Shown one piece after another: positions 1 to 64,000 of a stretch of DNA of 64,000 nt. This stretch comes from Caecitellus pseudoparvulus (lineage: Eukaryota; Protista; Bigyra: Bicosoecida), in assembly GCA_965644315.1 (NCBI GenBank), contig CBFFRQ010000031.1, positions 620,001-684,000 of the forward strand, in the 5' to 3' direction. Each line of letters begins with the position of its first letter. The first letter of the stretch is position 1. The translations under genes were made by a program, and so were the position numbers. The notes below the pieces were generated by a model. The model was not told where the DNA came from. It saw only the letters and a list, made by a program, of their open reading frames with translations, and did not search any database.

Positions 1-3000
1 TCTCTGCCTTATCTTGAAAAGACACAGACAACGCGTCGTAGGCCCACCTCAAGTGCGGCTCCTCGAAGCCAGCAATGGAGTGCAAGGCAGTCACTGCCGG
101 GGAAATACTCACTATGTCTGAGGCAGTGAGGGACGCATTTTCGCTGGGGATGAAAGCCAGTACCCGCCGTATCGATGAAAGTAAAGAGTGCGTGGCCGGC
201 AGAGCACCACGCGTGACAGTCCCGTTGGCGAAGACTGGGCAGCCTGGCTGCGGGCTTCGAAGGCAGCCGTCCAAGAGCAGGAGGGAGAAAGCGAATCCCG
301 TCGAGTCCAAGGGGTGCAAGGTGTCAACCCCCTCGCCTAAATCCAAAGGCACAAACTCTGTGCCTGACACCATTGCTTGCAGTGACCGGAAGGCTGACCC
401 TTGGAGCTCCACTAAGGACCTTTCAGTCTGCACGCGACGAGAACTAGTCGCTTCAGAGAACAACGTTCCGACCGCAATTTGCATGTCCAGCTGAATCCCT
501 TGGCTGCTTTGAGCAAGATAGAGGCGCTGGACGTCTTGCTGGACATCTTGCAAGGTTGTGGTCTCCAAAACGTAGTACACTCCGAGCCAGACGATCAAGG
601 AAGCCACGGGAGCTTGGACCTTCGCAATGGTCCACTGCATCCAGTTCGCGCTGTCACTGCCTGTCCTTCGCTGGGCACCCACTCTAGGCTTTGCATCAGC
701 CCGTGCCGCAGCGTCTGTACCTGCAAGACCCCCTGACCGGCGAAGATGCTTCTTTTTCTTCTCAACTGCAAACAACTGGTCCCAATCAGGCTCCCCCGTC
801 CCATCTTCAACCGACACAGGGCTCAGGACCTGAGATGTGGACTTGCTTTGCTTCTTGTGCCAGTCAGCTTCAACCCCTAGGGCCTGGGAGCTTGGAGCGA
901 GCCTTCCCTCTTCCTCCTCACCCTCCCCGTCAGAGTCAGAGTCACCATGCTCTGAACCGTTGCCGCCCTGCGCAGTGTAGTCTACATCGCCGATCATCTC
1001 ATCTGCAACGCGGCGCAAGTGAGCAGACAGCATGTCTGCCGTCAAGTCGCGCATGCGCCCGGCTGCCGCAGTCGGGACGTCAAGGAAAACAGACAGCGCC
1101 GACAAACGGTCCTGCGCCAAGCGCTTCACCAAGACGAAGAATGCGATTGCAACAGCAATGAACACAACAACAAAAATCGCTGCCACAAACAAAATCGTTA
1201 GGACTTCAAGTCCGTTGAAGTACTCAATGAGGTCGGCAAATTTGTGCTCCATTGACTCATCAAAAGCTGCAGCCTGCGCTGGTTGGTTGGACAAAACCTC
1301 CAGCAGTATAGGGAGAGACGAACCATTTGGAGCAATTTCATCAGCGCTCGCAAAACGAAGCACGTGAAGCCCGGAAAGCAAACTCTCAGTGGCTTCCGCG
1401 GGGTTCATGACAGACGAAGCTCCACCCGACGCAACCCTTGGAATGCTGCGTGTGGTCTCATACGCTAGCTGCTTGCCTCCAAGGATCTGGATGTCAGCGC
1501 TCAGCCGCTCTTTGACGGAGTCCAGTTCCAGAGTTAGGCCTGTGAGCAGTGTGGAGTGGTTCTGGAAAGTCCGGTCTGGGCGGTTGAGTGGGCTGTGCTC
1601 CTGCGCTTGGAGTTGCAAGGCCTTCACTTCCAGCAGCGTCTGGCGCGACAGAATAGCTCGACGTCCCCCGTCATACAACGAGCTGGTGTGCAAGCGACCA
1701 ATGCCAGTCGCGACAAGCTGTTGTGCCATGAGGGCAACAGCGATCACGGGAACGATTGCAAAGAGCGCGTACAAAATGTAGCGCATGCGCATGATGGCAA
1801 GGTCCGTAACCAAGCGCTGTGCGTCGATTACCTTGCGAATCATTGCTGCGTGAGCAGACTTCTTCTGGTCGCGCTGATGCTGTTGCTGGCTTTCAGCATG
1901 AGCCCGCCCCTGCCCTGCCGCCGGTACCTCAGCAACAACTAGCGCATCAGAGCCCTCCGCGGGGCTCGCAACTTGTTTGCTTTCTTTGCTTGGTCGAACG
2001 AGGGGGGTGGAGGGAAGGGGCTTTTCACCAGCCGAGACCAGCTCCAAAGTCAAGGGAGGGGGACCCACAGCCTCCAGGGCAGAAGGCCGAATGGTGCCTT
2101 CCCGAAGCTCGCGCTCTGCCTCCTCCAGAGCGGCCGCCTCAGCAGCTAGGTCTTCGTCGGTTCGCCGCCATTGCAGGACGTAAACAGAACCCCCAAGAGT
2201 AGGCATGGACATAGTCTGCACGAACCCCAAAACTTGCAGGTGGTTCGAGTCATCATCGAAGTCGCCAAACTCGCCTCCCCCACCATCCAGCGCTCCGAAG
2301 TCATCCATCCCCAAACCACCCTCATCGACTCGCACAGGTGTCTTCACGAATGTTGTCGCGTGCAGTAGCGAGTGGTTATTGATGCCATGTGAGACGCCGA
2401 CGGAAGCGCCGGCAGGTCCATGGTAAGCACCACTGCCAGATGTGCTGCGGGATCTGGCCGAGCCCTGCGCCTCGTCGAAGTCCAGCTCGTCCAAGTTTAC
2501 GTAGCCAGGGTGCACCGCGGGGAAGTACGTGATGACACTGGCCCCCATGTCCTCCAACAACTCTGGGTCCGTCCCCATCAGCTCATGTGACGCTGCATCG
2601 GCAGAGAAAATCTGAAACTCCTCGTCCTCGCTGCCAAACAAAATGACATTCTCAGCCACACGCATGGGCTGCAGCACTGCCGCCAGCCGAGGGGACGTGT
2701 CAGACATCGTCGGAGCCGCCTCCTGCATGTGCATGCGGCAGGGCTGGATGTACCCGTTGGACTGCTGCACGAGCACCTGGTGAGTGGAGCCCACGAGCTT
2801 TGCCGACCCTGTGCGCGTGTACCGCAGCAAGAACTGGTCGTGCACCGTGGAGATGGGCTTGGGCATGATGACAGAGATGTTGGAGCCCACCAAGTCAGAC
2901 CTGTTCCGCAGCAGCAAGCGGCAAGCGGCGGAGTTCACCGAGAGAATCTCCCCCACTCGGGACACCTCCGTGGATATCGTGATCATGGCCACGCCCTCCT

Positions 3001-5233
3001 CCATGAAGCCCAGGTCAGGGGCCGGCCCCATGAGGGTGAAGCGTGACACCAGGCTTTCAGCCGTGCGCGCAGCCGCATCAGCCAAGGCATCCGCGCGCCC
3101 CTCCAGCTCGTAAGCCGTCGTGGCGTTGTGCATGAGGGTGCGCTGGAACGCTGCATATGCCCGCAGCACCGAGACGCCCTCTGGGTTCATCGTCAGCAGC
3201 ACCTTGAAGTGCCGCTCTGCATCGTCCAGGTTGCTCCACAGCAGCTCCCCCATGCGCTGCAGCTCGGCCAGATCCGGCACAGGCTCTTGCAGCGCATCCC
3301 ACACCCGCAGCAGTGCGCGGTAGCAGGCTGTCTGGGCGTTGAAAGCCCCCAACAGGCGGCCCTCATACGCCGTGCGGTCCACTGGCGTGATGGCCTTCGT
3401 GCCGGCCACACCCGACCGCAGCTCGCCCGAGGGCAGGTAAGAAGTGTCCATGTCGATCAAGTCCCGGGTGCGCTGGTAGATGAAGAAGGACACGTCTAGG
3501 GGCGCGTTGGACTTGCGTGCGAGGTTCAGAGCATGTAGCTCCATGTACCGTGACGGGTGGGCCAAGCGGAAGTACGTGGCAGCCAGCAAGTGCGCCAGGG
3601 AGGAGGAGGGGAACTTGTCCATCATGGTTTGGTACGCCAGTTCCACTTCAGCAGCCAGGACGGTGGTCATGCGCTCATCCTCTGCGTAGCTGCTGCCCAG
3701 GCGGATGATGACTTGGGAGGCCAAGTGCACGGCAGCTCCTCGAGTGCCAGTGGCACCGCTGACACCAATGGAACGCGCCACGTTGCTGGCAAGGCCCCTT
3801 GTCGATGCCAGAGCACTTTTGCTCCTCTGGCCTCCTCCAGCGTTCCAGTGCTGCCCCATGCTGGCCGTGTCACTGGCATCCTCAGTCAGCTGCTGGTGGA
3901 GCTGCAGGCGGGAGCGCGCCCACAGGTCCACATCGTACAGGCTGTCCAAGTCCTGCAGAGACTGCCGGCAAATCGAAACTCGGCGGTATCGGGCAACGTA
4001 GATGGCAAAGACGAATGACAGAGGCACCCCAATCAGAATCATGGAAGTCAACTGCTGGTCGCTGGCGAGCCGTTCCAACGCTACCCCCAGCATGGCCCAC
4101 GCCATCCCGAAGCCTGCGGCGACCATGACGTCATTCACGGCAGGGTGAATCATGGGGGCGAGACGCAAGTACCCCATGATCCACGCAGCGACCACCGCCG
4201 AGAGTGCGATGATAGTGAACCAGTTCGTGCCCTCCAACGAGAAAGCGTTGAACATGACACTCAAAACTCCCTTGCTGATGAGCAAGGTGACATCCAATCG
4301 ACCTGCGAGTGCAAGTGTGGGAAGAGCGTGTCGGAGTGCAGCTTCCAGGCTATAGCACTGGAGTGCCGTGAAGCAGTTGAGGCGGGCCGCAGGCCACAAT
4401 GCAGGGCACCGCATGCTCACCATGTGTCCGCGCCGCCAACGACCCTGACAGAGGATTGCGGTCAATAAAAACAGCAGCACTCATCATGTAGAGTGGCAGG
4501 GTGCTCACCCAGAGTGCAATGCAGCAGAGGGCAATGGCAAGGTGGCTGCCGGTGTAGCACTGAGTTCCAAACACCGACTGCCCCTCAGTACAAGCAGCTC
4601 CTCGCATGGCGACGTTCAAGAAAGGAAAGGAAAGCAAGGGCATCCCAACTGATGCGATGCTGCGCATCCCAAGAACAACAGCTGCCGGGGCAGGGCGCTT
4701 CAAGCTGCAAGCGGAGAAGGCATGAGAGTGAGCCAGCGCCAGGCGCCTCGACAAGCAGTTACTCAGGGAACGGAGCCGTTGCCGTCAGTGCCCCACTGGC
4801 TGCCACTCACTAGAAGAGCGTCGCTGCATACGCGATGATCATCCACCCAACTGTATTCGCAGCGAAGAACTGCGGCAGCAGGTTGAGGTCAGTGAGGGTG
4901 CGGAGACAGGGGGCGTTTCCTCGCGAGACCACGCACGACCAAGATGGTTACTAGAAGCCCGTCAGAGCCGTACAGCTCATCAACGCGTAGCATGGCAAGA
5001 GCCTGGAGTACAGTCCCAATGACTTCTCCCGCTGGTTCAGTGGACATGAGCAGTCGGAGTGGCAAAGCAAGAAACTGCAGGATGCACACCCCAGTCACGA
5101 CGATGAACAGGGGGCTGGACATGCTGGCATCCTGACCGGCAACATGGAAGGCCTCAAAGACAGCAGATGAGATGAATGATCCCATGCGCTCAGAGAGCGC
5201 CTTGCGGCGCAGGTCACCCGCTTGTGTTGCCAT
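1..5233 (-). CDS. TmcB/TmcC-like multi-pass membrane protein with TPR-like region and PAS domain (paralog A; 3' end runs off the window)
   Basis: ATG at 5233 (MATQAGDLRRK...) and three GT-AG introns (approx. 4871-4936, approx. 4706-4810, 4303-4420). The last exon is absent from the ORF track because it has no stop in the window. Sampled translations are colinear with 18445-24038 (DRNPLS..ARTHGR, the PAS segment, and FEEPHLRWAYDALSVSFQD vs FEREFFRTAFDSLAASFRD). Confidence 0.85.
2458..3796. repeat. Left arm of ~1.34 kb near-identical inverted repeat (partner 19809-21147)
   Basis: Reverse complement matches 19809-21147; paired coordinates sum to 23605. The ORF track shows identical mirrored ORFs, e.g. 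3128..3499+ and 20106..20477-. Confidence 0.97.
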
Positions 5234-5605
5234 GGTCCGCCTTCCAGGCCGCTGCGACCACCTGCCGCCTGGAAGCTGCCACCACTTGCTACGAGAAGAC
5301 AGGCAGACACCAGTATGGAGGAACACATAAGCTTGACGTGGGCTTCCAATCTCGGAGAGACAGTACCACAGAGTCAAGTATGTGCAGAGCAAGCTCTTGC
5401 CTTCGGAGATGCACCCCCCGTCGTTGAGCACGAAAGCCAAGCGGCACAGCTCCGCCTCTTCAAAATTCCACTGTCAGCCCACCTCACCGTATGTTACTTC
5501 CGGCCTCACATTCTCAGCGGTGCTGGGGCTGTAAACGTTGCCTCGTAGGTGCACTAGCCTGCCGTTTCATGTGAAACGCCAGATCAACGCATGCTGCTGT
5601 GAGCC

Positions 5606-7132
5606 ATGGAATACGTTGGTGCCTCCCAAGAGGCAGTGGAGGGCGCACTGAAGGGTCATTTTCGAGACTCCGACCTTAGATTCATCTCCATGAAGGACTC
5701 CCGGCTGGCGGTTGAGCGAGCGCTGAAGATCAAGATCCCCTCGACAAGCAGGCCGTGGCTCAAGCAACTTGTGGTCCGCGTCGCCAATGCCGAGCAGGCT
5801 CGCCGCGACGCAAGAGGCGGCCCGCATCCGAAAGTGCCAGCAGACTCTGCTGTGCTGGCGGCAACCACTTCCTCCCCGCCTTCCCCAGCCAGCCCAAGCT
5901 TTGCTCAGCCAGAACTCTCATATGAGGAAGCGCTGTCCATTGCCCGGAAGCGAAAGTTCAAACAGCTCTCGCCCGCCCTAAGTGCTGTGTGTGGTGGTCG
6001 CAAGGCTGCATCACACAAGCTCATCATTCGGTACATTTGGGAGTACATTCACGGGGCGGGGCTGCTGACACGAGAGAAAACCGTCAAACTGGACCCCGCC
6101 CTGCGAGCTGCCTTCCACGGAAGTGTGGATGAGTCAACGCTTGAAATTTCCACGAAAACCATACCTGGAGCATTCAAACACTCCGTAACTCCTTTTCATG
6201 GAGAGCCTCCTGATGAGGAGGTTAGGCACTTGATGCTGCACCCACCCAAATCCAGCGTGGGCGGGTCGAAGCGGAGCCGTGAAGGGGCTTCCCAAGCTGC
6301 AGGCATGGGACTGCCAGAAGACTTCAAGGAGCTGAAGAAGCCGAGGCAGTACAAAGTGTACCGGATGTCCCCTGCGCTGCAGGCAGTCGTCCCTCCCCAC
6401 CGTGTCGGTGAAGTGCCGCTAACCACTCGCCAGCATGCCATGAAGTGGATTTGGGAGTACGTCAGGGCAGAAAACCTCTTCGAAAATGGTGGTTTCAAGC
6501 CGACACCAAAGCTCACAGCCGTTTTGGGTAGCCCCCGTCCAGATGGCTACATTCCGAGACTCGCCATTGCAAAGGCTCTGTCGGGCCACCTGACTCCGTA
6601 CGATGGTCCCCCTCCGGCTTGGCTGGCAGCAGAAAAAGCAGCCAAATTAGAAGCATATGAGCAACAACAACAACAGCTTAAGGACCTGGGCTTGAAAAGG
6701 CAGGACATCAGGCAACTCTCCGGGAAAGCGCCCAAAGCAGCCAAGCCAAGGAGGTCAGCTGCCTCCGGCCTCTTTGTTCTCGATGATGCGCTGCAACAAG
6801 TCGTCAAACTACGAATAGCGAGCGTTGAAGTGTTATGCAAGGCATTAGAATTACACGCTAGATCGATCTGCGGTGCCACTGACCCCCTTCGCGCCCCCTT
6901 CAAGCCAGACCCCGCCCTGTGCAAGGTCACGGGGTCCTCTGCTCCAGTCACTGTCGGTGGCCTGGAGACCGCGCTTGCTGGCCACATGACTCCAGTCCCC
7001 GCCGACCTCACACATGCCATGGTTTCAGGCATCATGGACAATGAAGGGTTCCAGGGTGTCCCCTTGCGGGAACACATCCAGCGTTGCCTGCAGAGTGACG
7101 TTCACTCCTCGCACTCTACTCATCTGCGATGA
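5606..7132 (+). CDS. DEK-C + SWIB/MDM2 repeat protein (UAF30/TRI1-like chromatin factor)
   Basis: N-terminal DEK-C-like helices. Two clear SWIB repeats (LSPALSAVCG..IIRYIWEYI; MSPALQAVV..AMKWIWEYVRAENL) and a third degenerate one (LDDALQQVV..FKPDPALCKVTG). Confidence 0.8.
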   Translation: MEYVGASQEAVEGALKGHFRDSDLRFISMKDSRLAVERALKIKIPSTSRPWLKQLVVRVANAEQARRDARGGPHPKVPADSAVLAATTSSPPSPASPSFAQPELSYEEALSIARKRKFKQLSPALSAVCGGRKAASHKLIIRYIWEYIHGAGLLTREKTVKLDPALRAAFHGSVDESTLEISTKTIPGAFKHSVTPFHGEPPDEEVRHLMLHPPKSSVGGSKRSREGASQAAGMGLPEDFKELKKPRQYKVYRMSPALQAVVPPHRVGEVPLTTRQHAMKWIWEYVRAENLFENGGFKPTPKLTAVLGSPRPDGYIPRLAIAKALSGHLTPYDGPPPAWLAAEKAAKLEAYEQQQQQLKDLGLKRQDIRQLSGKAPKAAKPRRSAASGLFVLDDALQQVVKLRIASVEVLCKALELHARSICGATDPLRAPFKPDPALCKVTGSSAPVTVGGLETALAGHMTPVPADLTHAMVSGIMDNEGFQGVPLREHIQRCLQSDVHSSHSTHLR

Positions 7133-10100
7133 AGTCTTCCAAATCAGCATACGTATCGCCACCCTCCCCTGCCCCTTCCTCCGCCAGCCAGGCATCTATC
7201 ACCCTGTTCCTGGACCGGGCAGTGCGGGGCCTGACACCGCGCGAGCCGGCAGCGGACGGGCTCTGCGCCGCCGACCCCCGCGGGCGACGGCGCTTCTGTG
7301 CCCCCGACGACTCCCCCAGGCCCTTTCTCGCGATGGAGGGCCGCTTGGGCAGTGGGATCAACCTCTGCAGGCACAATAATGCGGCATCCACCCCGAGCGC
7401 ATTCTGGGGGTTTCGGTCGGCAAGTGTCGGGAGCCTCAGGAGCTCGTCAAGCATCAGTGCCAGCTTGAGAGCTGGTGTTGAGCGCTGTGTCACCAGCCGC
7501 GGGCGACTGCGCCCCTTACTGATGTCAATTCCATCACCTGCGAGCATGCGGTGCATGGTCCACACCCACTGTGCTGTCAGCAACGCACGGAGGTCTGCCC
7601 TGACGCAGCGCTGATCGCCCATAAACGCAATGAGGGTTTCAGCAAGAACGCTCGCTAGGCTGTAAAGCAGCTCACGATGGGCCTTGGGGATCGCCCTAGC
7701 CCATGATGGCCACTTGGGCGTCTGTTCTGCGCCGCTGTCTGAGTCGGTTATGCTGCCTGCGGCTGGTGATGCCGCTGAGGCAGTGCTTGGTACAGCAAGT
7801 GCCGGGTGGGCGATGCGCGCTCGACCCCGGGCATCGTGGCCGGTCAACAACAGCAACTCTGTCCGTGAGAGCGGGTAAGGCGGACTGCCATCATGCTTGG
7901 TGCTGACTTCGTCAAGGAGCCAAGTTGGTGGTGGGCTCGAGAAGGCTTTCTCTAAAGTGGCGGGCGTTGCGGTCGCGAGTGCGGCCAACACGTCAGCATC
8001 TGTATCGGCGTGGCACAGCACTTCCAGCCCATCTGTCACCCGACCATAGTCATGGCAAGCATGAATACAATCCATCATGGAAGCGTGGAGCAAGAAAGGC
8101 AGACTCTCTGGCTCGTGAGAGGCTGTGTGGAAAAGAGCGTACCTGTACTCCATGACGGAGATGCTGGCCATCGCCTTTGTCGCGTTTTCAGCAGAGGACA
8201 GTTGCATGTTGGTCATCGCCTTTCCCATGCAAAGAGGCACCGCGAAAAGCGGTTTCCTGGGGGGCTCAAGCGATGTGAACACGTTCACGCGGCCAGACAA
8301 CGAAGGACCAGAAATGGACACGACAGGTCCAGTGGAGGTCACGATCACGCCCTCACCGATGATTCGCCCCTGCATACCCCAAGTTGAACAGCGAAAGGCC
8401 GCGCGGAACAACTCACGTAACGTGTGAATGTATAGCGTGCTATCCCCTGTGCAATGCCATCCAGCCCTTGCCACGGCCAACAACGCCGTGACCATTCCCT
8501 TCATTGGGTTCCCGAAAGGAACAGGAAACTCCTGCAAGCAGCGGCGCAGAGCCGAAACGGCAACTACGTGTGCTGCCTGTGGGAAGTCAGTGTACGACTT
8601 GCTGGAGCACTTCAGAGTACAGTCACTTGCGCCCCAGGTGAAGTGGTCCTTTGGTTCCACGACGTGCCTCAATGGTCGGTAGTGGCATTGGGGTGTGGGC
8701 ACACGCTTCCGATTGAGAGCCACATGCTCAGATGCTCGAACAAGGTACACACAAAAGCGGTGGAGGATGTTGGCAGGGAGGCCTTCGCACATGCATCCGT
8801 ACACCATAAGCGCTACCGGAGCCATGGGGAGGGCTTCCGCAACTTCCTCGCTCTGCGGGTGGGCTGCCAAACACTGCACCAATATGTCGAGGCACAAATC
8901 CAGCGCAGCATGCACTGCCTCCCCTTTCATGTCGTCCTGCGCTCCGCGCACAGCACTCAAGCTGTCTGCCAGGTGAGGGAGTGGTGCCACAGCAAGGGGA
9001 TCGGGTGTTGCTGGAAGTATCCGCTCCGCCTGCGGGCCACCTCCAGGCAGTGATTGAGGAGAAAAGTGGTCCGGGAGCCCACCCCTACAATTGAAAGCAC
9101 TATGATCAGGCAAATCCCGCAAGCAAGAGAGTGTGTGCAAGAGCTGGGAGACGTCCAGGATGGCTGACGCCGCCTGAGCTTCGGTAGTGGCCGAGACGGC
9201 CAATCGCAATCCCCTCAATGCCGACAGCAGTGGCGGCAATGCGATGGCCGAGCCCTGCTTCATCGCATGCACTGCATGTTGAATCATTTCAAGGGAGAAA
9301 TCTGACGCCATCTCAAGATTCGGCAGCGTTGGCGATGGAACAGGGGCGTCGGACGCAGAAGGCGCGACAGTAGTAGGCGACAGCGCTGACTGTGCCATCC
9401 AAAAGTGCAGCGTCGAGCGAGCCAGGGGGTCGTGATCGTCCCTCTCAGAGGAAGCAGGGATGCTTAAGCGGTGCCAGGCGTCACTGTGCGGAGAATCCAC
9501 GCTAAAGTGGCAGAAGGCACTCAGTGACAAGGCATCGTACCGCATGCAGTCCAGGCTCGCGACGATGTCCAAGCACCGCCAGAGAAGTGACACCTCTGAT
9601 GCGGGCCCTGGACTCCTGGAAAGGAAGGAAAGGATCATCGCGAACGAGCTCTTCACCAGTGCCAAAACGGCGTCATGGGGGGGAGCGGTGCGCCCAGCAG
9701 CGTCACCTGCGCTGAGCCAGGTTGCAAGCGTGCTTGAACAAGTGCCACGGCTCAAGAAAGAAAGGGCTGCAGCTTCAAGGGCGCGGCTCCAAGAACACCC
9801 ATGCAAGATTAAGAGCGGCCATGTTCCCAGCACCCATTGTGGTTCGGAGTCAGATGCAGCGGATGTAAGGAAGCACTCTGTGGACCATGCCGGTGGAGGA
9901 TCGAGAAGCCAGACACGGATGGCTTCCGCCCACGGGCTTCCTTCTGAAGCACGAACAGCTGGCTGGCGGCTACCTACCACGCCTTGAATACAAATGGGCA
10001 GCTTGGCTGCGACTGCTGTGCAAGCCTGCCAATTAATGGCCTGGGGTGAGAGAGGCTCCGCGACTGCGGAAATTGGTTCTGCAGCACACCTCAGCGCTGT

Positions 10101-10286
10101 CTGTTGAGCGAGTTTGGCCAAGTTTGGGGGCAGAGGTGGTAGGCTAGGGGGGGGATGATTTACTAGACTGAACAGAAGCACGCTTGTGGTCGCATCTTGC
10201 CACGGTGACACACATGAGCGGCGCACCTCACTTTCTGCTCCTGCCGCGCCGCCTGCGCCAACAGGGACAGAGAGCGCTGTGGCCAT
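7116..10286 (-). CDS. Hypothetical protein, 1056 aa, probably helical, with an acidic C-terminal motif
   Basis: Long uninterrupted ORF; no family recognised; ends RSRNRVIDAWLAEE..DTYADLEDFIADE. Confidence 0.7.
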   Translation of the reverse strand: MATALSVPVGAGGAAGAESEVRRSCVSPWQDATTSVLLFSLVNHPPPSLPPLPPNLAKLAQQTALRCAAEPISAVAEPLSPQAINWQACTAVAAKLPICIQGVVGSRQPAVRASEGSPWAEAIRVWLLDPPPAWSTECFLTSAASDSEPQWVLGTWPLLILHGCSWSRALEAAALSFLSRGTCSSTLATWLSAGDAAGRTAPPHDAVLALVKSSFAMILSFLSRSPGPASEVSLLWRCLDIVASLDCMRYDALSLSAFCHFSVDSPHSDAWHRLSIPASSERDDHDPLARSTLHFWMAQSALSPTTVAPSASDAPVPSPTLPNLEMASDFSLEMIQHAVHAMKQGSAIALPPLLSALRGLRLAVSATTEAQAASAILDVSQLLHTLSCLRDLPDHSAFNCRGGLPDHFSPQSLPGGGPQAERILPATPDPLAVAPLPHLADSLSAVRGAQDDMKGEAVHAALDLCLDILVQCLAAHPQSEEVAEALPMAPVALMVYGCMCEGLPANILHRFCVYLVRASEHVALNRKRVPTPQCHYRPLRHVVEPKDHFTWGASDCTLKCSSKSYTDFPQAAHVVAVSALRRCLQEFPVPFGNPMKGMVTALLAVARAGWHCTGDSTLYIHTLRELFRAAFRCSTWGMQGRIIGEGVIVTSTGPVVSISGPSLSGRVNVFTSLEPPRKPLFAVPLCMGKAMTNMQLSSAENATKAMASISVMEYRYALFHTASHEPESLPFLLHASMMDCIHACHDYGRVTDGLEVLCHADTDADVLAALATATPATLEKAFSSPPPTWLLDEVSTKHDGSPPYPLSRTELLLLTGHDARGRARIAHPALAVPSTASAASPAAGSITDSDSGAEQTPKWPSWARAIPKAHRELLYSLASVLAETLIAFMGDQRCVRADLRALLTAQWVWTMHRMLAGDGIDISKGRSRPRLVTQRSTPALKLALMLDELLRLPTLADRNPQNALGVDAALLCLQRLIPLPKRPSIARKGLGESSGAQKRRRPRGSAAQSPSAAGSRGVRPRTARSRNRVIDAWLAEEGAGEGGDTYADLEDFIADE

Positions 10287-10374
10287 CTGGCTATGCAGAA
10301 GTGCCGCAGTGGGCGTGTGCCATGATCTGGCGGAGGACAGCCAGGAGACAGAGTTTGCATTTTTTCCTGTCTAC

Positions 10375-12128
10375 TTAGACAGCAGCGCGGGCAAGTGCAG
10401 CATTGAGGAACTGCACAAACATGTCAGCGTTGCCTTGTATGGAGTCCGCACGGGTCATGTCATCCTGGCTGACCCGACCAGCGGCCAGAGACATGAACTG
10501 AACACGCATGCGCTGAATCTCCGCGGGGCTGGTGCGCCTCGCCAACTTGAGCGGCACACATGCGGGGGGAACACTCAGCTCGTCTCCGAGGCTAGCCGCA
10601 GGAAGTGCAGCCGTGGCAGCCTTTGACACGGCAAGAGTTGCCCTGTCAATGGTGTGAAGCAAATGAGAAGCCTTGGTATTCGTCTTGCTCGTTGAAGCAG
10701 TTTGCGCCAGCTTGCTTCCACAAATGGTGTCCAAGATGGCTTCTAGAATGCTCACCTTGTGTCCAAGCGGTGTCTTTGCCTCAGGCGCTGGGTGTGAGCC
10801 TGCCGCGCTCGGCACCGAAGCGGTTTGAACAGTGGGGATTGCAGCAGAAGGCTCATGCTTGGCCATGCTGCTGGAGTCGCCTTGTGAGGGCACTGAAGTC
10901 ATGCTCCCGGCGTCGCTGCGTACTGCGCCGCCGCAGGAGGAAACAGACTCGGCATCATCTTCCACACTGCCCCCATGCTCCTCTTCAGGAGCTACCACGG
11001 AAGGAGCTGCCTGCTTCTGGGCCCTCTTGAATGCAGATGTTCCCACCGCACGCCTTTGGACGACCGGAGCAGCTCCAGCACGCTTGAACGCGGACGTGGC
11101 AACGCCTCCCGGCCCAGCGCCCCCAGGAAGGAAGGCAGCTGGGCGGAGCTGAAAAGCCTTAGAGCCTGTGCTGGACAGCTTCGCGAGATTGGAGCTTGCA
11201 TCGCTCTCCGATGGGGCCTCTTGCTGCTCCCCCGACATGTGGGTCACTTGAGACCCTACGTGCACAACCGACCAGCCGCCGCCAGCACCGTCCCCTGACG
11301 CGACGATGCGGACACGGTCCAGAGTGGCACCTGACGGCGCAACGCCAGAGGATGTTGCATAGGCAGCTACTTCATCCGCATGGAGCTCTCCTGGGGCTGC
11401 AGAAGCCGCAGCGGTGCCGTGGGAAAACACAGCAGCACCAACTGCGGCCGCATGCTTGGAACCGGGATGGGCTGCGGCCAATGCTCCCCCATTCGCCTGC
11501 TCAGTCGAACAAATGACACGGAAAAGCGGCGAATCCCAACGCTTGCTTTCATCGGGCACTTCAAAACGGGATGCCAGCTCCCTCATAACCGCCGCCGGGT
11601 ACGCTGCGCTGGGGGACCGAGCAGCATTCCATTCCAAGCTCAAGGTGGGCGGGGCGTCAACCCACACCTGTGAAGACGCAGCAAGCATCACAAGGCTATC
11701 TATACGTGGTTACTTCGTTGGCGGTGTGTGAGTGGGCTGCTCATGACGTACAAGTGCGAAAGAAGTCTGGTGTTCACGGGCGTAGCAGTGGAGCTGGTAC
11801 CTATACCCGCTGATCAGGTTCAGCGCATCCAAAACCACAGTGGCGCCGCCGGACAACTGCCGGTATGCTTCTGACATGAGAGCTCCTCTTGTCTGCTTCT
11901 CAGCGGCAGGGTCTGCACATTGTAAGCGATGTGGGCGTAAGCCTTGCTCTTCGCAAACGTGGCACGCCTCCTCGCACCAGAGTATGCTGTGGCAGCGGAG
12001 ATTCCCAAAGCTTCCACGTTTACAAGGACAGCAGAAACATCACCCCTAGTCGACAGAAAATCCACCAAATCCTCAGCGAAGCGAGTCTTGCCCACGCATG
12101 GCCGCCCGGCAACCACAATGAGGGGCAT
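10375..12128 (-). CDS. KTI12: KTI12 (Elongator-associated, PSTK-like ATPase)
   Basis: Exons 12128-11978, 11912-11752, 11667-10375. MPLIVVAGRPCVGKT P-loop, VLDALNLISGYRYQLHC, RFEVPDESKRWDSPLF and the C-terminal helical domain. Confidence 0.92.
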
Positions 12129-12308
12129 GGCAAACCCAGTCCGAATTCCGCACCCTCACACGGCCCCTCAAAAACAGTCGGCCGCACCCTCGCAGCGTGA
12201 GGCAAGGCTGTTCTCTACATTCCCTGGCGCATGTTTGAATTTGGGAAAGAAGGCCTTCCACTGTCAGTGCTCTGAAGGCAGGCAGGAGAACCGCTCCTGC
12301 CTTCAGGC

Positions 12309-12315
12309 AAAAAAA
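12309..12315 (-). terminator. RNA polymerase III terminator (T7) of the tRNA gene
   Basis: Seven T on the minus strand starting 3 nt after the tRNA discriminator base. Confidence 0.75.
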
Positions 12316-12317
12316 CT

Positions 12318-12391
12318 TAGCGATGACGGGTATCGATCCACGTTACCTCCAGCTTATGAGACTGGCGCGCTATCCATTGCGCCACATCGCT
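12318..12391 (-). tRNA. tRNA-Met (CAT), atypical initiator/elongator hybrid features
   Basis: Cloverleaf AGCGATG TG GCGC AATGGATA GCGC G CCAGT CTCATAA GCTGG AGGTA ACGTGG ATCGATA CCCGT CATCGCT A, with a perfect 7-bp acceptor stem and CAT anticodon. Confidence 0.9.
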
Positions 12392-12899
12392 TGACCTGAT
12401 GCATGTCGTGAAGAATCTAGTGTATAAAAACCTATGCAGCATCACCTGCCAAGGAGGCCTGTGGAGCCCCCCGCCGCATCGTCTCTGCACACTCGATAGA
12501 GCTCTCTTTCTTCAACACACCACTCCAGCTGATAGCGATCTGGCTTCTTGCCGTCGTGCGCCTCCATACACCTGCGCAAAGAGCCGGGGCACTGTCAACC
12601 TGCGGATATTGGTGCTCTCAGGCCACTTACTCGATGTAGGTCTCCAGTTGACGCTCACAGGGATTTCGGGGTGTCCACCAGCGACAAGCCCGAGTGTCGC
12701 CGTACTCAATGACGTCCAAGATGCAGTTCTTGCAACGCTTCCAAGCCTCCATGGTGCGCCGTGGCACGGCTATGCCGTGGGGCTGGCTTCTCGATCAGCG
12801 AGCACAACGAGACACTCTGGACGAGGGAGGCAACCGGGGGGGGGCTGAGACGCGTGGAAGAAGCACATGCTGGCCGCCTGGTGCTGTTTTGCATTTGAG

Positions 12900-15800
12900 T
12901 TACTTCCACTCTTCGGCGGCCCGCAGCTGCACCATTTCAGCGGCCACAGCGAAGGGGGACACAACCTCCCTTGTGGTATCGCGAGGCGGGCCGGATGGGG
13001 CTCCCTGGCCTTCACCGGATGATGCGGCGCCGGCATGGCGTTGCTGCCCGGCAATACTGCGCATGGCAACACGAGCCTCCGTCACTGCGCCAGACACTGC
13101 TGCAGCAAACCCTGTGACGGCACAGTCTGCGCCACGCAGCGCTCGCGAGGCAGCTTGCAACGCATCTGTGGCTCCTTCATCCACAAATGCTGCTACCATG
13201 CGCCCGCAGTGCAACTTGTTGGCCTCTTGAGCTGTCTGTAGGTCTGATAACCACTGATCTTGTAAGTGAAGACTCGATGGCAATGCCGAGGCTATGCTGC
13301 CCTGCACAGCTCTGCCGGGTTCCCTCAGCGCCCAAGGGACGGCTGACAAATCTGCCAATCGGAGCCTCGCCCATGCACCTGCATCTTCTCCATTGTGTGG
13401 AACCACTTCAAGCAGCTGGCTGGCCCAAGGGGGCTTAGCTTCTCGTGCTTCGGCCTGGCCTGCCCCATTGCCTGTGTCCGTGGACTCTTCCAATGCGCTG
13501 GTCGTCGATCTGGAGCTGGGCATGCGGATGCTATCAAGATTGGCAACAGCAGCTGCAAAAGGGGACTTTGCCGCTGAACGCCCTGAAGGAGGGGGTGGGG
13601 CACTTGAACTGCCCCACCGGACGGGCGGCGGAGGGCTGCTCAGTGGTGGGACTGGGACTCGAGGGACGCTCGGGCTGGGTTGCAATTCAGGTGGGGAGCT
13701 ATTCGGGAGGTTGGAAGCCCCATCACTTGCTCCGCTTGGGGCACTTCTGTGTGACTGAAGCAAGGCCTGGGTGCGGGTTTGGTTAACGTGCGGCGACAGT
13801 GCGTCCAGGGCACACACAGCCCCAAAAGCAGACACTTCTGGAACTTCACTGCGCAAGAAACGGGCCAGAAGCGGGACTTGCCAAGGTTTCCACTGCACTC
13901 CAAGTGTCCTCGGCCCGAGCCTCTTGGTAGCTGCTGCCGCTTCGAGGTTCGCACCGCAGCGACCCGCCTCCGCCTCCAACACGGCGGTACGAATGCTCAC
14001 TGACGCAGGTGCTTCGACTTGTCGCTGACAAAAAGCCACGAGCCATAGGGTCCCGTGCCCAAGGAGGCGCCTTGCTTGGCGAGCTTGCTCAGCGTTGTGG
14101 AGGATGGTCGGCCACCCTTCTTGCGTGAGCGAGGCACTGCGAGACATGGAAGGCTGCCGAATTGGGGATTGCGGTGAGGCGGCACTGTGCGGGGTCGCAA
14201 AAGTACTTGGTGAGGCCAACAAAGGGTTTCCAGCTAGAGCGGTTGCGGGAGCCTCTGAAGCGGCCTTTTCGGCTGACAAAGGAGCCTGTGGAGCCGCAAG
14301 CTGTACGGGGGCAACGTCGCACAACGCCTCGGCCACGACAGCCAGCAAGAACACCATGGTGGGCGGCTCTTCTTGCCAAATGCGAGCCTGTGGTGCGGGA
14401 CCAGCTCTCTGTGGCTGTCGCGCTGGGGAAGGTGGCTGTGTGACTGGCTGTGTTGGGGTTTCCGAGCCACGGGGTGCCAGAGGAGGAGGCGGCTGTGCAG
14501 ACTCCGTTGACACTTCGTCGAACCGCACGGTTCCCCGGCGGCGAGTTGCAAGCTGCGACGTTATCTCGCTGACGCTGTCAAGGATGGAAGACACCACGGG
14601 GGGTAGCGACGTCGAGGAGTGCGTGGCAACCTCCCCCTGGTTGCCACCCACTTCTTCCTCGGGCTGCGTGCAGTCTCCCGTGAACATGCCCTCCTCCCAC
14701 AGCAGGCGAAAGACGTACAAAGATCGAGCCTTGAGGACCTGGGGATCTGTTGTTGTCGCGTGGCTCATGACGGTGTCCGCCACACTGAAGACGCTGTCCC
14801 CGTCTCCCGGCGACGCCGGGGATACCGGTGGGCCTCCCTGCGCACTCGCGCGGAAGGAGCGGGAGCTACCAAGCCGCTGTCCGCTTCCCGCTCCTGTGAC
14901 GACAGACCAGGCATTTCTGGCCACAGTGTGCATCGCCCGCCACAGAAGCGGCGCTGCTCTTCGCCGGGCCGCGGCCGTTGCCTGCACGTCCCTGCACAGC
15001 ACCAAGTCAAGAAGCCGATCGAAGAGAGGCAAAGTCTGGCCGACAGACAGACTTCGAGCTGCCGCGATTGCGCGCTCGAGCAGCGAAACGGCCAGCAGCG
15101 CCTGCACGGAGGCATCAGTGGTCTGCTGTTGGAGCTTGCTCCAGACCCCTGCCTCAGCAGTCGCTCTGGAACCGGCGAGAACCGTCACAATGCGCCTGGC
15201 TGCAGCACTCGCACCCGAGACTTGCTTTGCTTCCCAGGCTGCACGAGCTTCAAGGGCCAAGTCTGGTTCATGGACACACCCGGACGCCCACTGCGCATCG
15301 CTTGGGGGACCCAGGCGGCGCCCCTGCAACTGCTGGGCAGCTCCCCACCTTTGGTGAGCCCCTTGCTGGTGAAGCACAGTCAGCAAGGATCCTATGCACC
15401 CTGAAACCACCATCACATCTCTAGCCTCTCGGCGCTCCAAAGTGCTCAGTGTGGCCACGCAGAGGCTCAGGAGTTGCACTGGCACGACTCCCAGTCCGCC
15501 TGGGGCACTGCCGGAACGCGCCAATGAGCCCACAGCATCTCCCAAGGCCAAGAACGCCCCATGACTGATCAAAGCAGTGATGCACTCCCCAGATGTTTGT
15601 GCGATGGCCATCAGTGCGTTCGCGCAATGAAGCGCGACCTGTGGGTCGTCCTCCCAGCGCCGAACGCAGCGCAGAAGGGCAGGCACAGCGGGACTGCTGG
15701 AGGCCACGGTCACCCGGATGGCATCATCTGGGCAGCTGCATGCCACTTTGAGCAGAGAGGCTGCCATGCCCCTCAACGGCGCATGCTCGAGCTGCCGGCC

Positions 15801-16283
15801 CAGGAGCTCGGCAAGACTGGAAGGGAAGTCCACCTCGCGCAACTGCTGAGCAGTAGCAGAGCTTTCCGCGCCATAGCAAGCAAGTAGGAGTGTGCCGGAG
15901 GCGAGCCTCACTGCTAGGTCTTGAGAAGACGCCAAGAATATCCCCGCTGCTTCCTGCAGTCGACCTGCCGTGCTCACGAAAGCCGCGCACAGCCGAGAAT
16001 CCGAGGCAATCACAAGCAGCTCAGACTCCTTCACCGACTGCAAAGTCTCCGGCTTCTTCAAGCTGCCATAAAGCAAAGATGTCACGAACTTCTCACCATA
16101 CGTCTCCAGGGTCCGTTCCAGGGCCGTTGCAGCGCCGGCCTCACCACCAAAGTGATGCTCCCATTGCCGTTGAGCAACGATTCGCCGTGCTGCGTCATCC
16201 GAACTGAGGTCCGCGAGCCACTGCCTCCACTGAACACCGCCCAGCTTTTCTTCAGATGGAGGTTTGCTGGAACAACAACCCAT
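12900..16283 (-). CDS. Armadillo/HEAT-repeat-like protein with N-terminal MGCC acylation motif
   Basis: Long ORF with first ATG at 16283 (MGCCSSK). ARM-like segments (AVPALLRCV, VALHCANALMAIA, GCIGSLLTVL). The 3' end may be extended by splicing at GTAACT near 12903. Confidence 0.7.
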   Translation of the reverse strand: MGCCSSKPPSEEKLGGVQWRQWLADLSSDDAARRIVAQRQWEHHFGGEAGAATALERTLETYGEKFVTSLLYGSLKKPETLQSVKESELLVIASDSRLCAAFVSTAGRLQEAAGIFLASSQDLAVRLASGTLLLACYGAESSATAQQLREVDFPSSLAELLGRQLEHAPLRGMAASLLKVACSCPDDAIRVTVASSSPAVPALLRCVRRWEDDPQVALHCANALMAIAQTSGECITALISHGAFLALGDAVGSLARSGSAPGGLGVVPVQLLSLCVATLSTLERREARDVMVVSGCIGSLLTVLHQQGAHQRWGAAQQLQGRRLGPPSDAQWASGCVHEPDLALEARAAWEAKQVSGASAAARRIVTVLAGSRATAEAGVWSKLQQQTTDASVQALLAVSLLERAIAAARSLSVGQTLPLFDRLLDLVLCRDVQATAAARRRAAPLLWRAMHTVARNAWSVVTGAGSGQRLGSSRSFRASAQGGPPVSPASPGDGDSVFSVADTVMSHATTTDPQVLKARSLYVFRLLWEEGMFTGDCTQPEEEVGGNQGEVATHSSTSLPPVVSSILDSVSEITSQLATRRRGTVRFDEVSTESAQPPPPLAPRGSETPTQPVTQPPSPARQPQRAGPAPQARIWQEEPPTMVFLLAVVAEALCDVAPVQLAAPQAPLSAEKAASEAPATALAGNPLLASPSTFATPHSAASPQSPIRQPSMSRSASLTQEGWPTILHNAEQARQARRLLGHGTLWLVAFCQRQVEAPASVSIRTAVLEAEAGRCGANLEAAAATKRLGPRTLGVQWKPWQVPLLARFLRSEVPEVSAFGAVCALDALSPHVNQTRTQALLQSHRSAPSGASDGASNLPNSSPPELQPSPSVPRVPVPPLSSPPPPVRWGSSSAPPPPSGRSAAKSPFAAAVANLDSIRMPSSRSTTSALEESTDTGNGAGQAEAREAKPPWASQLLEVVPHNGEDAGAWARLRLADLSAVPWALREPGRAVQGSIASALPSSLHLQDQWLSDLQTAQEANKLHCGRMVAAFVDEGATDALQAASRALRGADCAVTGFAAAVSGAVTEARVAMRSIAGQQRHAGAASSGEGQGAPSGPPRDTTREVVSPFAVAAEMVQLRAAEEWK

Positions 16284-16733
16284 GGTGCAGACGTTCTGGA
16301 CAGCAGACACCCACGCCTCCCCTCTCAAGCTGCTGGCGATGAAACGCTGGTGCAACGCACGCAGCTCGTCACCCAGGCAAGCCTCCAAGGCTCAGGAAGC
16401 AAGCCCAACAGAAGAAAATCAGAGCAAGCTCTTAATTGGGATGGGGGGGGGCGCACTCAAGCAGGTATGGGCAACTGGGTGGTGTAAGATGTACGATTTC
16501 AATAGCATTGTCGAGGGCTGGCTTGTCTGGCGCCCCACCAGACCAGACCGCAGCAGCCAGTCGCCGCGCTTCCCGCAAGCATTGCGGGAAACCCAGGCAC
16601 CACACACACTTGCAAAACACACACACTTCACTCGCACGCACACCACCAAGTTCAGTCTCATGCCCCTTTCAGAAGCAACACCCTACCTCCAGGTCAGAAG
16701 GCAGGCACCCTGTGTGGGTTGAAGGAGCCGCAT

Positions 16734-17977
16734 TCACAAGCCTGCCCTTCGCTTGGCAATGGGCTGAGCACATGCCGGTTTCTCTCGCTGACGCTTGCTG
16801 CCCCCCGAGCGGGGCTCAAATGCCCGCGGCTGCTCATGGCAGCACCTGTGGCAGGTCACCGCCGCGGCCTCCAGCGCAAGCTGGCCTTGCACGGCAGCAC
16901 GGGCAGGGACGCCAAGGGACGCGCAAGGGGGCCCCTCCGCCTCCCGCCTATCACACTCGACTTCCCCAATGCCAAAGGTCTCGGGCTCACAGGAGCTGCG
17001 CCCAGTGCTGGCTGTCTCGGGCGCAGCTCCAGCTGCTCCGTGTGCCTTGGTGTGCACAGGTGAGCTGGAGAAGACACTCTCAGACAAAGGCGTGGCCAAG
17101 CGCCAGTGCGTGCTGCCCTTTGGAGTGCCTGCATCTGTCCCGAAGTGACTGTGGTTCAGAAGCGCCCCGGAGGGGTGCCTAAGTGCGCCCCCTGACCACT
17201 TACTGGTGGAGGGCGGGCTTAGCTCGCCCCAACTTCCGCTCCACCCGCTGGTGGTCGCCGGGTTCCCCAGCGGAAGCCGGCAAGGCATACCAGCATGGCC
17301 GAACGCGCCACCAGCTGCAAGGGGCATGGGGGGGAGGGCTACCGACATTTGCCAGGGAACAGAGCCTGGCGGGGAGGGGCCGTGGAAGCGGGGCACCCTA
17401 CCGTGCCGTGCGTGAGCCGGGTGTGCCTGGGAAGCTGTTGGCGTAGCGCCAACCACACGTGGCACCCCAGCCACGCAGTCCCGCCGCACCGCCGCGTACT
17501 CGGGAGCAGACGCGTCGTGGTCCTTCCATTGCGCAAAGTAGTTTCGAAGCTTTGTCTTGGGATATCGAGCAACAGCTGCAAAGTCTGCCTTCAGGCGCTT
17601 CCACTCTGCCGTTCCGCTCGGCCCGCAGCGGTACCGGGAGGAGAGGATGAGCTGATCCCACACCACCACCTTGGCTTCAGGGGTCAGCGGGCCAAGAAAA
17701 AGGTTTGGGTTGAGCTTCTCTGTCCACTCATCGCGGACTCGAAAACGTGCCTTCGGGCTGCGCACACAGAGCAGGAGGGGCTGTGCTGGTGCCTCTCCCC
17801 AGCAGCGCAGCGCAGGCTGCAATGGGGGGCACTCCCCACGTACCTCAACCCCAGCAGTCGCGCTAGGTCAGACCAGGGAGTGCGAGACGTGGTCGTGCGC
17901 ACAAAGTGCACAATGAACGCCTTCTGCTCTGACGAAAAGCGCACTGGCGCGCTTCGAGATCCCTTGGAACCAGGCAT
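16734..17977 (-). CDS. Divergent R2R3 Myb-like transcription factor
   Basis: Exon 1 17977-17844, GT-AG intron 17843-17758, exon 2 to 16734. Spliced product RFSSEQKAFIVHFV..PWSDLARLLGLSPKARFRVRDEWTEKLNPNLFLGPLTPEAK..EWKRL..KLRNYF follows two-repeat Myb spacing. Confidence 0.7.
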
Positions 17978-18444
17978 GATGAGTTTCCTGGAATGGGGCC
18001 TTTCCGTGACAACTCTCCACGCATGCAAGGTTGAAGCTCGTGCGCAAAAGCCAGCAATGGCATCCACTTACACTGCTTGTGCATGCAGAGTAGTAGCGGA
18101 GGGTAAAGGGTGCTGGGCGGGTGAAGAAAATTGATGTGCCGGCAGAAGTTCCTCCGCGTGCTCAGAGAACCGCGTGTGGAGCAACGGCATTCGCTGCCCC
18201 GCCAGGGCCACCCCCCCCCAACACCCCTGCTAGAGCCCGAGCCTGACGTCCGGCACGGCAGCGTCTCTTCCAAACCGCAAAACTGCCTGAGTGCAAGAGG
18301 GCTGACAGCAGGCTGTGTAGTTGGGTCAGATACTTGGTCTCTTACCCGCCAGGAACCGCTAAGCTCTGCGAACCGCGCTGTCAGCGAGTGAAAGTCCCGC
18401 ACACCTTTGGGTTGCCGCGACGCTGGGCGTCACCCACTGGCACC

Positions 18445-21400
18445 ATGTCCGGCAGCGGCGAGTTGCAACGCAAGGGGGTGCTGGAGCGTGCATTTGGCAG
18501 CATCCTGAGTTCCCTCTCTTCGTCCGTGTATGTGGCCAGCCACGATGCAGCTCTGTCAACGCCAGTGTGGGTGGCCCTCACCTTGATCCAGTACCTTCAG
18601 TTTCTCTACTTCCCTGTTGCTCTGATGTTGGGAGGCGGGCAGACGACTCAGATTCTGACCCTGGTGCTGAAGGTCACATCCCTCACTCGCATTGATGAAG
18701 AAATTGGCCCACTTGGCTTCATTGTTGTCACGGGCATCGTGAGTGCTGCCTCGCAGGCGCAGACGGGGACGCCGGTCGGCACACGAGCCGCGTTTCGCCA
18801 ACACCAGCTCCAACCCATGAGCTCACCATCTCCCAACTCTGCAACCCTACCGACCTGAACCCGTGCACAGATCTTTGCCATTAACTTCTCCATTGCCTTC
18901 ACTATGCAGCTGACGAGCTACTTCACCTTGTGAGTACTGCGACGCGCCGGCGGCACCTCTGGCCTGGCCCGTGCTTTCAACCCACCTCTTCCTCCCCGTA
19001 CGCTTGCCACAGCCACAACAAGCCTGTTCCGGGGGTTCTCGCAAGTGTCAATAGGCTCATGCAGGTTGTGGCCCCCACGGTGCTGTTCCTGCCCCTGCAG
19101 TCTGTCATGCTTCGCGCGGCTACGTGCATCCAAGGCAACACAGCCTTCGGGCTACCCTGCTACGAGGGTGTGCACATCGCGATTGGAGCGCTTGCCATCG
19201 GATTCTGGACAACCACTATCGGCATGGCAATTGGCATGGTGGCCACTTTCCTGGACCGCAACCCGCTGTCTCGGTCCCTGGGGGCCAGATCCCACGGCCG
19301 AGTGGAAGCGGCCCTTCTCTTCTCCAAGTCCATCCTCTGCGTCATGTTCAATAGCTTCGAACAGAGTGGCACGAATTGGTTCTCAGTCATCGTTCTTGTC
19401 GCGGTGGTCGCTGCGTGGATCATGGGGTACCTGCGTCTTGCCCCCATGATTCACCCTGCCGTGAATGACGTCATGGTCGCCGCTGGAGTGTCCCTGGGGT
19501 GGGTCATGCTAGGCGTGGCCCTGCAACGAGTCGTGACAGACCAAGACCTCACCTCCATGATTCTGATTGGGGTGCCTCTGTCTTTCGTTTTCGCCGTCTA
19601 CCTGGCAAGGTACTCTCGTATCACGCTGTGCCGGCAGTCTCTGCAGGACTTGGACAGCCTGTACGATGTGGACCTGTGGGCGCGCTCCCGCCTGCAGCTT
19701 TTTCAGAAGCTGCAACTTGACGTGGAAGAAGGCTCCCGAGTGAGGGACCGATGGTCAATGCGCGAAAGTGGAAGTCAAGCTGGAGCAAAGGCCGCACTCA
19801 AGGGCACAGGCCTTGCCAGCAACGTGGCGCGCTCCATTGGTGTCAGCGGTGCCACTGGCACCCGAGGTGCTGCCGTGCACTTGGCCTCCCAAGTCATCAT
19901 CCGCCTGGGCAGCAGCTACGCAGAGGATGAGCGCATGACCACCGTCCTGGCTGCTGAAGTGGAACTGGCGTACCAAACCATGATGGACAAGTTCCCCTCC
20001 TCCTCCCTGGCGCACTTGCTGGCTGCCACGTACTTCCGCTTGGCCCACCCGTCACGGTACATGGAGCTGCATGCTCTGAACCTCGCACGCAAGTCCAACG
20101 CGCCCCTAGACGTGTCCTTCTTCATCTACCAGCGCACCCGGGACTTGATCGACATGGACACTTCTTACCTGCCCTCGGGCGAGCTGCGGTCGGGTGTGGC
20201 CGGCACGAAGGCCATCACGCCAGTGGACCGCACGGCGTATGAGGGCCGCCTGTTGGGGGCTTTCAACGCCCAGACAGCCTGCTACCGCGCACTGCTGCGG
20301 GTGTGGGATGCGCTGCAAGAGCCTGTGCCGGATCTGGCCGAGCTGCAGCGCATGGGGGAGCTGCTGTGGAGCAACCTGGACGATGCAGAGCGGCACTTCA
20401 AGGTGCTGCTGACGATGAACCCAGAGGGCGTCTCGGTGCTGCGGGCATATGCAGCGTTCCAGCGCACCCTCATGCACAACGCCACGACGGCTTACGAGCT
20501 GGAGGGGCGCGCGGATGCCTTGGCTGATGCGGCTGCGCGCACGGCTGAAAGCCTGGTGTCACGCTTCACCCTCATGGGGCCGGCCCCTGACCTGGGCTTC
20601 ATGGAGGAGGGCGTGGCCATGATCACGATATCCACGGAGGTGTCCCGAGTGGGTGAGATTCTCTCGGTGAACTCCGCCGCTTGCCGCTTGCTGCTGCGGA
20701 ACAGGTCTGACTTGGTGGGCTCCAACATCTCTGTCATCATGCCCAAGCCCATCTCCACGGTGCACGACCAGTTCTTGCTGCGGTACACGCGCACAGGGTC
20801 GGCAAAGCTCGTGGGTTCCACTCACCAGGTGCTCGTGCAGCAGTCCAACGGGTACATCCAGCCCTGCCGCATGCACATGCAGGAGGCGGCTCCGACGATG
20901 TCTGACACGTCCCCTCGGCTGGCGGCAGTGCTGCAGCCCATGCGTGTGGCTGAGAATGTCATTTTGTTTGGCAGCGAGGACGAGGAGTTTCAGATTTTCT
21001 CTGCCGATGCAGCGTCACATGAGCTGATGGGGACGGACCCAGAGTTGTTGGAGGACATGGGGGCCAGTGTCATCACGTACTTCCCCGCGGTGCACCCTGG
21101 CTACGTGAACTTGGACGAGCTGGACTTCGACGAGGCGCAGGGCTCGGGCCGCTCGCTTGGCTCGGGACCTGGAGGAGCTGAAGGTGCCGCCGGGAACAGC
21201 AACCACTCGCTACTGCATGCCAGCACGTTCGTGAAGACACCTGTGCGGGTCGAAGATGCTGTCGGGGGTCTTGACATGTTCGATGATGTGGGCGGTCAGC
21301 CTGAAGCTGGCTTGTCTGGCTTTGACGACGAAGATGGCAGTATTAAACACGTGATGGGATACGTCCAGACGCTGCACATGCCCATCTTTGGAGGAAATGT

Positions 21401-24038
21401 GCACGTTCTCCAGTGGCGGCGAACAGAGGAGGACCTGCGGGCAGAAGCTGCGACAGCAGCTGCTGAAGCACAGGCGCTCATGGAAAGGGAGGCCCCGCCG
21501 GTTCACAAGACCGTGGGACCTCCCCCTGTGACGCTGGAGCTTGTTCCGGAAGGTGAAGGGACAGCAGCGGCCCCCGCTGATCAGGATACCGTCCACGATG
21601 CAGCTCAGTCTCAGGCTGAGAGCGGGTCAGTTGGCAGCACAGTGGAATCGAAGGGGGGGCCGGGCCACGTGCTCTCGCCTGCTACGAACCCTGGCGGGGA
21701 TGGGAAGGCGAGCAGGGGCAGCCCTCCACTGACCTCAACAGGCATCGTTCGGCCGCACCCCATCGACGTTCCTCCCGCAAAGCATGTTGCGAAGGCTACC
21801 GCCGTTGCGACGACGCTGCCTGCCAGCGCCAGTGCCGCCGCCTCAAGTGCCGCTAGCAGGCTTGCGGCGCACTCCATGCTGACTCGCAAAGTCATTGAGG
21901 CTCAGCGGCTAATGACCGACAGCTCTATTCTCACAATGCGGCGTATTTTGTACGCACTCTTCGTCATTGTTGGCCTCCTGGCCATCATCCTGCTGGCTGT
22001 CTTACCTACGACTCGAACAGAGATATCCCTGCACACTTCTTCGCTGTACAGTGGCGGCAGGCGGGCCATCCTCTCACGCCTTGCACTGGAGCATGTCCGT
22101 GGCATGGAAGCAGCTGCAGGCGCGGACGGGAGCCGTGCTTTTGGTGCCGGGAATGCCAGCTTCTCATTGCACAGGTCCCTTCTCGGGGACGTGGCGGATG
22201 AGTTGGATGCTGTGAAAGAGGCACTCAATGCTGACATTCAGAGCCTTGACGGCAGCCAGCTGAATTTTGAGACTGACAGAACCATCTCTCGCACCTCTGC
22301 CGGTGGCACAGTGACTCTCATGAATCCGTCTGAAGCTACGGAAGATCTTCTCTCCAGCTTGCACGTGCTTCGATTCATGGATGCTGCGGAGCTCGTCACC
22401 GGGACCGGGCTGTCTCCGTATGCTGTGGAGGTGAAAGAAAACTCTAGAGAGCTGTCGGGGGCATTTTCCCAGTCAGCGAGCTTGAAACTGCGAGATTTGA
22501 ATGAGTTTGTTGCTGACGTCGGCCGCCTCGAGCTGATCGCCATGGCAGCTATCTTTGTCGTTGTGTTCTTGGCCATCGCTATCGCATTCTCGGTGCTCGT
22601 CCGGCGCCTTGCCACGAAACGAAGCTCAGCACTGTCTGTGTTCTTGCATGTTCCACCAGCAGCTGTGAAGCACATGAGAGACGAGACAGCAGCTCGCTTG
22701 GCAAGTCACAATCGGCGGGTCGCGTTGGAGACGGCAGGAGATGCAGAGGCAGGTAGCAACGATGGCGAGGACGATGACGATGTTGCTCCTGCAGGTCGGC
22801 TTGGCTCTGAGCCTGGCGTGAAGTCGGGTCTTGCAAGTGGTTCCCGGGCCCGCAGGGTCAGCTCTGCTCATCAGCCCATTGCCGCCCAAGATGGCCATGC
22901 AACAGAAGCTGCGGAGGAACAGTGGGACAGCTACTTCACTGCCAAGGCCCGCAGCAAGGCTGCGAAGCGACTTGGCCTCTCAGATGGAGCAGGGGCGTCA
23001 TCAGCGCCCTCCTCGAGAAGCAACCGATCTGTGCAGAGCCATTCTTTTTCTGAGCTTCGTCGCGGAACCGACAGCGCTAATTGGATGCAGTGGAGTGTTG
23101 CCAAAGTGCAAGCTCCAGTGGCATCTCTGGTTCTTTGGCTTGGCTTGGTGTATGCCATGGACTTCCTTGCGCATGGCGTTGTGAGGCAGGAAGTACAGCG
23201 GCTTTTCCTCGCACAACGCTTCTCAGAAACCTTCCCGGACATGCTTCACTTGTCAGTCGACCTGGTTGCCAATTCCTCTACCTCCTATAGGCCTGCGGCC
23301 GTGTCACAGCTGGTGCTCATGGAGTCCGATACGTTGAGGCGCATGCAGGCGGTGCTGTCTGGCACAGAGTACGTCGCAGTCTCACAACTCAGCAGCTCGC
23401 CCACCCTACAGCCACTGGAGGACACACGAACTGAGTTTTCAGCGCTGCTGTTGCAAGGCTGCGCAGGGCTTGCCAATGCTGCCAGCTGCAGCCAGTTCAG
23501 CGCAGGGGTCATCGACGCAGGCCTCATGACGGGAACTCACTCCTTCCTTGCAACTGTGCGCCGTGTTATTGGGGCAGTGGATGTCACAAACTCCTCTCAG
23601 ACTGTGTCGGAGCTTGAGCCCCTGGTCGGCGATGAAGTGAGGAGAGTGGCCGTCTTTGAACGCGAATTCTTTAGAACAGCCTTCGACAGCTTGGCAGCAA
23701 GCTTCAGAGATGCTTCACTCGAAGCTCAGCGTCAGTTCTCGAATGCTGAACTTGCCCTGACGCTCTCCTTTCTGGTCATTTTCCTTCTTTTCATCGGACC
23801 AGCTTATTTGCAACTCGTCACGTCCCTCGGCAGGACGGTCAAGGCCTCCCGCATACTGCTGACGGCGTTCCCCGAGCCCTTGATGTTCCGCATGCCCATG
23901 GTGCAAGCAGAAGTTCAGGGAATTGCACACCAGTTTACCTCGTCTCACTTCATGACCGCTGCTGCTGGGAGCGGCATGGACTCTGCGTTGGCCACGGTGC
24001 TGGGCAAAGGCTCTGGAATGGGTGGGCGCCAAGGATAG
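18445..24038 (+). CDS. TmcB/TmcC-like multi-pass membrane protein with TPR-like region and PAS domain (paralog B)
   Basis: Exons 18445-18738, 18871-18929, 19013-24038. N-terminal multi-TM block, TPR-like helices (AERHFKVLLTMNPEGVSVLRAYAAF), PAS (GEILSVNSAACRLLLRNRSDLVGSNISVIMPKPISTVHDQFL), then two TM-loop-TM modules. No catalytic domain recognised. Confidence 0.88.
19809..21147. repeat. Right arm of ~1.34 kb near-identical inverted repeat (partner 2458-3796)
   Basis: Direct comparison with the reverse complement of 2458-3796 shows only a handful of substitutions. Confidence 0.97.
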
Positions 24039-24432
24039 CCAGAGCTCACCAATCGGCTGGCTTTGGTTCGCTTCTTGTTTTCAAATGCACGTACGCCATA
24101 GCTTGTGTACAGTGCGCCGTGCACTTGCAGTGCGGGGAGCGAGGCACGCGTGGCAGGTCAGATGCTGCACCACTCAGCGACAAGCTGACATGTGCAATCA
24201 GTCCAAAAACCCAATTCTATCACACACGCGTCTTGTGAGGCCTGCTCTCCGCAAGCAAGGCTGAATGCAATGACTGCAGCTTCTTGCCCACCACTGCTTA
24301 CTGCGGATTTTGATGCAACCAAGCTGTCCCTGCAGCAGCTCCTGGGAAGCACTCCACAGTGTCCTGTGAACCCAGCACGTGCTCCATATTGATTTTCTCT
24401 TGGTCTTTTTGTTCGCATAGCTCACAGCATCG

Positions 24433-27400
24433 ATGCCACGTGAGTGCATTTGGCACTGCAAGTTGCAGGAGCACAACGCGGCGACATCGCGCGCGGCGGC
24501 CGCCATGAGCGTCCCGGAAGGACTGGGCAGGCCTTGATCAAAAGGAAAAAGTTCGCCCTGCTCTAATTACACTGTCTATGTTGTTCCTGCCGCTCCTTGC
24601 AGCTAAAGGCCCCCCTCCTGGCGCACCTCCACCGGGTGGCCCCCCGAAGAAAGCTCCTCCTCCAGGTATGCTGCAGTCTGCCTGAATTCCTGCTCCCACG
24701 AGATACACATGTACCATATGCAAATGCAGGTGGACCGCCTAAGGCTGCACCACCAGGCAAGGGACCGCCCAAGGCTGCACCACCGGGCAAGGGACCGCCC
24801 AAGGCCACACCACCGGGCAAGGGACCGCCCAAGGCTGCACCGCCAGGCAAGGGACCGCCCAAGGCTGCACCACCAGGGTCTGGTCCACCCAAGGCTGCGC
24901 CGCCAGGCAAGGGACCGCCCAAGGCTGCACCGCCAGGCAAGGGACCGCCCAAGGCTGCACCACCGGGCAAGGGACCGCCCAAGGCTGCACCACCAGGGTC
25001 TGGTCCACCCAAGGCCACACCACCGGGCAAGGGACCGCCCAAGGCTGCACCACCGGGCAAGGGACCGCCCAAGGCCACACCACCGGGCAAGGGACCGCCC
25101 AAGGCTGCACCACCAGGGTCTGGTCCACCCAAGGCCACACCACCGGGCAAGGGACCGCCCAAGGCTGCACCACCAGGGTCTGGTCCACCCAAGGCCACAC
25201 CACCGGGCAAGGGACCGCCCAAGGCTGCGCCGCCAGGCAAGGGACCGCCCAAGGCTGCACCACCAGGGTCTGGTCCACCCAAGGCCACACCACCGGGCAA
25301 GGGACCGCCCAAGGCCACACCACCGGGCAAGGGACCGCCCAAGGCTGCACCACCGGGCAAGGGACCGCCCAAGGCTGCACCACCAGGGTCTGGTCCACCC
25401 AAGGCCACACCACCGGGCAAGGGACCGCCCAAGGCTGCGCCGCCAGGCAAGGGACCGCCCAAGGCTGCACCACCAGGGTCTGGTCCACCCAAGGCCACAC
25501 CACCGGGCAAGGGACCGCCCAAGGCTGCACCGCCAGGGTCTGGTCCACCCAAGGCCACACCACCGGGCAAGGGACCGCCCAAGGCTGCACCACCGGGCAA
25601 GTCTTCACCAGGTAAGTCCCCTCCCCCGAAGTCTCCACAGCCAGGCAAAGGACCCCGGCGAGTTTCTGTTTCTGGGAAGAAGCCGACCCCACCAGGAGCA
25701 GGAGGGAAGAAAACCCCACCTGCATCTTTGGGCCCTCCGCCCAGTGCCGTGGCAGGAAAGTCATCCGGAAGAGGCCCACCTCCAGGTGCGAAGAAACCTG
25801 CACCTTCCCCAGCAGCGGGCAGAGGCCCACCTCCAGGTGCGAAGAAACCTGCACCTTCCCCAGCAGCGGGCAGAGGCCCACCTCCAGGTGCGAAGAAACC
25901 TGCGCCTTCCCCAGCAGCGGGCAGAGGCCCACCTCCAGGTGCGAAGAAACCTGCGCCTTCCCCAGCAGCGGGCAGAGGCCCACCTCCAGGTGCGAAGAAA
26001 CCTGCGCCTTCCCCAGCGGCAGGCAAGGATCCACCTCCAGGTGCGAAGAAACCTTCACCCTCTGATGAATCCGATAGTCAGCCATCTCCTGTCGCAGTGA
26101 AGTCCATCGGTACCTCAAGTGGTCAGACAAAGCCTTCTGCAACCTCAGGGCCTCGTGGTCCAGCTGCTGGCGGGCCGGGGCCTCGTGGTCCAGCTGCTGG
26201 CGGGCCAGGGCCTCGTGGTCCAGCTGCTGGCGGGCCAGGGCCTCGTGGTCCAGCTGCTGGCGGGCCAGGGCCTCGTGGTCCAGCTGCTGGCGGGCCAGGG
26301 CCTCGTGGTCCAGCTGCTGGCGGGCCAGGGCCTCGTGGTCCAGCTGCTGGCGGGCCAGGGCCTCGTGGTCCAGCTGCTGGCGGGCCGGGGCCTCGTGGTC
26401 CACCACCGACAGGGTCCAAGAAGCCTGTGGGTGCTCCAGGATCAGAAGCAACCTTGAGCACAACCGCAGAAAAGCAAGCACCATCCCAGCCCCAGGAGAG
26501 TGGCCCCCGTGGTCCAGGGCCTCGTGGTCCAGCTGCTGGCGGGCCAGGGCCTCGTGGTCCAGCTGCTGGCGGGCCGGGGCCTCGTGGTCCAGCTGCTGGC
26601 GGGCCGGGGCCTCGTGGTCCAGCTGCTGGCGGGCCGGGGCCTCGTGGTCCAGCTGCTGGCGGGCCGGGGCCTCGTGGTCCAGCTGCTGGCGGGCCAGGGC
26701 CTCGTGGTCCAGCTGCTGGCGGGCCAGGGCCTCGTGGTCCAGCTGCTGGCGGGCCAGGGCCTCGTGGTCCAGCTGCTGGCGGGCCAGGGCCTCGTGGTCC
26801 AGCTGCCCCGAGCCCTGCTTTGGCAGCCAAGCCAGCAGAGGCTACGACAGGCTCCGCCCCAAGTTCAGTGGGCGCAGCGAGCCCCAGTCAGAGCGCTTCC
26901 AGCAAGGCGCCTCGAGACATGGTGGAGAGTTTGGCTACTGTCAAGTACGCATCTTTGGTGGATGGTGAGCAGGACAGGGTTCGTGAAGGAAACCAGGCAA
27001 GCACTGTCACAGTTGGAGCGAGCGCAGCTCAGCGCCCCTCACAGGTGAAATCTGCAGGCAGCAACCCTGCAGCGGGAGGACATGCCAGCAAGGCAAGGCC
27101 AGGACACCTGTCGGCTGCTGAGTTGGAGCGCCGCGTGCGTGAGTCTCGAGCACAAATCGCGGAGCTGCGGCAGCATTTGCAAGCAGTGGAGGCCAGCCAC
27201 TCTTCAATGCTGCGCGAGGTGGAGGTATTGGCTACAACCTCCCCCCCTTCACCACAATCCGAGCGTTTAAAGGCTTTGGTTCAGGAACGCAAGGAGCAGA
27301 TGCAGGGCAGTTCAGTGGCAGAAGCCCCGCCTGCTTTGCACACTGTCCATGTGGGCACTGGCAGGCCTGACTCGCACAAATGGGCCGCAGAGGCGGGTGG

Positions 27401-28433
27401 GCGGTATGGCATGGTCAGCCACTCTGGGGGACATTCACCAAACCGCGGGTCTGAGCGTATTGCACTGATCTCTCCTGCCAATGTCGCAGCTGAGTATGCC
27501 CCGGGGATGTCGCAGTCGCAGACAGCGCATCGGCAGCATGCTGGCCGGCGCGGGGCGTCGCAAGACACGCGCGCTTCGGCGAAGTCAAGGCAGGGGGTCT
27601 TCGCAGCCGCTGCAGCAGCGGCTGCCATGAGGCGCCGTGCTCAAGTCGCCCAGCAGCAGCATGCTGCATCGCATGCCCTGAGCGCGTATGGACACCCACC
27701 GTTTCACAGCCAGCCACCTCAACCATCGCTGTCCCCGGAGCGCCGAAGGGAGTATGGGTCCCCAGGCATGGCACAGCGGGAAGGGGCTGCTTTTTCCCAC
27801 GCTCATCGCGGGCAGCAGGCCTTCGAGCTTCCAAGTGGTATGTTCGGGCAGTCCCCACTGCCAAGTGCGCTGGCGCCTCCTGCTGGCCTCTGGTCCAGCC
27901 CTGGTGCAGTCAGCCGCGTGCCAGAGGAAGCACGCGAACACAAGGCAAGCAGGCGCAGTGACCGGCCAAGCAAACGTGTCAAGAAGTCGAAGAAGAAGAG
28001 CAAGCGAGCGAAGCGTTCAAAGTCCGACCAAGTGTCAGCCGTGGCACCTCCTCAGCCCAAATCAAGGAGCACGGGAGGCCAAGGACCAGCCTTGTCGCCT
28101 GTTGCGCGGCGTGGGTACGACTACTATACCGCCCGTGCCCGCCAAGCTGACCGAGGGCAGCCTTCGTCGGAGTGGGATCAGGTGGGTCAGCCTCATGGAG
28201 GTCACTTCCAGGCTCCAGCTACGCTGCCACCAGCACCACCTGCAGCGTTTGTACCGGGTCGCCACGCCCCCGGCCAGTTCCCGCAGCACGTGCACGAGTA
28301 CCAGCAGCACCAGCAGTGGAGTCCATCTGGCATCCCGTCCATCTCCCCTGTGCGCCCAGCAGCGCCAGTCCATGGAGAGTACGCACACCTGCCACATAGC
28401 AAGTACTCCATGGGAAACCAGCTGTTCTATTAA
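24433..28433 (+). CDS. Large Pro/Gly/Lys-rich tandem-repeat protein with central coiled coil and basic C-terminal patch
   Basis: Proposed exons 24433-24439 (ATGCCAC|GTGAGT), 24603-24665, 24730-28433, giving MPPKGPPPGAPPPGGPPKK... Coiled coil AELERRVRESRAQIAELRQHL; basic patch KRVKKSKKKSKRAKRSK. Confidence 0.75.
24732..25600 (+). repeat. Coding 30-bp minisatellite, ~29 units (GPPKA[A/T]PPG[K/S])
   Basis: Unit ggaccgcccaaggctgcaccaccgggcaag with recurring variants. Confidence 0.95.
25771..26053 (+). repeat. Coding 51-bp tandem repeat, ~5.5 units (GPPPGAKKPAPSPAAGR)
   Basis: Unit gaggcccacctccaggtgcgaagaaacctgcaccttccccagcagcgggca at 25771, 25822 and onward. Confidence 0.95.
26148..26806 (+). 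repeat. Two blocks (26148-26402, 26517-26806) of a coding 30-bp repeat (GPRGPAAGGP)
   Basis: Unit gggcctcgtggtccagctgctggcgggcc[a/g], about 8 and 9 copies separated by a unique spacer. Confidence 0.95.
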
Positions 28434-28485
28434 AAGAACGATGGGCCACCGGCAATGCATTGCCATACTTCAACCAGCTGGATGC

Positions 28486-29776
28486 TCAGTCGGAGCTGCT
28501 GGGTTTGGACAGGTGCTGAGAGGTCGAAGCCCAAGCTTGCAGGGTCTTGAGGGCTGTGAGCAGCGGCAGGCGTGTGAGGGTGCGGCGAAGAAGGCGCAAG
28601 CAAAGAACATGAAAGCATACCTGAACCCGACTGCAGCGCTGCAAATGCAGCCTCATAGCCAGCTTGGATAGAGCTTTCTCGTCCTGCAACATACAGAGCA
28701 GCTCCCGCATTCAATGCGATCGTGCGGCCGACGTGGCAATCTGCTGCTGAGCCTCCAACGAAAACAGCGCGGATGGTCTCGGCGTTGTCTTCGGGGGACC
28801 CGCCTTGTAGGTCTGCGATGTCACATGCTGGCATCCACTGTCGGGGATCCACTCGGCTGCTTGACACGGATCCACCTTCCTGGATTTCCCGGATGTCTGC
28901 CTCTGCAACCGGCGCCAGTTCGTCGAGGCCACCACAGTGCACGACGAGGGCGTGGCGCACGCCGAGGGCAGCGAGGGCGGATGCATAGACGTCCAAAATG
29001 GCGGGGCTGTACACCCCCAGCATGAGGCGCTGAGCTCCAGTGGGATTTAGCAGCGGGCCAAGAATGTTGAAGATGGTTCGCATCTTCAGCGCCTTGCGCA
29101 CCGGCGCCACAACCCCCATGGCAGGGTGAAACAAGGGAGCAAACATGAACGCAATGCCGCAAGCTTCAATGCATGGCCCGATGCTACTCGGCTCCAACAT
29201 AGCAATGCCGAGTGTCTGTAGAACGTCTGCGCTGCCACTACGAGAGGAAACCGACACGGAGCCGTGCTTTGCCACAGGCACGCCGCAGGCGGCAGCGAGG
29301 ATGGCGGCCGAGGTGGAGATGTTCACGGTGTTGTGCCCGTCACCCCCAGTTCCGACGATGTCAACGAGGTCATCAGGCTTCAAACTAGCTGGAAGTGCAA
29401 CGGGCTTCGCCTTTTGCCGCATCGCCTTAACAAACCCTGCACAAAGCGGGTCCTAGTGCCTTGGCGTGCTGCGGAATTCGCTTGCGATTGCACGAACCTG
29501 ACAACTCCTCTGCACTCTCCCCTTTGGCTCGAAGCAGGGCGATGAAGGCAGAGACTTGACATTCGTGGACTATTGTGGGTGTTGGGGGGCGGGGGGGGGT
29601 ACTGGGCGGCTTGTCATCGACAAGGCGCAGTCTATGGGCTCACCTGCACCCTCAGCGATCAGCGTCACAGCTTGCTGCGCCTCTTTCTCCGACAACCCTT
29701 CGCCGCTACACAACGCCTCCATCCATCCCCGAAACAGCACAGGGACATCAACCGTCTGGGAGGTCGAGGCTGCCAT
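28486..29776 (-). CDS. trpD: Anthranilate phosphoribosyltransferase
   Basis: Four exons. Motifs QVSAFIALLRAKGESAEEL, VDIVGTGGDG, NISTSAA, VAKHG, SSRSGSADVL, RTIFNILGPLLNP, GLDE; last exon LKTLQAW..SD*. Confidence 0.95.
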
Positions 29777-30175
29777 GGTGGTTCTGTGCGACTGTTCAGG
29801 GGCGCGAACAGAGTGCGGTCTCTATCCAGGAGGCCTGGCTCCTGCTGCTGCCTTGCACACACTCCTTCGAAGTTTGTGTGGGAATACACCAACCAAGTTT
29901 CCTTGGCACAATTCTGAGCGGGGGGGCGCAGATTTCAAGCTGCACGTAGGGCTGGGAGGGTGGAATGTGGAAAACTGAATTCACAGCGCTGAGAAATGAA
30001 GAATTTTAGCAAAGAGTAGTAGCAGGATGTATCCTCCCTTGACCTTTTTCTGGCTGACCGCCCGGTTGTGCCTTGCGCTCCATTCCCACGGAGCGAGCAA
30101 AACTACACTTCTCCACTCTAAATCGACTCAGCCCATCCTCGCGTCCCCATCCCCGTGCATCAAGCCGCTTCAACC

Positions 30176-31046
30176 ATGCGTCTCGCCGCCTTCGCCCTCG
30201 TGGTGGCCTCTTGCGCCATGCTCAGCGTGGAGGCCCGCAAGAAGGTGTGTGCTTGACACACGCCTTGTTGCGCGGCAAACCGAAGGTGTACTGAGAAGTA
30301 TTTGCTCCTCGCAGCCTCAAGTTACTGACAAGGTCTTCTTTGATGTGGAGATCGATGGCGAGCCTGCAGGTGAGCCCGAGCAGGTCTTGTACACCACGCC
30401 AACGTGCACTGATTCCGCATGCCACCGGCGCTGCTGTGACCACAGGCCGCATCGTGATGGGTCTGTTCGGAAAGGTCGTGCCCAAGACCGCAGAGAACTT
30501 TCGGTGAGTGCGGCAGCAGTTGCTCCACGCCTCTGGTGTTTGCTGGAGGCTGTGCCTTGAACTGGCGCCACGTGTGTCCTTGGGCGTGCCACTCGCCGGC
30601 ACTGGAGCAACCCTCCTCGCTATTGCAGTGCTCTGTGCACCGGTGAGAAGGGAACTGGCACCTCTGGCAAGCCACTGCACTACAAGGGCTCTTCCTTCCA
30701 CCGCGTGATTCCCAACTTCATGATCCAGGGCGGTGACTTCACCCACGGCAACGGCATGGGTGGCGAGAGCATCTACGGTCAGAAGTTCCAGGACGAGAAC
30801 TTCAAGCTGAAGCACACCGGTGCAGGCATCCTGTCCATGGCGAACAGCGGCCCCGACACGAACGGTTCTCAGTTCTTCATCACCACCGTCAAGACCTCTT
30901 GGCTGGACGACCGGCACGTTGTCTTCGGCAAGGTGCTTGAGGGTATGGATGTCGTGCGCGCAGTGGAGGGCAAGGGCAGCGGCAACGGCAAGCCCAGCGC
31001 AAAGATCACCATCGCCGATTCGGGCGTCCTGGAGCTCGACGCATGA
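30176..31046 (+). CDS. PPIB: Cyclophilin-type PPIase, secretory (cyclophilin B-like)
   Basis: Signal peptide [20 protein letters not shown] and 3 introns. [52 protein letters not shown]. Confidence 0.95.
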
Positions 31047-31279
31047 AGCTCTTCGTGATCCGGGTGCAGTGAATGCACTTGCACTGCTAAAGAGGTCTGC
31101 GTGACAGCACAGCGCTTTCACCTGTTTGGGTGCTCTGACAGTCCGACATGCGGGACGGGCAACCAAAAATCTTACCAACACCTGCTCCCCTCCCTGCAGC
31201 TTCTCTCTCAACTGCCTTTCTTATTCCTGCAGTCAACTTGAGAAACGCTTGGAGCAGTGCCAGCGGAATTTGCTTCACG

Positions 31280-31976
31280 ATGCGGTCTCTTTTCAGTGCG
31301 TTGTGTGCACCTGTAGCGAAGACAGCGGCACAATGCTTCACCCCATGCCGCAGTTGCACTTGGAGTTGTGGGCATAGTGGCTGCTCTGGGATGGGAGCAC
31401 TTGGCTGCGCTGACTGGGCTGTCATTGACTTGCCCTGTGCTCTTGCGCAAGGGAGCCAGCGCTGGCTCAGTGGCATTGCTGCTGAACTCTGCAGGGGCAC
31501 GGTGGGCGCTGCCGACATACACTCGCGACGAACTCCCCCAGTGCGTGCAGATGGCTCCTAGTGCAGGGCATGCTCTTCACTGCATAGCTCACCCGTGCAG
31601 GTACAAAGGCTACGACGGGCAGCCCATCTTGCTCGCGTTCAATGGGGACGTCTTCGATGTGTCGACCGGGGCACGGTTCTATGGGCCGGAAGGCGGCTAC
31701 AAAATCTTCGCTGGCGTCGATGCCACTCGTAGCTTGTCCATGGGGTCACTGGACGAGGCTGACGTGGAACTCCCGAAGTGTGCTGATTTGTCAGACTTCA
31801 AGCAGCATGACTGGACAAGTTTCTTCGAGCAGCACGCATTCTATGCAGAGAAGTACACACGGGTCGGCCGCCTTGTTGGCTCCGATGGGAGCCCTGTCAC
31901 GTACCTGCTGCCCGGTGCGAGGGAGGTGGAATCTCCAGTTCAGAAGGTGCATGTGAAGAAAGACACGAAGCTGTAG
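31280..31976 (+). CDS. Cytochrome b5-like heme/steroid-binding protein (MAPR family: PGRMC/Dap1/neudesin-like)
   Basis: YKGYDGQPILLAFNGDVFDVSTGARFYGPEGGYKIFAGVDATRSL..KYTRVGRL. Hydrophobic N-terminus after splicing (MRSLFIALGVVGIVAAL); 5' exon structure tentative. Confidence 0.88.
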
Positions 31977-32832
31977 CGTGCACCGGCCTCCTGTGGGGTG
32001 CGGCGACTGCTGAGCAACGCCAGCACAGATTTGGATCACAATTTCGTTGTGTGGTGCGTGTGATGGACACCTTGGCCACGTTCAGCCTGGCTGACCATGC
32101 CTGCACGGTAGCAGTCGACAGCCTCTGGTCCAACGCAGGTGACGGAGCCCAGCAACCGTCCGTCTATTCGCCCAAGATGCTTGTCCAGCTGCATCTCAGC
32201 GCGGCATCGGGGGGGTTTCTACAAACCTGTGCGTCCCATGCGCGCAGCCAGTTTCGGACGGCACTGCCACCAGGCCTCACTGAGCGGCTCGGCTACCCGT
32301 GGTGCAGGACAAGGTGCAGTGCACTGTACGCGCAATACGACAACGTAAGAGACTCCTGGTGGCAGGCCAGGTCTTCATCTCATGACTTGGTGACGAGGGG
32401 GGAGCGTGGTGTCGTCCACTGCGCACAGAGGTGTTTGTGGGGCCTTTCGGGCATGAACCTACAGTTGTCACCCGAGAAGGCCGAATGCATGGCATAAGAA
32501 AGAGGCAACGATACGTGCATTCAAGAGCAAGTGCCCTCCAACATTGTTTCGCTTCCGTTTCTGACGCGGTAGGTTGTGGGTGTTGGCCGGCACCATCGCC
32601 ACCGGGCAGGCGTTCAGCACGGCAGGGTTTGGAGACAAATCCCAGCGCCCACTGCAGCAGAGCAGCAGCCAGGCCAGCTCAGCCACCTTAAGCCAGGGCT
32701 CGGGTGCTGACACTGTTCCGCGCTCGGTGCCCTCAGTCGCCTCGCAGCATCGTCCCGCACACTGCCGTTGGCTTGCGTTTTGTCCAGCGCTGAAACGCCG
32801 CAAGACACCAAGTTTGGGGCTCCCTGGGCGAC

Positions 32833-34302
32833 ATGGCGGCCGCTGAAGCACCTCCAGCGACACAAGGCCCCCGTTACGTCCCAGTTAAGCAGCTGAAGGG
32901 CCACAAGCGCGGGGTCGCTCGAACTGTCTTCTCGCCAGACGGCACCAAGCTCGCCTCAGCGTCGGCGGACAAGACTGCCATCATTTGGGACACCGCGTCA
33001 GGGACGGTGCTTCACGTCCTTGGCGGGCACGAGCGTGGCTTGTCTGACATTGCATGGTCAGCATCAGGGGAGCACCTCGTCACCGCTTCCGATGACGCCA
33101 CTGCTCGCGTGTGGGAGGTGAACACTGTGGGTGTGCGAGGCTGTGGTTCACAGTTTGAACTGGCCAAGCGCCCTGGTGATCTCGCGGCACCCGTGCTTCC
33201 TGCTCCCACCTGTACAGGGCAAGTGCGTGGTTGTTTTGCGTGGCCACACGAACTACATCATGTGCGTGGACTACAACCCTCAAATGGACTTGGTTGCAAC
33301 TGGCAGCCATGACGAGAGCGTGCGGGTGTGGAATGCCAAGGACGGCACTTGCCAGAAGGTGCTCCCTGCACACTCTGACCCAGTCACATCAGTTCAATTC
33401 CACCCCACGGGGACACTTCTTTTGACTGCTAGCTTCGACGGGGTTGTGTACGTACCAGTAGCCGCCAAGCCCGTCATGACAGGACCGCTTGCAAGCACTT
33501 CTCGCACTCGCGTCCCCCTTCACCCGGATCTCAGACGGCTGTGGGATGTTGCCTCAGGCCAGTGCATGAAGACGCTGATTGACGACTTGTCACCTGCTGT
33601 GTGAGTCTGAGTGTGCGCGGGGGGGGTTCCCTCGCCGTTGTTTAGCTTGGCTCAGCCTGCTGACTGGCGCGCTCCTCTCACGATCGCAGTTCACATGCTC
33701 GGTTTTCCCCCAACGGCAAGTACATCCTCGCTTCCACGCTGAACAGTGAAATCCGCCTGTGGGACTACCAGAAAGCCTCCTCGAAAGGCTCTTTTGTGCG
33801 CCAGTTTCGTGGTCACGTGAACAAGCAGTTCTGCTTGTTCACGGACTTTGCGACAGTCCACGGCGTGCACGTAGTGTCAGGCAGTGAAGACGGCACTGTT
33901 TGCATCTGGGACCTGCAAAGCAAGGCCTTGGTGCAGCAGCTCGAAGGCCACTCGTGTGTGCCAATCTCCGTCTCGTGCCACCCGACGCTGCCCGTGTTGG
34001 CAACTTCCACATTGGAGCCAGAGAACTCAATCGTGCTGTGGGTGGACCAGGCTGCACCGGCACCCGTAGCTGTGGCCACCTCTGCCCCTAGCGCCTTTGA
34101 TGGCCTTGGTCTGCCTGCAGGGGCTCCGACCGCAGCAGCCCCCCCTGTGTCGGCTGCGCCCACGGCTCCTTCTGCAACTGCACAGGGTCAGGCCACAGCG
34201 GGCCCTCTCCCTGCCTCATCAAGTACTGAAGGCGCTTCACAGGTGCCCTTGCCCCCCACTGGCGGCTTAAAGCGACCGAGAGATGATGGTGGTCCCCAGT
34301 GA
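32833..34302 (+). CDS. WDR5: WD40 protein WDR5/SWD3 (COMPASS subunit)
   Basis: Three introns and seven WD repeats. Hallmarks VLPAHSDPVTSVQF, CMKTLIDD, RFSPNGKYILASTL, GHVNKQFCLF, VSGSED. Confidence 0.9.
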
Positions 34303-34579
34303 TGCTGGCAGTCGGCTAGGGTTTGCCACCCTCAGTCAGGGGCGAAATGCAGTTGTGTCACGTTTCCTCCGCATTGACGAGGGGTGCCAACAACCCAACC
34401 CAAAACATGCACTGCGTCCATGCGTGGTTCGTATAGCACGACTCGCACTGTTCGCAAGTGCCGCTCCTCAATCCTCTTAGCACCTTGAGTTCGCCAGGCG
34501 GCAAGTTGACTGGCCCCGGTGCCTCGGCAGCTTTGGCGGTCAAAGCGGGCTTCTGGGACCTTAACCACGAACTTTCAAG

Positions 34580-36077
34580 ATGAATCGTATCAATGAAATC
34601 GAGTCTGACCGCCTCGTGTCCGTCGTGGGGGATGTGGCGCTGCAGCTGAGACAGGTGAGCCTGTCGCTGTGCGACCAGCGCCAGAGCTGTTGCCTTGCCT
34701 CTTCCTGCCGTTGGAAGTTGTGGGCACACGACGAGGCCCGCTCTCGATGTACAGCTGGCCTACATTCCCCTGGCTCGACACTCTGAGAAGTTGGCTGATC
34801 GACTGGGACGGTCGTCGGCAGCTGAAAAGTTCCTGCCAGAAACGCTGCCTACGTTGCGTGGTCAGGCTGCTGCTGAGGTGGCCTTCATGTCTGCTCAGCA
34901 GCACAAGGCATCAGGCACTGATGCCTACCGCAGTGCGGAAGGAAAGGATGTCCGTGAGGCTACTAGGACGCTCGTGCGGAGCTTGCAGGTGTCGGAAGCG
35001 GGGTCTGACGCCTTTGCTGGGGATGCCAAGCCAGCGACTCCGCCCGGGCAAAGCGACAGCCCCTCAGTGTCGGGCTTGGCAAGCCCACCAGGAGGCGCCC
35101 CTGTGCTATCGCGCACTGCCACAGACACTTCCCGCCTGCCCCCCTCTCCGTTCGTGCACGTGGACACGCCGTTGTCTTCTGCAATTGCCCGGCCATCATC
35201 TGCCGCGGGCGTGTCACCTGAGTGTTCGCTGGTGACTGTCCTGCAGCGCGGGAAACTGCGTCCATCCCCCGCAGCGACGTCAGTCGCAGCTGTGCTGGCC
35301 CAGCTGCAGGTGGTGCTGCGCTCTCGACTGGCTGTGTCCGCAGAGCAGGGTCGGCAGCGAGCAGCCAAGGTACGCTCCTTTGAAGAACGCATCCTGGAAG
35401 AGGGGGCCCAGCTGAACACGCTGAAGGCCAACTTGCGAGCCCAGCGCGCGGAGCGAGAAGCTGACAGCAACGCAGCAGACGATCAAATTGCAAAGCTGAC
35501 GGCAGAAATCGAGCTGCTGCGCAGTCGAGGGGACAAGGAGCGCACTTCGCTTCGCGAGTTTGTCTCCTCCCACTCCGCGTCCCAGGCGTCTGCACACGGG
35601 GACGTGTTGTCACACCTGAACAAGCAGCTGCAAGAACAAATGGCGCAGCACGCGCTGGCTGTGCGGCAGTCCGAGGAGGCGGAGAAGGCAGTGCGGCGGC
35701 GCCGTGACGCCTTCCGGGCCGACCTCATCACAAACATCCTTGCGGAGTACGACAGCCAGATGCTGACGCTGCAGAAGCAGGTGGAGGCGGTGACGGCGCT
35801 GAAGGCCGACGTGGGTGCGCGGCTGGCTGTGCTGCGGGAACACTTCGGAGTTGTGGGCTCCAATGCCGGGGCTGCCCAGCAAGAGTCCGACGCGGCCCAC
35901 GAAGAGGAAGTGCAGCGCCACAAAGACTTCCTGCGCAAGTATGGCCCCGCCGTGCGGACGATCGAGCGTGCTCGTGGGAAGGTGCTGGATGAACGCCGCG
36001 AGGCAGCGCAGCGAAAGAAGAAGCGCAGAGGCCGAGGCAAGTCCCGGTCCAGCTCGCGTCGAAGCGGCAGGCGTTGA
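34580..36077 (+). CDS. DRC10: Dynein regulatory complex protein 10 (IQCD-like)
   Basis: MNRINEIESDRLVSVV N-terminus, intron 34655-34754, long coiled coil (ILAEYDSQM), degenerate IQ-like segment and basic tail. Confidence 0.7.
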
Positions 36078-36191
36078 AGCCACGCCACGCGGGGGAGCCT
36101 AGAAAATTCAACGCACCCCGTGACTGCCCCCTTTCCGTGCTGAGCTGCCCGTCAAACGTGGTATGCTGGCTGTCACTCTGCTGCTCGAAGC

Positions 36192-39100
36192 ATGGCGCGG
36201 CCTTGGGCAGCAGCAGCTGCGCTGGTTGCATGTGTGCTTTGCTGCACGTGCCTTCAAGCAGGCTCCTTGCCGCCTACCAGCCAAGCCAACACGCCTGGAG
36301 AGCATCACCAGGCCGCTCTGCTGAAGCGACCGCGAGGCAGCCCAGCTGCATCGCGCAGGACACCAGCCAGGTGAGCTGGCCAGCCCTCGTCACTGGCACG
36401 GCCACGTGGCTCATATGCCTTTGCATGGCTTCTCAGAGACCCTGACGTGACAGAGTCATATGAACAGCTTCTACTAGTGTCAACGCTGGATGGTGCCTTC
36501 AGAGCTGTCGATTCGCTCTCTGGAAGAGTCCTTGTGCGTGCCTGCGAGATGGAGCGACAGGTCAATTTCCGCGACATCCCCTTGCCACGCCTGCCGCGTC
36601 ACAGTGGACAGTTGAGACGCACACGCCGCTGGTGGCCTCCCAACAGAATACAACAGCTTCCTCCTCCGCCTTGCTCGTTCCTGCAACTGATGGGTCATTG
36701 CTGGTGCATTCAGGCGAAGCGCTGCACGCGTTGCCGTACACGGCGCCCGAGCTGGTGCAGGTATCCCCTGTGAATGATGGACGGGGCACAGCCTTCTTAG
36801 GAAGCACGAAGAGCCACCTCCTGGGCATCCATATTTCAACGGGGCATCTGGTGCAGCACCTCTCCGTGCACGGTCCGGAGGAGGCCACGTGCAGCAGTCG
36901 GTCAGGGGGCCCGCCTGGCGCCGGGCCCTGCGATGGCCAGGGCGACATCCTCTGGCTCAAGCGGCGAGATCACAGTATCCGTGCAGTGGAGCTGCCAAGC
37001 AGTGCCTCCGGCTCTGCGGTGGGCATTTGGAACGTTTCTGTCGGGCAGCTCCTCTTCGACGACGTGCACGTGCACGTGCCGACGGGCTCCTGCGCCGGGC
37101 ACAGCCACTGGCAAGGCATGCAGGCATGTGCGGCCTGGGCCATGGTGGAGCCCCTTCCTCTACTCTCTGCGACGACGCAGGGGACGTTGATGGCTTCCCA
37201 TGCCCTTTCTGGACACCTCCTCTGGTCCCTTCGCTTGGGGTCGCCAGTCGTGGACGTGCGCGCCTTGGCGGTGTGCTCTGGGCGACACACAGGAGGCCCG
37301 CGGCTGCTCCCCATCGCGTCCAAGGCCGGCATTGATTGGGAAGGTGCACGCTTGCAGGGTTCCTACCCAGTCCTGCAGCGCCTGCGAGTATCGCAGCTGT
37401 GGCCGGGAGAGGAGGAGCAGGAGGCTGCTGGCCGTGTTCCGCCCACGGGGGCAGATGTGTTCATCGGGCACGAGGCAACTCCAAGTGGGCCTTCCTTGTA
37501 TGCTCTGCCGCGGGGAGGGCAGGAGGATGTGCCCGGGCAGCCGCTTTCGCGTGTTGTAGCGCAGTGGGCTCCGCCTCCCCTTGCACTAGGGGTGTCCACA
37601 GACGCCGCCCTGCGAGCTGCTGCAGTGCCCACCTGTGCGGCAGAGGAGGAGCAAGCGCTGCCCGCTGCACTGCTGGACTTCAACAAAGCGGGCGAAGCGC
37701 AAGTGTGCGAGGAGCAAGTGCCTGCTCTCCAGCCTGTTGTGCAGCCTGCTCCCAGGTGTGGCTCCGGCGTCGGCGCTGCTGCCTGCATTTCGGGCGTGTA
37801 CTCTGCTGCCGCTGGCTTCATGCGCTCGGCCCCCGGCGGGCTCCCGGCACGCCCGGGCATCGCACCACCGCCAATACCTGCCATGCCAGATGTGCAGGTG
37901 CCGCTCCCTCCAGGGCACCTGCTGCCGCAACCTGGGAATCCGTGGGACCCACAGTGGGGCCCAGCCTCCCCTCCTCGGCGGCCAGACACTGCGCACCGCC
38001 GGTCTTTGACCCCTGGCTCCAGTTCGCCGACGTCAGGCAGCACCGCGCCCCGGCTTGAGCTGGGGAATCTGTCCACCTCCCTGGTGCACCTGCCTGTCAC
38101 GCCCACCGCGCCCCTTCCAGGTGCACCACTGCAGCCCATCAAAGTGGACGCAAGCCCAGTCATGGAGCAGCCAGTGGTGTTGGCAGACCACCGAGGGCGG
38201 CCACTGGCGGTGTATCTGTGGACCACTCGACGCACGCCGGTGCTGTCACCGCACGGGCACGCAGTGCTGGAGCAAAAGGCAGACGGCTCGTTCGTGCCCC
38301 AAACTGTTGTCATTGCTGGGGAGCGTTACCTTGGCGGGCGGCAAGGCTCACGGGTGGATGTGGTGTTCTCGAAGGACTTTGAGGCAGACTTCCTCACCCG
38401 CACAGTGTCTGCTGTGTGGGATGGGGAGGATGCCGAGCCAGTGCCCACCCCGGCCCGCTCCCCCCGGAGTGAAGTTGGCTTTGCCGGCCACGCTGAGCTG
38501 GACTTGCTGGTGTCCCACTTGACAAGCCGGTATGGGGGGGTGACAACCATTTCAGCGCCACCCCACATCCAGGCGCTGCTGGAGTGGGGCTGGCCTGCCT
38601 CCACACTTGGCCTGCAGCTGGCTGCGGACACAGTGCGACAGCGCATGTCCCACCACATGCGCTCCTTGTTCCCAGAAGTGAACTTGAACCTGCAGCCAGC
38701 AGCAGGGTGGGCCACCTGGCAGGTGGTGTTGGCAGCGCTGGCGGCCGCGGCCAGTGTGGGCGTACTGGGGCTGGGCTTGTGGGTGGCTCAGCGAGGAAAT
38801 GGGGAAGGGCAGCGGGAAGGTGCAGGAGGACCCCCACCACTGCCCCCCATTCACGTTGCGGACAAGCCGGCGCGGCTGCCTTCGGTGCCTGCGTCCCCAG
38901 TACAGCCTGCTTCCCCTGAGGAGGTTGAGGTCGACGGGGCAGTGTTCCGGAAGCTGGGGCAGCAGGGCTTGCTGGTGGGCCAGGCCATCCTCGGCAAGGG
39001 TTCGCATGGCACTGTGGTGCTGGATGGGCGCCTGCGTTCTCGCCCAGTGGCCGTGAAGCGCATGCTGCGCAGCTTCTACGACCTTGCCCAGCGGGAGGTG

Positions 39101-41575
39101 GACCTGCTCATTCGCAGTGACGGCCACCCAAACATCGTGCGATACTTTGCTTGTGCAGAGGAGTCAGACTTTGTCTTCTTGGCCCTGGAGCGCTGCGAGT
39201 GCACCCTGGCCCAAGCCCTGCAAGGCGTTGCACAGCGGCGGGCAGGGCTCGCACGGCGAGTGCGGGGCCTACTGCAGCCTACGGGGCGGCGCCGGCGAGG
39301 CGGCACGCGGGGTAAAGGGCGCTCCGTCGGGCCCATGCCTGGGGAGAACTCCTTCGACGCTCTGTGGGTGGACGACGGGGAGGATTCTGACGGCGGGGGC
39401 CAGGCCACAGGGCGGGCACAGCCGGCACACCCCGGCACAGTGCAGGACGACCCCGCAGCATGGCTGCCTGTGCCGCTGCCCAGCGACGGCTCGAGGATGT
39501 TTTTGCACAGCCTGGTGTCGGGCATGGCCCACCTCCACTCCAGTTGCCGCATCGTGCACCGTGACCTGAAGCCAGGGAACGTCTTGCTGGCCCGGGCACA
39601 CCGCCCTGCTCGAGTGGTGGAAGCAGAGGGCGCGCCCGGCGGTACACATTCCAAGTCTGTCAAGCACGGGCGAGTGCCGCTGTGGACGGCGGAGTGTGGC
39701 GCGTGGGGCGGCCGGTGGGTTCCGAAGATCTCAGACATGGGCTTGGGCAAGCAGCTGCACGGTGGCAGCAGCATCACCGACCCTGCCCGGCGCCGGAGCC
39801 AAGCCACCGGCAGTGGGGATAGCTCAGGCCACCTGCGCATGGGCCGCGGCGCTGGGGACGCCTCCACTGACACGGCAGGGGTGGCTGGCACGGTGGGGTG
39901 GCAGGCGCCCGAGCTGCTGGCGCAGATCTTCGGCCAGAGCCCTGGCACGTTGGCCAGCTCGGGCGCCCCCTCCCTGCCCTTAGCTGTCGGGGAGCCTGAG
40001 ACCTCTGTGCAGTGGGACCGCCTTCGCCCGATGCAGGTTGTGGCGGCGTGGGCGGCGTCTGATGCAGACTGGCTGCCCGCCATGCCGGTGCACCTACTGC
40101 CGGAGGGCTCCCTCGGCTCCGCTGAGGCGCAGCAGGCGGCTAGTCAGATACAGACAGAGGGCACTGACGACGCAGGCGTGGATGGACCTGGGCAGAAGCG
40201 TGCTGTGGACGTCTGGGCCATGGGGTGCATGCTGTATGCGGTGGTGGACGCGGCAGGGCACCCCTTCGGACCGGTGCTGTCTCGGCAGGAGCGCGTCTTG
40301 CGCGGGCAGCATGACCTGTCCCGCATCGCCCACCTGCCTGAGCTGGGGCACTTGCTGCGAGGCATGCTGGCCACGCGCCCCTCCCAGCGCCCCCGCAGTG
40401 TGGAGGTGCTGGAGCACCCCTTCTTCTGGTCTGATGCCCGGCGCTGTGCGTTCCTGCAGGAGGTGTCAGACCGCTTAGACCGGGAGGGTGCGCAGTGCCC
40501 CGCTGTGGCTGCGCTGGACGCGTTGACGCCTGCTGTATGTGGTGGGCGGGGGGGCGCAGCAGGCTGGGGGCGGCGTCTGCCAGCACCCCTCCTGGCAGAC
40601 GCCACTGCCCGGCGGTCGTACGATTTCAGCCGCCTCAGCGAGCTGCTGCGCCTGTTCCGCAACCAGCGCCACCACTTCCGGGAGCTATCACGCGCCAGCC
40701 TGGACGCCATCGTGCGGGGGGCAGGCCTGGCGCAGAGCGCGTCCAGCAGCTTGCAGAGCCAGGACGTGCCCACCGCGCTGCTGCGTTTCTTCACCGCACC
40801 CCCGCGATTCCCACGTCTGCTCATGGCAGCTTACGCTGTGGCAACGTGGTACTTTGCCCACGAACCCGAATTTGTAGCGCTGCTGGGCCCCCGCACCACT
40901 GCCAAGTGGGGGGTGCTGGCGCAGCTGCAGTACGTGCCGAGTGCGCCTGCCAGCCCTGCAAGGGAGGGGGGCATGCCCGCCACGCCAGCACCAGCGCCAG
41001 CAACGCCTAAACGCACCCCTAAGCGGCAGACGCTCACCTCAAAGCCAGCTGCGACGCCCCCCACCCAGCGGCCCCTCGCTGCAGCCGCCACGCCCAAGCC
41101 TGCATCCACCCCGCAGCCTTGGCTCCTGCCCCAAGCGGAGTGGCTGGCTGCAGCTGCCAGCAGCAGCCAGGCTGCCCGGGACGAGCGGCTGTGGATCTCC
41201 CGTTCAGGGGACGTAGATGGAGGTGGACAGCCGCTGCGGGGTGCCAGTGTCGTGTACGAGGGGGGCTTGGCGGTTCGCGCAGGGGACGGCGCGCCAGTGA
41301 CCCCCGTGGTGTGTGCATGGGGGGGGGCTCCAGGCCCCTCTCGAGGACTGCACCTGACCACGCGATTCAAGGGCGGTGGCAACACAGGGGGTGCCCGGTA
41401 CAAGGCGGCAGTGTGTTCGGATTGGGCCAACAAGGCTGGCCTCTGCCGGCGCGGAATCAGGTGTGACTTCGCGCACGGAAAGGTTGAAGTCACCCGTCGT
41501 GCACCTGCCCTGCTTCCTCACTCAGCTGGTGCCTGGGAGGCTGCGCTGCAGGCGGAGCTCGCGCAGCTCAAGTGA
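36192..41575 (+). CDS. IRE1: IRE1 ER-stress sensor kinase/endoribonuclease with C-terminal CCCH zinc finger
   Basis: Signal peptide and 2 introns. Luminal LLVSTLDGAFRAVD..G..LW, TM at about 38720-38790, kinase (LGKGSHGT, VAVKR, SDGHPNIVRYF, HRDLKPGN, ISDMGL, GTVGWQAPE), KEN domain (FLQEVSDR, ELLRLFRNQRHHF). Confidence 0.93.
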
Positions 41576-41958
41576 GCGTTCGCACTGGTCAGAGGTTGTG
41601 TGCGCGGCGCAGACCAACTGCACCAGCCTGGAGCAAAGTTCTGCAGAAACGCCCGCTTCGCCACGTGTGCAGGCATGGCAGCACTCGCGGCGGGTCAATT
41701 TAAACACCGGAAATGTCGTCGTTGTCAGGAGTACGCCAGCTTCACGCGCTTGAGAGTGCCGGCACGCCATCGAGCTGCCCAGGAGCCTCCCCACGCTCCC
41801 CAGGCACGAACTATTGGTCTCGCGGAAACGCGGACCCTTGCAGTGTACCGGAGGCCACCTCCGCAGCTGCTCGCATCCCAAGTGTGGGACACAGTGGAGT
41901 TTGGGTTTATGGAAGTGCACTCGCAGTTTCAATTTCACCCCAGACCCCAATCAGAGGC

Positions 41959-44063
41959 ATGGCAGAGGAATCGCAGGTTACCACGGCAGCAGGAGGTGCA
42001 ATGTCGGTCAGCAGCGCTGACGGGCGCCCGGCAAGCACTTCCTGCTCCAAAGTCCCGCAACACCTGAGGGAGGAACACCCGAAGCTGTTTAAAGTCTTCA
42101 ACCAGCTGGATGTCGGTGCGTGGCTGAGCACCCTGGCGCGGCGCGGAATTTGCCGTCACCAACCAACGCACTTTCTGCCAGCTCTTGCGGCAGGGGCAGC
42201 GCTCCCTGTCCACCCCTATCGCTCCAGAAGTAGGCCGCTTACACCCTTCCCTGCAATTCTCCACCCCCTTTACAGACAACAGCGGGCGGATTTCCCAGGC
42301 CGAGTTGGTGGCGCATTTCTCCAAGCATGCCGACGAGCTGGACAGCATGACGGTGTCGCCAGAGGAGGTGGGGGACCAGGCTGTGCACCTGCTGAGCGTC
42401 GTGGACCAGGATCGCAGCAAGACCGTCAGCTTTGAGGAGTTCGTCAAGTGCGTTGTCCCTGCTGGCCGCCCCGCACCGCCCTCGCCAGCAAGCACGAATT
42501 CGCACCACTCCCCTCCACAGTGCGTTCGGCGAGGTGCACAACCCAACGAAGGCATCCATCAGCCAGGAGTGGACTGATCGAGCAGGCCTAGCATGGTACC
42601 TCGGAGACGACCATGAAGGCCAGTTCAAGCCGTGGCATCTGCTGCTGGCCGGTGGCCTGGGCGGCCTGGTGTCTCGCATGGTTACGGCTCCCGCAGAGCG
42701 TGTGCGCCTCATCCTGCAAGCGCGAGGTCTGGCCGGCGGGGGCCCCCTGGAGGTCTTCCGCCGCGTGGTGGCCACCGAGGGCGTCCGTGCGTTGTGGAGG
42801 TCCAACCTCGCCTCCTGTCTGCAGGTGTTCCCCAACGGCGCCACCATCTGCCTCGTGTACGGGGGGGCATCGCAGGCCATCGCCAACTCCCTGGGCCGCG
42901 ACCTGAACATGTGGGAGCGCTTGGCGTGTGGCGGCTTGGCAGGCGCCTCTGCTGGCCTCGTCACCCACCCCTTGGAGCTGATCCGGACACGCCTTGCGGT
43001 GCAGAGCAGCATGCCGGCCCCCGGGGGCCTCTCCATGGCTGGCGTCCCAAGCACCCTGCGGTGTGTGTCGTCCACGTCTGTGGGGGGCGTTGGCACGGGC
43101 GCCTTGCGAGGCTCCGGCGTCGCCATGTCCTCTGCGAAGGGGGCCCACCAGCCCCCCGCCAGCACCACCATGCCGCTGGCCAGGGTGGTGGGGTCTAGGC
43201 CCCCCACTGGGCAGGCCAGCACGCCCTCCACGCTGCAGCGCGTGCAGCCTGCGCCTGCGTCACCCACGCCGACGCCCTCGCGCACGCACCCGGCCAACCC
43301 CCCCGCCCGCGCCATGCACGTCGTGTCGGCCTCCAACCCTTGGCGCGTCCCCAGCTTCGCCTCCCTCTTGAACAAGGGGACCACGGGCGGCCTCCTGGCG
43401 TCTGCCGTGCGACGTGTGACGGGAGAGGCGGCCGCGCTGCCTCGGGCGTGGGGCGCCGGCGGGCTGTACAGCGGCGTTCTAGATGCCGCCGGGCGCATTT
43501 ACGCGCGGGACGGCGTCCGGGGCTTCTACCGTGGCTTGGGCCCCTCCCTCGTCGCCTCCACGGTCTTTGTCTCCATCATGCAGTCCGCTTTCGACAGCAT
43601 CGTGTCCCGAGCGCGCTCCCCTCAGGGCCTCGCCGGCATCCACTGGCAGTGCCAGGACCTCACCCTCACTGTCCTGGCAGGCCTGGGGGCGGGTTGTCTG
43701 GCGCAGCTCGCGGTGCACCCGGTGGATACCGTCAAGCGCCGCATGATGACCCTGCGCATGCGCTCGGCCCGGTCCCAAACTGCCTGGAACCTGGCACGCA
43801 ACGTCGTGACACGGGAGGGTGGCTGGCGGGCGCTGTACGCTGGCGTGACCCCCGCCCTGGGCAAGGTCGTCCCCGCAGTCATCATCTCCCTCGCCGTGCG
43901 CGAGCTGGTGCTGGGACGAGCCCGGCACTCGGTCGCGCTGGACTCTGTGAACACTAGCGCTGCCCTGCGTGTGGAGTTGCCCTCCGCCACGCAGTGGCTG
44001 CGCCCTTCTTGGGCTGTGCCCCGTGCACACCCCGTCAAGGCCCCTCCCAAGGGGCAGTCGTGA
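41959..44063 (+). CDS. EF-hand Ca2+-binding mitochondrial carrier (SCaMC/SLC25A24-like)
   Basis: Two introns. EF hands (FNQLDVDNSGRISQAEL; VDQDRSKTVSFEEF) and three carrier repeats (PAERVR, PLELIR, PVDTVK). Confidence 0.85.
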
Positions 44064-44094
44064 GGGCCGCCTCATGCGCGGCAATGCATTGCTG

Positions 44095-46063
44095 TCAATC
44101 AAAGAGCCCGCCTCCCCTGTTTGGCGGCGCGGGGCGGTCCCCGCCAAACATGTCCCCTGGACCACCGTCATCCAGCAGCGCGCTCAGAGCAGCAGCTTTG
44201 GGCGCAGCAGCTTCGGGCGCCGCGCCAGCGGAGGGCTGCTCCTCATCACCCTCTTCGAAGAGACCACGTGGGCCGGTCTGCTGAGCAGAGACGCCGAACA
44301 GGCCGCCGCTGGCACAGACAGCTTCCGTGCTGGCGTGGGGGTCCACCTTGGGGATGGGGGCAGAGGTGACTGATGGCTTGGCAGGGGCAGGGGCAGGGGC
44401 AGGGGCAGGCAGGGCTCGAGGCTTTGGTTGCGCGGCAGGGGGGGGTTGGCTGGCCAGCTCAGGAGAGGGCCGGCCGCCGGGTATGGCGTGGGGTGTCAGC
44501 TCCCTGTCTGGGCTGGCGGCGGTGCGGAAGCGAGGCGCCACTGGCACCTGGGCCCCCGCACCCCACCGAAACGCCTCCGCCATCGCATCCAGCAGTCCCA
44601 CTCCCCCGCCCACCGCAGGGGAGGGGGACCGGGCAGAGGCGCGTCCCCAGTCCCCCGTGCCCGGCAGGGCCCCCGCTCCGCTGTGCATGGAGGCAGCCCG
44701 AGCAGCGGGGCCTGACACAGCCGGCAGGGTCGCAGCAGACTTGATGCCTTTCGCGGCCTTCTGCAAGCCGTGTGCCATGGCGGTGCCCACGCGGGCCATC
44801 GCGTCCGAGATGGCGGCGGGGTGCAGGCCAGGCCCAGCTGGGCGCGGCCCGGCGGCAAGCGCCGTGTCGGCGGCCTTGATGCCCTGGGCCTCGTGCAGCA
44901 CCGCGTCGATGGAGGTGTGGGGGTAGTTCTGCAACAGCTCCAGACAGGCGACAAAGTCACCCGCCAACAGCGCGCTGCGCTGCAGGCGCACCATGGCCAC
45001 ACAGCAGAAGAAGAGGAAGGAGAAGCGACGGGGGTCTGCAAACAGTGTGTCCCACACGCGCAGGGTGCCCGGGAGCTCGAACTCTCGAGCCAGCAGCGCT
45101 GTCAGCCACCGGAAGGCATAGAAGGCAGGCTCGATGCCTTGCTGGCTGAGGTGCTGCGCCACCTGTGGCTCGTGGCGGTGCAGCAGAGTGCCGAAGGTGC
45201 CCAGCACACCATGCACCCCCTCCACGTGGCTGTCTAGCTTACGAATGTACATGTCCCGCACGTCCATCATGAGGGCGGAAAAGAGGTGGAAGCAGTCAGC
45301 CTCCGCCGCCTCCGCGTCGCTGTTGGCTCGGTTCGCTGCCCACAGCAGGGGCGCCACCAGCTCATTCATGCCTTGCACGTACCCCACGCCAGGGTTCAGC
45401 TTGGCGTACAAGTACAGGATGTTGGCCAGGCTCTGTGCTGCGCTGCGGCGGAAGAACTCGTAAGACTGGTGCGTTCGGCGGACGTCCTTAGTGACCTCTT
45501 CTGCCAACGCAGCTGTGCTGTGCGTCGTCCAGTCGAAAACCTTGGGCACGATGGGCATGCTGAGGGGGTCCAGGGGGACAGCACTACTGCTCTCCTCCGC
45601 TTCACCCGCACTTTCAACACTCCCCGGAGCTGCTTCGTCGTCGCTGTCCGACTCGTCGCACGGCAGCTTCGCGAGCAAGGGGCCAGGGATGTGCTCTGAC
45701 CTCAGCTGGAAATACACCTCTCGCTTGCCTTTCAGGACAGCCGGCCACTCGGAGCGCTGGGGCGGAATGACGCCCAGCAGCAGCTGCCAAACCACTGCAC
45801 GGTGATCCTCAGTGAGCCCTGCGCAGGCAGTGTTGGGCTGCTGTGACCCCCTCATTCGCGTGAGTGGGCAGAGAGGGGCCACTCACCATGAAAAGATGCT
45901 TTCCGTAGCTCCCGCAAGTCCACGTCCTCACTTTCCAGCAATTGGTCCACGCTGAGCGGAGCGTGGTGACAGGGTACTGGGCGCATGCCATGTGCAGTGC
46001 AGCACGTCACATTCCGCACCTCATCGCAGGGCTCAGCATCGGAGAAGGAACTTCGCTTGCCAT
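44095..46063 (-). CDS. Rab-GAP TBC domain protein (TBC1D13-like)
   Basis: Two 5' introns. VDLRELRK, RAVVWQLLLG, VTKDVRRT, YAKLNPGVGYVQGMNEL, FYAFRWL, RVWDTLFADPRRF. Confidence 0.88.
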
Positions 46064-46476
46064 GGCTTGTTGAAGCTTGAGGGGGGTTTCAGGGGCAGTC
46101 GGCCAGGCCCCCCACTGTCAAATGTCACCTTTGAGGCCCTGCTTTTGGGTACGGCATGTGCCCAGGCGACGGGCCAGCCAAGCACTGCTGGCGCCAGGGC
46201 AAGGGGCTTGGACGAGGGGGGGGGATGCTCAGCGTGCAGCAAGTTGAGCAATGCAGGAAAACTCACAAGATCAAGCTTGGAGTTGCCTCTGGCGCTTCTT
46301 AATGTGCCCCGTCCCGGCGTTCTGCCCCCACACGGTCCTCAGTGCCTGGCAGCGTGTCCAGCAAACTCCGCACCACCACAGTCTTGCAGCGCAGCTGCAC
46401 CAGGGAGGCCGCCGGGAACGCTGAGGAACACGGCGAGCTTCGTACTACACCCTCCACCTACACTACACGCTTAGGC

Positions 46477-48363
46477 ATGGCCGAGGCTGGTATGTCACGT
46501 CTAGGGCTGGCCATCTGCGTGAGCAAGCGTTTCACTGGCTTTTCGCCGCTTGCCACAGGCTCCACTTCGCCAGCGACAGCGACCGGTGAGCCCACAACAG
46601 AGGAGTGCCAGACACAAGACAGGCCCATTGGCGGGGCAGTGGCCGGAGCTGCTGTTGACGCGGGCGTGGACGCGCCTTTGGCCTTGGGCGGCTCAGCCAC
46701 CGTGACAGGCGAGAGCACGACGCACGGAGATGCCGCCGCCGGTCCAGTCTCGGAGGGCACCGTCAGCGCATCGTACGCGCAAGCCCGCGCGGAGCTTCGG
46801 AACGACCACACAGTGGAGCTCGTCGGCGTCGCTGCGGCGCATGCAGCTGAGGCCATCCTCAAACGCAAGCAGCGGGAGGAAGAGCACAAGCGCCGCCGGG
46901 CAGAAGCTCGGGCCCGGGAGGACGCACTGCGCAAGGCAGTGGCAGCCTGGGAGCGCCTGCTCGCGTCCAAGAAGGGCCTAGATGTGTCCAGTAAGCACCT
47001 GCGCTCCCTGGCGCGGGCGGGTGTGCCGTCTCAACTGCGGGGGCGAGTGTGGTCAGCTCTCATCGGGAACAGTCTACAGGTTACCCCCGAGCTGTTTCAG
47101 ATTTTCAAGCAGCACGCGAGCACTGCTCGTGCCTTGGTGCATCGCGAGCGTGAACTGCTGGCCAGGGAGATGGCTGCTGCTCGACAGAGCGCCCAGGAGC
47201 AGCGTGGCCAGCCTGACCCTGCAGCCGGGGGGGCAGCAGATGCGGTGGGCCAAACGACTGCGTCTCCTGCTGCACCAGGTGAGGCTATGGCAGGAGACGC
47301 AACAGAGGCAGTGTCTGAGGTGGCAGCGGCAGACACGGCATCGGGGTCCAGCGAGGCCGCGTCGCCGGCGTCACCTCGCCAGGGCCGACGCTCGTCACTG
47401 GCAGCGGCACCGGAAGCCACCCTGCTGGGGAAGGAGGGCACAGTGGCCCTCATTGAACTGGACATCCCCCGCACGTTCCCCGACCTGGCCTTCTTCGCGG
47501 CGGGCGGGCCTCTGCACGAGCCGCTGCGGGATGTGCTGGAGGCGTACACATGCTTCCGCCCCGATGTGGGGTATGTGCAGGGCATGTCCTTCCTGGCCGC
47601 CATGCTGCTGTTGAACATGGGCGCGGACCACGCCTTCGCTGCATTCGCGAACCTGCTCTCCTCCAACATCTACTTCGACTTCTTCCGCCTGGACATGGAC
47701 CGCATGCGCGTGCACCTGGCCGCCTACGAGCACCTGCTGGAGGAGAACCTGCCTGCCCTCGCCCAGCACCTCAAGGCGGAGGGTGTGGAGAGCGACCAAT
47801 ACGTCATCAGCTGGCTGCTGACCCTCTTCACGCGCGCCTTGCCGCTGGACACCGCCTGCCGCCTGTGGGACGTGTACCTCGTGCACCGCCAGGCAGACGA
47901 CCTGTTCCTGTGGCGCATCGCCATCGGCTTGTTGACGGTGCTGCAGAGCCGCTTGCTGGGCAAGGACATGGGGGGCATCCTGACCCTGCTGTTCAACGTG
48001 CCCAGCGACGTGACGGCGGAGGACCTGCTGGCTGCCGCCGACAAGGTGCGCCTCACGCGGCGGGGTTTCGACGCCCTCCTGCAGCGCATGCGCAACACCT
48101 TCAACCGGCCCGCACGGGCAGAGCCGGACCCCACTGCCCTCCCGGCTTCCACAGAGGCTGAGCGGGAGGGCGGCTGGCTGGCCGCCCCTGCCTTTGGGGC
48201 GGCCCATGCGGAGGCGGCACCGACAGCGTGCACCCCGACCTCCCCCGGCTCAGGCGGAGGGGACGCCACCCCTGCCGGCAGTGCAGGCGGCGGCTTCTTC
48301 AGTTGGGTGCGGTCCAAGATGGGCGGCGGCGGCGGCGGCGGCGGGGCAGCTGCGTCTGACTGA
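46477..48363 (+). CDS. Rab-GAP TBC domain protein (TBC1D12/14-like)
   Basis: GVPSQLRGRVWSALIGNSLQVTPELF, IELDIPRTFP, FRPDVGYVQGMSF, ACRLWDVY. Start inferred at ATG 46477 with intron 46490-46558. Confidence 0.88.
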   Translation: MAEAGMSRLGLAICVSKRFTGFSPLATGSTSPATATGEPTTEECQTQDRPIGGAVAGAAVDAGVDAPLALGGSATVTGESTTHGDAAAGPVSEGTVSASYAQARAELRNDHTVELVGVAAAHAAEAILKRKQREEEHKRRRAEARAREDALRKAVAAWERLLASKKGLDVSSKHLRSLARAGVPSQLRGRVWSALIGNSLQVTPELFQIFKQHASTARALVHRERELLAREMAAARQSAQEQRGQPDPAAGGAADAVGQTTASPAAPGEAMAGDATEAVSEVAAADTASGSSEAASPASPRQGRRSSLAAAPEATLLGKEGTVALIELDIPRTFPDLAFFAAGGPLHEPLRDVLEAYTCFRPDVGYVQGMSFLAAMLLLNMGADHAFAAFANLLSSNIYFDFFRLDMDRMRVHLAAYEHLLEENLPALAQHLKAEGVESDQYVISWLLTLFTRALPLDTACRLWDVYLVHRQADDLFLWRIAIGLLTVLQSRLLGKDMGGILTLLFNVPSDVTAEDLLAAADKVRLTRRGFDALLQRMRNTFNRPARAEPDPTALPASTEAEREGGWLAAPAFGAAHAEAAPTACTPTSPGSGGGDATPAGSAGGGFFSWVRSKMGGGGGGGGAAASD

Positions 48364-48388
48364 ATGCATCCCGTGCCCCCCCCCTCCC

Positions 48389-51300
48389 TCACAGCAGATC
48401 GCCGCCGTCGTCTGCCACCAGGGCCAGCACATCCAGCGTGACACTGGCCCGCGAGGAGGCCTGGCTGGCCGGCACCGGCGCAGAATCGCTGGCAGTGTCT
48501 GCGCTGGCCGCCAGCTCCGCCGCAGCGGCAGCGTCGCCCCGCCCTGCCTCCCGCTCCAAGGTGTTGCTGGCACTGCCGCCCTGGGACGCCGGTGGGCCCT
48601 CATACCCCGGCAGCTTGTGCAGGTTCACAGACGCATGCTGCACATAGGGAACAGAGTGCAGATCCCCCAGGGCCTCGGCGGCGGCGGCCAGGGGCGGGTC
48701 CACCTCCGTGAGGGTGCTGGCTCCCGCGTACGGCGGCCACTGCGCGCTGAGCCCGACGGCGTCTGCCTCCGTCCCCTCCCGGTCCTTGTGCAGCAGACGA
48801 AAGGTGGCACAGGAGCCACATCCAGCCGCCTGCAGCGCTTCCAGCGTCGGCTCCGCGTACGGCGCGAAGACATCCTTCAGCTCGGCTCCGGAGAAGTTGC
48901 GCCCGGCATCGGCGTCGTCATCCACGACGGCACCCGCCACCTCCCCCTTCCGGATTTGGCGCTGGATGATCTTCTCTTCCAGCGTGCCCACGGTGCAGAT
49001 GCGGTACACGAAGGTGTGCTTGCGCTGGCCGTCGCGCCACACGCGGGCCTCAGCCTGCCGGTCAGTGGCCGGGTTCCAGTCAGCGTCGCACATGAGGAGG
49101 CGGTTCGCCCCGATCAAGTTCAGCCCCGCGCCGCCAGACTTGGACGAGAGCAGGAACAGGAACACAGCCCCGGCCCCCCTCGCCGGCGCGCCGTTGAACG
49201 TGTTCACCAGGGCCATGCGCTTGTCTGAGGAGACGGAGCCGTCCAGGCGCAGGAAGGGGTACCCCCGCGCACCAGCCAGGGTGGCCACAACGTCCAGGAA
49301 CTGGGTGAAGTTGGACACAATGACGCACTTGTCACCCGGGGCGACCTGCCGAATGTGGTGCAGGAAGGTATCCAGGAAGCGCAGCTTGCCGGACCAGGCC
49401 ACAGCTCGGTCCAGGTCGTGTGGGGGAGGGGGGGCGACCACCCCCGCGGCTTCGGCGTCCCGTGGGTGCAGGCTGGCAAGGGCGGCACCTGCCTCGTTGA
49501 AGACGTACTCTGCGGGGTACGCCCCCACCAGGGAAGCGTACACATCGCCGTCGTCGTCAGCGGCGGAGGAGCCCCCCCCTGCGCCCCCCCGTGGAGCGGC
49601 GAAGCCCCCCCTGCCCCGCTTGCGCCCCCCCACAGGCACGCCCCCCTCCAGAACGGCGTCCTCATCATCGCTGCCATCTGACCTGGGCTCATCGTCCTCC
49701 TGCGCAGCCGAGTCTGCTCCGGGGCTGCTGCCCTCCATCGCCACCGCGGCGGCAGCGTTGCCCTCCTGCCCCGGGTGGGAGCAGACCGTGGCAGCCAGGG
49801 CGGCGGACAGCGGCAGGCCCCTGCCTTGGATGGCAGCCGTGACGTCCTCGGACCCCGCGTACACCTGGCCGTACAGCAAGTCGGGGTGGGACATGGCCTT
49901 GCGCAGGGCGTTGATGAGGACGAGGGCGGAGGCGGTGGAGCCCTTGCCGCCCCCAGCTGCCCGCCCAGCCCGGCTGAGGATGCGCCGGACGACGGAGGAG
50001 CCCAGCATGCGCTGGTAGGCCTCCAGCTGCAGCTGGGAGGGCTGCACGAACACGCACACCTCTGTTTTGGGCGGCAGGAACTTCGCCAGCAGCTCGTTGG
50101 TGCGGCGTAGCACGAACTGGCTTGTGATGCGGGCCAGCTCATCGGCGCGCTGCCGCGCCAGCTGCACCTCCGCTGGGCTCGCCCGTGTGTCCCTGCCGTC
50201 CTGGATGGGCTTCGCGAACAGGCGCCGGAACATGGTGGGGTCCCCCAGTTCGGCGGGGTTCACGAAGGAGCACATGGCATAGAACTCCAGCAGGTCATTC
50301 TGCACGGGGGTGCCCGTCAGCAGCACCTTGCGGCGGGTGGGCAGCGCGGCCAGGGCGGCGATGGTCTGGTTCCCGCCGCTGTTCTTCAGTCGGTGCCCCT
50401 CGTCGCACACCAGCAGGCCCACCCGCGCCGACGCCAGCGCCTTGCTGAACTTGCGGCACATCTCGTACGACAGGATGAGCACGGGGTACATGGAGGAGCG
50501 GCCGTGGACGAAGTCGTGCACGACGCCCTCTGCCACTTTGCCCGTCTTCGTCACAGCTGCCGGCTTGCAGCGGGTGCTGCCCAGCCACTTCCCGAACTCC
50601 TTCTTCCAGTTGCCCACCAGGGTGGAGGGACAGGCGATGATGACCTTGGAGGCCAGGCCAGCGCCAGTGACGCTCTGCTTCAGCATGGTGTACACCAGGG
50701 TGATGGTTTGCAGTGTCTTGCCCAGGCCCATCTCGTCTGCCAGGATGCAGCCCTCACCCTTGATGCTCCGCATGCCGGCGCAGCACTCCCACAGGAACTT
50801 CACGCCTTCCCGCTGGTGTGGCCTCAGGACGTTGGCCAGGTGCGGGTCCACCACCACTGGCATCTGGCTGCTGCCGTCTGCCTGCGTGACGCAGCCAGCC
50901 CCTTCGCTGTGTCCCCGCCCCTCCGCGTCAACGCCAGCGCCACTCTCAGCTGCCGCCGCGTGCGCTTCCCCGCCTGCAGGCCACTGCAGCACGAGAGCGC
51001 CAGGGGCGAAGGCATTGAACATTGCCCGCTTGGGGCCCTTGCCTCCACGTGCAAGCACGACGGCCTTGCCGCCCCCCCCAGCCCCCCCCGCTCGAGCAGC
51101 GCTGCCCACCTTGGCTCCCATGCGGGGCCGTTTCGCCGGTGGAGCTTTGCGCGTTGCAGCGCCTGCAGCCGGGCCAGAAGCAGGGGCAGAGCCCAGGAAC
51201 ACCCTACCACTGGAGAACTCCTCTGCAGCCAAGTCCGTCATGGTCTCCAGGTCGTACCGGTTGATGCCCAGGGAGCCACCCGGCACGCGCAGCGACGTGA

Positions 51301-51929
51301 ACTTGCTGTGCTGCTTGGCAATCATTTTTCCTGCGTTTGAGGAGCTCAGCGGCTTGACGCGGGGCAGGGTGAGGCAAGGGTGTGCACTCCCGCCACACAC
51401 CTGTGCTGTCATACAGTTTGGCTGCCCGGCCGTCCTGTGCAGGGTGACCCGCAGTGCGTGCGTGTGCCGTTTCCAAGGCTTGCAACACTTGCGTCGCAAA
51501 GCCTTCAGCCTGAAAGCGCCCCACACGCACCAATTCAAGCACTCCATCCTGGTACCTTCGGTTCTTCTTGGTGTAGGGATCCTTTGTGTACATGACAGTG
51601 TAGTACTTGGAGCCCAGCGGCACCTCTGCGGCGGTGTTGGCGTCCTTTGTTGCCAGGGGGCCGCTGGCTGCGGATTTTGAAGGCGCAGCGCCGGGCAATG
51701 CTGGCACTTTGAAGGATTTGAGCTTCTTCCGCCGCACAGGCTGCGGTGCAGAGGGAGGCACATCTTTGGTCTCAGGCGTTGCTGATGCAAGGGCGGGCTG
51801 GCCTATGGCAGGGGCGGCAGCTTTCGGCTTTGCAGCCGCCGCTGGCGCTGGCGCCGGGCTCGGCCCAGCTCCCAGCGCCCGCGGCGCGCGGAAGCCCTTG
51901 CGGGCAGAAGGAGCGTGTGACCGACGCAT
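48389..51929 (-). CDS. RAD54B: RAD54-family SNF2 translocase (RAD54B/Rdh54-like)
   Basis: Exons 51929-51531, 51434-51401, 51330-48389. MRRSHAPS start, YYTVMYTK..KKNRRYQDGVLEL N-domain, LRPHQREGV, LADEMGLGKT, CDEGHRLKN, TGTPVQN, WNPATDRQAEARVWRDGQ. Confidence 0.88.
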
Positions 51930-51994
51930 GGTGCTAGCGAGTGGCACGTGGCACACCCAACCATATCATGTGGCTGCATTTGATTTGTCGCAGT

Positions 51995-52993
51995 TCAAGC
52001 CTTGCCTGGACGCCAGGACTTCGCCACCAGCTTGCCACTGCCCCGCGCCGCGAAGCCAGAGCCTTCGCTGGCGAGAGGGACGACGTCCCCAGGCCCCAGC
52101 GACGCGCCGTTGATGGGGTCCACCATGCCGCCCTTCACTGCAGCCTCGAAGGCGGAGGCCAGCACGACGGCCGCCGACGGGCGCAGCAGCACTGCCGGCT
52201 GGTGCGTGATGGACTTGCGTGTGATGGCGCAGCAGAACCGCCCCTTGCCGCCTGCCGCCGCCTCGTCCTTGTCCTCCACGTGGAATTTCACAGGCAGCAG
52301 GTCCTTGGCCCTCAGCGGCGCGCCGGTGATGGGCGAGCTGGGGCGGGCCGCCGGGCGTTTCACGCGCGTTGGCGCCGACTCCGGCGCAAAGGACGGCACC
52401 CAGAAACTCGTGGCGGCGACCTCCCTGCGCTTGACGTCCTCATCTCGAAGGTCCACCCGTGCGTGGGCCTGCTGCACAGCTGCCGTGCGCTGGGCAGCCT
52501 CTGCCTCCGCCCGCTCTCGCAGCGTGCGGCCCTGGGCCGCTGCGCCCTCCTCAGGGCTCGCGAACGCTGCCGCCTGCACTGTGCTGGTGCCCACGCCCAG
52601 AACACTGCCTGCTTCCCCGCGCCCCCGCGCCAGCTGTGCTGTGGGGTTGGTTTCCTGGTCGATGAAACTCTGCACGTCCGCTGCGGCGGCGGCCAGCGCA
52701 GCCTCGGAGGTCTCAGCTGCGTCAGCTGCCTGTTGCGCCTTCCACGCAGCTTTCTGCTTCTTCAAGGCAGCCCGCTGGGAGAGGAGGTTCTTGTAGATGC
52801 ACTCCTTGCAGTACATGTGGCCTGAAGGCGAGACCAGTGGCTCCACCGCCCACTGTGTGCAGAGGTAGCAGTGCGCGAAGGGCAGCAGGCTGTCCTTGCC
52901 CAGTCGCACCGAGCGACTGCCCCATGAGAACTTTTTCCTCTCATTGTTGGAGATGAAGGGGGCCGCTGTCGCGTTCTTGCTGTGCTTCGGCAT
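51995..52993 (-). CDS. NOSIP: Nitric oxide synthase-interacting protein (U-box/RING-like)
   Basis: MPKHSKNAT, RLGKDSLLPFAHCYLC, GHMYCKECIYKNLLSQ, SFWVP, GSGFAARG. Confidence 0.92.
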   Translation of the reverse strand: MPKHSKNATAAPFISNNERKKFSWGSRSVRLGKDSLLPFAHCYLCTQWAVEPLVSPSGHMYCKECIYKNLLSQRAALKKQKAAWKAQQAADAAETSEAALAAAAADVQSFIDQETNPTAQLARGRGEAGSVLGVGTSTVQAAAFASPEEGAAAQGRTLRERAEAEAAQRTAAVQQAHARVDLRDEDVKRREVAATSFWVPSFAPESAPTRVKRPAARPSSPITGAPLRAKDLLPVKFHVEDKDEAAAGGKGRFCCAITRKSITHQPAVLLRPSAAVVLASAFEAAVKGGMVDPINGASLGPGDVVPLASEGSGFAARGSGKLVAKSWRPGKA

Positions 52994-53192
52994 GGCGAGG
53001 GGGTCGAAGCAATTTCCGCACGGCAAACGCCTGCGGCGCACTGCCAACGAGGGACTGAGGGTCAAGGCTGCGCAGGTCAGGCAGGCGCAAACCACAAACA
53101 GACGCTGGTGCATTGGGTGGTTGGTGTGTGTGCCGCTGCCGTCGCTGTACAGCAGGGACGGCAGCCACTTACGAGCGAGGCAGCGTTGTGGC

Positions 53193-54209
53193 CTACTTGT
53201 GACCCGCGCTGCCGCCGCCGCCACCTGGTGCCGCGGCGCCGGCAAGTGGCCCACGCTGTCGAATGGTGCCTGTGATGCCGCCTCCTCGTGTGGTCATGGC
53301 AGCAGTCTCCCCTCCGAAGGTCGTGGCGCCCCCCACGCCAGTCGGCGCGTCAGTCTCAGCGGTCAGCTTCAACGCATCAGCTCCCGACTCCAGGCGGTCT
53401 GCGTCTGCCTGGTGCGCCTGCGCGCACTCCTGCAGGAGAGACGTGAACTCCCACGGCTCATCCTCCTCCACCATCTGCGCAGGGCGGCGTGCCGGCGGTG
53501 CGGAGGGGGTGGGCAGCGTGGCAGGGCTCACACCTTCCACGCACCTTCGACGGCGGCACCAGGGCAGAGGTGAGGAGGCTCAAGTCCACGGTCTTGCCGT
53601 AGGCGCCTGAGCGCACCGCTGCCGCTGCCGCCTCAGCGAAGTTGATGTTGTGGTCCAGCTCCGCCATGCTCTGCACCTTGCGTGCGACGTTGCGCGGCGC
53701 CTCAGCCACTGGATCAAGGGGGCGTGGAGGCGTGGGGGGGGGGTGGGTGCTGTGGCGGGCTGGCAGGCGCACACACCCTTGGTGGTCAGGTCTGCCTCCT
53801 CCTCGTCTGCATCGTGGATGATCTCAACACCTGGTCGAGGCGGGGAGGGGGTGGTGAGCAGCAGCGAAGCATCCCCTGATGCCATGCTCGGTGAAACCAG
53901 GCTGGGAAGACCCACCTGAGTCATCCAAGTCGTCGGCAGCGCCGCCGCCGCCTCCGCCAGCGGTTGGACTGCAGGAAACGGCAGGAGAAGGTGAAACGCC
54001 ACCGGGCGCTGTGCCGGCTCGCGCAACGTCAGGACGCACGATCCTTCGGGAAGCACCCGCCTACCGGCATCCTTGCTCTCAGATACGCCCCATCCAGTGC
54101 GTGGTTCGCTGGGTGCACTCGAGCCGCCACCCTGTGCGTGCCTGCGGCGGCCAAAGCTCACACCCTCTGGCGTGCTGGCCACCTCCTCTTCTTCCTCTGG
54201 CGCAGCCAT
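53193..54209 (-). CDS. IFT43: Intraflagellar transport protein 43
   Basis: Multi-exon gene. GRRR..TGWG, EIIHDADEEEADLTTK|VAEAPRN..VQSMAELD, VDLSLLTSALVP, EEDEPWEFTSLLQE. Confidence 0.85.
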
Positions 54210-54517
54210 GCTTGAAACCCAAGCGCGTGTGGCCGGGACTAAACAGGGGCTTACAGGTGTTTGTGTGGGTTTTCGTTTTGACTCCACGTGTCCTGCCACG
54301 CTCGAACACTGTGGTGGCACGTGCCGCTTCCGCACACAACATCCATGACCACGCCCAGATAGCGGTCGGCCCACCCAGGAGCGGCGTTGGGCAGTGCGCT
54401 TGTGCGTGTTACCTCCCTGCGCGTGTGTGCTCCCTGCAAGCTCGCGGCTGGCTGTGCCACGGCAGCGTTGTGAGGCTGCTGCCGCCCCGCTCGGGAGAGC
54501 TCTTTGGCAGCTGCGCG

Positions 54518-55507
54518 ATGGATTTCCTCTCAGCCGAGATTGCGAAGCAGAAGTCTTCCCTTGGAGTTGCCAGGCGCAGTGGCAAGCGCTTCATGCGGCG
54601 AGCCGAGGTTGCAGCGGCTCTCGAAGGGGGTGGCTCAGCCTCAGCCAGCACGCCGTCAGCGAAGCGCGCGCGCCGAGGGGAGGAAGGGGCGGGCAGCGAC
54701 ACGGTAGAGCAAGTGGCCACAAGTGAATTGGGCAGGGCGGTGCTGTCCATGTCCGAGGAGGACGTCAAGGCGGCGCTGAGGCGGTATGGCGCCCCAGTGA
54801 CGCTGTTTGGCGAAACGCAGGCGAAACGGGCGGCTCGCCTGCTGGTCCTGGAGCAGGAAAAAGGCGAAGATACACAGGTGGCCCCGGGGTACGAGTTCTC
54901 CCAGAAGCAGAAGGGGCACGCGTCAGCACCCGATGCCGACTCAGACGAAGAGGGCGGCGACGACGACAGGCAAGGGAGCGGCAGCAAGACAGCCACACAG
55001 CCCATGGACGTGGAGCGCGCCGCACACCGCAGCGACAGCGCTTTCGTGCGGGCCTTTTTCAAGGCCATCTTGAGGCGATGGGAAGCAGAGCTGGATGCGC
55101 GGCCAGAGGCAGAGAAAGCAACTGCCGCTGGCCACGCCGCCACACGAGACGTGCAGCAGGCTCGTGCGTTCATGAAGCCCTTCTTCAAGCTGTGCAAGCG
55201 CGAGAAGGTGAAGCCCAGCATGCTGGAACGCGTGCTGCGCATGGTGCAGCTGTGCAAGCAGCAGGAGTTCGTGAAGGCGGAGCAGGAGTACTTCGACCTC
55301 TCCATCGGCCGGGCTGCGTGGCCCATGGGCGTGACCACCACCGGCATCCACTCCCGAGCCTCCCGCACCAAGCTGCACACGGACAACATCGCGCACGTCA
55401 TGAACGACGAGCGCACGCGGAAGTACATCACCAGCATCCGGCGCCTGATGACGGAATTTGAACGGTGGTACCCCACCGCGCCGAGCCGCATGACGACGCA
55501 CATGTAG
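54518..55507 (+). CDS. PRP18: Pre-mRNA splicing factor 18
   Basis: MDFLSAEIAKQK, PRP4-like motif LRRYGAPVTLFGE, LSIGRAAWPMGVT..GIHSRASR, AHVMNDERTRKYITSIRRLMT. Confidence 0.93.
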   Translation: MDFLSAEIAKQKSSLGVARRSGKRFMRRAEVAAALEGGGSASASTPSAKRARRGEEGAGSDTVEQVATSELGRAVLSMSEEDVKAALRRYGAPVTLFGETQAKRAARLLVLEQEKGEDTQVAPGYEFSQKQKGHASAPDADSDEEGGDDDRQGSGSKTATQPMDVERAAHRSDSAFVRAFFKAILRRWEAELDARPEAEKATAAGHAATRDVQQARAFMKPFFKLCKREKVKPSMLERVLRMVQLCKQQEFVKAEQEYFDLSIGRAAWPMGVTTTGIHSRASRTKLHTDNIAHVMNDERTRKYITSIRRLMTEFERWYPTAPSRMTTHM

Positions 55508-55528
55508 GGCGCCGTCTGTGCAATGCAT

Positions 55529-56590
55529 TTACGCGTTCTTCAGGGTGACAATGAACTCCAGGGTGGCGTTGGGCGGGATGACCCCCGCGCCAGCGCCTGC
55601 CTTGCCGTACCCCAGGTGGGGCGGCACAATCAGCTTGCGCTTGCCACCGACCTTCATGCTGGCCACACCGATGTCCCAACCCTTGATCACCTTGCCCACG
55701 CCCAGGCGGAAGGTAAAGTTGTTGGACGAGTCGAACAGCTTGCCGTTGGTCAGGCGCCCCTCATACGCCACAGTGACCTTCTTGCCAGACTTGGGCGAGC
55801 GGCCCATGCCGGGCTCCAGGTCCACGTACTTCAGGCCGCCCTTGCCAGTCTGTACCTTCTCTGCCTTGCGCGCCTTCTTGGCGGAGGAGGGGGCGCCAGT
55901 GGCGCCTGCTGCAGCGGCAGCCGGTGCCTGCTCCCGGCCACGCTTGGCGCCGCCTGTCGCCTTCTGCTTGCTCTCGGCCGCCAGGGCAGCCGCCACGGCC
56001 GCCTGGGCCGCCTCCTCGCTCTCCTCCTCGCTCTCCTCCTCGCTGTCCTCCTCCTCCTCCTCACCCGCCTGGAAGTCCTCGTCCTCGCTGTCCTCTTCGT
56101 CGCCCTCACCGTCAGCGGCGGCCCGCAGTGCAGCCAGCTCCTCCTTGGCAGCCTCCTCCTCGTCCGACTCCTCATCCAGCAGGTGTGTGAACATGCTCAC
56201 GACGCCCGAGAAGTGCACTGGGGCATCCCCCTCCACCTGCAGCGTGACCTGCCCGTCGTGGTAGTATAGGGCCAGGTCAAGCAGCACCTGCTCTGTGGGC
56301 GTGCCAGCTCGGAGGGTGGCGATGAGGGTCTTGTCACTGCTGGCAGTCTCCACGTAGACACGGCTGACGGCTGAGGCGTTGTCAGTGTCCAGGGCGAGCT
56401 GGGTGATGTGCAAGTGGATGCCTTCCAGGGAGAACTGCACGGGGCCGTCCGAGGGCTCCAGCTTGAAGCCGTGGAAGTGCTGCTCAGTGGGCTCATCACC
56501 ATCTGCGTCGTCAACGATGGCCTTGTCCAGTGCGTCCTCGTCGGTGGGGAACTCCTCCGCGTCGGCGAAGACCTTGGAAGAGGACGACAT
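55529..56590 (-). CDS. Nucleoplasmin-like FKBP histone chaperone (Fpr3/Fpr4/FKBP39/FKBP53-like)
   Basis: NPL domain (FHGFKLEP, LHITQLAL, PVHFSG), acidic tract, C-terminal FKBP (YEGRLTNGKLFDSS, VIKGWDIGV, IPPNATLEF). Confidence 0.9.
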   Translation of the reverse strand: MSSSSKVFADAEEFPTDEDALDKAIVDDADGDEPTEQHFHGFKLEPSDGPVQFSLEGIHLHITQLALDTDNASAVSRVYVETASSDKTLIATLRAGTPTEQVLLDLALYYHDGQVTLQVEGDAPVHFSGVVSMFTHLLDEESDEEEAAKEELAALRAAADGEGDEEDSEDEDFQAGEEEEEDSEEESEEESEEAAQAAVAAALAAESKQKATGGAKRGREQAPAAAAAGATGAPSSAKKARKAEKVQTGKGGLKYVDLEPGMGRSPKSGKKVTVAYEGRLTNGKLFDSSNNFTFRLGVGKVIKGWDIGVASMKVGGKRKLIVPPHLGYGKAGAGAGVIPPNATLEFIVTLKNA

Positions 56591-57011
56591 GGTGACTGCG
56601 GTAATTGGATCTGCGTGGCGCGGAGAGAACAGGCCAGTCATCACGTGGGAAAGCAGTGACACGCCCACCACACGCGGCGAAGACAAGGTGGAATGCCATA
56701 TGCAGTTCCAGTGCCGGTTCTGACCGGTAGGTCTGCACTTTGGCTGCTACACGGGTGCCACATTGGAAGGGCAGCGTTTCGTGTTCCCAACTCACCTAGC
56801 TTGTGTCTACGCTTGAAGGCGTCAATTGCGCGTCGGGCGCGGGAATGGCAGTCCTACACTGTGGGTAGCAGGCATAGTCTTTGCAGGTGCGGTGGTTTGT
56901 GTCGTTTCCCCCTCCCCTGTCCCTGTACGTCATCACGATCATGCATTGCTCAAACGACGTGCACAGGCAAGCCACGGCAGCAGGGTGCGTGTGGCGCGCC
57001 AGGGCGGCGCC

Positions 57012-58433
57012 TTACTCAGCCCGGCTGCGGCTGCGGCTCTTGCGGCCAGCTTGGCCCTTGGCTCCGGGCTTCACAGCCACGAACTGAAGCATGGGCGTGA
57101 AGATGCCCAGCTGCCCAGCCTCGTACAGCGTGGACGCACCCGTGGAAAGGTTGGTGTGCATCTCAGCGGTGCCCTTGGGGGCCAAGCCCACCAACTCCAT
57201 GGCAGAGACGGCCAAGTTGGTCAGCAAGATGCCAACAGGGGTGGTCTTGAAGCCCTGCACGGTGTACTCGGGCACGAAGGGCTGGTACCAGGGCACCTGG
57301 GAGGTGGGGGCCAGGTCCACGCAAGACTTGACCTCGAAGCCAGCAGCAGTGAGCGCATCCACGACATCTGACGCAGGCGTGGTGGTGGGCAAGCCGTTCC
57401 CCAGCTCAATGCCGTCCATGATCTTCTTGTGCTCAGGGTTGCTGGCGTCGTACTTGTCGGTGAACACCCACTCGTACCCAGCGAAGGTGGCGCCTGGCTT
57501 GAGCACCTTGAACACTTCTGAGAAGCACTTGGTGCGGTCGGGGGCGTGGCAGGTGGCCTCGATGGCGTACGCTCCGTCGAAGCTCTCTTCGGGCATGTCG
57601 ATGTCCATGAAGTTGCCCTTCACCAGCTGCACCTTGTCGGCGACGCCCTCGGCGGCAGCGATGGCGTTGCCTCGCTTCACCTGGTAATCGTTGTTGTTCA
57701 GGCCCACCACAGACACGTCGGCGAAGCGGGAGATGTTGCGGGCGGGCCCCCCCACGCCACAGCCGACGTCCAGGACGCGATCTCCAGCCTCCAGCTGCAT
57801 TCGGTTGGCCAGGGAGTACTCGTGGCGGCGAATGGACTCAGGCAGGGTCTCCTCGGGGTAACGCGTGGCAAAATGGAAAGACTGCCCCCAGCCGAACATG
57901 TAGAAGTCCGTAGAGAGGTCGTAGTAGTCGTTCACCATGTTGAACGTGTCCTTCAAGCGCTCGTCCAAGTTACCACCACCAACTGTGTGAGTCTTCGTGT
58001 AGCCAGAGGAGCGCTCCTTGGAAGAGGACACGCGGGAATTCAAGTCAAAGAGAGATTGGGTATGGGAGTAGCCATTGCTGCCTCGCAGCTGCGCGTGGAG
58101 GAGTGCAAGGGGTCAAAGTGCAGGTTGGCGGGGTGGCTATGAAAAGTCCCGACGCTGCTGCATGGCATGGAAGCCGACCCGAAGAGGGCGCCTTCCCAGC
58201 CCACTTCAATGCTGTCACTCACCAGGGCAGCAACAACCTGCAGAGATGCTGCAACTGTCACAACGGCGGCAACCTGGGCAGCACAGCAGCAGAGGTGCAT
58301 GTGGCGGAGCATCTTGGGTGAGGTTCGTGGTGGGCAGCACGGGGCTCTGCTGGGAGGCACTTACAGTCGCCAGGGCAGGGTTCGCTGCCGCCCAGACGAG
58401 GGCCTCGTTGAAAGCAGAGGCCAGTGCAAGCAT
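57012..58433 (-). CDS. SMT1: Sterol 24-C-methyltransferase
   Basis: VNDYYDLSTDFYMFGWGQSFHF, VLDVGCGVGGPAR, GLNNNDYQ, YAIEATCHAP, YEW, IELGNGL. Two small 5' exons add a hydrophobic N-terminus. Confidence 0.93.
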
Positions 58434-58612
58434 GGTTGTCGAGTTATCCGGGGTGGGTGCTTGGAATGGCGAACAGCGGGGCTGTGCGGAATTCGGGCAG
58501 GAGTGGCTGTGGCAGGTGCAATGCGTCAGCGGGGTGTGCTAACGGAACACTGGAGTCAGGCGAAAGTGACCAAGGTGGAGGCAAAGCTGCCATGCCACGG
58601 AGACGGCCTGCA

Positions 58613-60177
58613 TTAGGGTGTCAAGCCCCCCATGACAACGTACTTCGTGTCACAGTACTCCAGGAGGCCCTGTGCACCCCCCTCGCGGCCCATGCCGCTT
58701 TCCTTGATTCCCCCGAACGGCGCCGTTTCGGTGGACAGCACGCCCTCATTCACGGCACACATGCCCACTTGCAGCGCATCAGCCACTCTCCAGGCCCTGT
58801 TCAATGACTGCGTGAAGAAGTACCCGGCGAGGCCTGTCCGAGTGCTGTTGGCTGCCTCGACTGCCTCGGCTTCCGTTTCGAAGGCTGCTATGGCCGCCAG
58901 CGGGCCGAAAATCTCCTCCTCTGCACACCGCATGGCGCTCGTGACGCCTGTCAGCACAGTGGGGGAGAAGTAGTGCCCACCTTGCAGGTGCTTTGGCAGG
59001 TCTTCCGGCACGCTGCCGCCAGTCTGCACTGCAGCGCCACGGCTCGCAGCGTCCTGCACAAGCCCCTGCACTTTGCTCACTGCAGCTTCGTTGATGAGGG
59101 GCCCCACCTGCGTGTCTGACAGCAGGGGGTCCCCCACCTTCAAGCTCTTCACGGCAGCTGTGAGCTTTTCCACGTACTCGTCGTGCACGGCGGCGTGCAC
59201 GAGCACCCTGTTTGCGCTGACACACGTCTGCCCTCCAAACCGGAACTTGCACGCAAGAGTGCCTGCGACGGCAGCATCTACGTCAGCGTCTTCAAAAACA
59301 ATGAAGGGCGCGTTCCCGCCAAGCTCCATGCTGGTGCGCTTGACAGTGCTGGCGCACTGTGCCAGCAACAGCTTCCCCACCGCCGTGCTGCCCGTGAATG
59401 AAACCTTCGCGACCTCAGGGGCAGTGCAGAGCTGGGTGCCCACATCAGCCGCAGAGCTTCGGGGGGTTGGCACGACATTGACCACCCCAGGCGGCACCCC
59501 CGCCTCTTCGGCCAGCCCGGCAAAAGCCAGCGCTGTGAGCGGAGTGTCCTCAGCTGGCTTCGTCACTGACGCGCAGCCAGCGGCAAGTGCAGGCGCCACC
59601 TTGCGAGCCAACATGGCGAGTGGGAAGTTCCACGGCGTGATGAGGGCAGCCACACCCACCGGGCTGAGAGTTGTGAAGAGGCGCCTGTCCGGCGAGTGTG
59701 GCGGGATGACGCTGCCATACGCTCGCCTGGCTTCCTCTGCAAACCATTGCACATACCCCGCACTGTACGCCACTTCGCCCCGGGCCTCAGCAAAGGGTTT
59801 TCCTGCTTCCTGCGCCATGAGCTCCGCCAGGTCATCTGCCTTGTCCAGCATCAGCCCGTGCAGCTTGCGGAGCACCATTGCTCGGTGCGAAGCCGTGGAG
59901 GCCCCCCAGGACGCTTGGGCAGAGTGGGCCGCTGAAATAGCCAGCTTTACGTCACTGACGCCCATGGACGCCACGGCAGCTACGCGCTGCCCAGTGGACG
60001 GGCCTGCAGCGTCCAGGCAGTTCAGTGCGGAAACTGATGGCCAACACGCCACCTGAGGGCAGCCGCATGGAGCAGGGCGCGAGACTCACTTAGAACATCA
60101 AACGCTGCCCCTGCACCGGAATGCACCCATTTCCCACCAATGTACCCCAGCTCCACCGCTGAGGCCGCTCTCGCCAT
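58613..60177 (-). CDS. ALDH5A1: Succinate-semialdehyde dehydrogenase (GabD/ALDH5A1)
   Basis: GYIGGKW exon plus intron. WFAEEARRAYG, ITPWNFP, KPAEDTP, SFTGST, MELGGNAP, GQTCV, EEIFGP, PFGGIKESG. An alternative in-frame ATG lies at 60369. Confidence 0.92.
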
Positions 60178-60389
60178 GGGCGTAGGCGGGCAGAGATGGA
60201 TGGAGCGAAATGGCCTGTGCTTGGCGCAGCCCGCTGCTCGGAGAAGGCACAGGACTGCTGGCTTCGCAAAACACAACCGAAAACCACCGCAAGATCCATG
60301 CCGTGACTGATGTGCAGGTCTGTGGACACTGCTCGTCGCCCCCAAACCTGAGCGGCAGCAACGCAGCATCTGCCTCTGCCACCAGAGCC

Positions 60390-62062
60390 ATGGCGGAGCA
60401 GGCCTTTCAGAGTGTTGCAGTGGGAGGGCCCCGAAGCATTGTAGCCCACGAACTTGATGATGGTGTTGCGTCCAGTGGCCTTGCGGATGATATCAAGCCA
60501 GCCAGCTCAAAGATCAAGACGAGAGGCAAGGCTCTTTGGCGTTTCGCCCCAGATGGTGCCCGGGTCAACCGTCTCCGCGCTTGCCGCTCGCAGTTGGACG
60601 ATCAGCGTTGTATGAAGGAATAGCAAGCTCAGTGTTGTTCATCATCGCCATTGTCCGTGCCTGCTGCTGTGCAGGGGCTTCGCCTGGGCCCGCACACCAG
60701 GCGGTGCCTCCTGCCGTTTGCAGGCAGCCAATGAAACGAATGGGCAGTCCAGTCGATTGCTTGCGGCGCACGCAGGCACGCCAGTGCTGAACATGATGTT
60801 TGTGCGACCTGTACTTGGATGGGTGCGTGTGCCGATCGGCTGCCCAGCCACGAGGTCAATCGACGCCAATCTCGTCCTCGCAGGCTGCTTCGCTTGTGGG
60901 CGTGAGCTTGTGGCGCTGGCACAGGTGCCTGCACGAGTACTGGCTGGCCAGGTACAACCTGCTGCTCATAGTGAATGCTCTGATTAGTGCGTGCGAGTTC
61001 CTGTATACATGGCGCAGTCTCCCACACAGCCGCTGCTGTTCCGCAGGTGTGTGGGCTGCCGTGGCCACTGCCGTGTCCATCGGGGCAGCAGACGTGCTGA
61101 ATGAAGCGAGCGGGTTCAACTTCAATCTTCGCCTGCAAATGGCCTTCTCTTTGCTTCTCTTCATCGTCCAGAGCGTGCTGAACCCGCTGTACATCGTGTC
61201 CATGGCCAGGTACTGGCTTGAGTTCAAGCGTTTCGAGTTTGACCCTGCGCAGGATGGGTTCGCGGAGCAGGAGCCACCACCCACAGCGCTGTGGGTGCAG
61301 CGGGTGATGGGGTGCGCTAAACTCCCAAGGCCAGCGGCAGAAGTGCCGGGGCCCCGATCTCGCACAATCAACCAGCTCCCAACGACGGATGACACCGGCG
61401 CGAGCTCTGACGATGAGAGTCACACCTCTCCTTCCGGTGCTTCGTCAGACACCACATCGGAGCGAAGTGAATGGGCCAGTGACTCTGACGTTGAAGTTGG
61501 CATGTCTTTTGCGGTGGGTGGTGCTGTCCCAAGCGCACCACCCGCTCCTCACACGCCACCCTTGGGTCCCCCGGTGCTGCCCGTCACCACACACAGCAGT
61601 GGACCAAGCACGCCCCCTTTGACCCCCCTGCCCACCCCCGCTTCAGTGGCCGCGCCCCAGTCGATCCCGGCAGGGCATGCAGCGCCCGAGGCAGGCGACC
61701 TGCAAGTCACGCCGTCCATGTTTGAAGGGCTGTGGGAGAGTCTGCCAACGGCAGGGGAGTTCTCTTCTGAAGTGACAAGCTTTCCTTCTCTTCAGGCCAT
61801 GCGTGAGCACTTGAGCTCACGTGGCTTCGTTGTTGTGGCAAGTGGCGGGAGTCAAGAGGTGGACGGGACTGAGACACTCTTTGCCGCGTGGAGGTGCCCG
61901 GCCGTGCAGCCCCCCTTCTGCCTGGTGCAGGTTGAGTTGGAGGGCGGCAACGAGCAGATCCGAGTGCTGTTCAAGGCGCCTGCTGATCACGACACCACTT
62001 CCACTGCCAGGGCGATGGATCTGGCTGCTGTATGTGGTGGTTTGGTGCCTGCCTCATCGTAG
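60390..62062 (+). CDS. Multi-pass membrane protein with C-terminal beta-adaptin appendage platform-like domain
   Basis: Four exons (first intron GC-AG, 60526-60593), several hydrophobic segments and a Ser/Pro linker. C-terminal VTPSMFEGLWESLP..HLSSRGFVVVASG..FCLVQVEL..VLFKA resembles B2-adapt-app_C. Confidence 0.7.
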
Positions 62063-62359
62063 TGGTATCGTGGGAGCTGTGGAGTGTGCAGCGACAAGGG
62101 CCGCTAAGGACTGCCCCAGCGCAGGCAGTGTAGTCCTTTCAACTTCCCAGCATTCGGCACCACGTGACACCCAGTTCGAGCCGCTTGCCAAGGTTTTGGT
62201 CTGGCTGTCCACTGATTGCACCGCTGTGCCGGCCAGGGCACCAGCGCTGCGCTAGCAAATTCAAACCATAATCAAACCCTCGTAGCAACACCTTCACCCA
62301 GGGTGCGTTTCCCCCAGTGGCTGCTTTCGCTTGCGTTGCAGGGCAGGGACGGTCACAGC

Positions 62360-64000
62360 ATGGCAGTGCCCGGGACCGCTCTCCCAGGCACAGGGGTGCC
62401 TGGCACGTCTGCCGGCGCCTTGTACTACACCCGGGCGGGGGTGCAGGAAGGCACGTACACGGGGACGGTGTACGGCTTGATCAAGGAGCAGAAGTACGAT
62501 GAGGCGGCGCAGATCCTGAGCATGGAGCTGCAGACGTTCCCCCGGTCCAGGGCCGCACTGTCCCTGCTGGGCCACTGCTACTACCACATGCAAGACTTCA
62601 GGTCAGCGGCCCTGACCTATGAGCAGCTCGTGCGATTCCATCCTGAGGTGGAGGAGTACAAGATGTACTTGGCTCAGAGCCTGTTCAAGGCAGGGCTGTA
62701 CGAAGACGCCACCAAGGCCTGCATGCGGGTGGACAACGAGAAGTATGAGCAACGCCTGCTGCAGCTGCACGCCGCCATCAAGTACGAGCAGGACGAGCTG
62801 GCAGCGTGCACAACCCTCGTGGACCAGTGCGTGCCAGACGAGCCTGACACCATCGTGAACAAGGGCTGCATTGCGTACAAGTCGGGCGATTTCGAGGGGG
62901 CACAGGGGCTGTTTTCAGACGCCATGAGCAGCCTTGGGTACCAGGCAGACTTGACGTACAACATCGCCCTGTGCGCGTACGGCGCGAAGAAGTACGGGGA
63001 GTGCCTTAAGCATGTAGCTGGCATCATTGAGCGAGGGGTGAGGGAGCACCCTGAGCTGTCTGTGGGCAGCAACACCGACGGCGTGGAGGTGGGTAGAAAC
63101 GCGCTCGTAACGCCGCTGGCGACAGCTCCAACGGAAACGGCCGCGCCCGCCCGGCACACCTGCAGCACGCGCCCCGCGCGCCCTTCCTTGCAGGCACGGA
63201 GTGTGGGTAACACACAGATCCTACGCGACACAGCTCTTGTCGAGGCCTTCAACCTGAAGGCGGCAGTGGAGTTTAACCTGGGCAACTTCGAAGCCGCGAG
63301 GGTCAGCTTGTCAGACATGCCTCCGCGTGCCGAGGCTGAGATTGACCCCGTCACCTTGCACAATCAGGCCCTCATGCACATGGACGAGGAGCCTCAGGAT
63401 GGCTTCCGCAAGCTGAACTTCCTGCTGGCCAACCCGCCGTTCCCGCCGGAGACCTTCGCAAACTTGCTGCTGCTGTATGCCAAGCACCAGTACTTCGACC
63501 TGGCGGCAGATGTGCTGGCAGAGAACATGCACCTGACACAGAAGTACCTGCACCCGGAGCTCTTCGACTTCCTGGATGCCATCATCATGACTGAGACTGC
63601 CCCAGAGGAGGCGTACCGCAAGCTGGACCTGCTGGCGTCCGGCCACGTCGAGGCGCTGCGCAAGCACACCAAGGCCATTCAGGACTCCCGCCTGGGGCAC
63701 CAAGAGGCCGGTGTGCAGGATGGCTTGCAGGTGTACGACGAGGCGCTGGACCGCTTCGTCCCCGTGCTCATGTGGATGGCGAAGATCTACTGGGATCGGG
63801 AGAACTACGAGCAGGTGGAGAAGATCTTCAAGCAGAGTATGGAGTTCTGCCAGCAGCACGACGTGTGGAGGCTGAACGTTGCCCACACCTTCTTCATGCA
63901 GGAGGGCAAGTACCGGCAGGCCATCCACTACTACGAGCCGTTCGTGAAGAAGCACATGGACAACATCCTGGACGTCACAGCCATTGTCCTGGCCAACGTC
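62360..64000 (+). CDS. IFT70: Intraflagellar transport protein 70 (TTC30/DYF-1), 3' truncated by window
   Basis: GTYTGTVYGLIKE, RAALSLLGHCYY, IIERGVREHPEL, intron 63089-63193, LVEAFNLKAA, DMPPRAEAEIDPVTLHNQAL, PFPPETFANLLLLY. Confidence 0.96.
   Translation, partial: MAVPGTALPGTGVPGTSAGALYYTRAGVQEGTYTGTVYGLIKEQKYDEAAQILSMELQTFPRSRAALSLLGHCYYHMQDFRSAALTYEQLVRFHPEVEEYKMYLAQSLFKAGLYEDATKACMRVDNEKYEQRLLQLHAAIKYEQDELAACTTLVDQCVPDEPDTIVNKGCIAYKSGDFEGAQGLFSDAMSSLGYQADLTYNIALCAYGAKKYGECLKHVAGIIERGVREHPELSVGSNTDGVEVGRNALVTPLATAPTETAAPARHTCSTRPARPSLQARSVGNTQILRDTALVEAFNLKAAVEFNLGNFEAARVSLSDMPPRAEAEIDPVTLHNQALMHMDEEPQDGFRKLNFLLANPPFPPETFANLLLLYAKHQYFDLAADVLAENMHLTQKYLHPELFDFLDAIIMTETAPEEAYRKLDLLASGHVEALRKHTKAIQDSRLGHQEAGVQDGLQVYDEALDRFVPVLMWMAKIYWDRENYEQVEKIFKQSMEFCQQHDVWRLNVAHTFFMQEGKYRQAIHYYEPFVKKHMDNILDVTAIVLANV

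Follow-up and report, generated by a model that had tools for sequence, protein, structure and literature searches.

Two receptor genes of the marine protist Caecitellus pseudoparvulus, here called A and B, are diverged to saturation along most of their length but share a 1,339-bp core with only seven differences, and recurrent interlocus gene conversion, resolved without crossover, is the likely process that maintains the identity of this core. Both genes lie in a 64,000-nt stretch of contig CBFFRQ010000031.1 (the window), to which all coordinates refer. The A/B locus would then neatly illustrate concerted evolution restricted to a single domain block, and gene trees or short-read assemblies that include these receptor genes are misleading.

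Old receptor paralogs with a near-identical core

A preliminary description proposed two diverging TmcB-like PAS receptor genes starting at 5233 (minus) and 18445 (plus), and gene models and Pfam agree with it (Table 1). TPR_TmcB (PF25474) is matched above cut-off in both A and B, the score being 49 bits versus a cut-off of 27; both also have a weak PAS match, below cut-off by HMM, and the PAS domain is FixL-like by fold. Hydropathy reveals TM blocks at the N-terminal side of each protein, and the order of N-terminal TM block, TPR_TmcB and PAS is that of the TmcB-like family. Database searches used single-exon references only, and the spliced models were used for local alignments and trees. 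Beyond the core, the A and B proteins are mostly 25-60% identical, and dS is >2 (saturated) in the N-terminal part, after the core and distally, bearing out the divergence of TM and C-terminal parts noted earlier.

A repeat search and blastn identified a single inverted pair, 2451-3796/19809-21154 (99%), within which the ungapped near-identical block is 2458-3796/19809-21147. The arms are colinear and in frame across 446 codons, and they span TPR_TmcB, PAS1 and the first half of PAS2, matching the TPR-like and PAS core to which the tract had been assigned. Seven synonymous substitutions had been counted by eye, and we recovered exactly those positions (3773, 3743, 3737, 3536, 2951, 2789 and 2498), with pN = 0 over the 446 codons and both pS and dS at 0.021; with 25% of sites synonymous, the chance that seven of seven differences are silent is 7e-5. 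The edges are sharp (dS 0.02 inside versus >2 outside), and three linked differences are kept at the 5′ edge of the core.

The converted tract coincides with a natively conserved block free of indels. In the predicted structure the core ends at residue ~424, within a loop modelled at low confidence (414-442). This loop belongs to the second PAS-like fold, which places the modelled boundary mid-domain and away from a module edge. Small identical patches beside the core (Table 1) coincide with motifs that are conserved in a related species (the outgroup) too, and the 71-bp patch, like the core, is collapsed at ~2x depth in other strains.

Table 1. Coordinates of the A/B receptor locus in the window.
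Feature	Position	Strand	Remarks
Gene A, TmcB-like multi-TM receptor	1..5233	-	ATG 5233; 1740 aa; stop ~280 nt beyond the window start
Gene A introns	4870-4936, 4705-4810, 4303-4420	-	
Third intron of A	4303..4420	-	Common to the related species' homolog; missing from B and 12 more distant family members
Gene B, TmcB-like paralog of A	18445..24038	+	ATG 18445; stop 24038; 1792 aa
Gene B introns	18739-18870, 18930-19012	+	Without counterpart of A's third intron
Left arm, converted core	2458..3796	-	Inside gene A; helical TPR_TmcB domain, FixL-like PAS1, first half of PAS2
Right arm, core counterpart	19809..21147	+	B codons 384-830; differs from left arm at 7 positions, all synonymous
71-bp identical patch	3900..3970	-	Partner 19629-19699; conserved post-TM motif
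Short identical runs in TM block (4017-4045, 4116-4159, 4169-4198)	4017..4198	-	Partners within 19401-19582
Short identical runs past core (2331-2350, 2361-2377)	2331..2377	-	Partners 21201-21247; next conserved PAS2 strand
Segment between arms, would invert	3797..19808		16,012 nt; both 5′ gene halves, promoters and the enclosed genes below
SWIB-domain gene	5606-7132	+	Between arms
1056-aa ORF	7116-10286	-	Between arms
KTI12	10375-12128	-	Between arms
Small gene	near 12470-12600	-	Between arms
Long ORF	12900-16388	-	Between arms
Gene X	about 16734-17940	-	Between arms

The repeat in other strains

In each of strains X1, X3 and X4, which are distinct in that their flank SNPs differ, the Logan assembly collapses the core into a single contig of 1,339 bp corresponding exactly to 2458-3796, with core versus flank depths of 180 versus 78-83, 30 versus 18-20, and 103 versus 53-59, respectively. 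Because three strains collapse the same 1,339 bp at ~2x flank depth, both the repeat and the positions of its ends are genuine. The contigs break at both core ends and none spans the core and both flanks; the inner-segment contigs of samples L035, L036, L040 and L041 (99.2% identical) end at patches 3916-4169, short of the core.

In four read sets, as judged by 31-mer overlaps, the two N-side flanks part from the core at 3796, and the two copies therefore share one allele at 3773 in these sets. Since the window copies differ at this position, we infer that the conversion state varies among strains, on the strength of one site and 31-mer overlaps in unphased contigs from which bubbles are dropped; bubble popping in short-read contigs makes most within-strain A/B differences in the other strains invisible. 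Allelic pS between strains is 0.011-0.018, close to the A-B value of the core, and this match argues that conversion is recent or ongoing.

The preliminary description had raised the possibility of a collapse or polishing artefact, and repeat-aware assemblers can indeed homogenise near-identical copies; similarly, a single very recent partial duplication (one replacement instead of repeated conversion) could make one long tract. However, the independent short-read contigs of three strains contradict an artefact, which we consider largely refuted, and differences that are all synonymous are unlike errors. Differently aged patches beside the tract and a 3773 allele state that varies among strains stand against a single event, and we regard this pair of explanations as highly improbable.

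Comparison with a related species

A and B are probably old paralogs that predate the split from the related species. Their flanks are saturated and give a tree that differs from that of the core, the pattern left by an old duplication. In the core, dS is ~1.0 when A or B is compared with the related species versus 0.021 between A and B, such that at synonymous sites the two paralogs resemble one another more than they do the other-species ortholog, as interlocus conversion predicts; 84 core columns have A and B alike and unlike the outgroup, and none the other way. Conservation alone is expected to leave ~80% amino acid and 75% nucleotide identity, as seen in the outgroup, and homogenisation exceeds this. 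Together with a pS near the allelic level, these values strengthen the minimum claim made earlier, that the tract records recent gene conversion. We also considered GC-biased conversion; core GC3 is 0.80-0.81, yet it is 0.81 in the twinless outgroup, and there is thus no evidence for such a bias.

The related species, represented by Ga0307982, ERZ27316688 and SRR8862141, has a single homolog, in which the A-specific intron and a C-terminus of A type occur together, as they do in the window. In the distal C-terminal tree this homolog groups with A (98/98), and a grouping of A with B is rejected (p-AU 0.027; outgroups distant and partly truncated), whereas the N-terminal tree places it weakly with B (72/41), and a grouping with A is not rejected (p-AU 0.30). 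A small gene (at ~12.5 kb in the window) lies 1.3 kb upstream of this homolog and is flipped relative to the Cnd3 flank when compared with the window, a change from which we conclude that the region has undergone some rearrangement between species. Synteny is scrambled: gene X has moved, the long ORF is absent, and the next gene is on another contig. Marker order and the weak tree might make the related species' gene a B-N/A-C chimera, but we set this aside given the weakness of the N-terminal tree, the A-type derived intron, and the scrambled synteny.

Homogenisation in other pairs of the family

Four or more paralog pairs of this one receptor family, one of them 279 kb apart, show the pattern in this genome, which points to active ectopic conversion. 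Comparing 4-5 kb of each gene, the widely spaced pair (C44), same-strand in the one assembly on which its orientation is based, is 95.7% identical over 1,038 nt of TPR-PAS core and ~69% outside it; a tandem, same-strand pair (C86) has blocks of 98-100% interrupted by unalignable linkers, and an inverted pair (C94) is 98.5% identical across >3.4 kb. A head-to-head pair (C13) has no nucleotide similarity in the stretches compared, and proximity and inversion alone are therefore insufficient for homogenisation. Interlocus gene conversion is itself an ordinary process, present in this genome also between copies that cannot flip.

We propose that a break in one copy would be repaired off the other by non-allelic homologous repair and resolved without crossover; the core would be repeatedly copied between A and B, with the ends free to diverge to saturation. 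Conversion may persist only in strongly conserved, indel-free protein stretches, where the copies can still pair, and would halt at the indel-rich, low-complexity linkers on either side of the core. Purifying selection on the common TPR-PAS sensor could maintain the block as convertible, and the outcome would be two receptors with distinct membrane and outer parts and one common cytoplasmic sensor.

Could the segment between the arms invert?

Non-crossover conversion and occasional crossover arise from the same repair events, and conversion is compatible with inversions. As a matter of geometry, a crossover within the arms would flip 16 kb and yield two in-frame chimeras, leaving the enclosed genes unbroken, and the preliminary description saw in this a shufflon-like swap system. 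The inverted, in-frame geometry of the arms stands, but the shufflon-like reading does not fare as well. A crossover in the same-strand C44 and C86 pairs would delete and not invert, and core homogenisation in those pairs therefore weakens it, as do the mid-domain boundary of the model, the pairing of A-type intron and C-terminus in the relative, and the lack of a recombinase domain among 18 window ORFs searched with Pfam (part of the ORFs of the window). Likewise, no short site-like element was noted by eye at the arm ends. Homology-driven switches need neither a recombinase nor short sites. No chimeric full-length protein was found among the matches, which comprise one close cluster (P0002/P0004/P0005 of the related species) and one distant protein, and a metagenome search returned one locus, on the same contig as the related-species homolog. 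A search for fragments with the core alone gave no hits, a blank that does not bear on whether such sequences exist.

An inversion swapping receptor halves is possible but unsupported. Were core crossovers to flip the 16 kb recurrently, exchanging promoter and N-terminal membrane block, populations could hold four receptor types from two genes; we think such recurring intragenic inversion unlikely, and a locus occurring in both orientations would give eukaryotes a rare instance of recurrent inversion that reshuffles protein halves, beyond merely moving genes.

A doubtful form of this is an unregulated polymorphism, in which a few conversions resolve as crossovers and flip the segment over evolutionary time, leaving some strains with A-N/B-C and B-N/A-C chimeras. 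Such a flip is loss-free in this geometry, with long homogenised inverted repeats around a unique segment and conversion frequent enough to keep paralog divergence at the allelic level, and the mechanism has been proposed for the Saccharomyces FF region (PMC9731477), although the FF repeats, at 4.2 kb, are three times as long as the 1.3-kb arms. The small gene of the related species is oriented relative to Cnd3 as expected of the opposite isomer, but amid scrambled synteny a single flipped marker proves little. Similarly, the B-like N-terminus and A-like C-terminus of its homolog suggest a chimera, but the N-terminal grouping is weak and the third intron, a derived feature lying 5′ of the core, gives A-N/A-C as in the window. 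Neither a chimeric protein nor a chimeric contig was found, and short reads could not show one.

We consider it very improbable that the N-terminal and C-terminal modules of the receptors are exchanged in a single clone by a programmed or high-frequency switch, of shufflon or flip/flop type. The size and layout are like those of the 19-kb Ogataea mating-type inversion (PMC5720833), and the core boundaries are identical in all strains seen. Arguing against a switch, A and B would each retain a start and an upstream region whichever way the segment lies, so that no on/off logic is evident, the three linked differences at the 5′ edge persist, and such homogenisation is also seen in pairs unable to invert.

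Comparison with known systems

In bacterial shufflons and hsdS-type loci, inversion between repeats in coding sequence produces in-frame chimeras, typically through a site-specific recombinase and short sites. The A/B arms, in contrast, are long homologous coding blocks, with neither recombinase nor short site seen. In the Ogataea polymorpha mating-type flip/flop, a 19-kb segment inverts upon nitrogen starvation and a gene is moved under centromeric silencing (PMC5720833). The A/B locus is alike in having a similar-sized segment between inverted repeats in a eukaryote, and differs in that neither induction nor a silencing logic nor a second orientation is seen there. Plasmodium falciparum PfRh2a and PfRh2b are head-to-head paralogs with 8 kb at the 5′ end in common and different C-termini (PMC6289454). 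A and B are likewise head-to-head membrane-protein paralogs of a protist with a long identical coding stretch, but they share the middle only and differ at both termini, and a flip at Rh2a/b would give no new proteins.

The Saccharomyces FF region on chromosome XIV has 4.2-kb inverted repeats with whole genes enclosing 24 kb, with both orientations shown and ~4% of conversions said to resolve as crossovers (PMC9731477). At both loci gene-containing inverted repeats are homogenised by conversion within species, ordinary genes are enclosed (16 kb at A/B), and orientation is beyond short reads. Unlike FF, where a flip changes no protein, the A/B repeat is internal to two genes and a flip would swap protein halves; the A/B locus is seen in one orientation only. 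Neighbouring HMA4 paralogs of Arabidopsis halleri vary in conversion rate within the gene (bioRxiv 10.1101/2025.10.29.685298). Although the A/B copies are old (saturated flanks), inverted, 16 kb apart and very sharp at the block edges, they resemble HMA4 in that identical blocks alternate with diverged ones, a mosaic probably due to interlocus conversion.

The receptor genes share an internal, near-identical core

A single long inverted repeat was found in the window, and its ungapped core lies within the two TmcB-like receptor paralogs, genes A and B. Alignment of the arms finds 7 differences, at exactly the positions listed in the preliminary description, which also gave the arm boundaries and the divergent orientation of the genes as our models have them. 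Each arm lies in frame within coding sequence, the introns of B are at positions identical to the first two of A, and the 446 core codons have a pN of 0 and a pS of 0.021. All seven differences are synonymous, as first described (7/7, p 7e-5), and are not sequencing errors. Outside the core, dS is >2 or saturated in the N-terminal, post-core and distal parts and intermediate (0.86) in the TM block directly before the core; identical short runs of 17-71 bp lie on the core flanks. Homolog searches used single-exon references, with spliced models reserved for local comparisons.

Coordinates of the receptor genes, the repeat and other features
Feature	Position	Strand	Description
Gene A	ATG 5233	minus	3 introns, 1740 aa
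Gene B	ATG 18445	plus	2 introns, 1792 aa
Inverted repeat	2451-3796 / 19809-21154
Ungapped core	2458-3796 / 19809-21147
First PAS domain	20570-20940	plus	Mirrored in A
Third intron of A	4303-4420	minus
SWIB-domain gene	5606-7132		Convergent with orphan ORF, 17-nt 3'-end overlap
Orphan ORF	7116-10286		1056 aa
Small gene	12470-12600	minus	Spliced; 82% identity over 40 residues vs related species
Long ORF	24597-28433	plus	1278 aa
Tandem arrays within long ORF	24612-26951		30-nt and 51-nt units; two 30-nt arrays, near 26146 and 26545, 98% alike
RabGAP-TBC genes	44098-48360		Head-to-head pair
Gene X, related species	L038:9269-12249		Between receptor and Cnd3; upstream of B in the window
L015 / L017	C44:315355-316392 / C44:36609-37646	same
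L031-L034	C94:201715-211395		Head-to-head
Third C94 copy	C94:217071		Position of match

Elsewhere in the window, the 1278-aa ORF has no match in Pfam, the SWIB protein has no homolog outside this species by word search, no nucleotide repeat was found between the RabGAP-TBC genes, and ARAGORN (bacterial settings) found no tRNA genes.

A structure model from 16 family members has three parts: a helical domain, a first PAS fold, and a second fold that is PAS-like and broken by two low-confidence loops. The heme PAS domains of FixL and DosP are the best fold matches, including for the first PAS. Pfam places TPR_TmcB above cut-off and PAS weakly in both proteins, in keeping with the TPR-like and PAS content originally proposed for the tract. 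The first PAS carries a His in the helix where FixL binds heme, which raises the possibility of heme-based oxygen sensing by these receptors. The tract begins directly past a linker that carries indels. Its other end falls near model residue 424, within the first loop of the second PAS-like fold, where A and B differ by indels; its edges track alignability rather than modules.

The repeat is present in other strains and recently homogenised

The source assembly (marine eukaryote, 30.6 Mb, 215 contigs) was set beside public runs representing three strains, distinguished by 0.2-0.7% SNPs within unique flanks, whose contigs were compared with one arm only. In each strain the core is one 1,339-bp contig (2458-3796) at ~2x flank depth, and a 71-bp patch is collapsed similarly. 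Both copies, with these boundaries, are therefore present in each strain, contradicting the collapse or polishing artefact raised earlier as an alternative.

Divergence between the two cores is about that between alleles: allelic pS is 0.011-0.018 in four unique inter-arm genes (window versus four other samples), close to the core value. In 4/4 runs the A-side flank contig begins at 3767 and the B-side contig meets the core at 3796, a 30-letter overlap that, with 31-letter words, implies that position 3773 is identical in the two copies of those strains, whereas the window copies differ there; this shared-allele reading applies to 3773, since contigs drop bubbles at other sites. A new core allele, at 3749, occurs in one strain. 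Recent gene conversion, the minimum claim made for the tract, is supported by the near-allelic core pS.

Conversion recurs across the receptor family

The family has >20 members in the genome. L015 and L017, same-strand copies on C44 separated by 279 kb, share 95.7% identity across a 1,038-nt stretch spanning the TPR-PAS core and ~69% outside, with mostly synonymous core differences, a case of long-range ectopic conversion. L012 and L013 (C86), in tandem ~7 kb apart, share several 98-100% blocks with unalignable linkers between, and the head-to-head paralogs at L031-L034 (C94) are 98.5% identical over >3.4 kb, with diverged ends. Comparable nucleotide similarity was not found in the head-to-head pair on C13. 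Because crossover would delete DNA at C44 and C86, the copies there must have been homogenised by conversion without crossover; no inversion is required for the pattern.

A probable ortholog in a related species

The full-length homolog of a related species (P0002, P0004, P0005; loci L037-L039) was assembled straight through the core in three short-read assemblies, and thus lacks a near-identical twin. Its core has ~80% protein identity to the shared A/B core (dS ~1.0) versus 30-55% in most flanks, so the core is the natively conserved part; conservation accounts for 80% only, not for the 99.5% of the A-B core.

The outgroup distal C-terminus clusters with A (98/98), and A+B is rejected (p-AU 0.027, distant outgroups used). 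The homolog sits upstream of Cnd3, the gene next after A, and shares A's third intron. This intron looks like a gain, since B reads through the codon, as do twelve family members that are more distant. The simplest reading is that the homolog is an A ortholog on both core sides and that duplication predates the species split.

The two species differ in local gene order. Two observations speak against an A ortholog on both sides: the small gene lies just upstream of the homolog, oriented as the opposite isomer would have it, and the tree of the N-terminal part leans weakly to B (72/41; alternatives not rejected). With the remaining synteny scrambled, we take these as a hint only.

Mechanism and comparison with known systems

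The repeat, its homogenisation, its recency and its recurrence across the family are all observed; the locus is real and its mechanism ordinary. We propose that a break in one core would be repaired from the other without crossover, that selection holding the core conserved and indel-free would keep it able to pair, and that linkers with acquired indels would have escaped conversion and now delimit the tract. Crossover in some repair events would invert the 16-kb segment and exchange 5' halves in frame, the geometry of two chimeras anticipated from the arms. The same crossover-during-repair mechanism has been proposed for the Saccharomyces flip/flop region, where inversion occurs on evolutionary, not laboratory, timescales (PMC9731477). 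No record covers the core together with both of its flanks. We consider it unlikely that the inversion is segregating, and a programmed inversion switch very improbable.

The A/B locus is a member of an established class, the interlocus conversion mosaics. Its homogenised repeats work like those of the flip/flop region, although one orientation has been seen so far at A/B and two in flip/flop. Unlike in that region and in the Plasmodium falciparum pair PfRh2a/b (PMC6289454), the block common to A and B is internal, and a flip would therefore yield new proteins.
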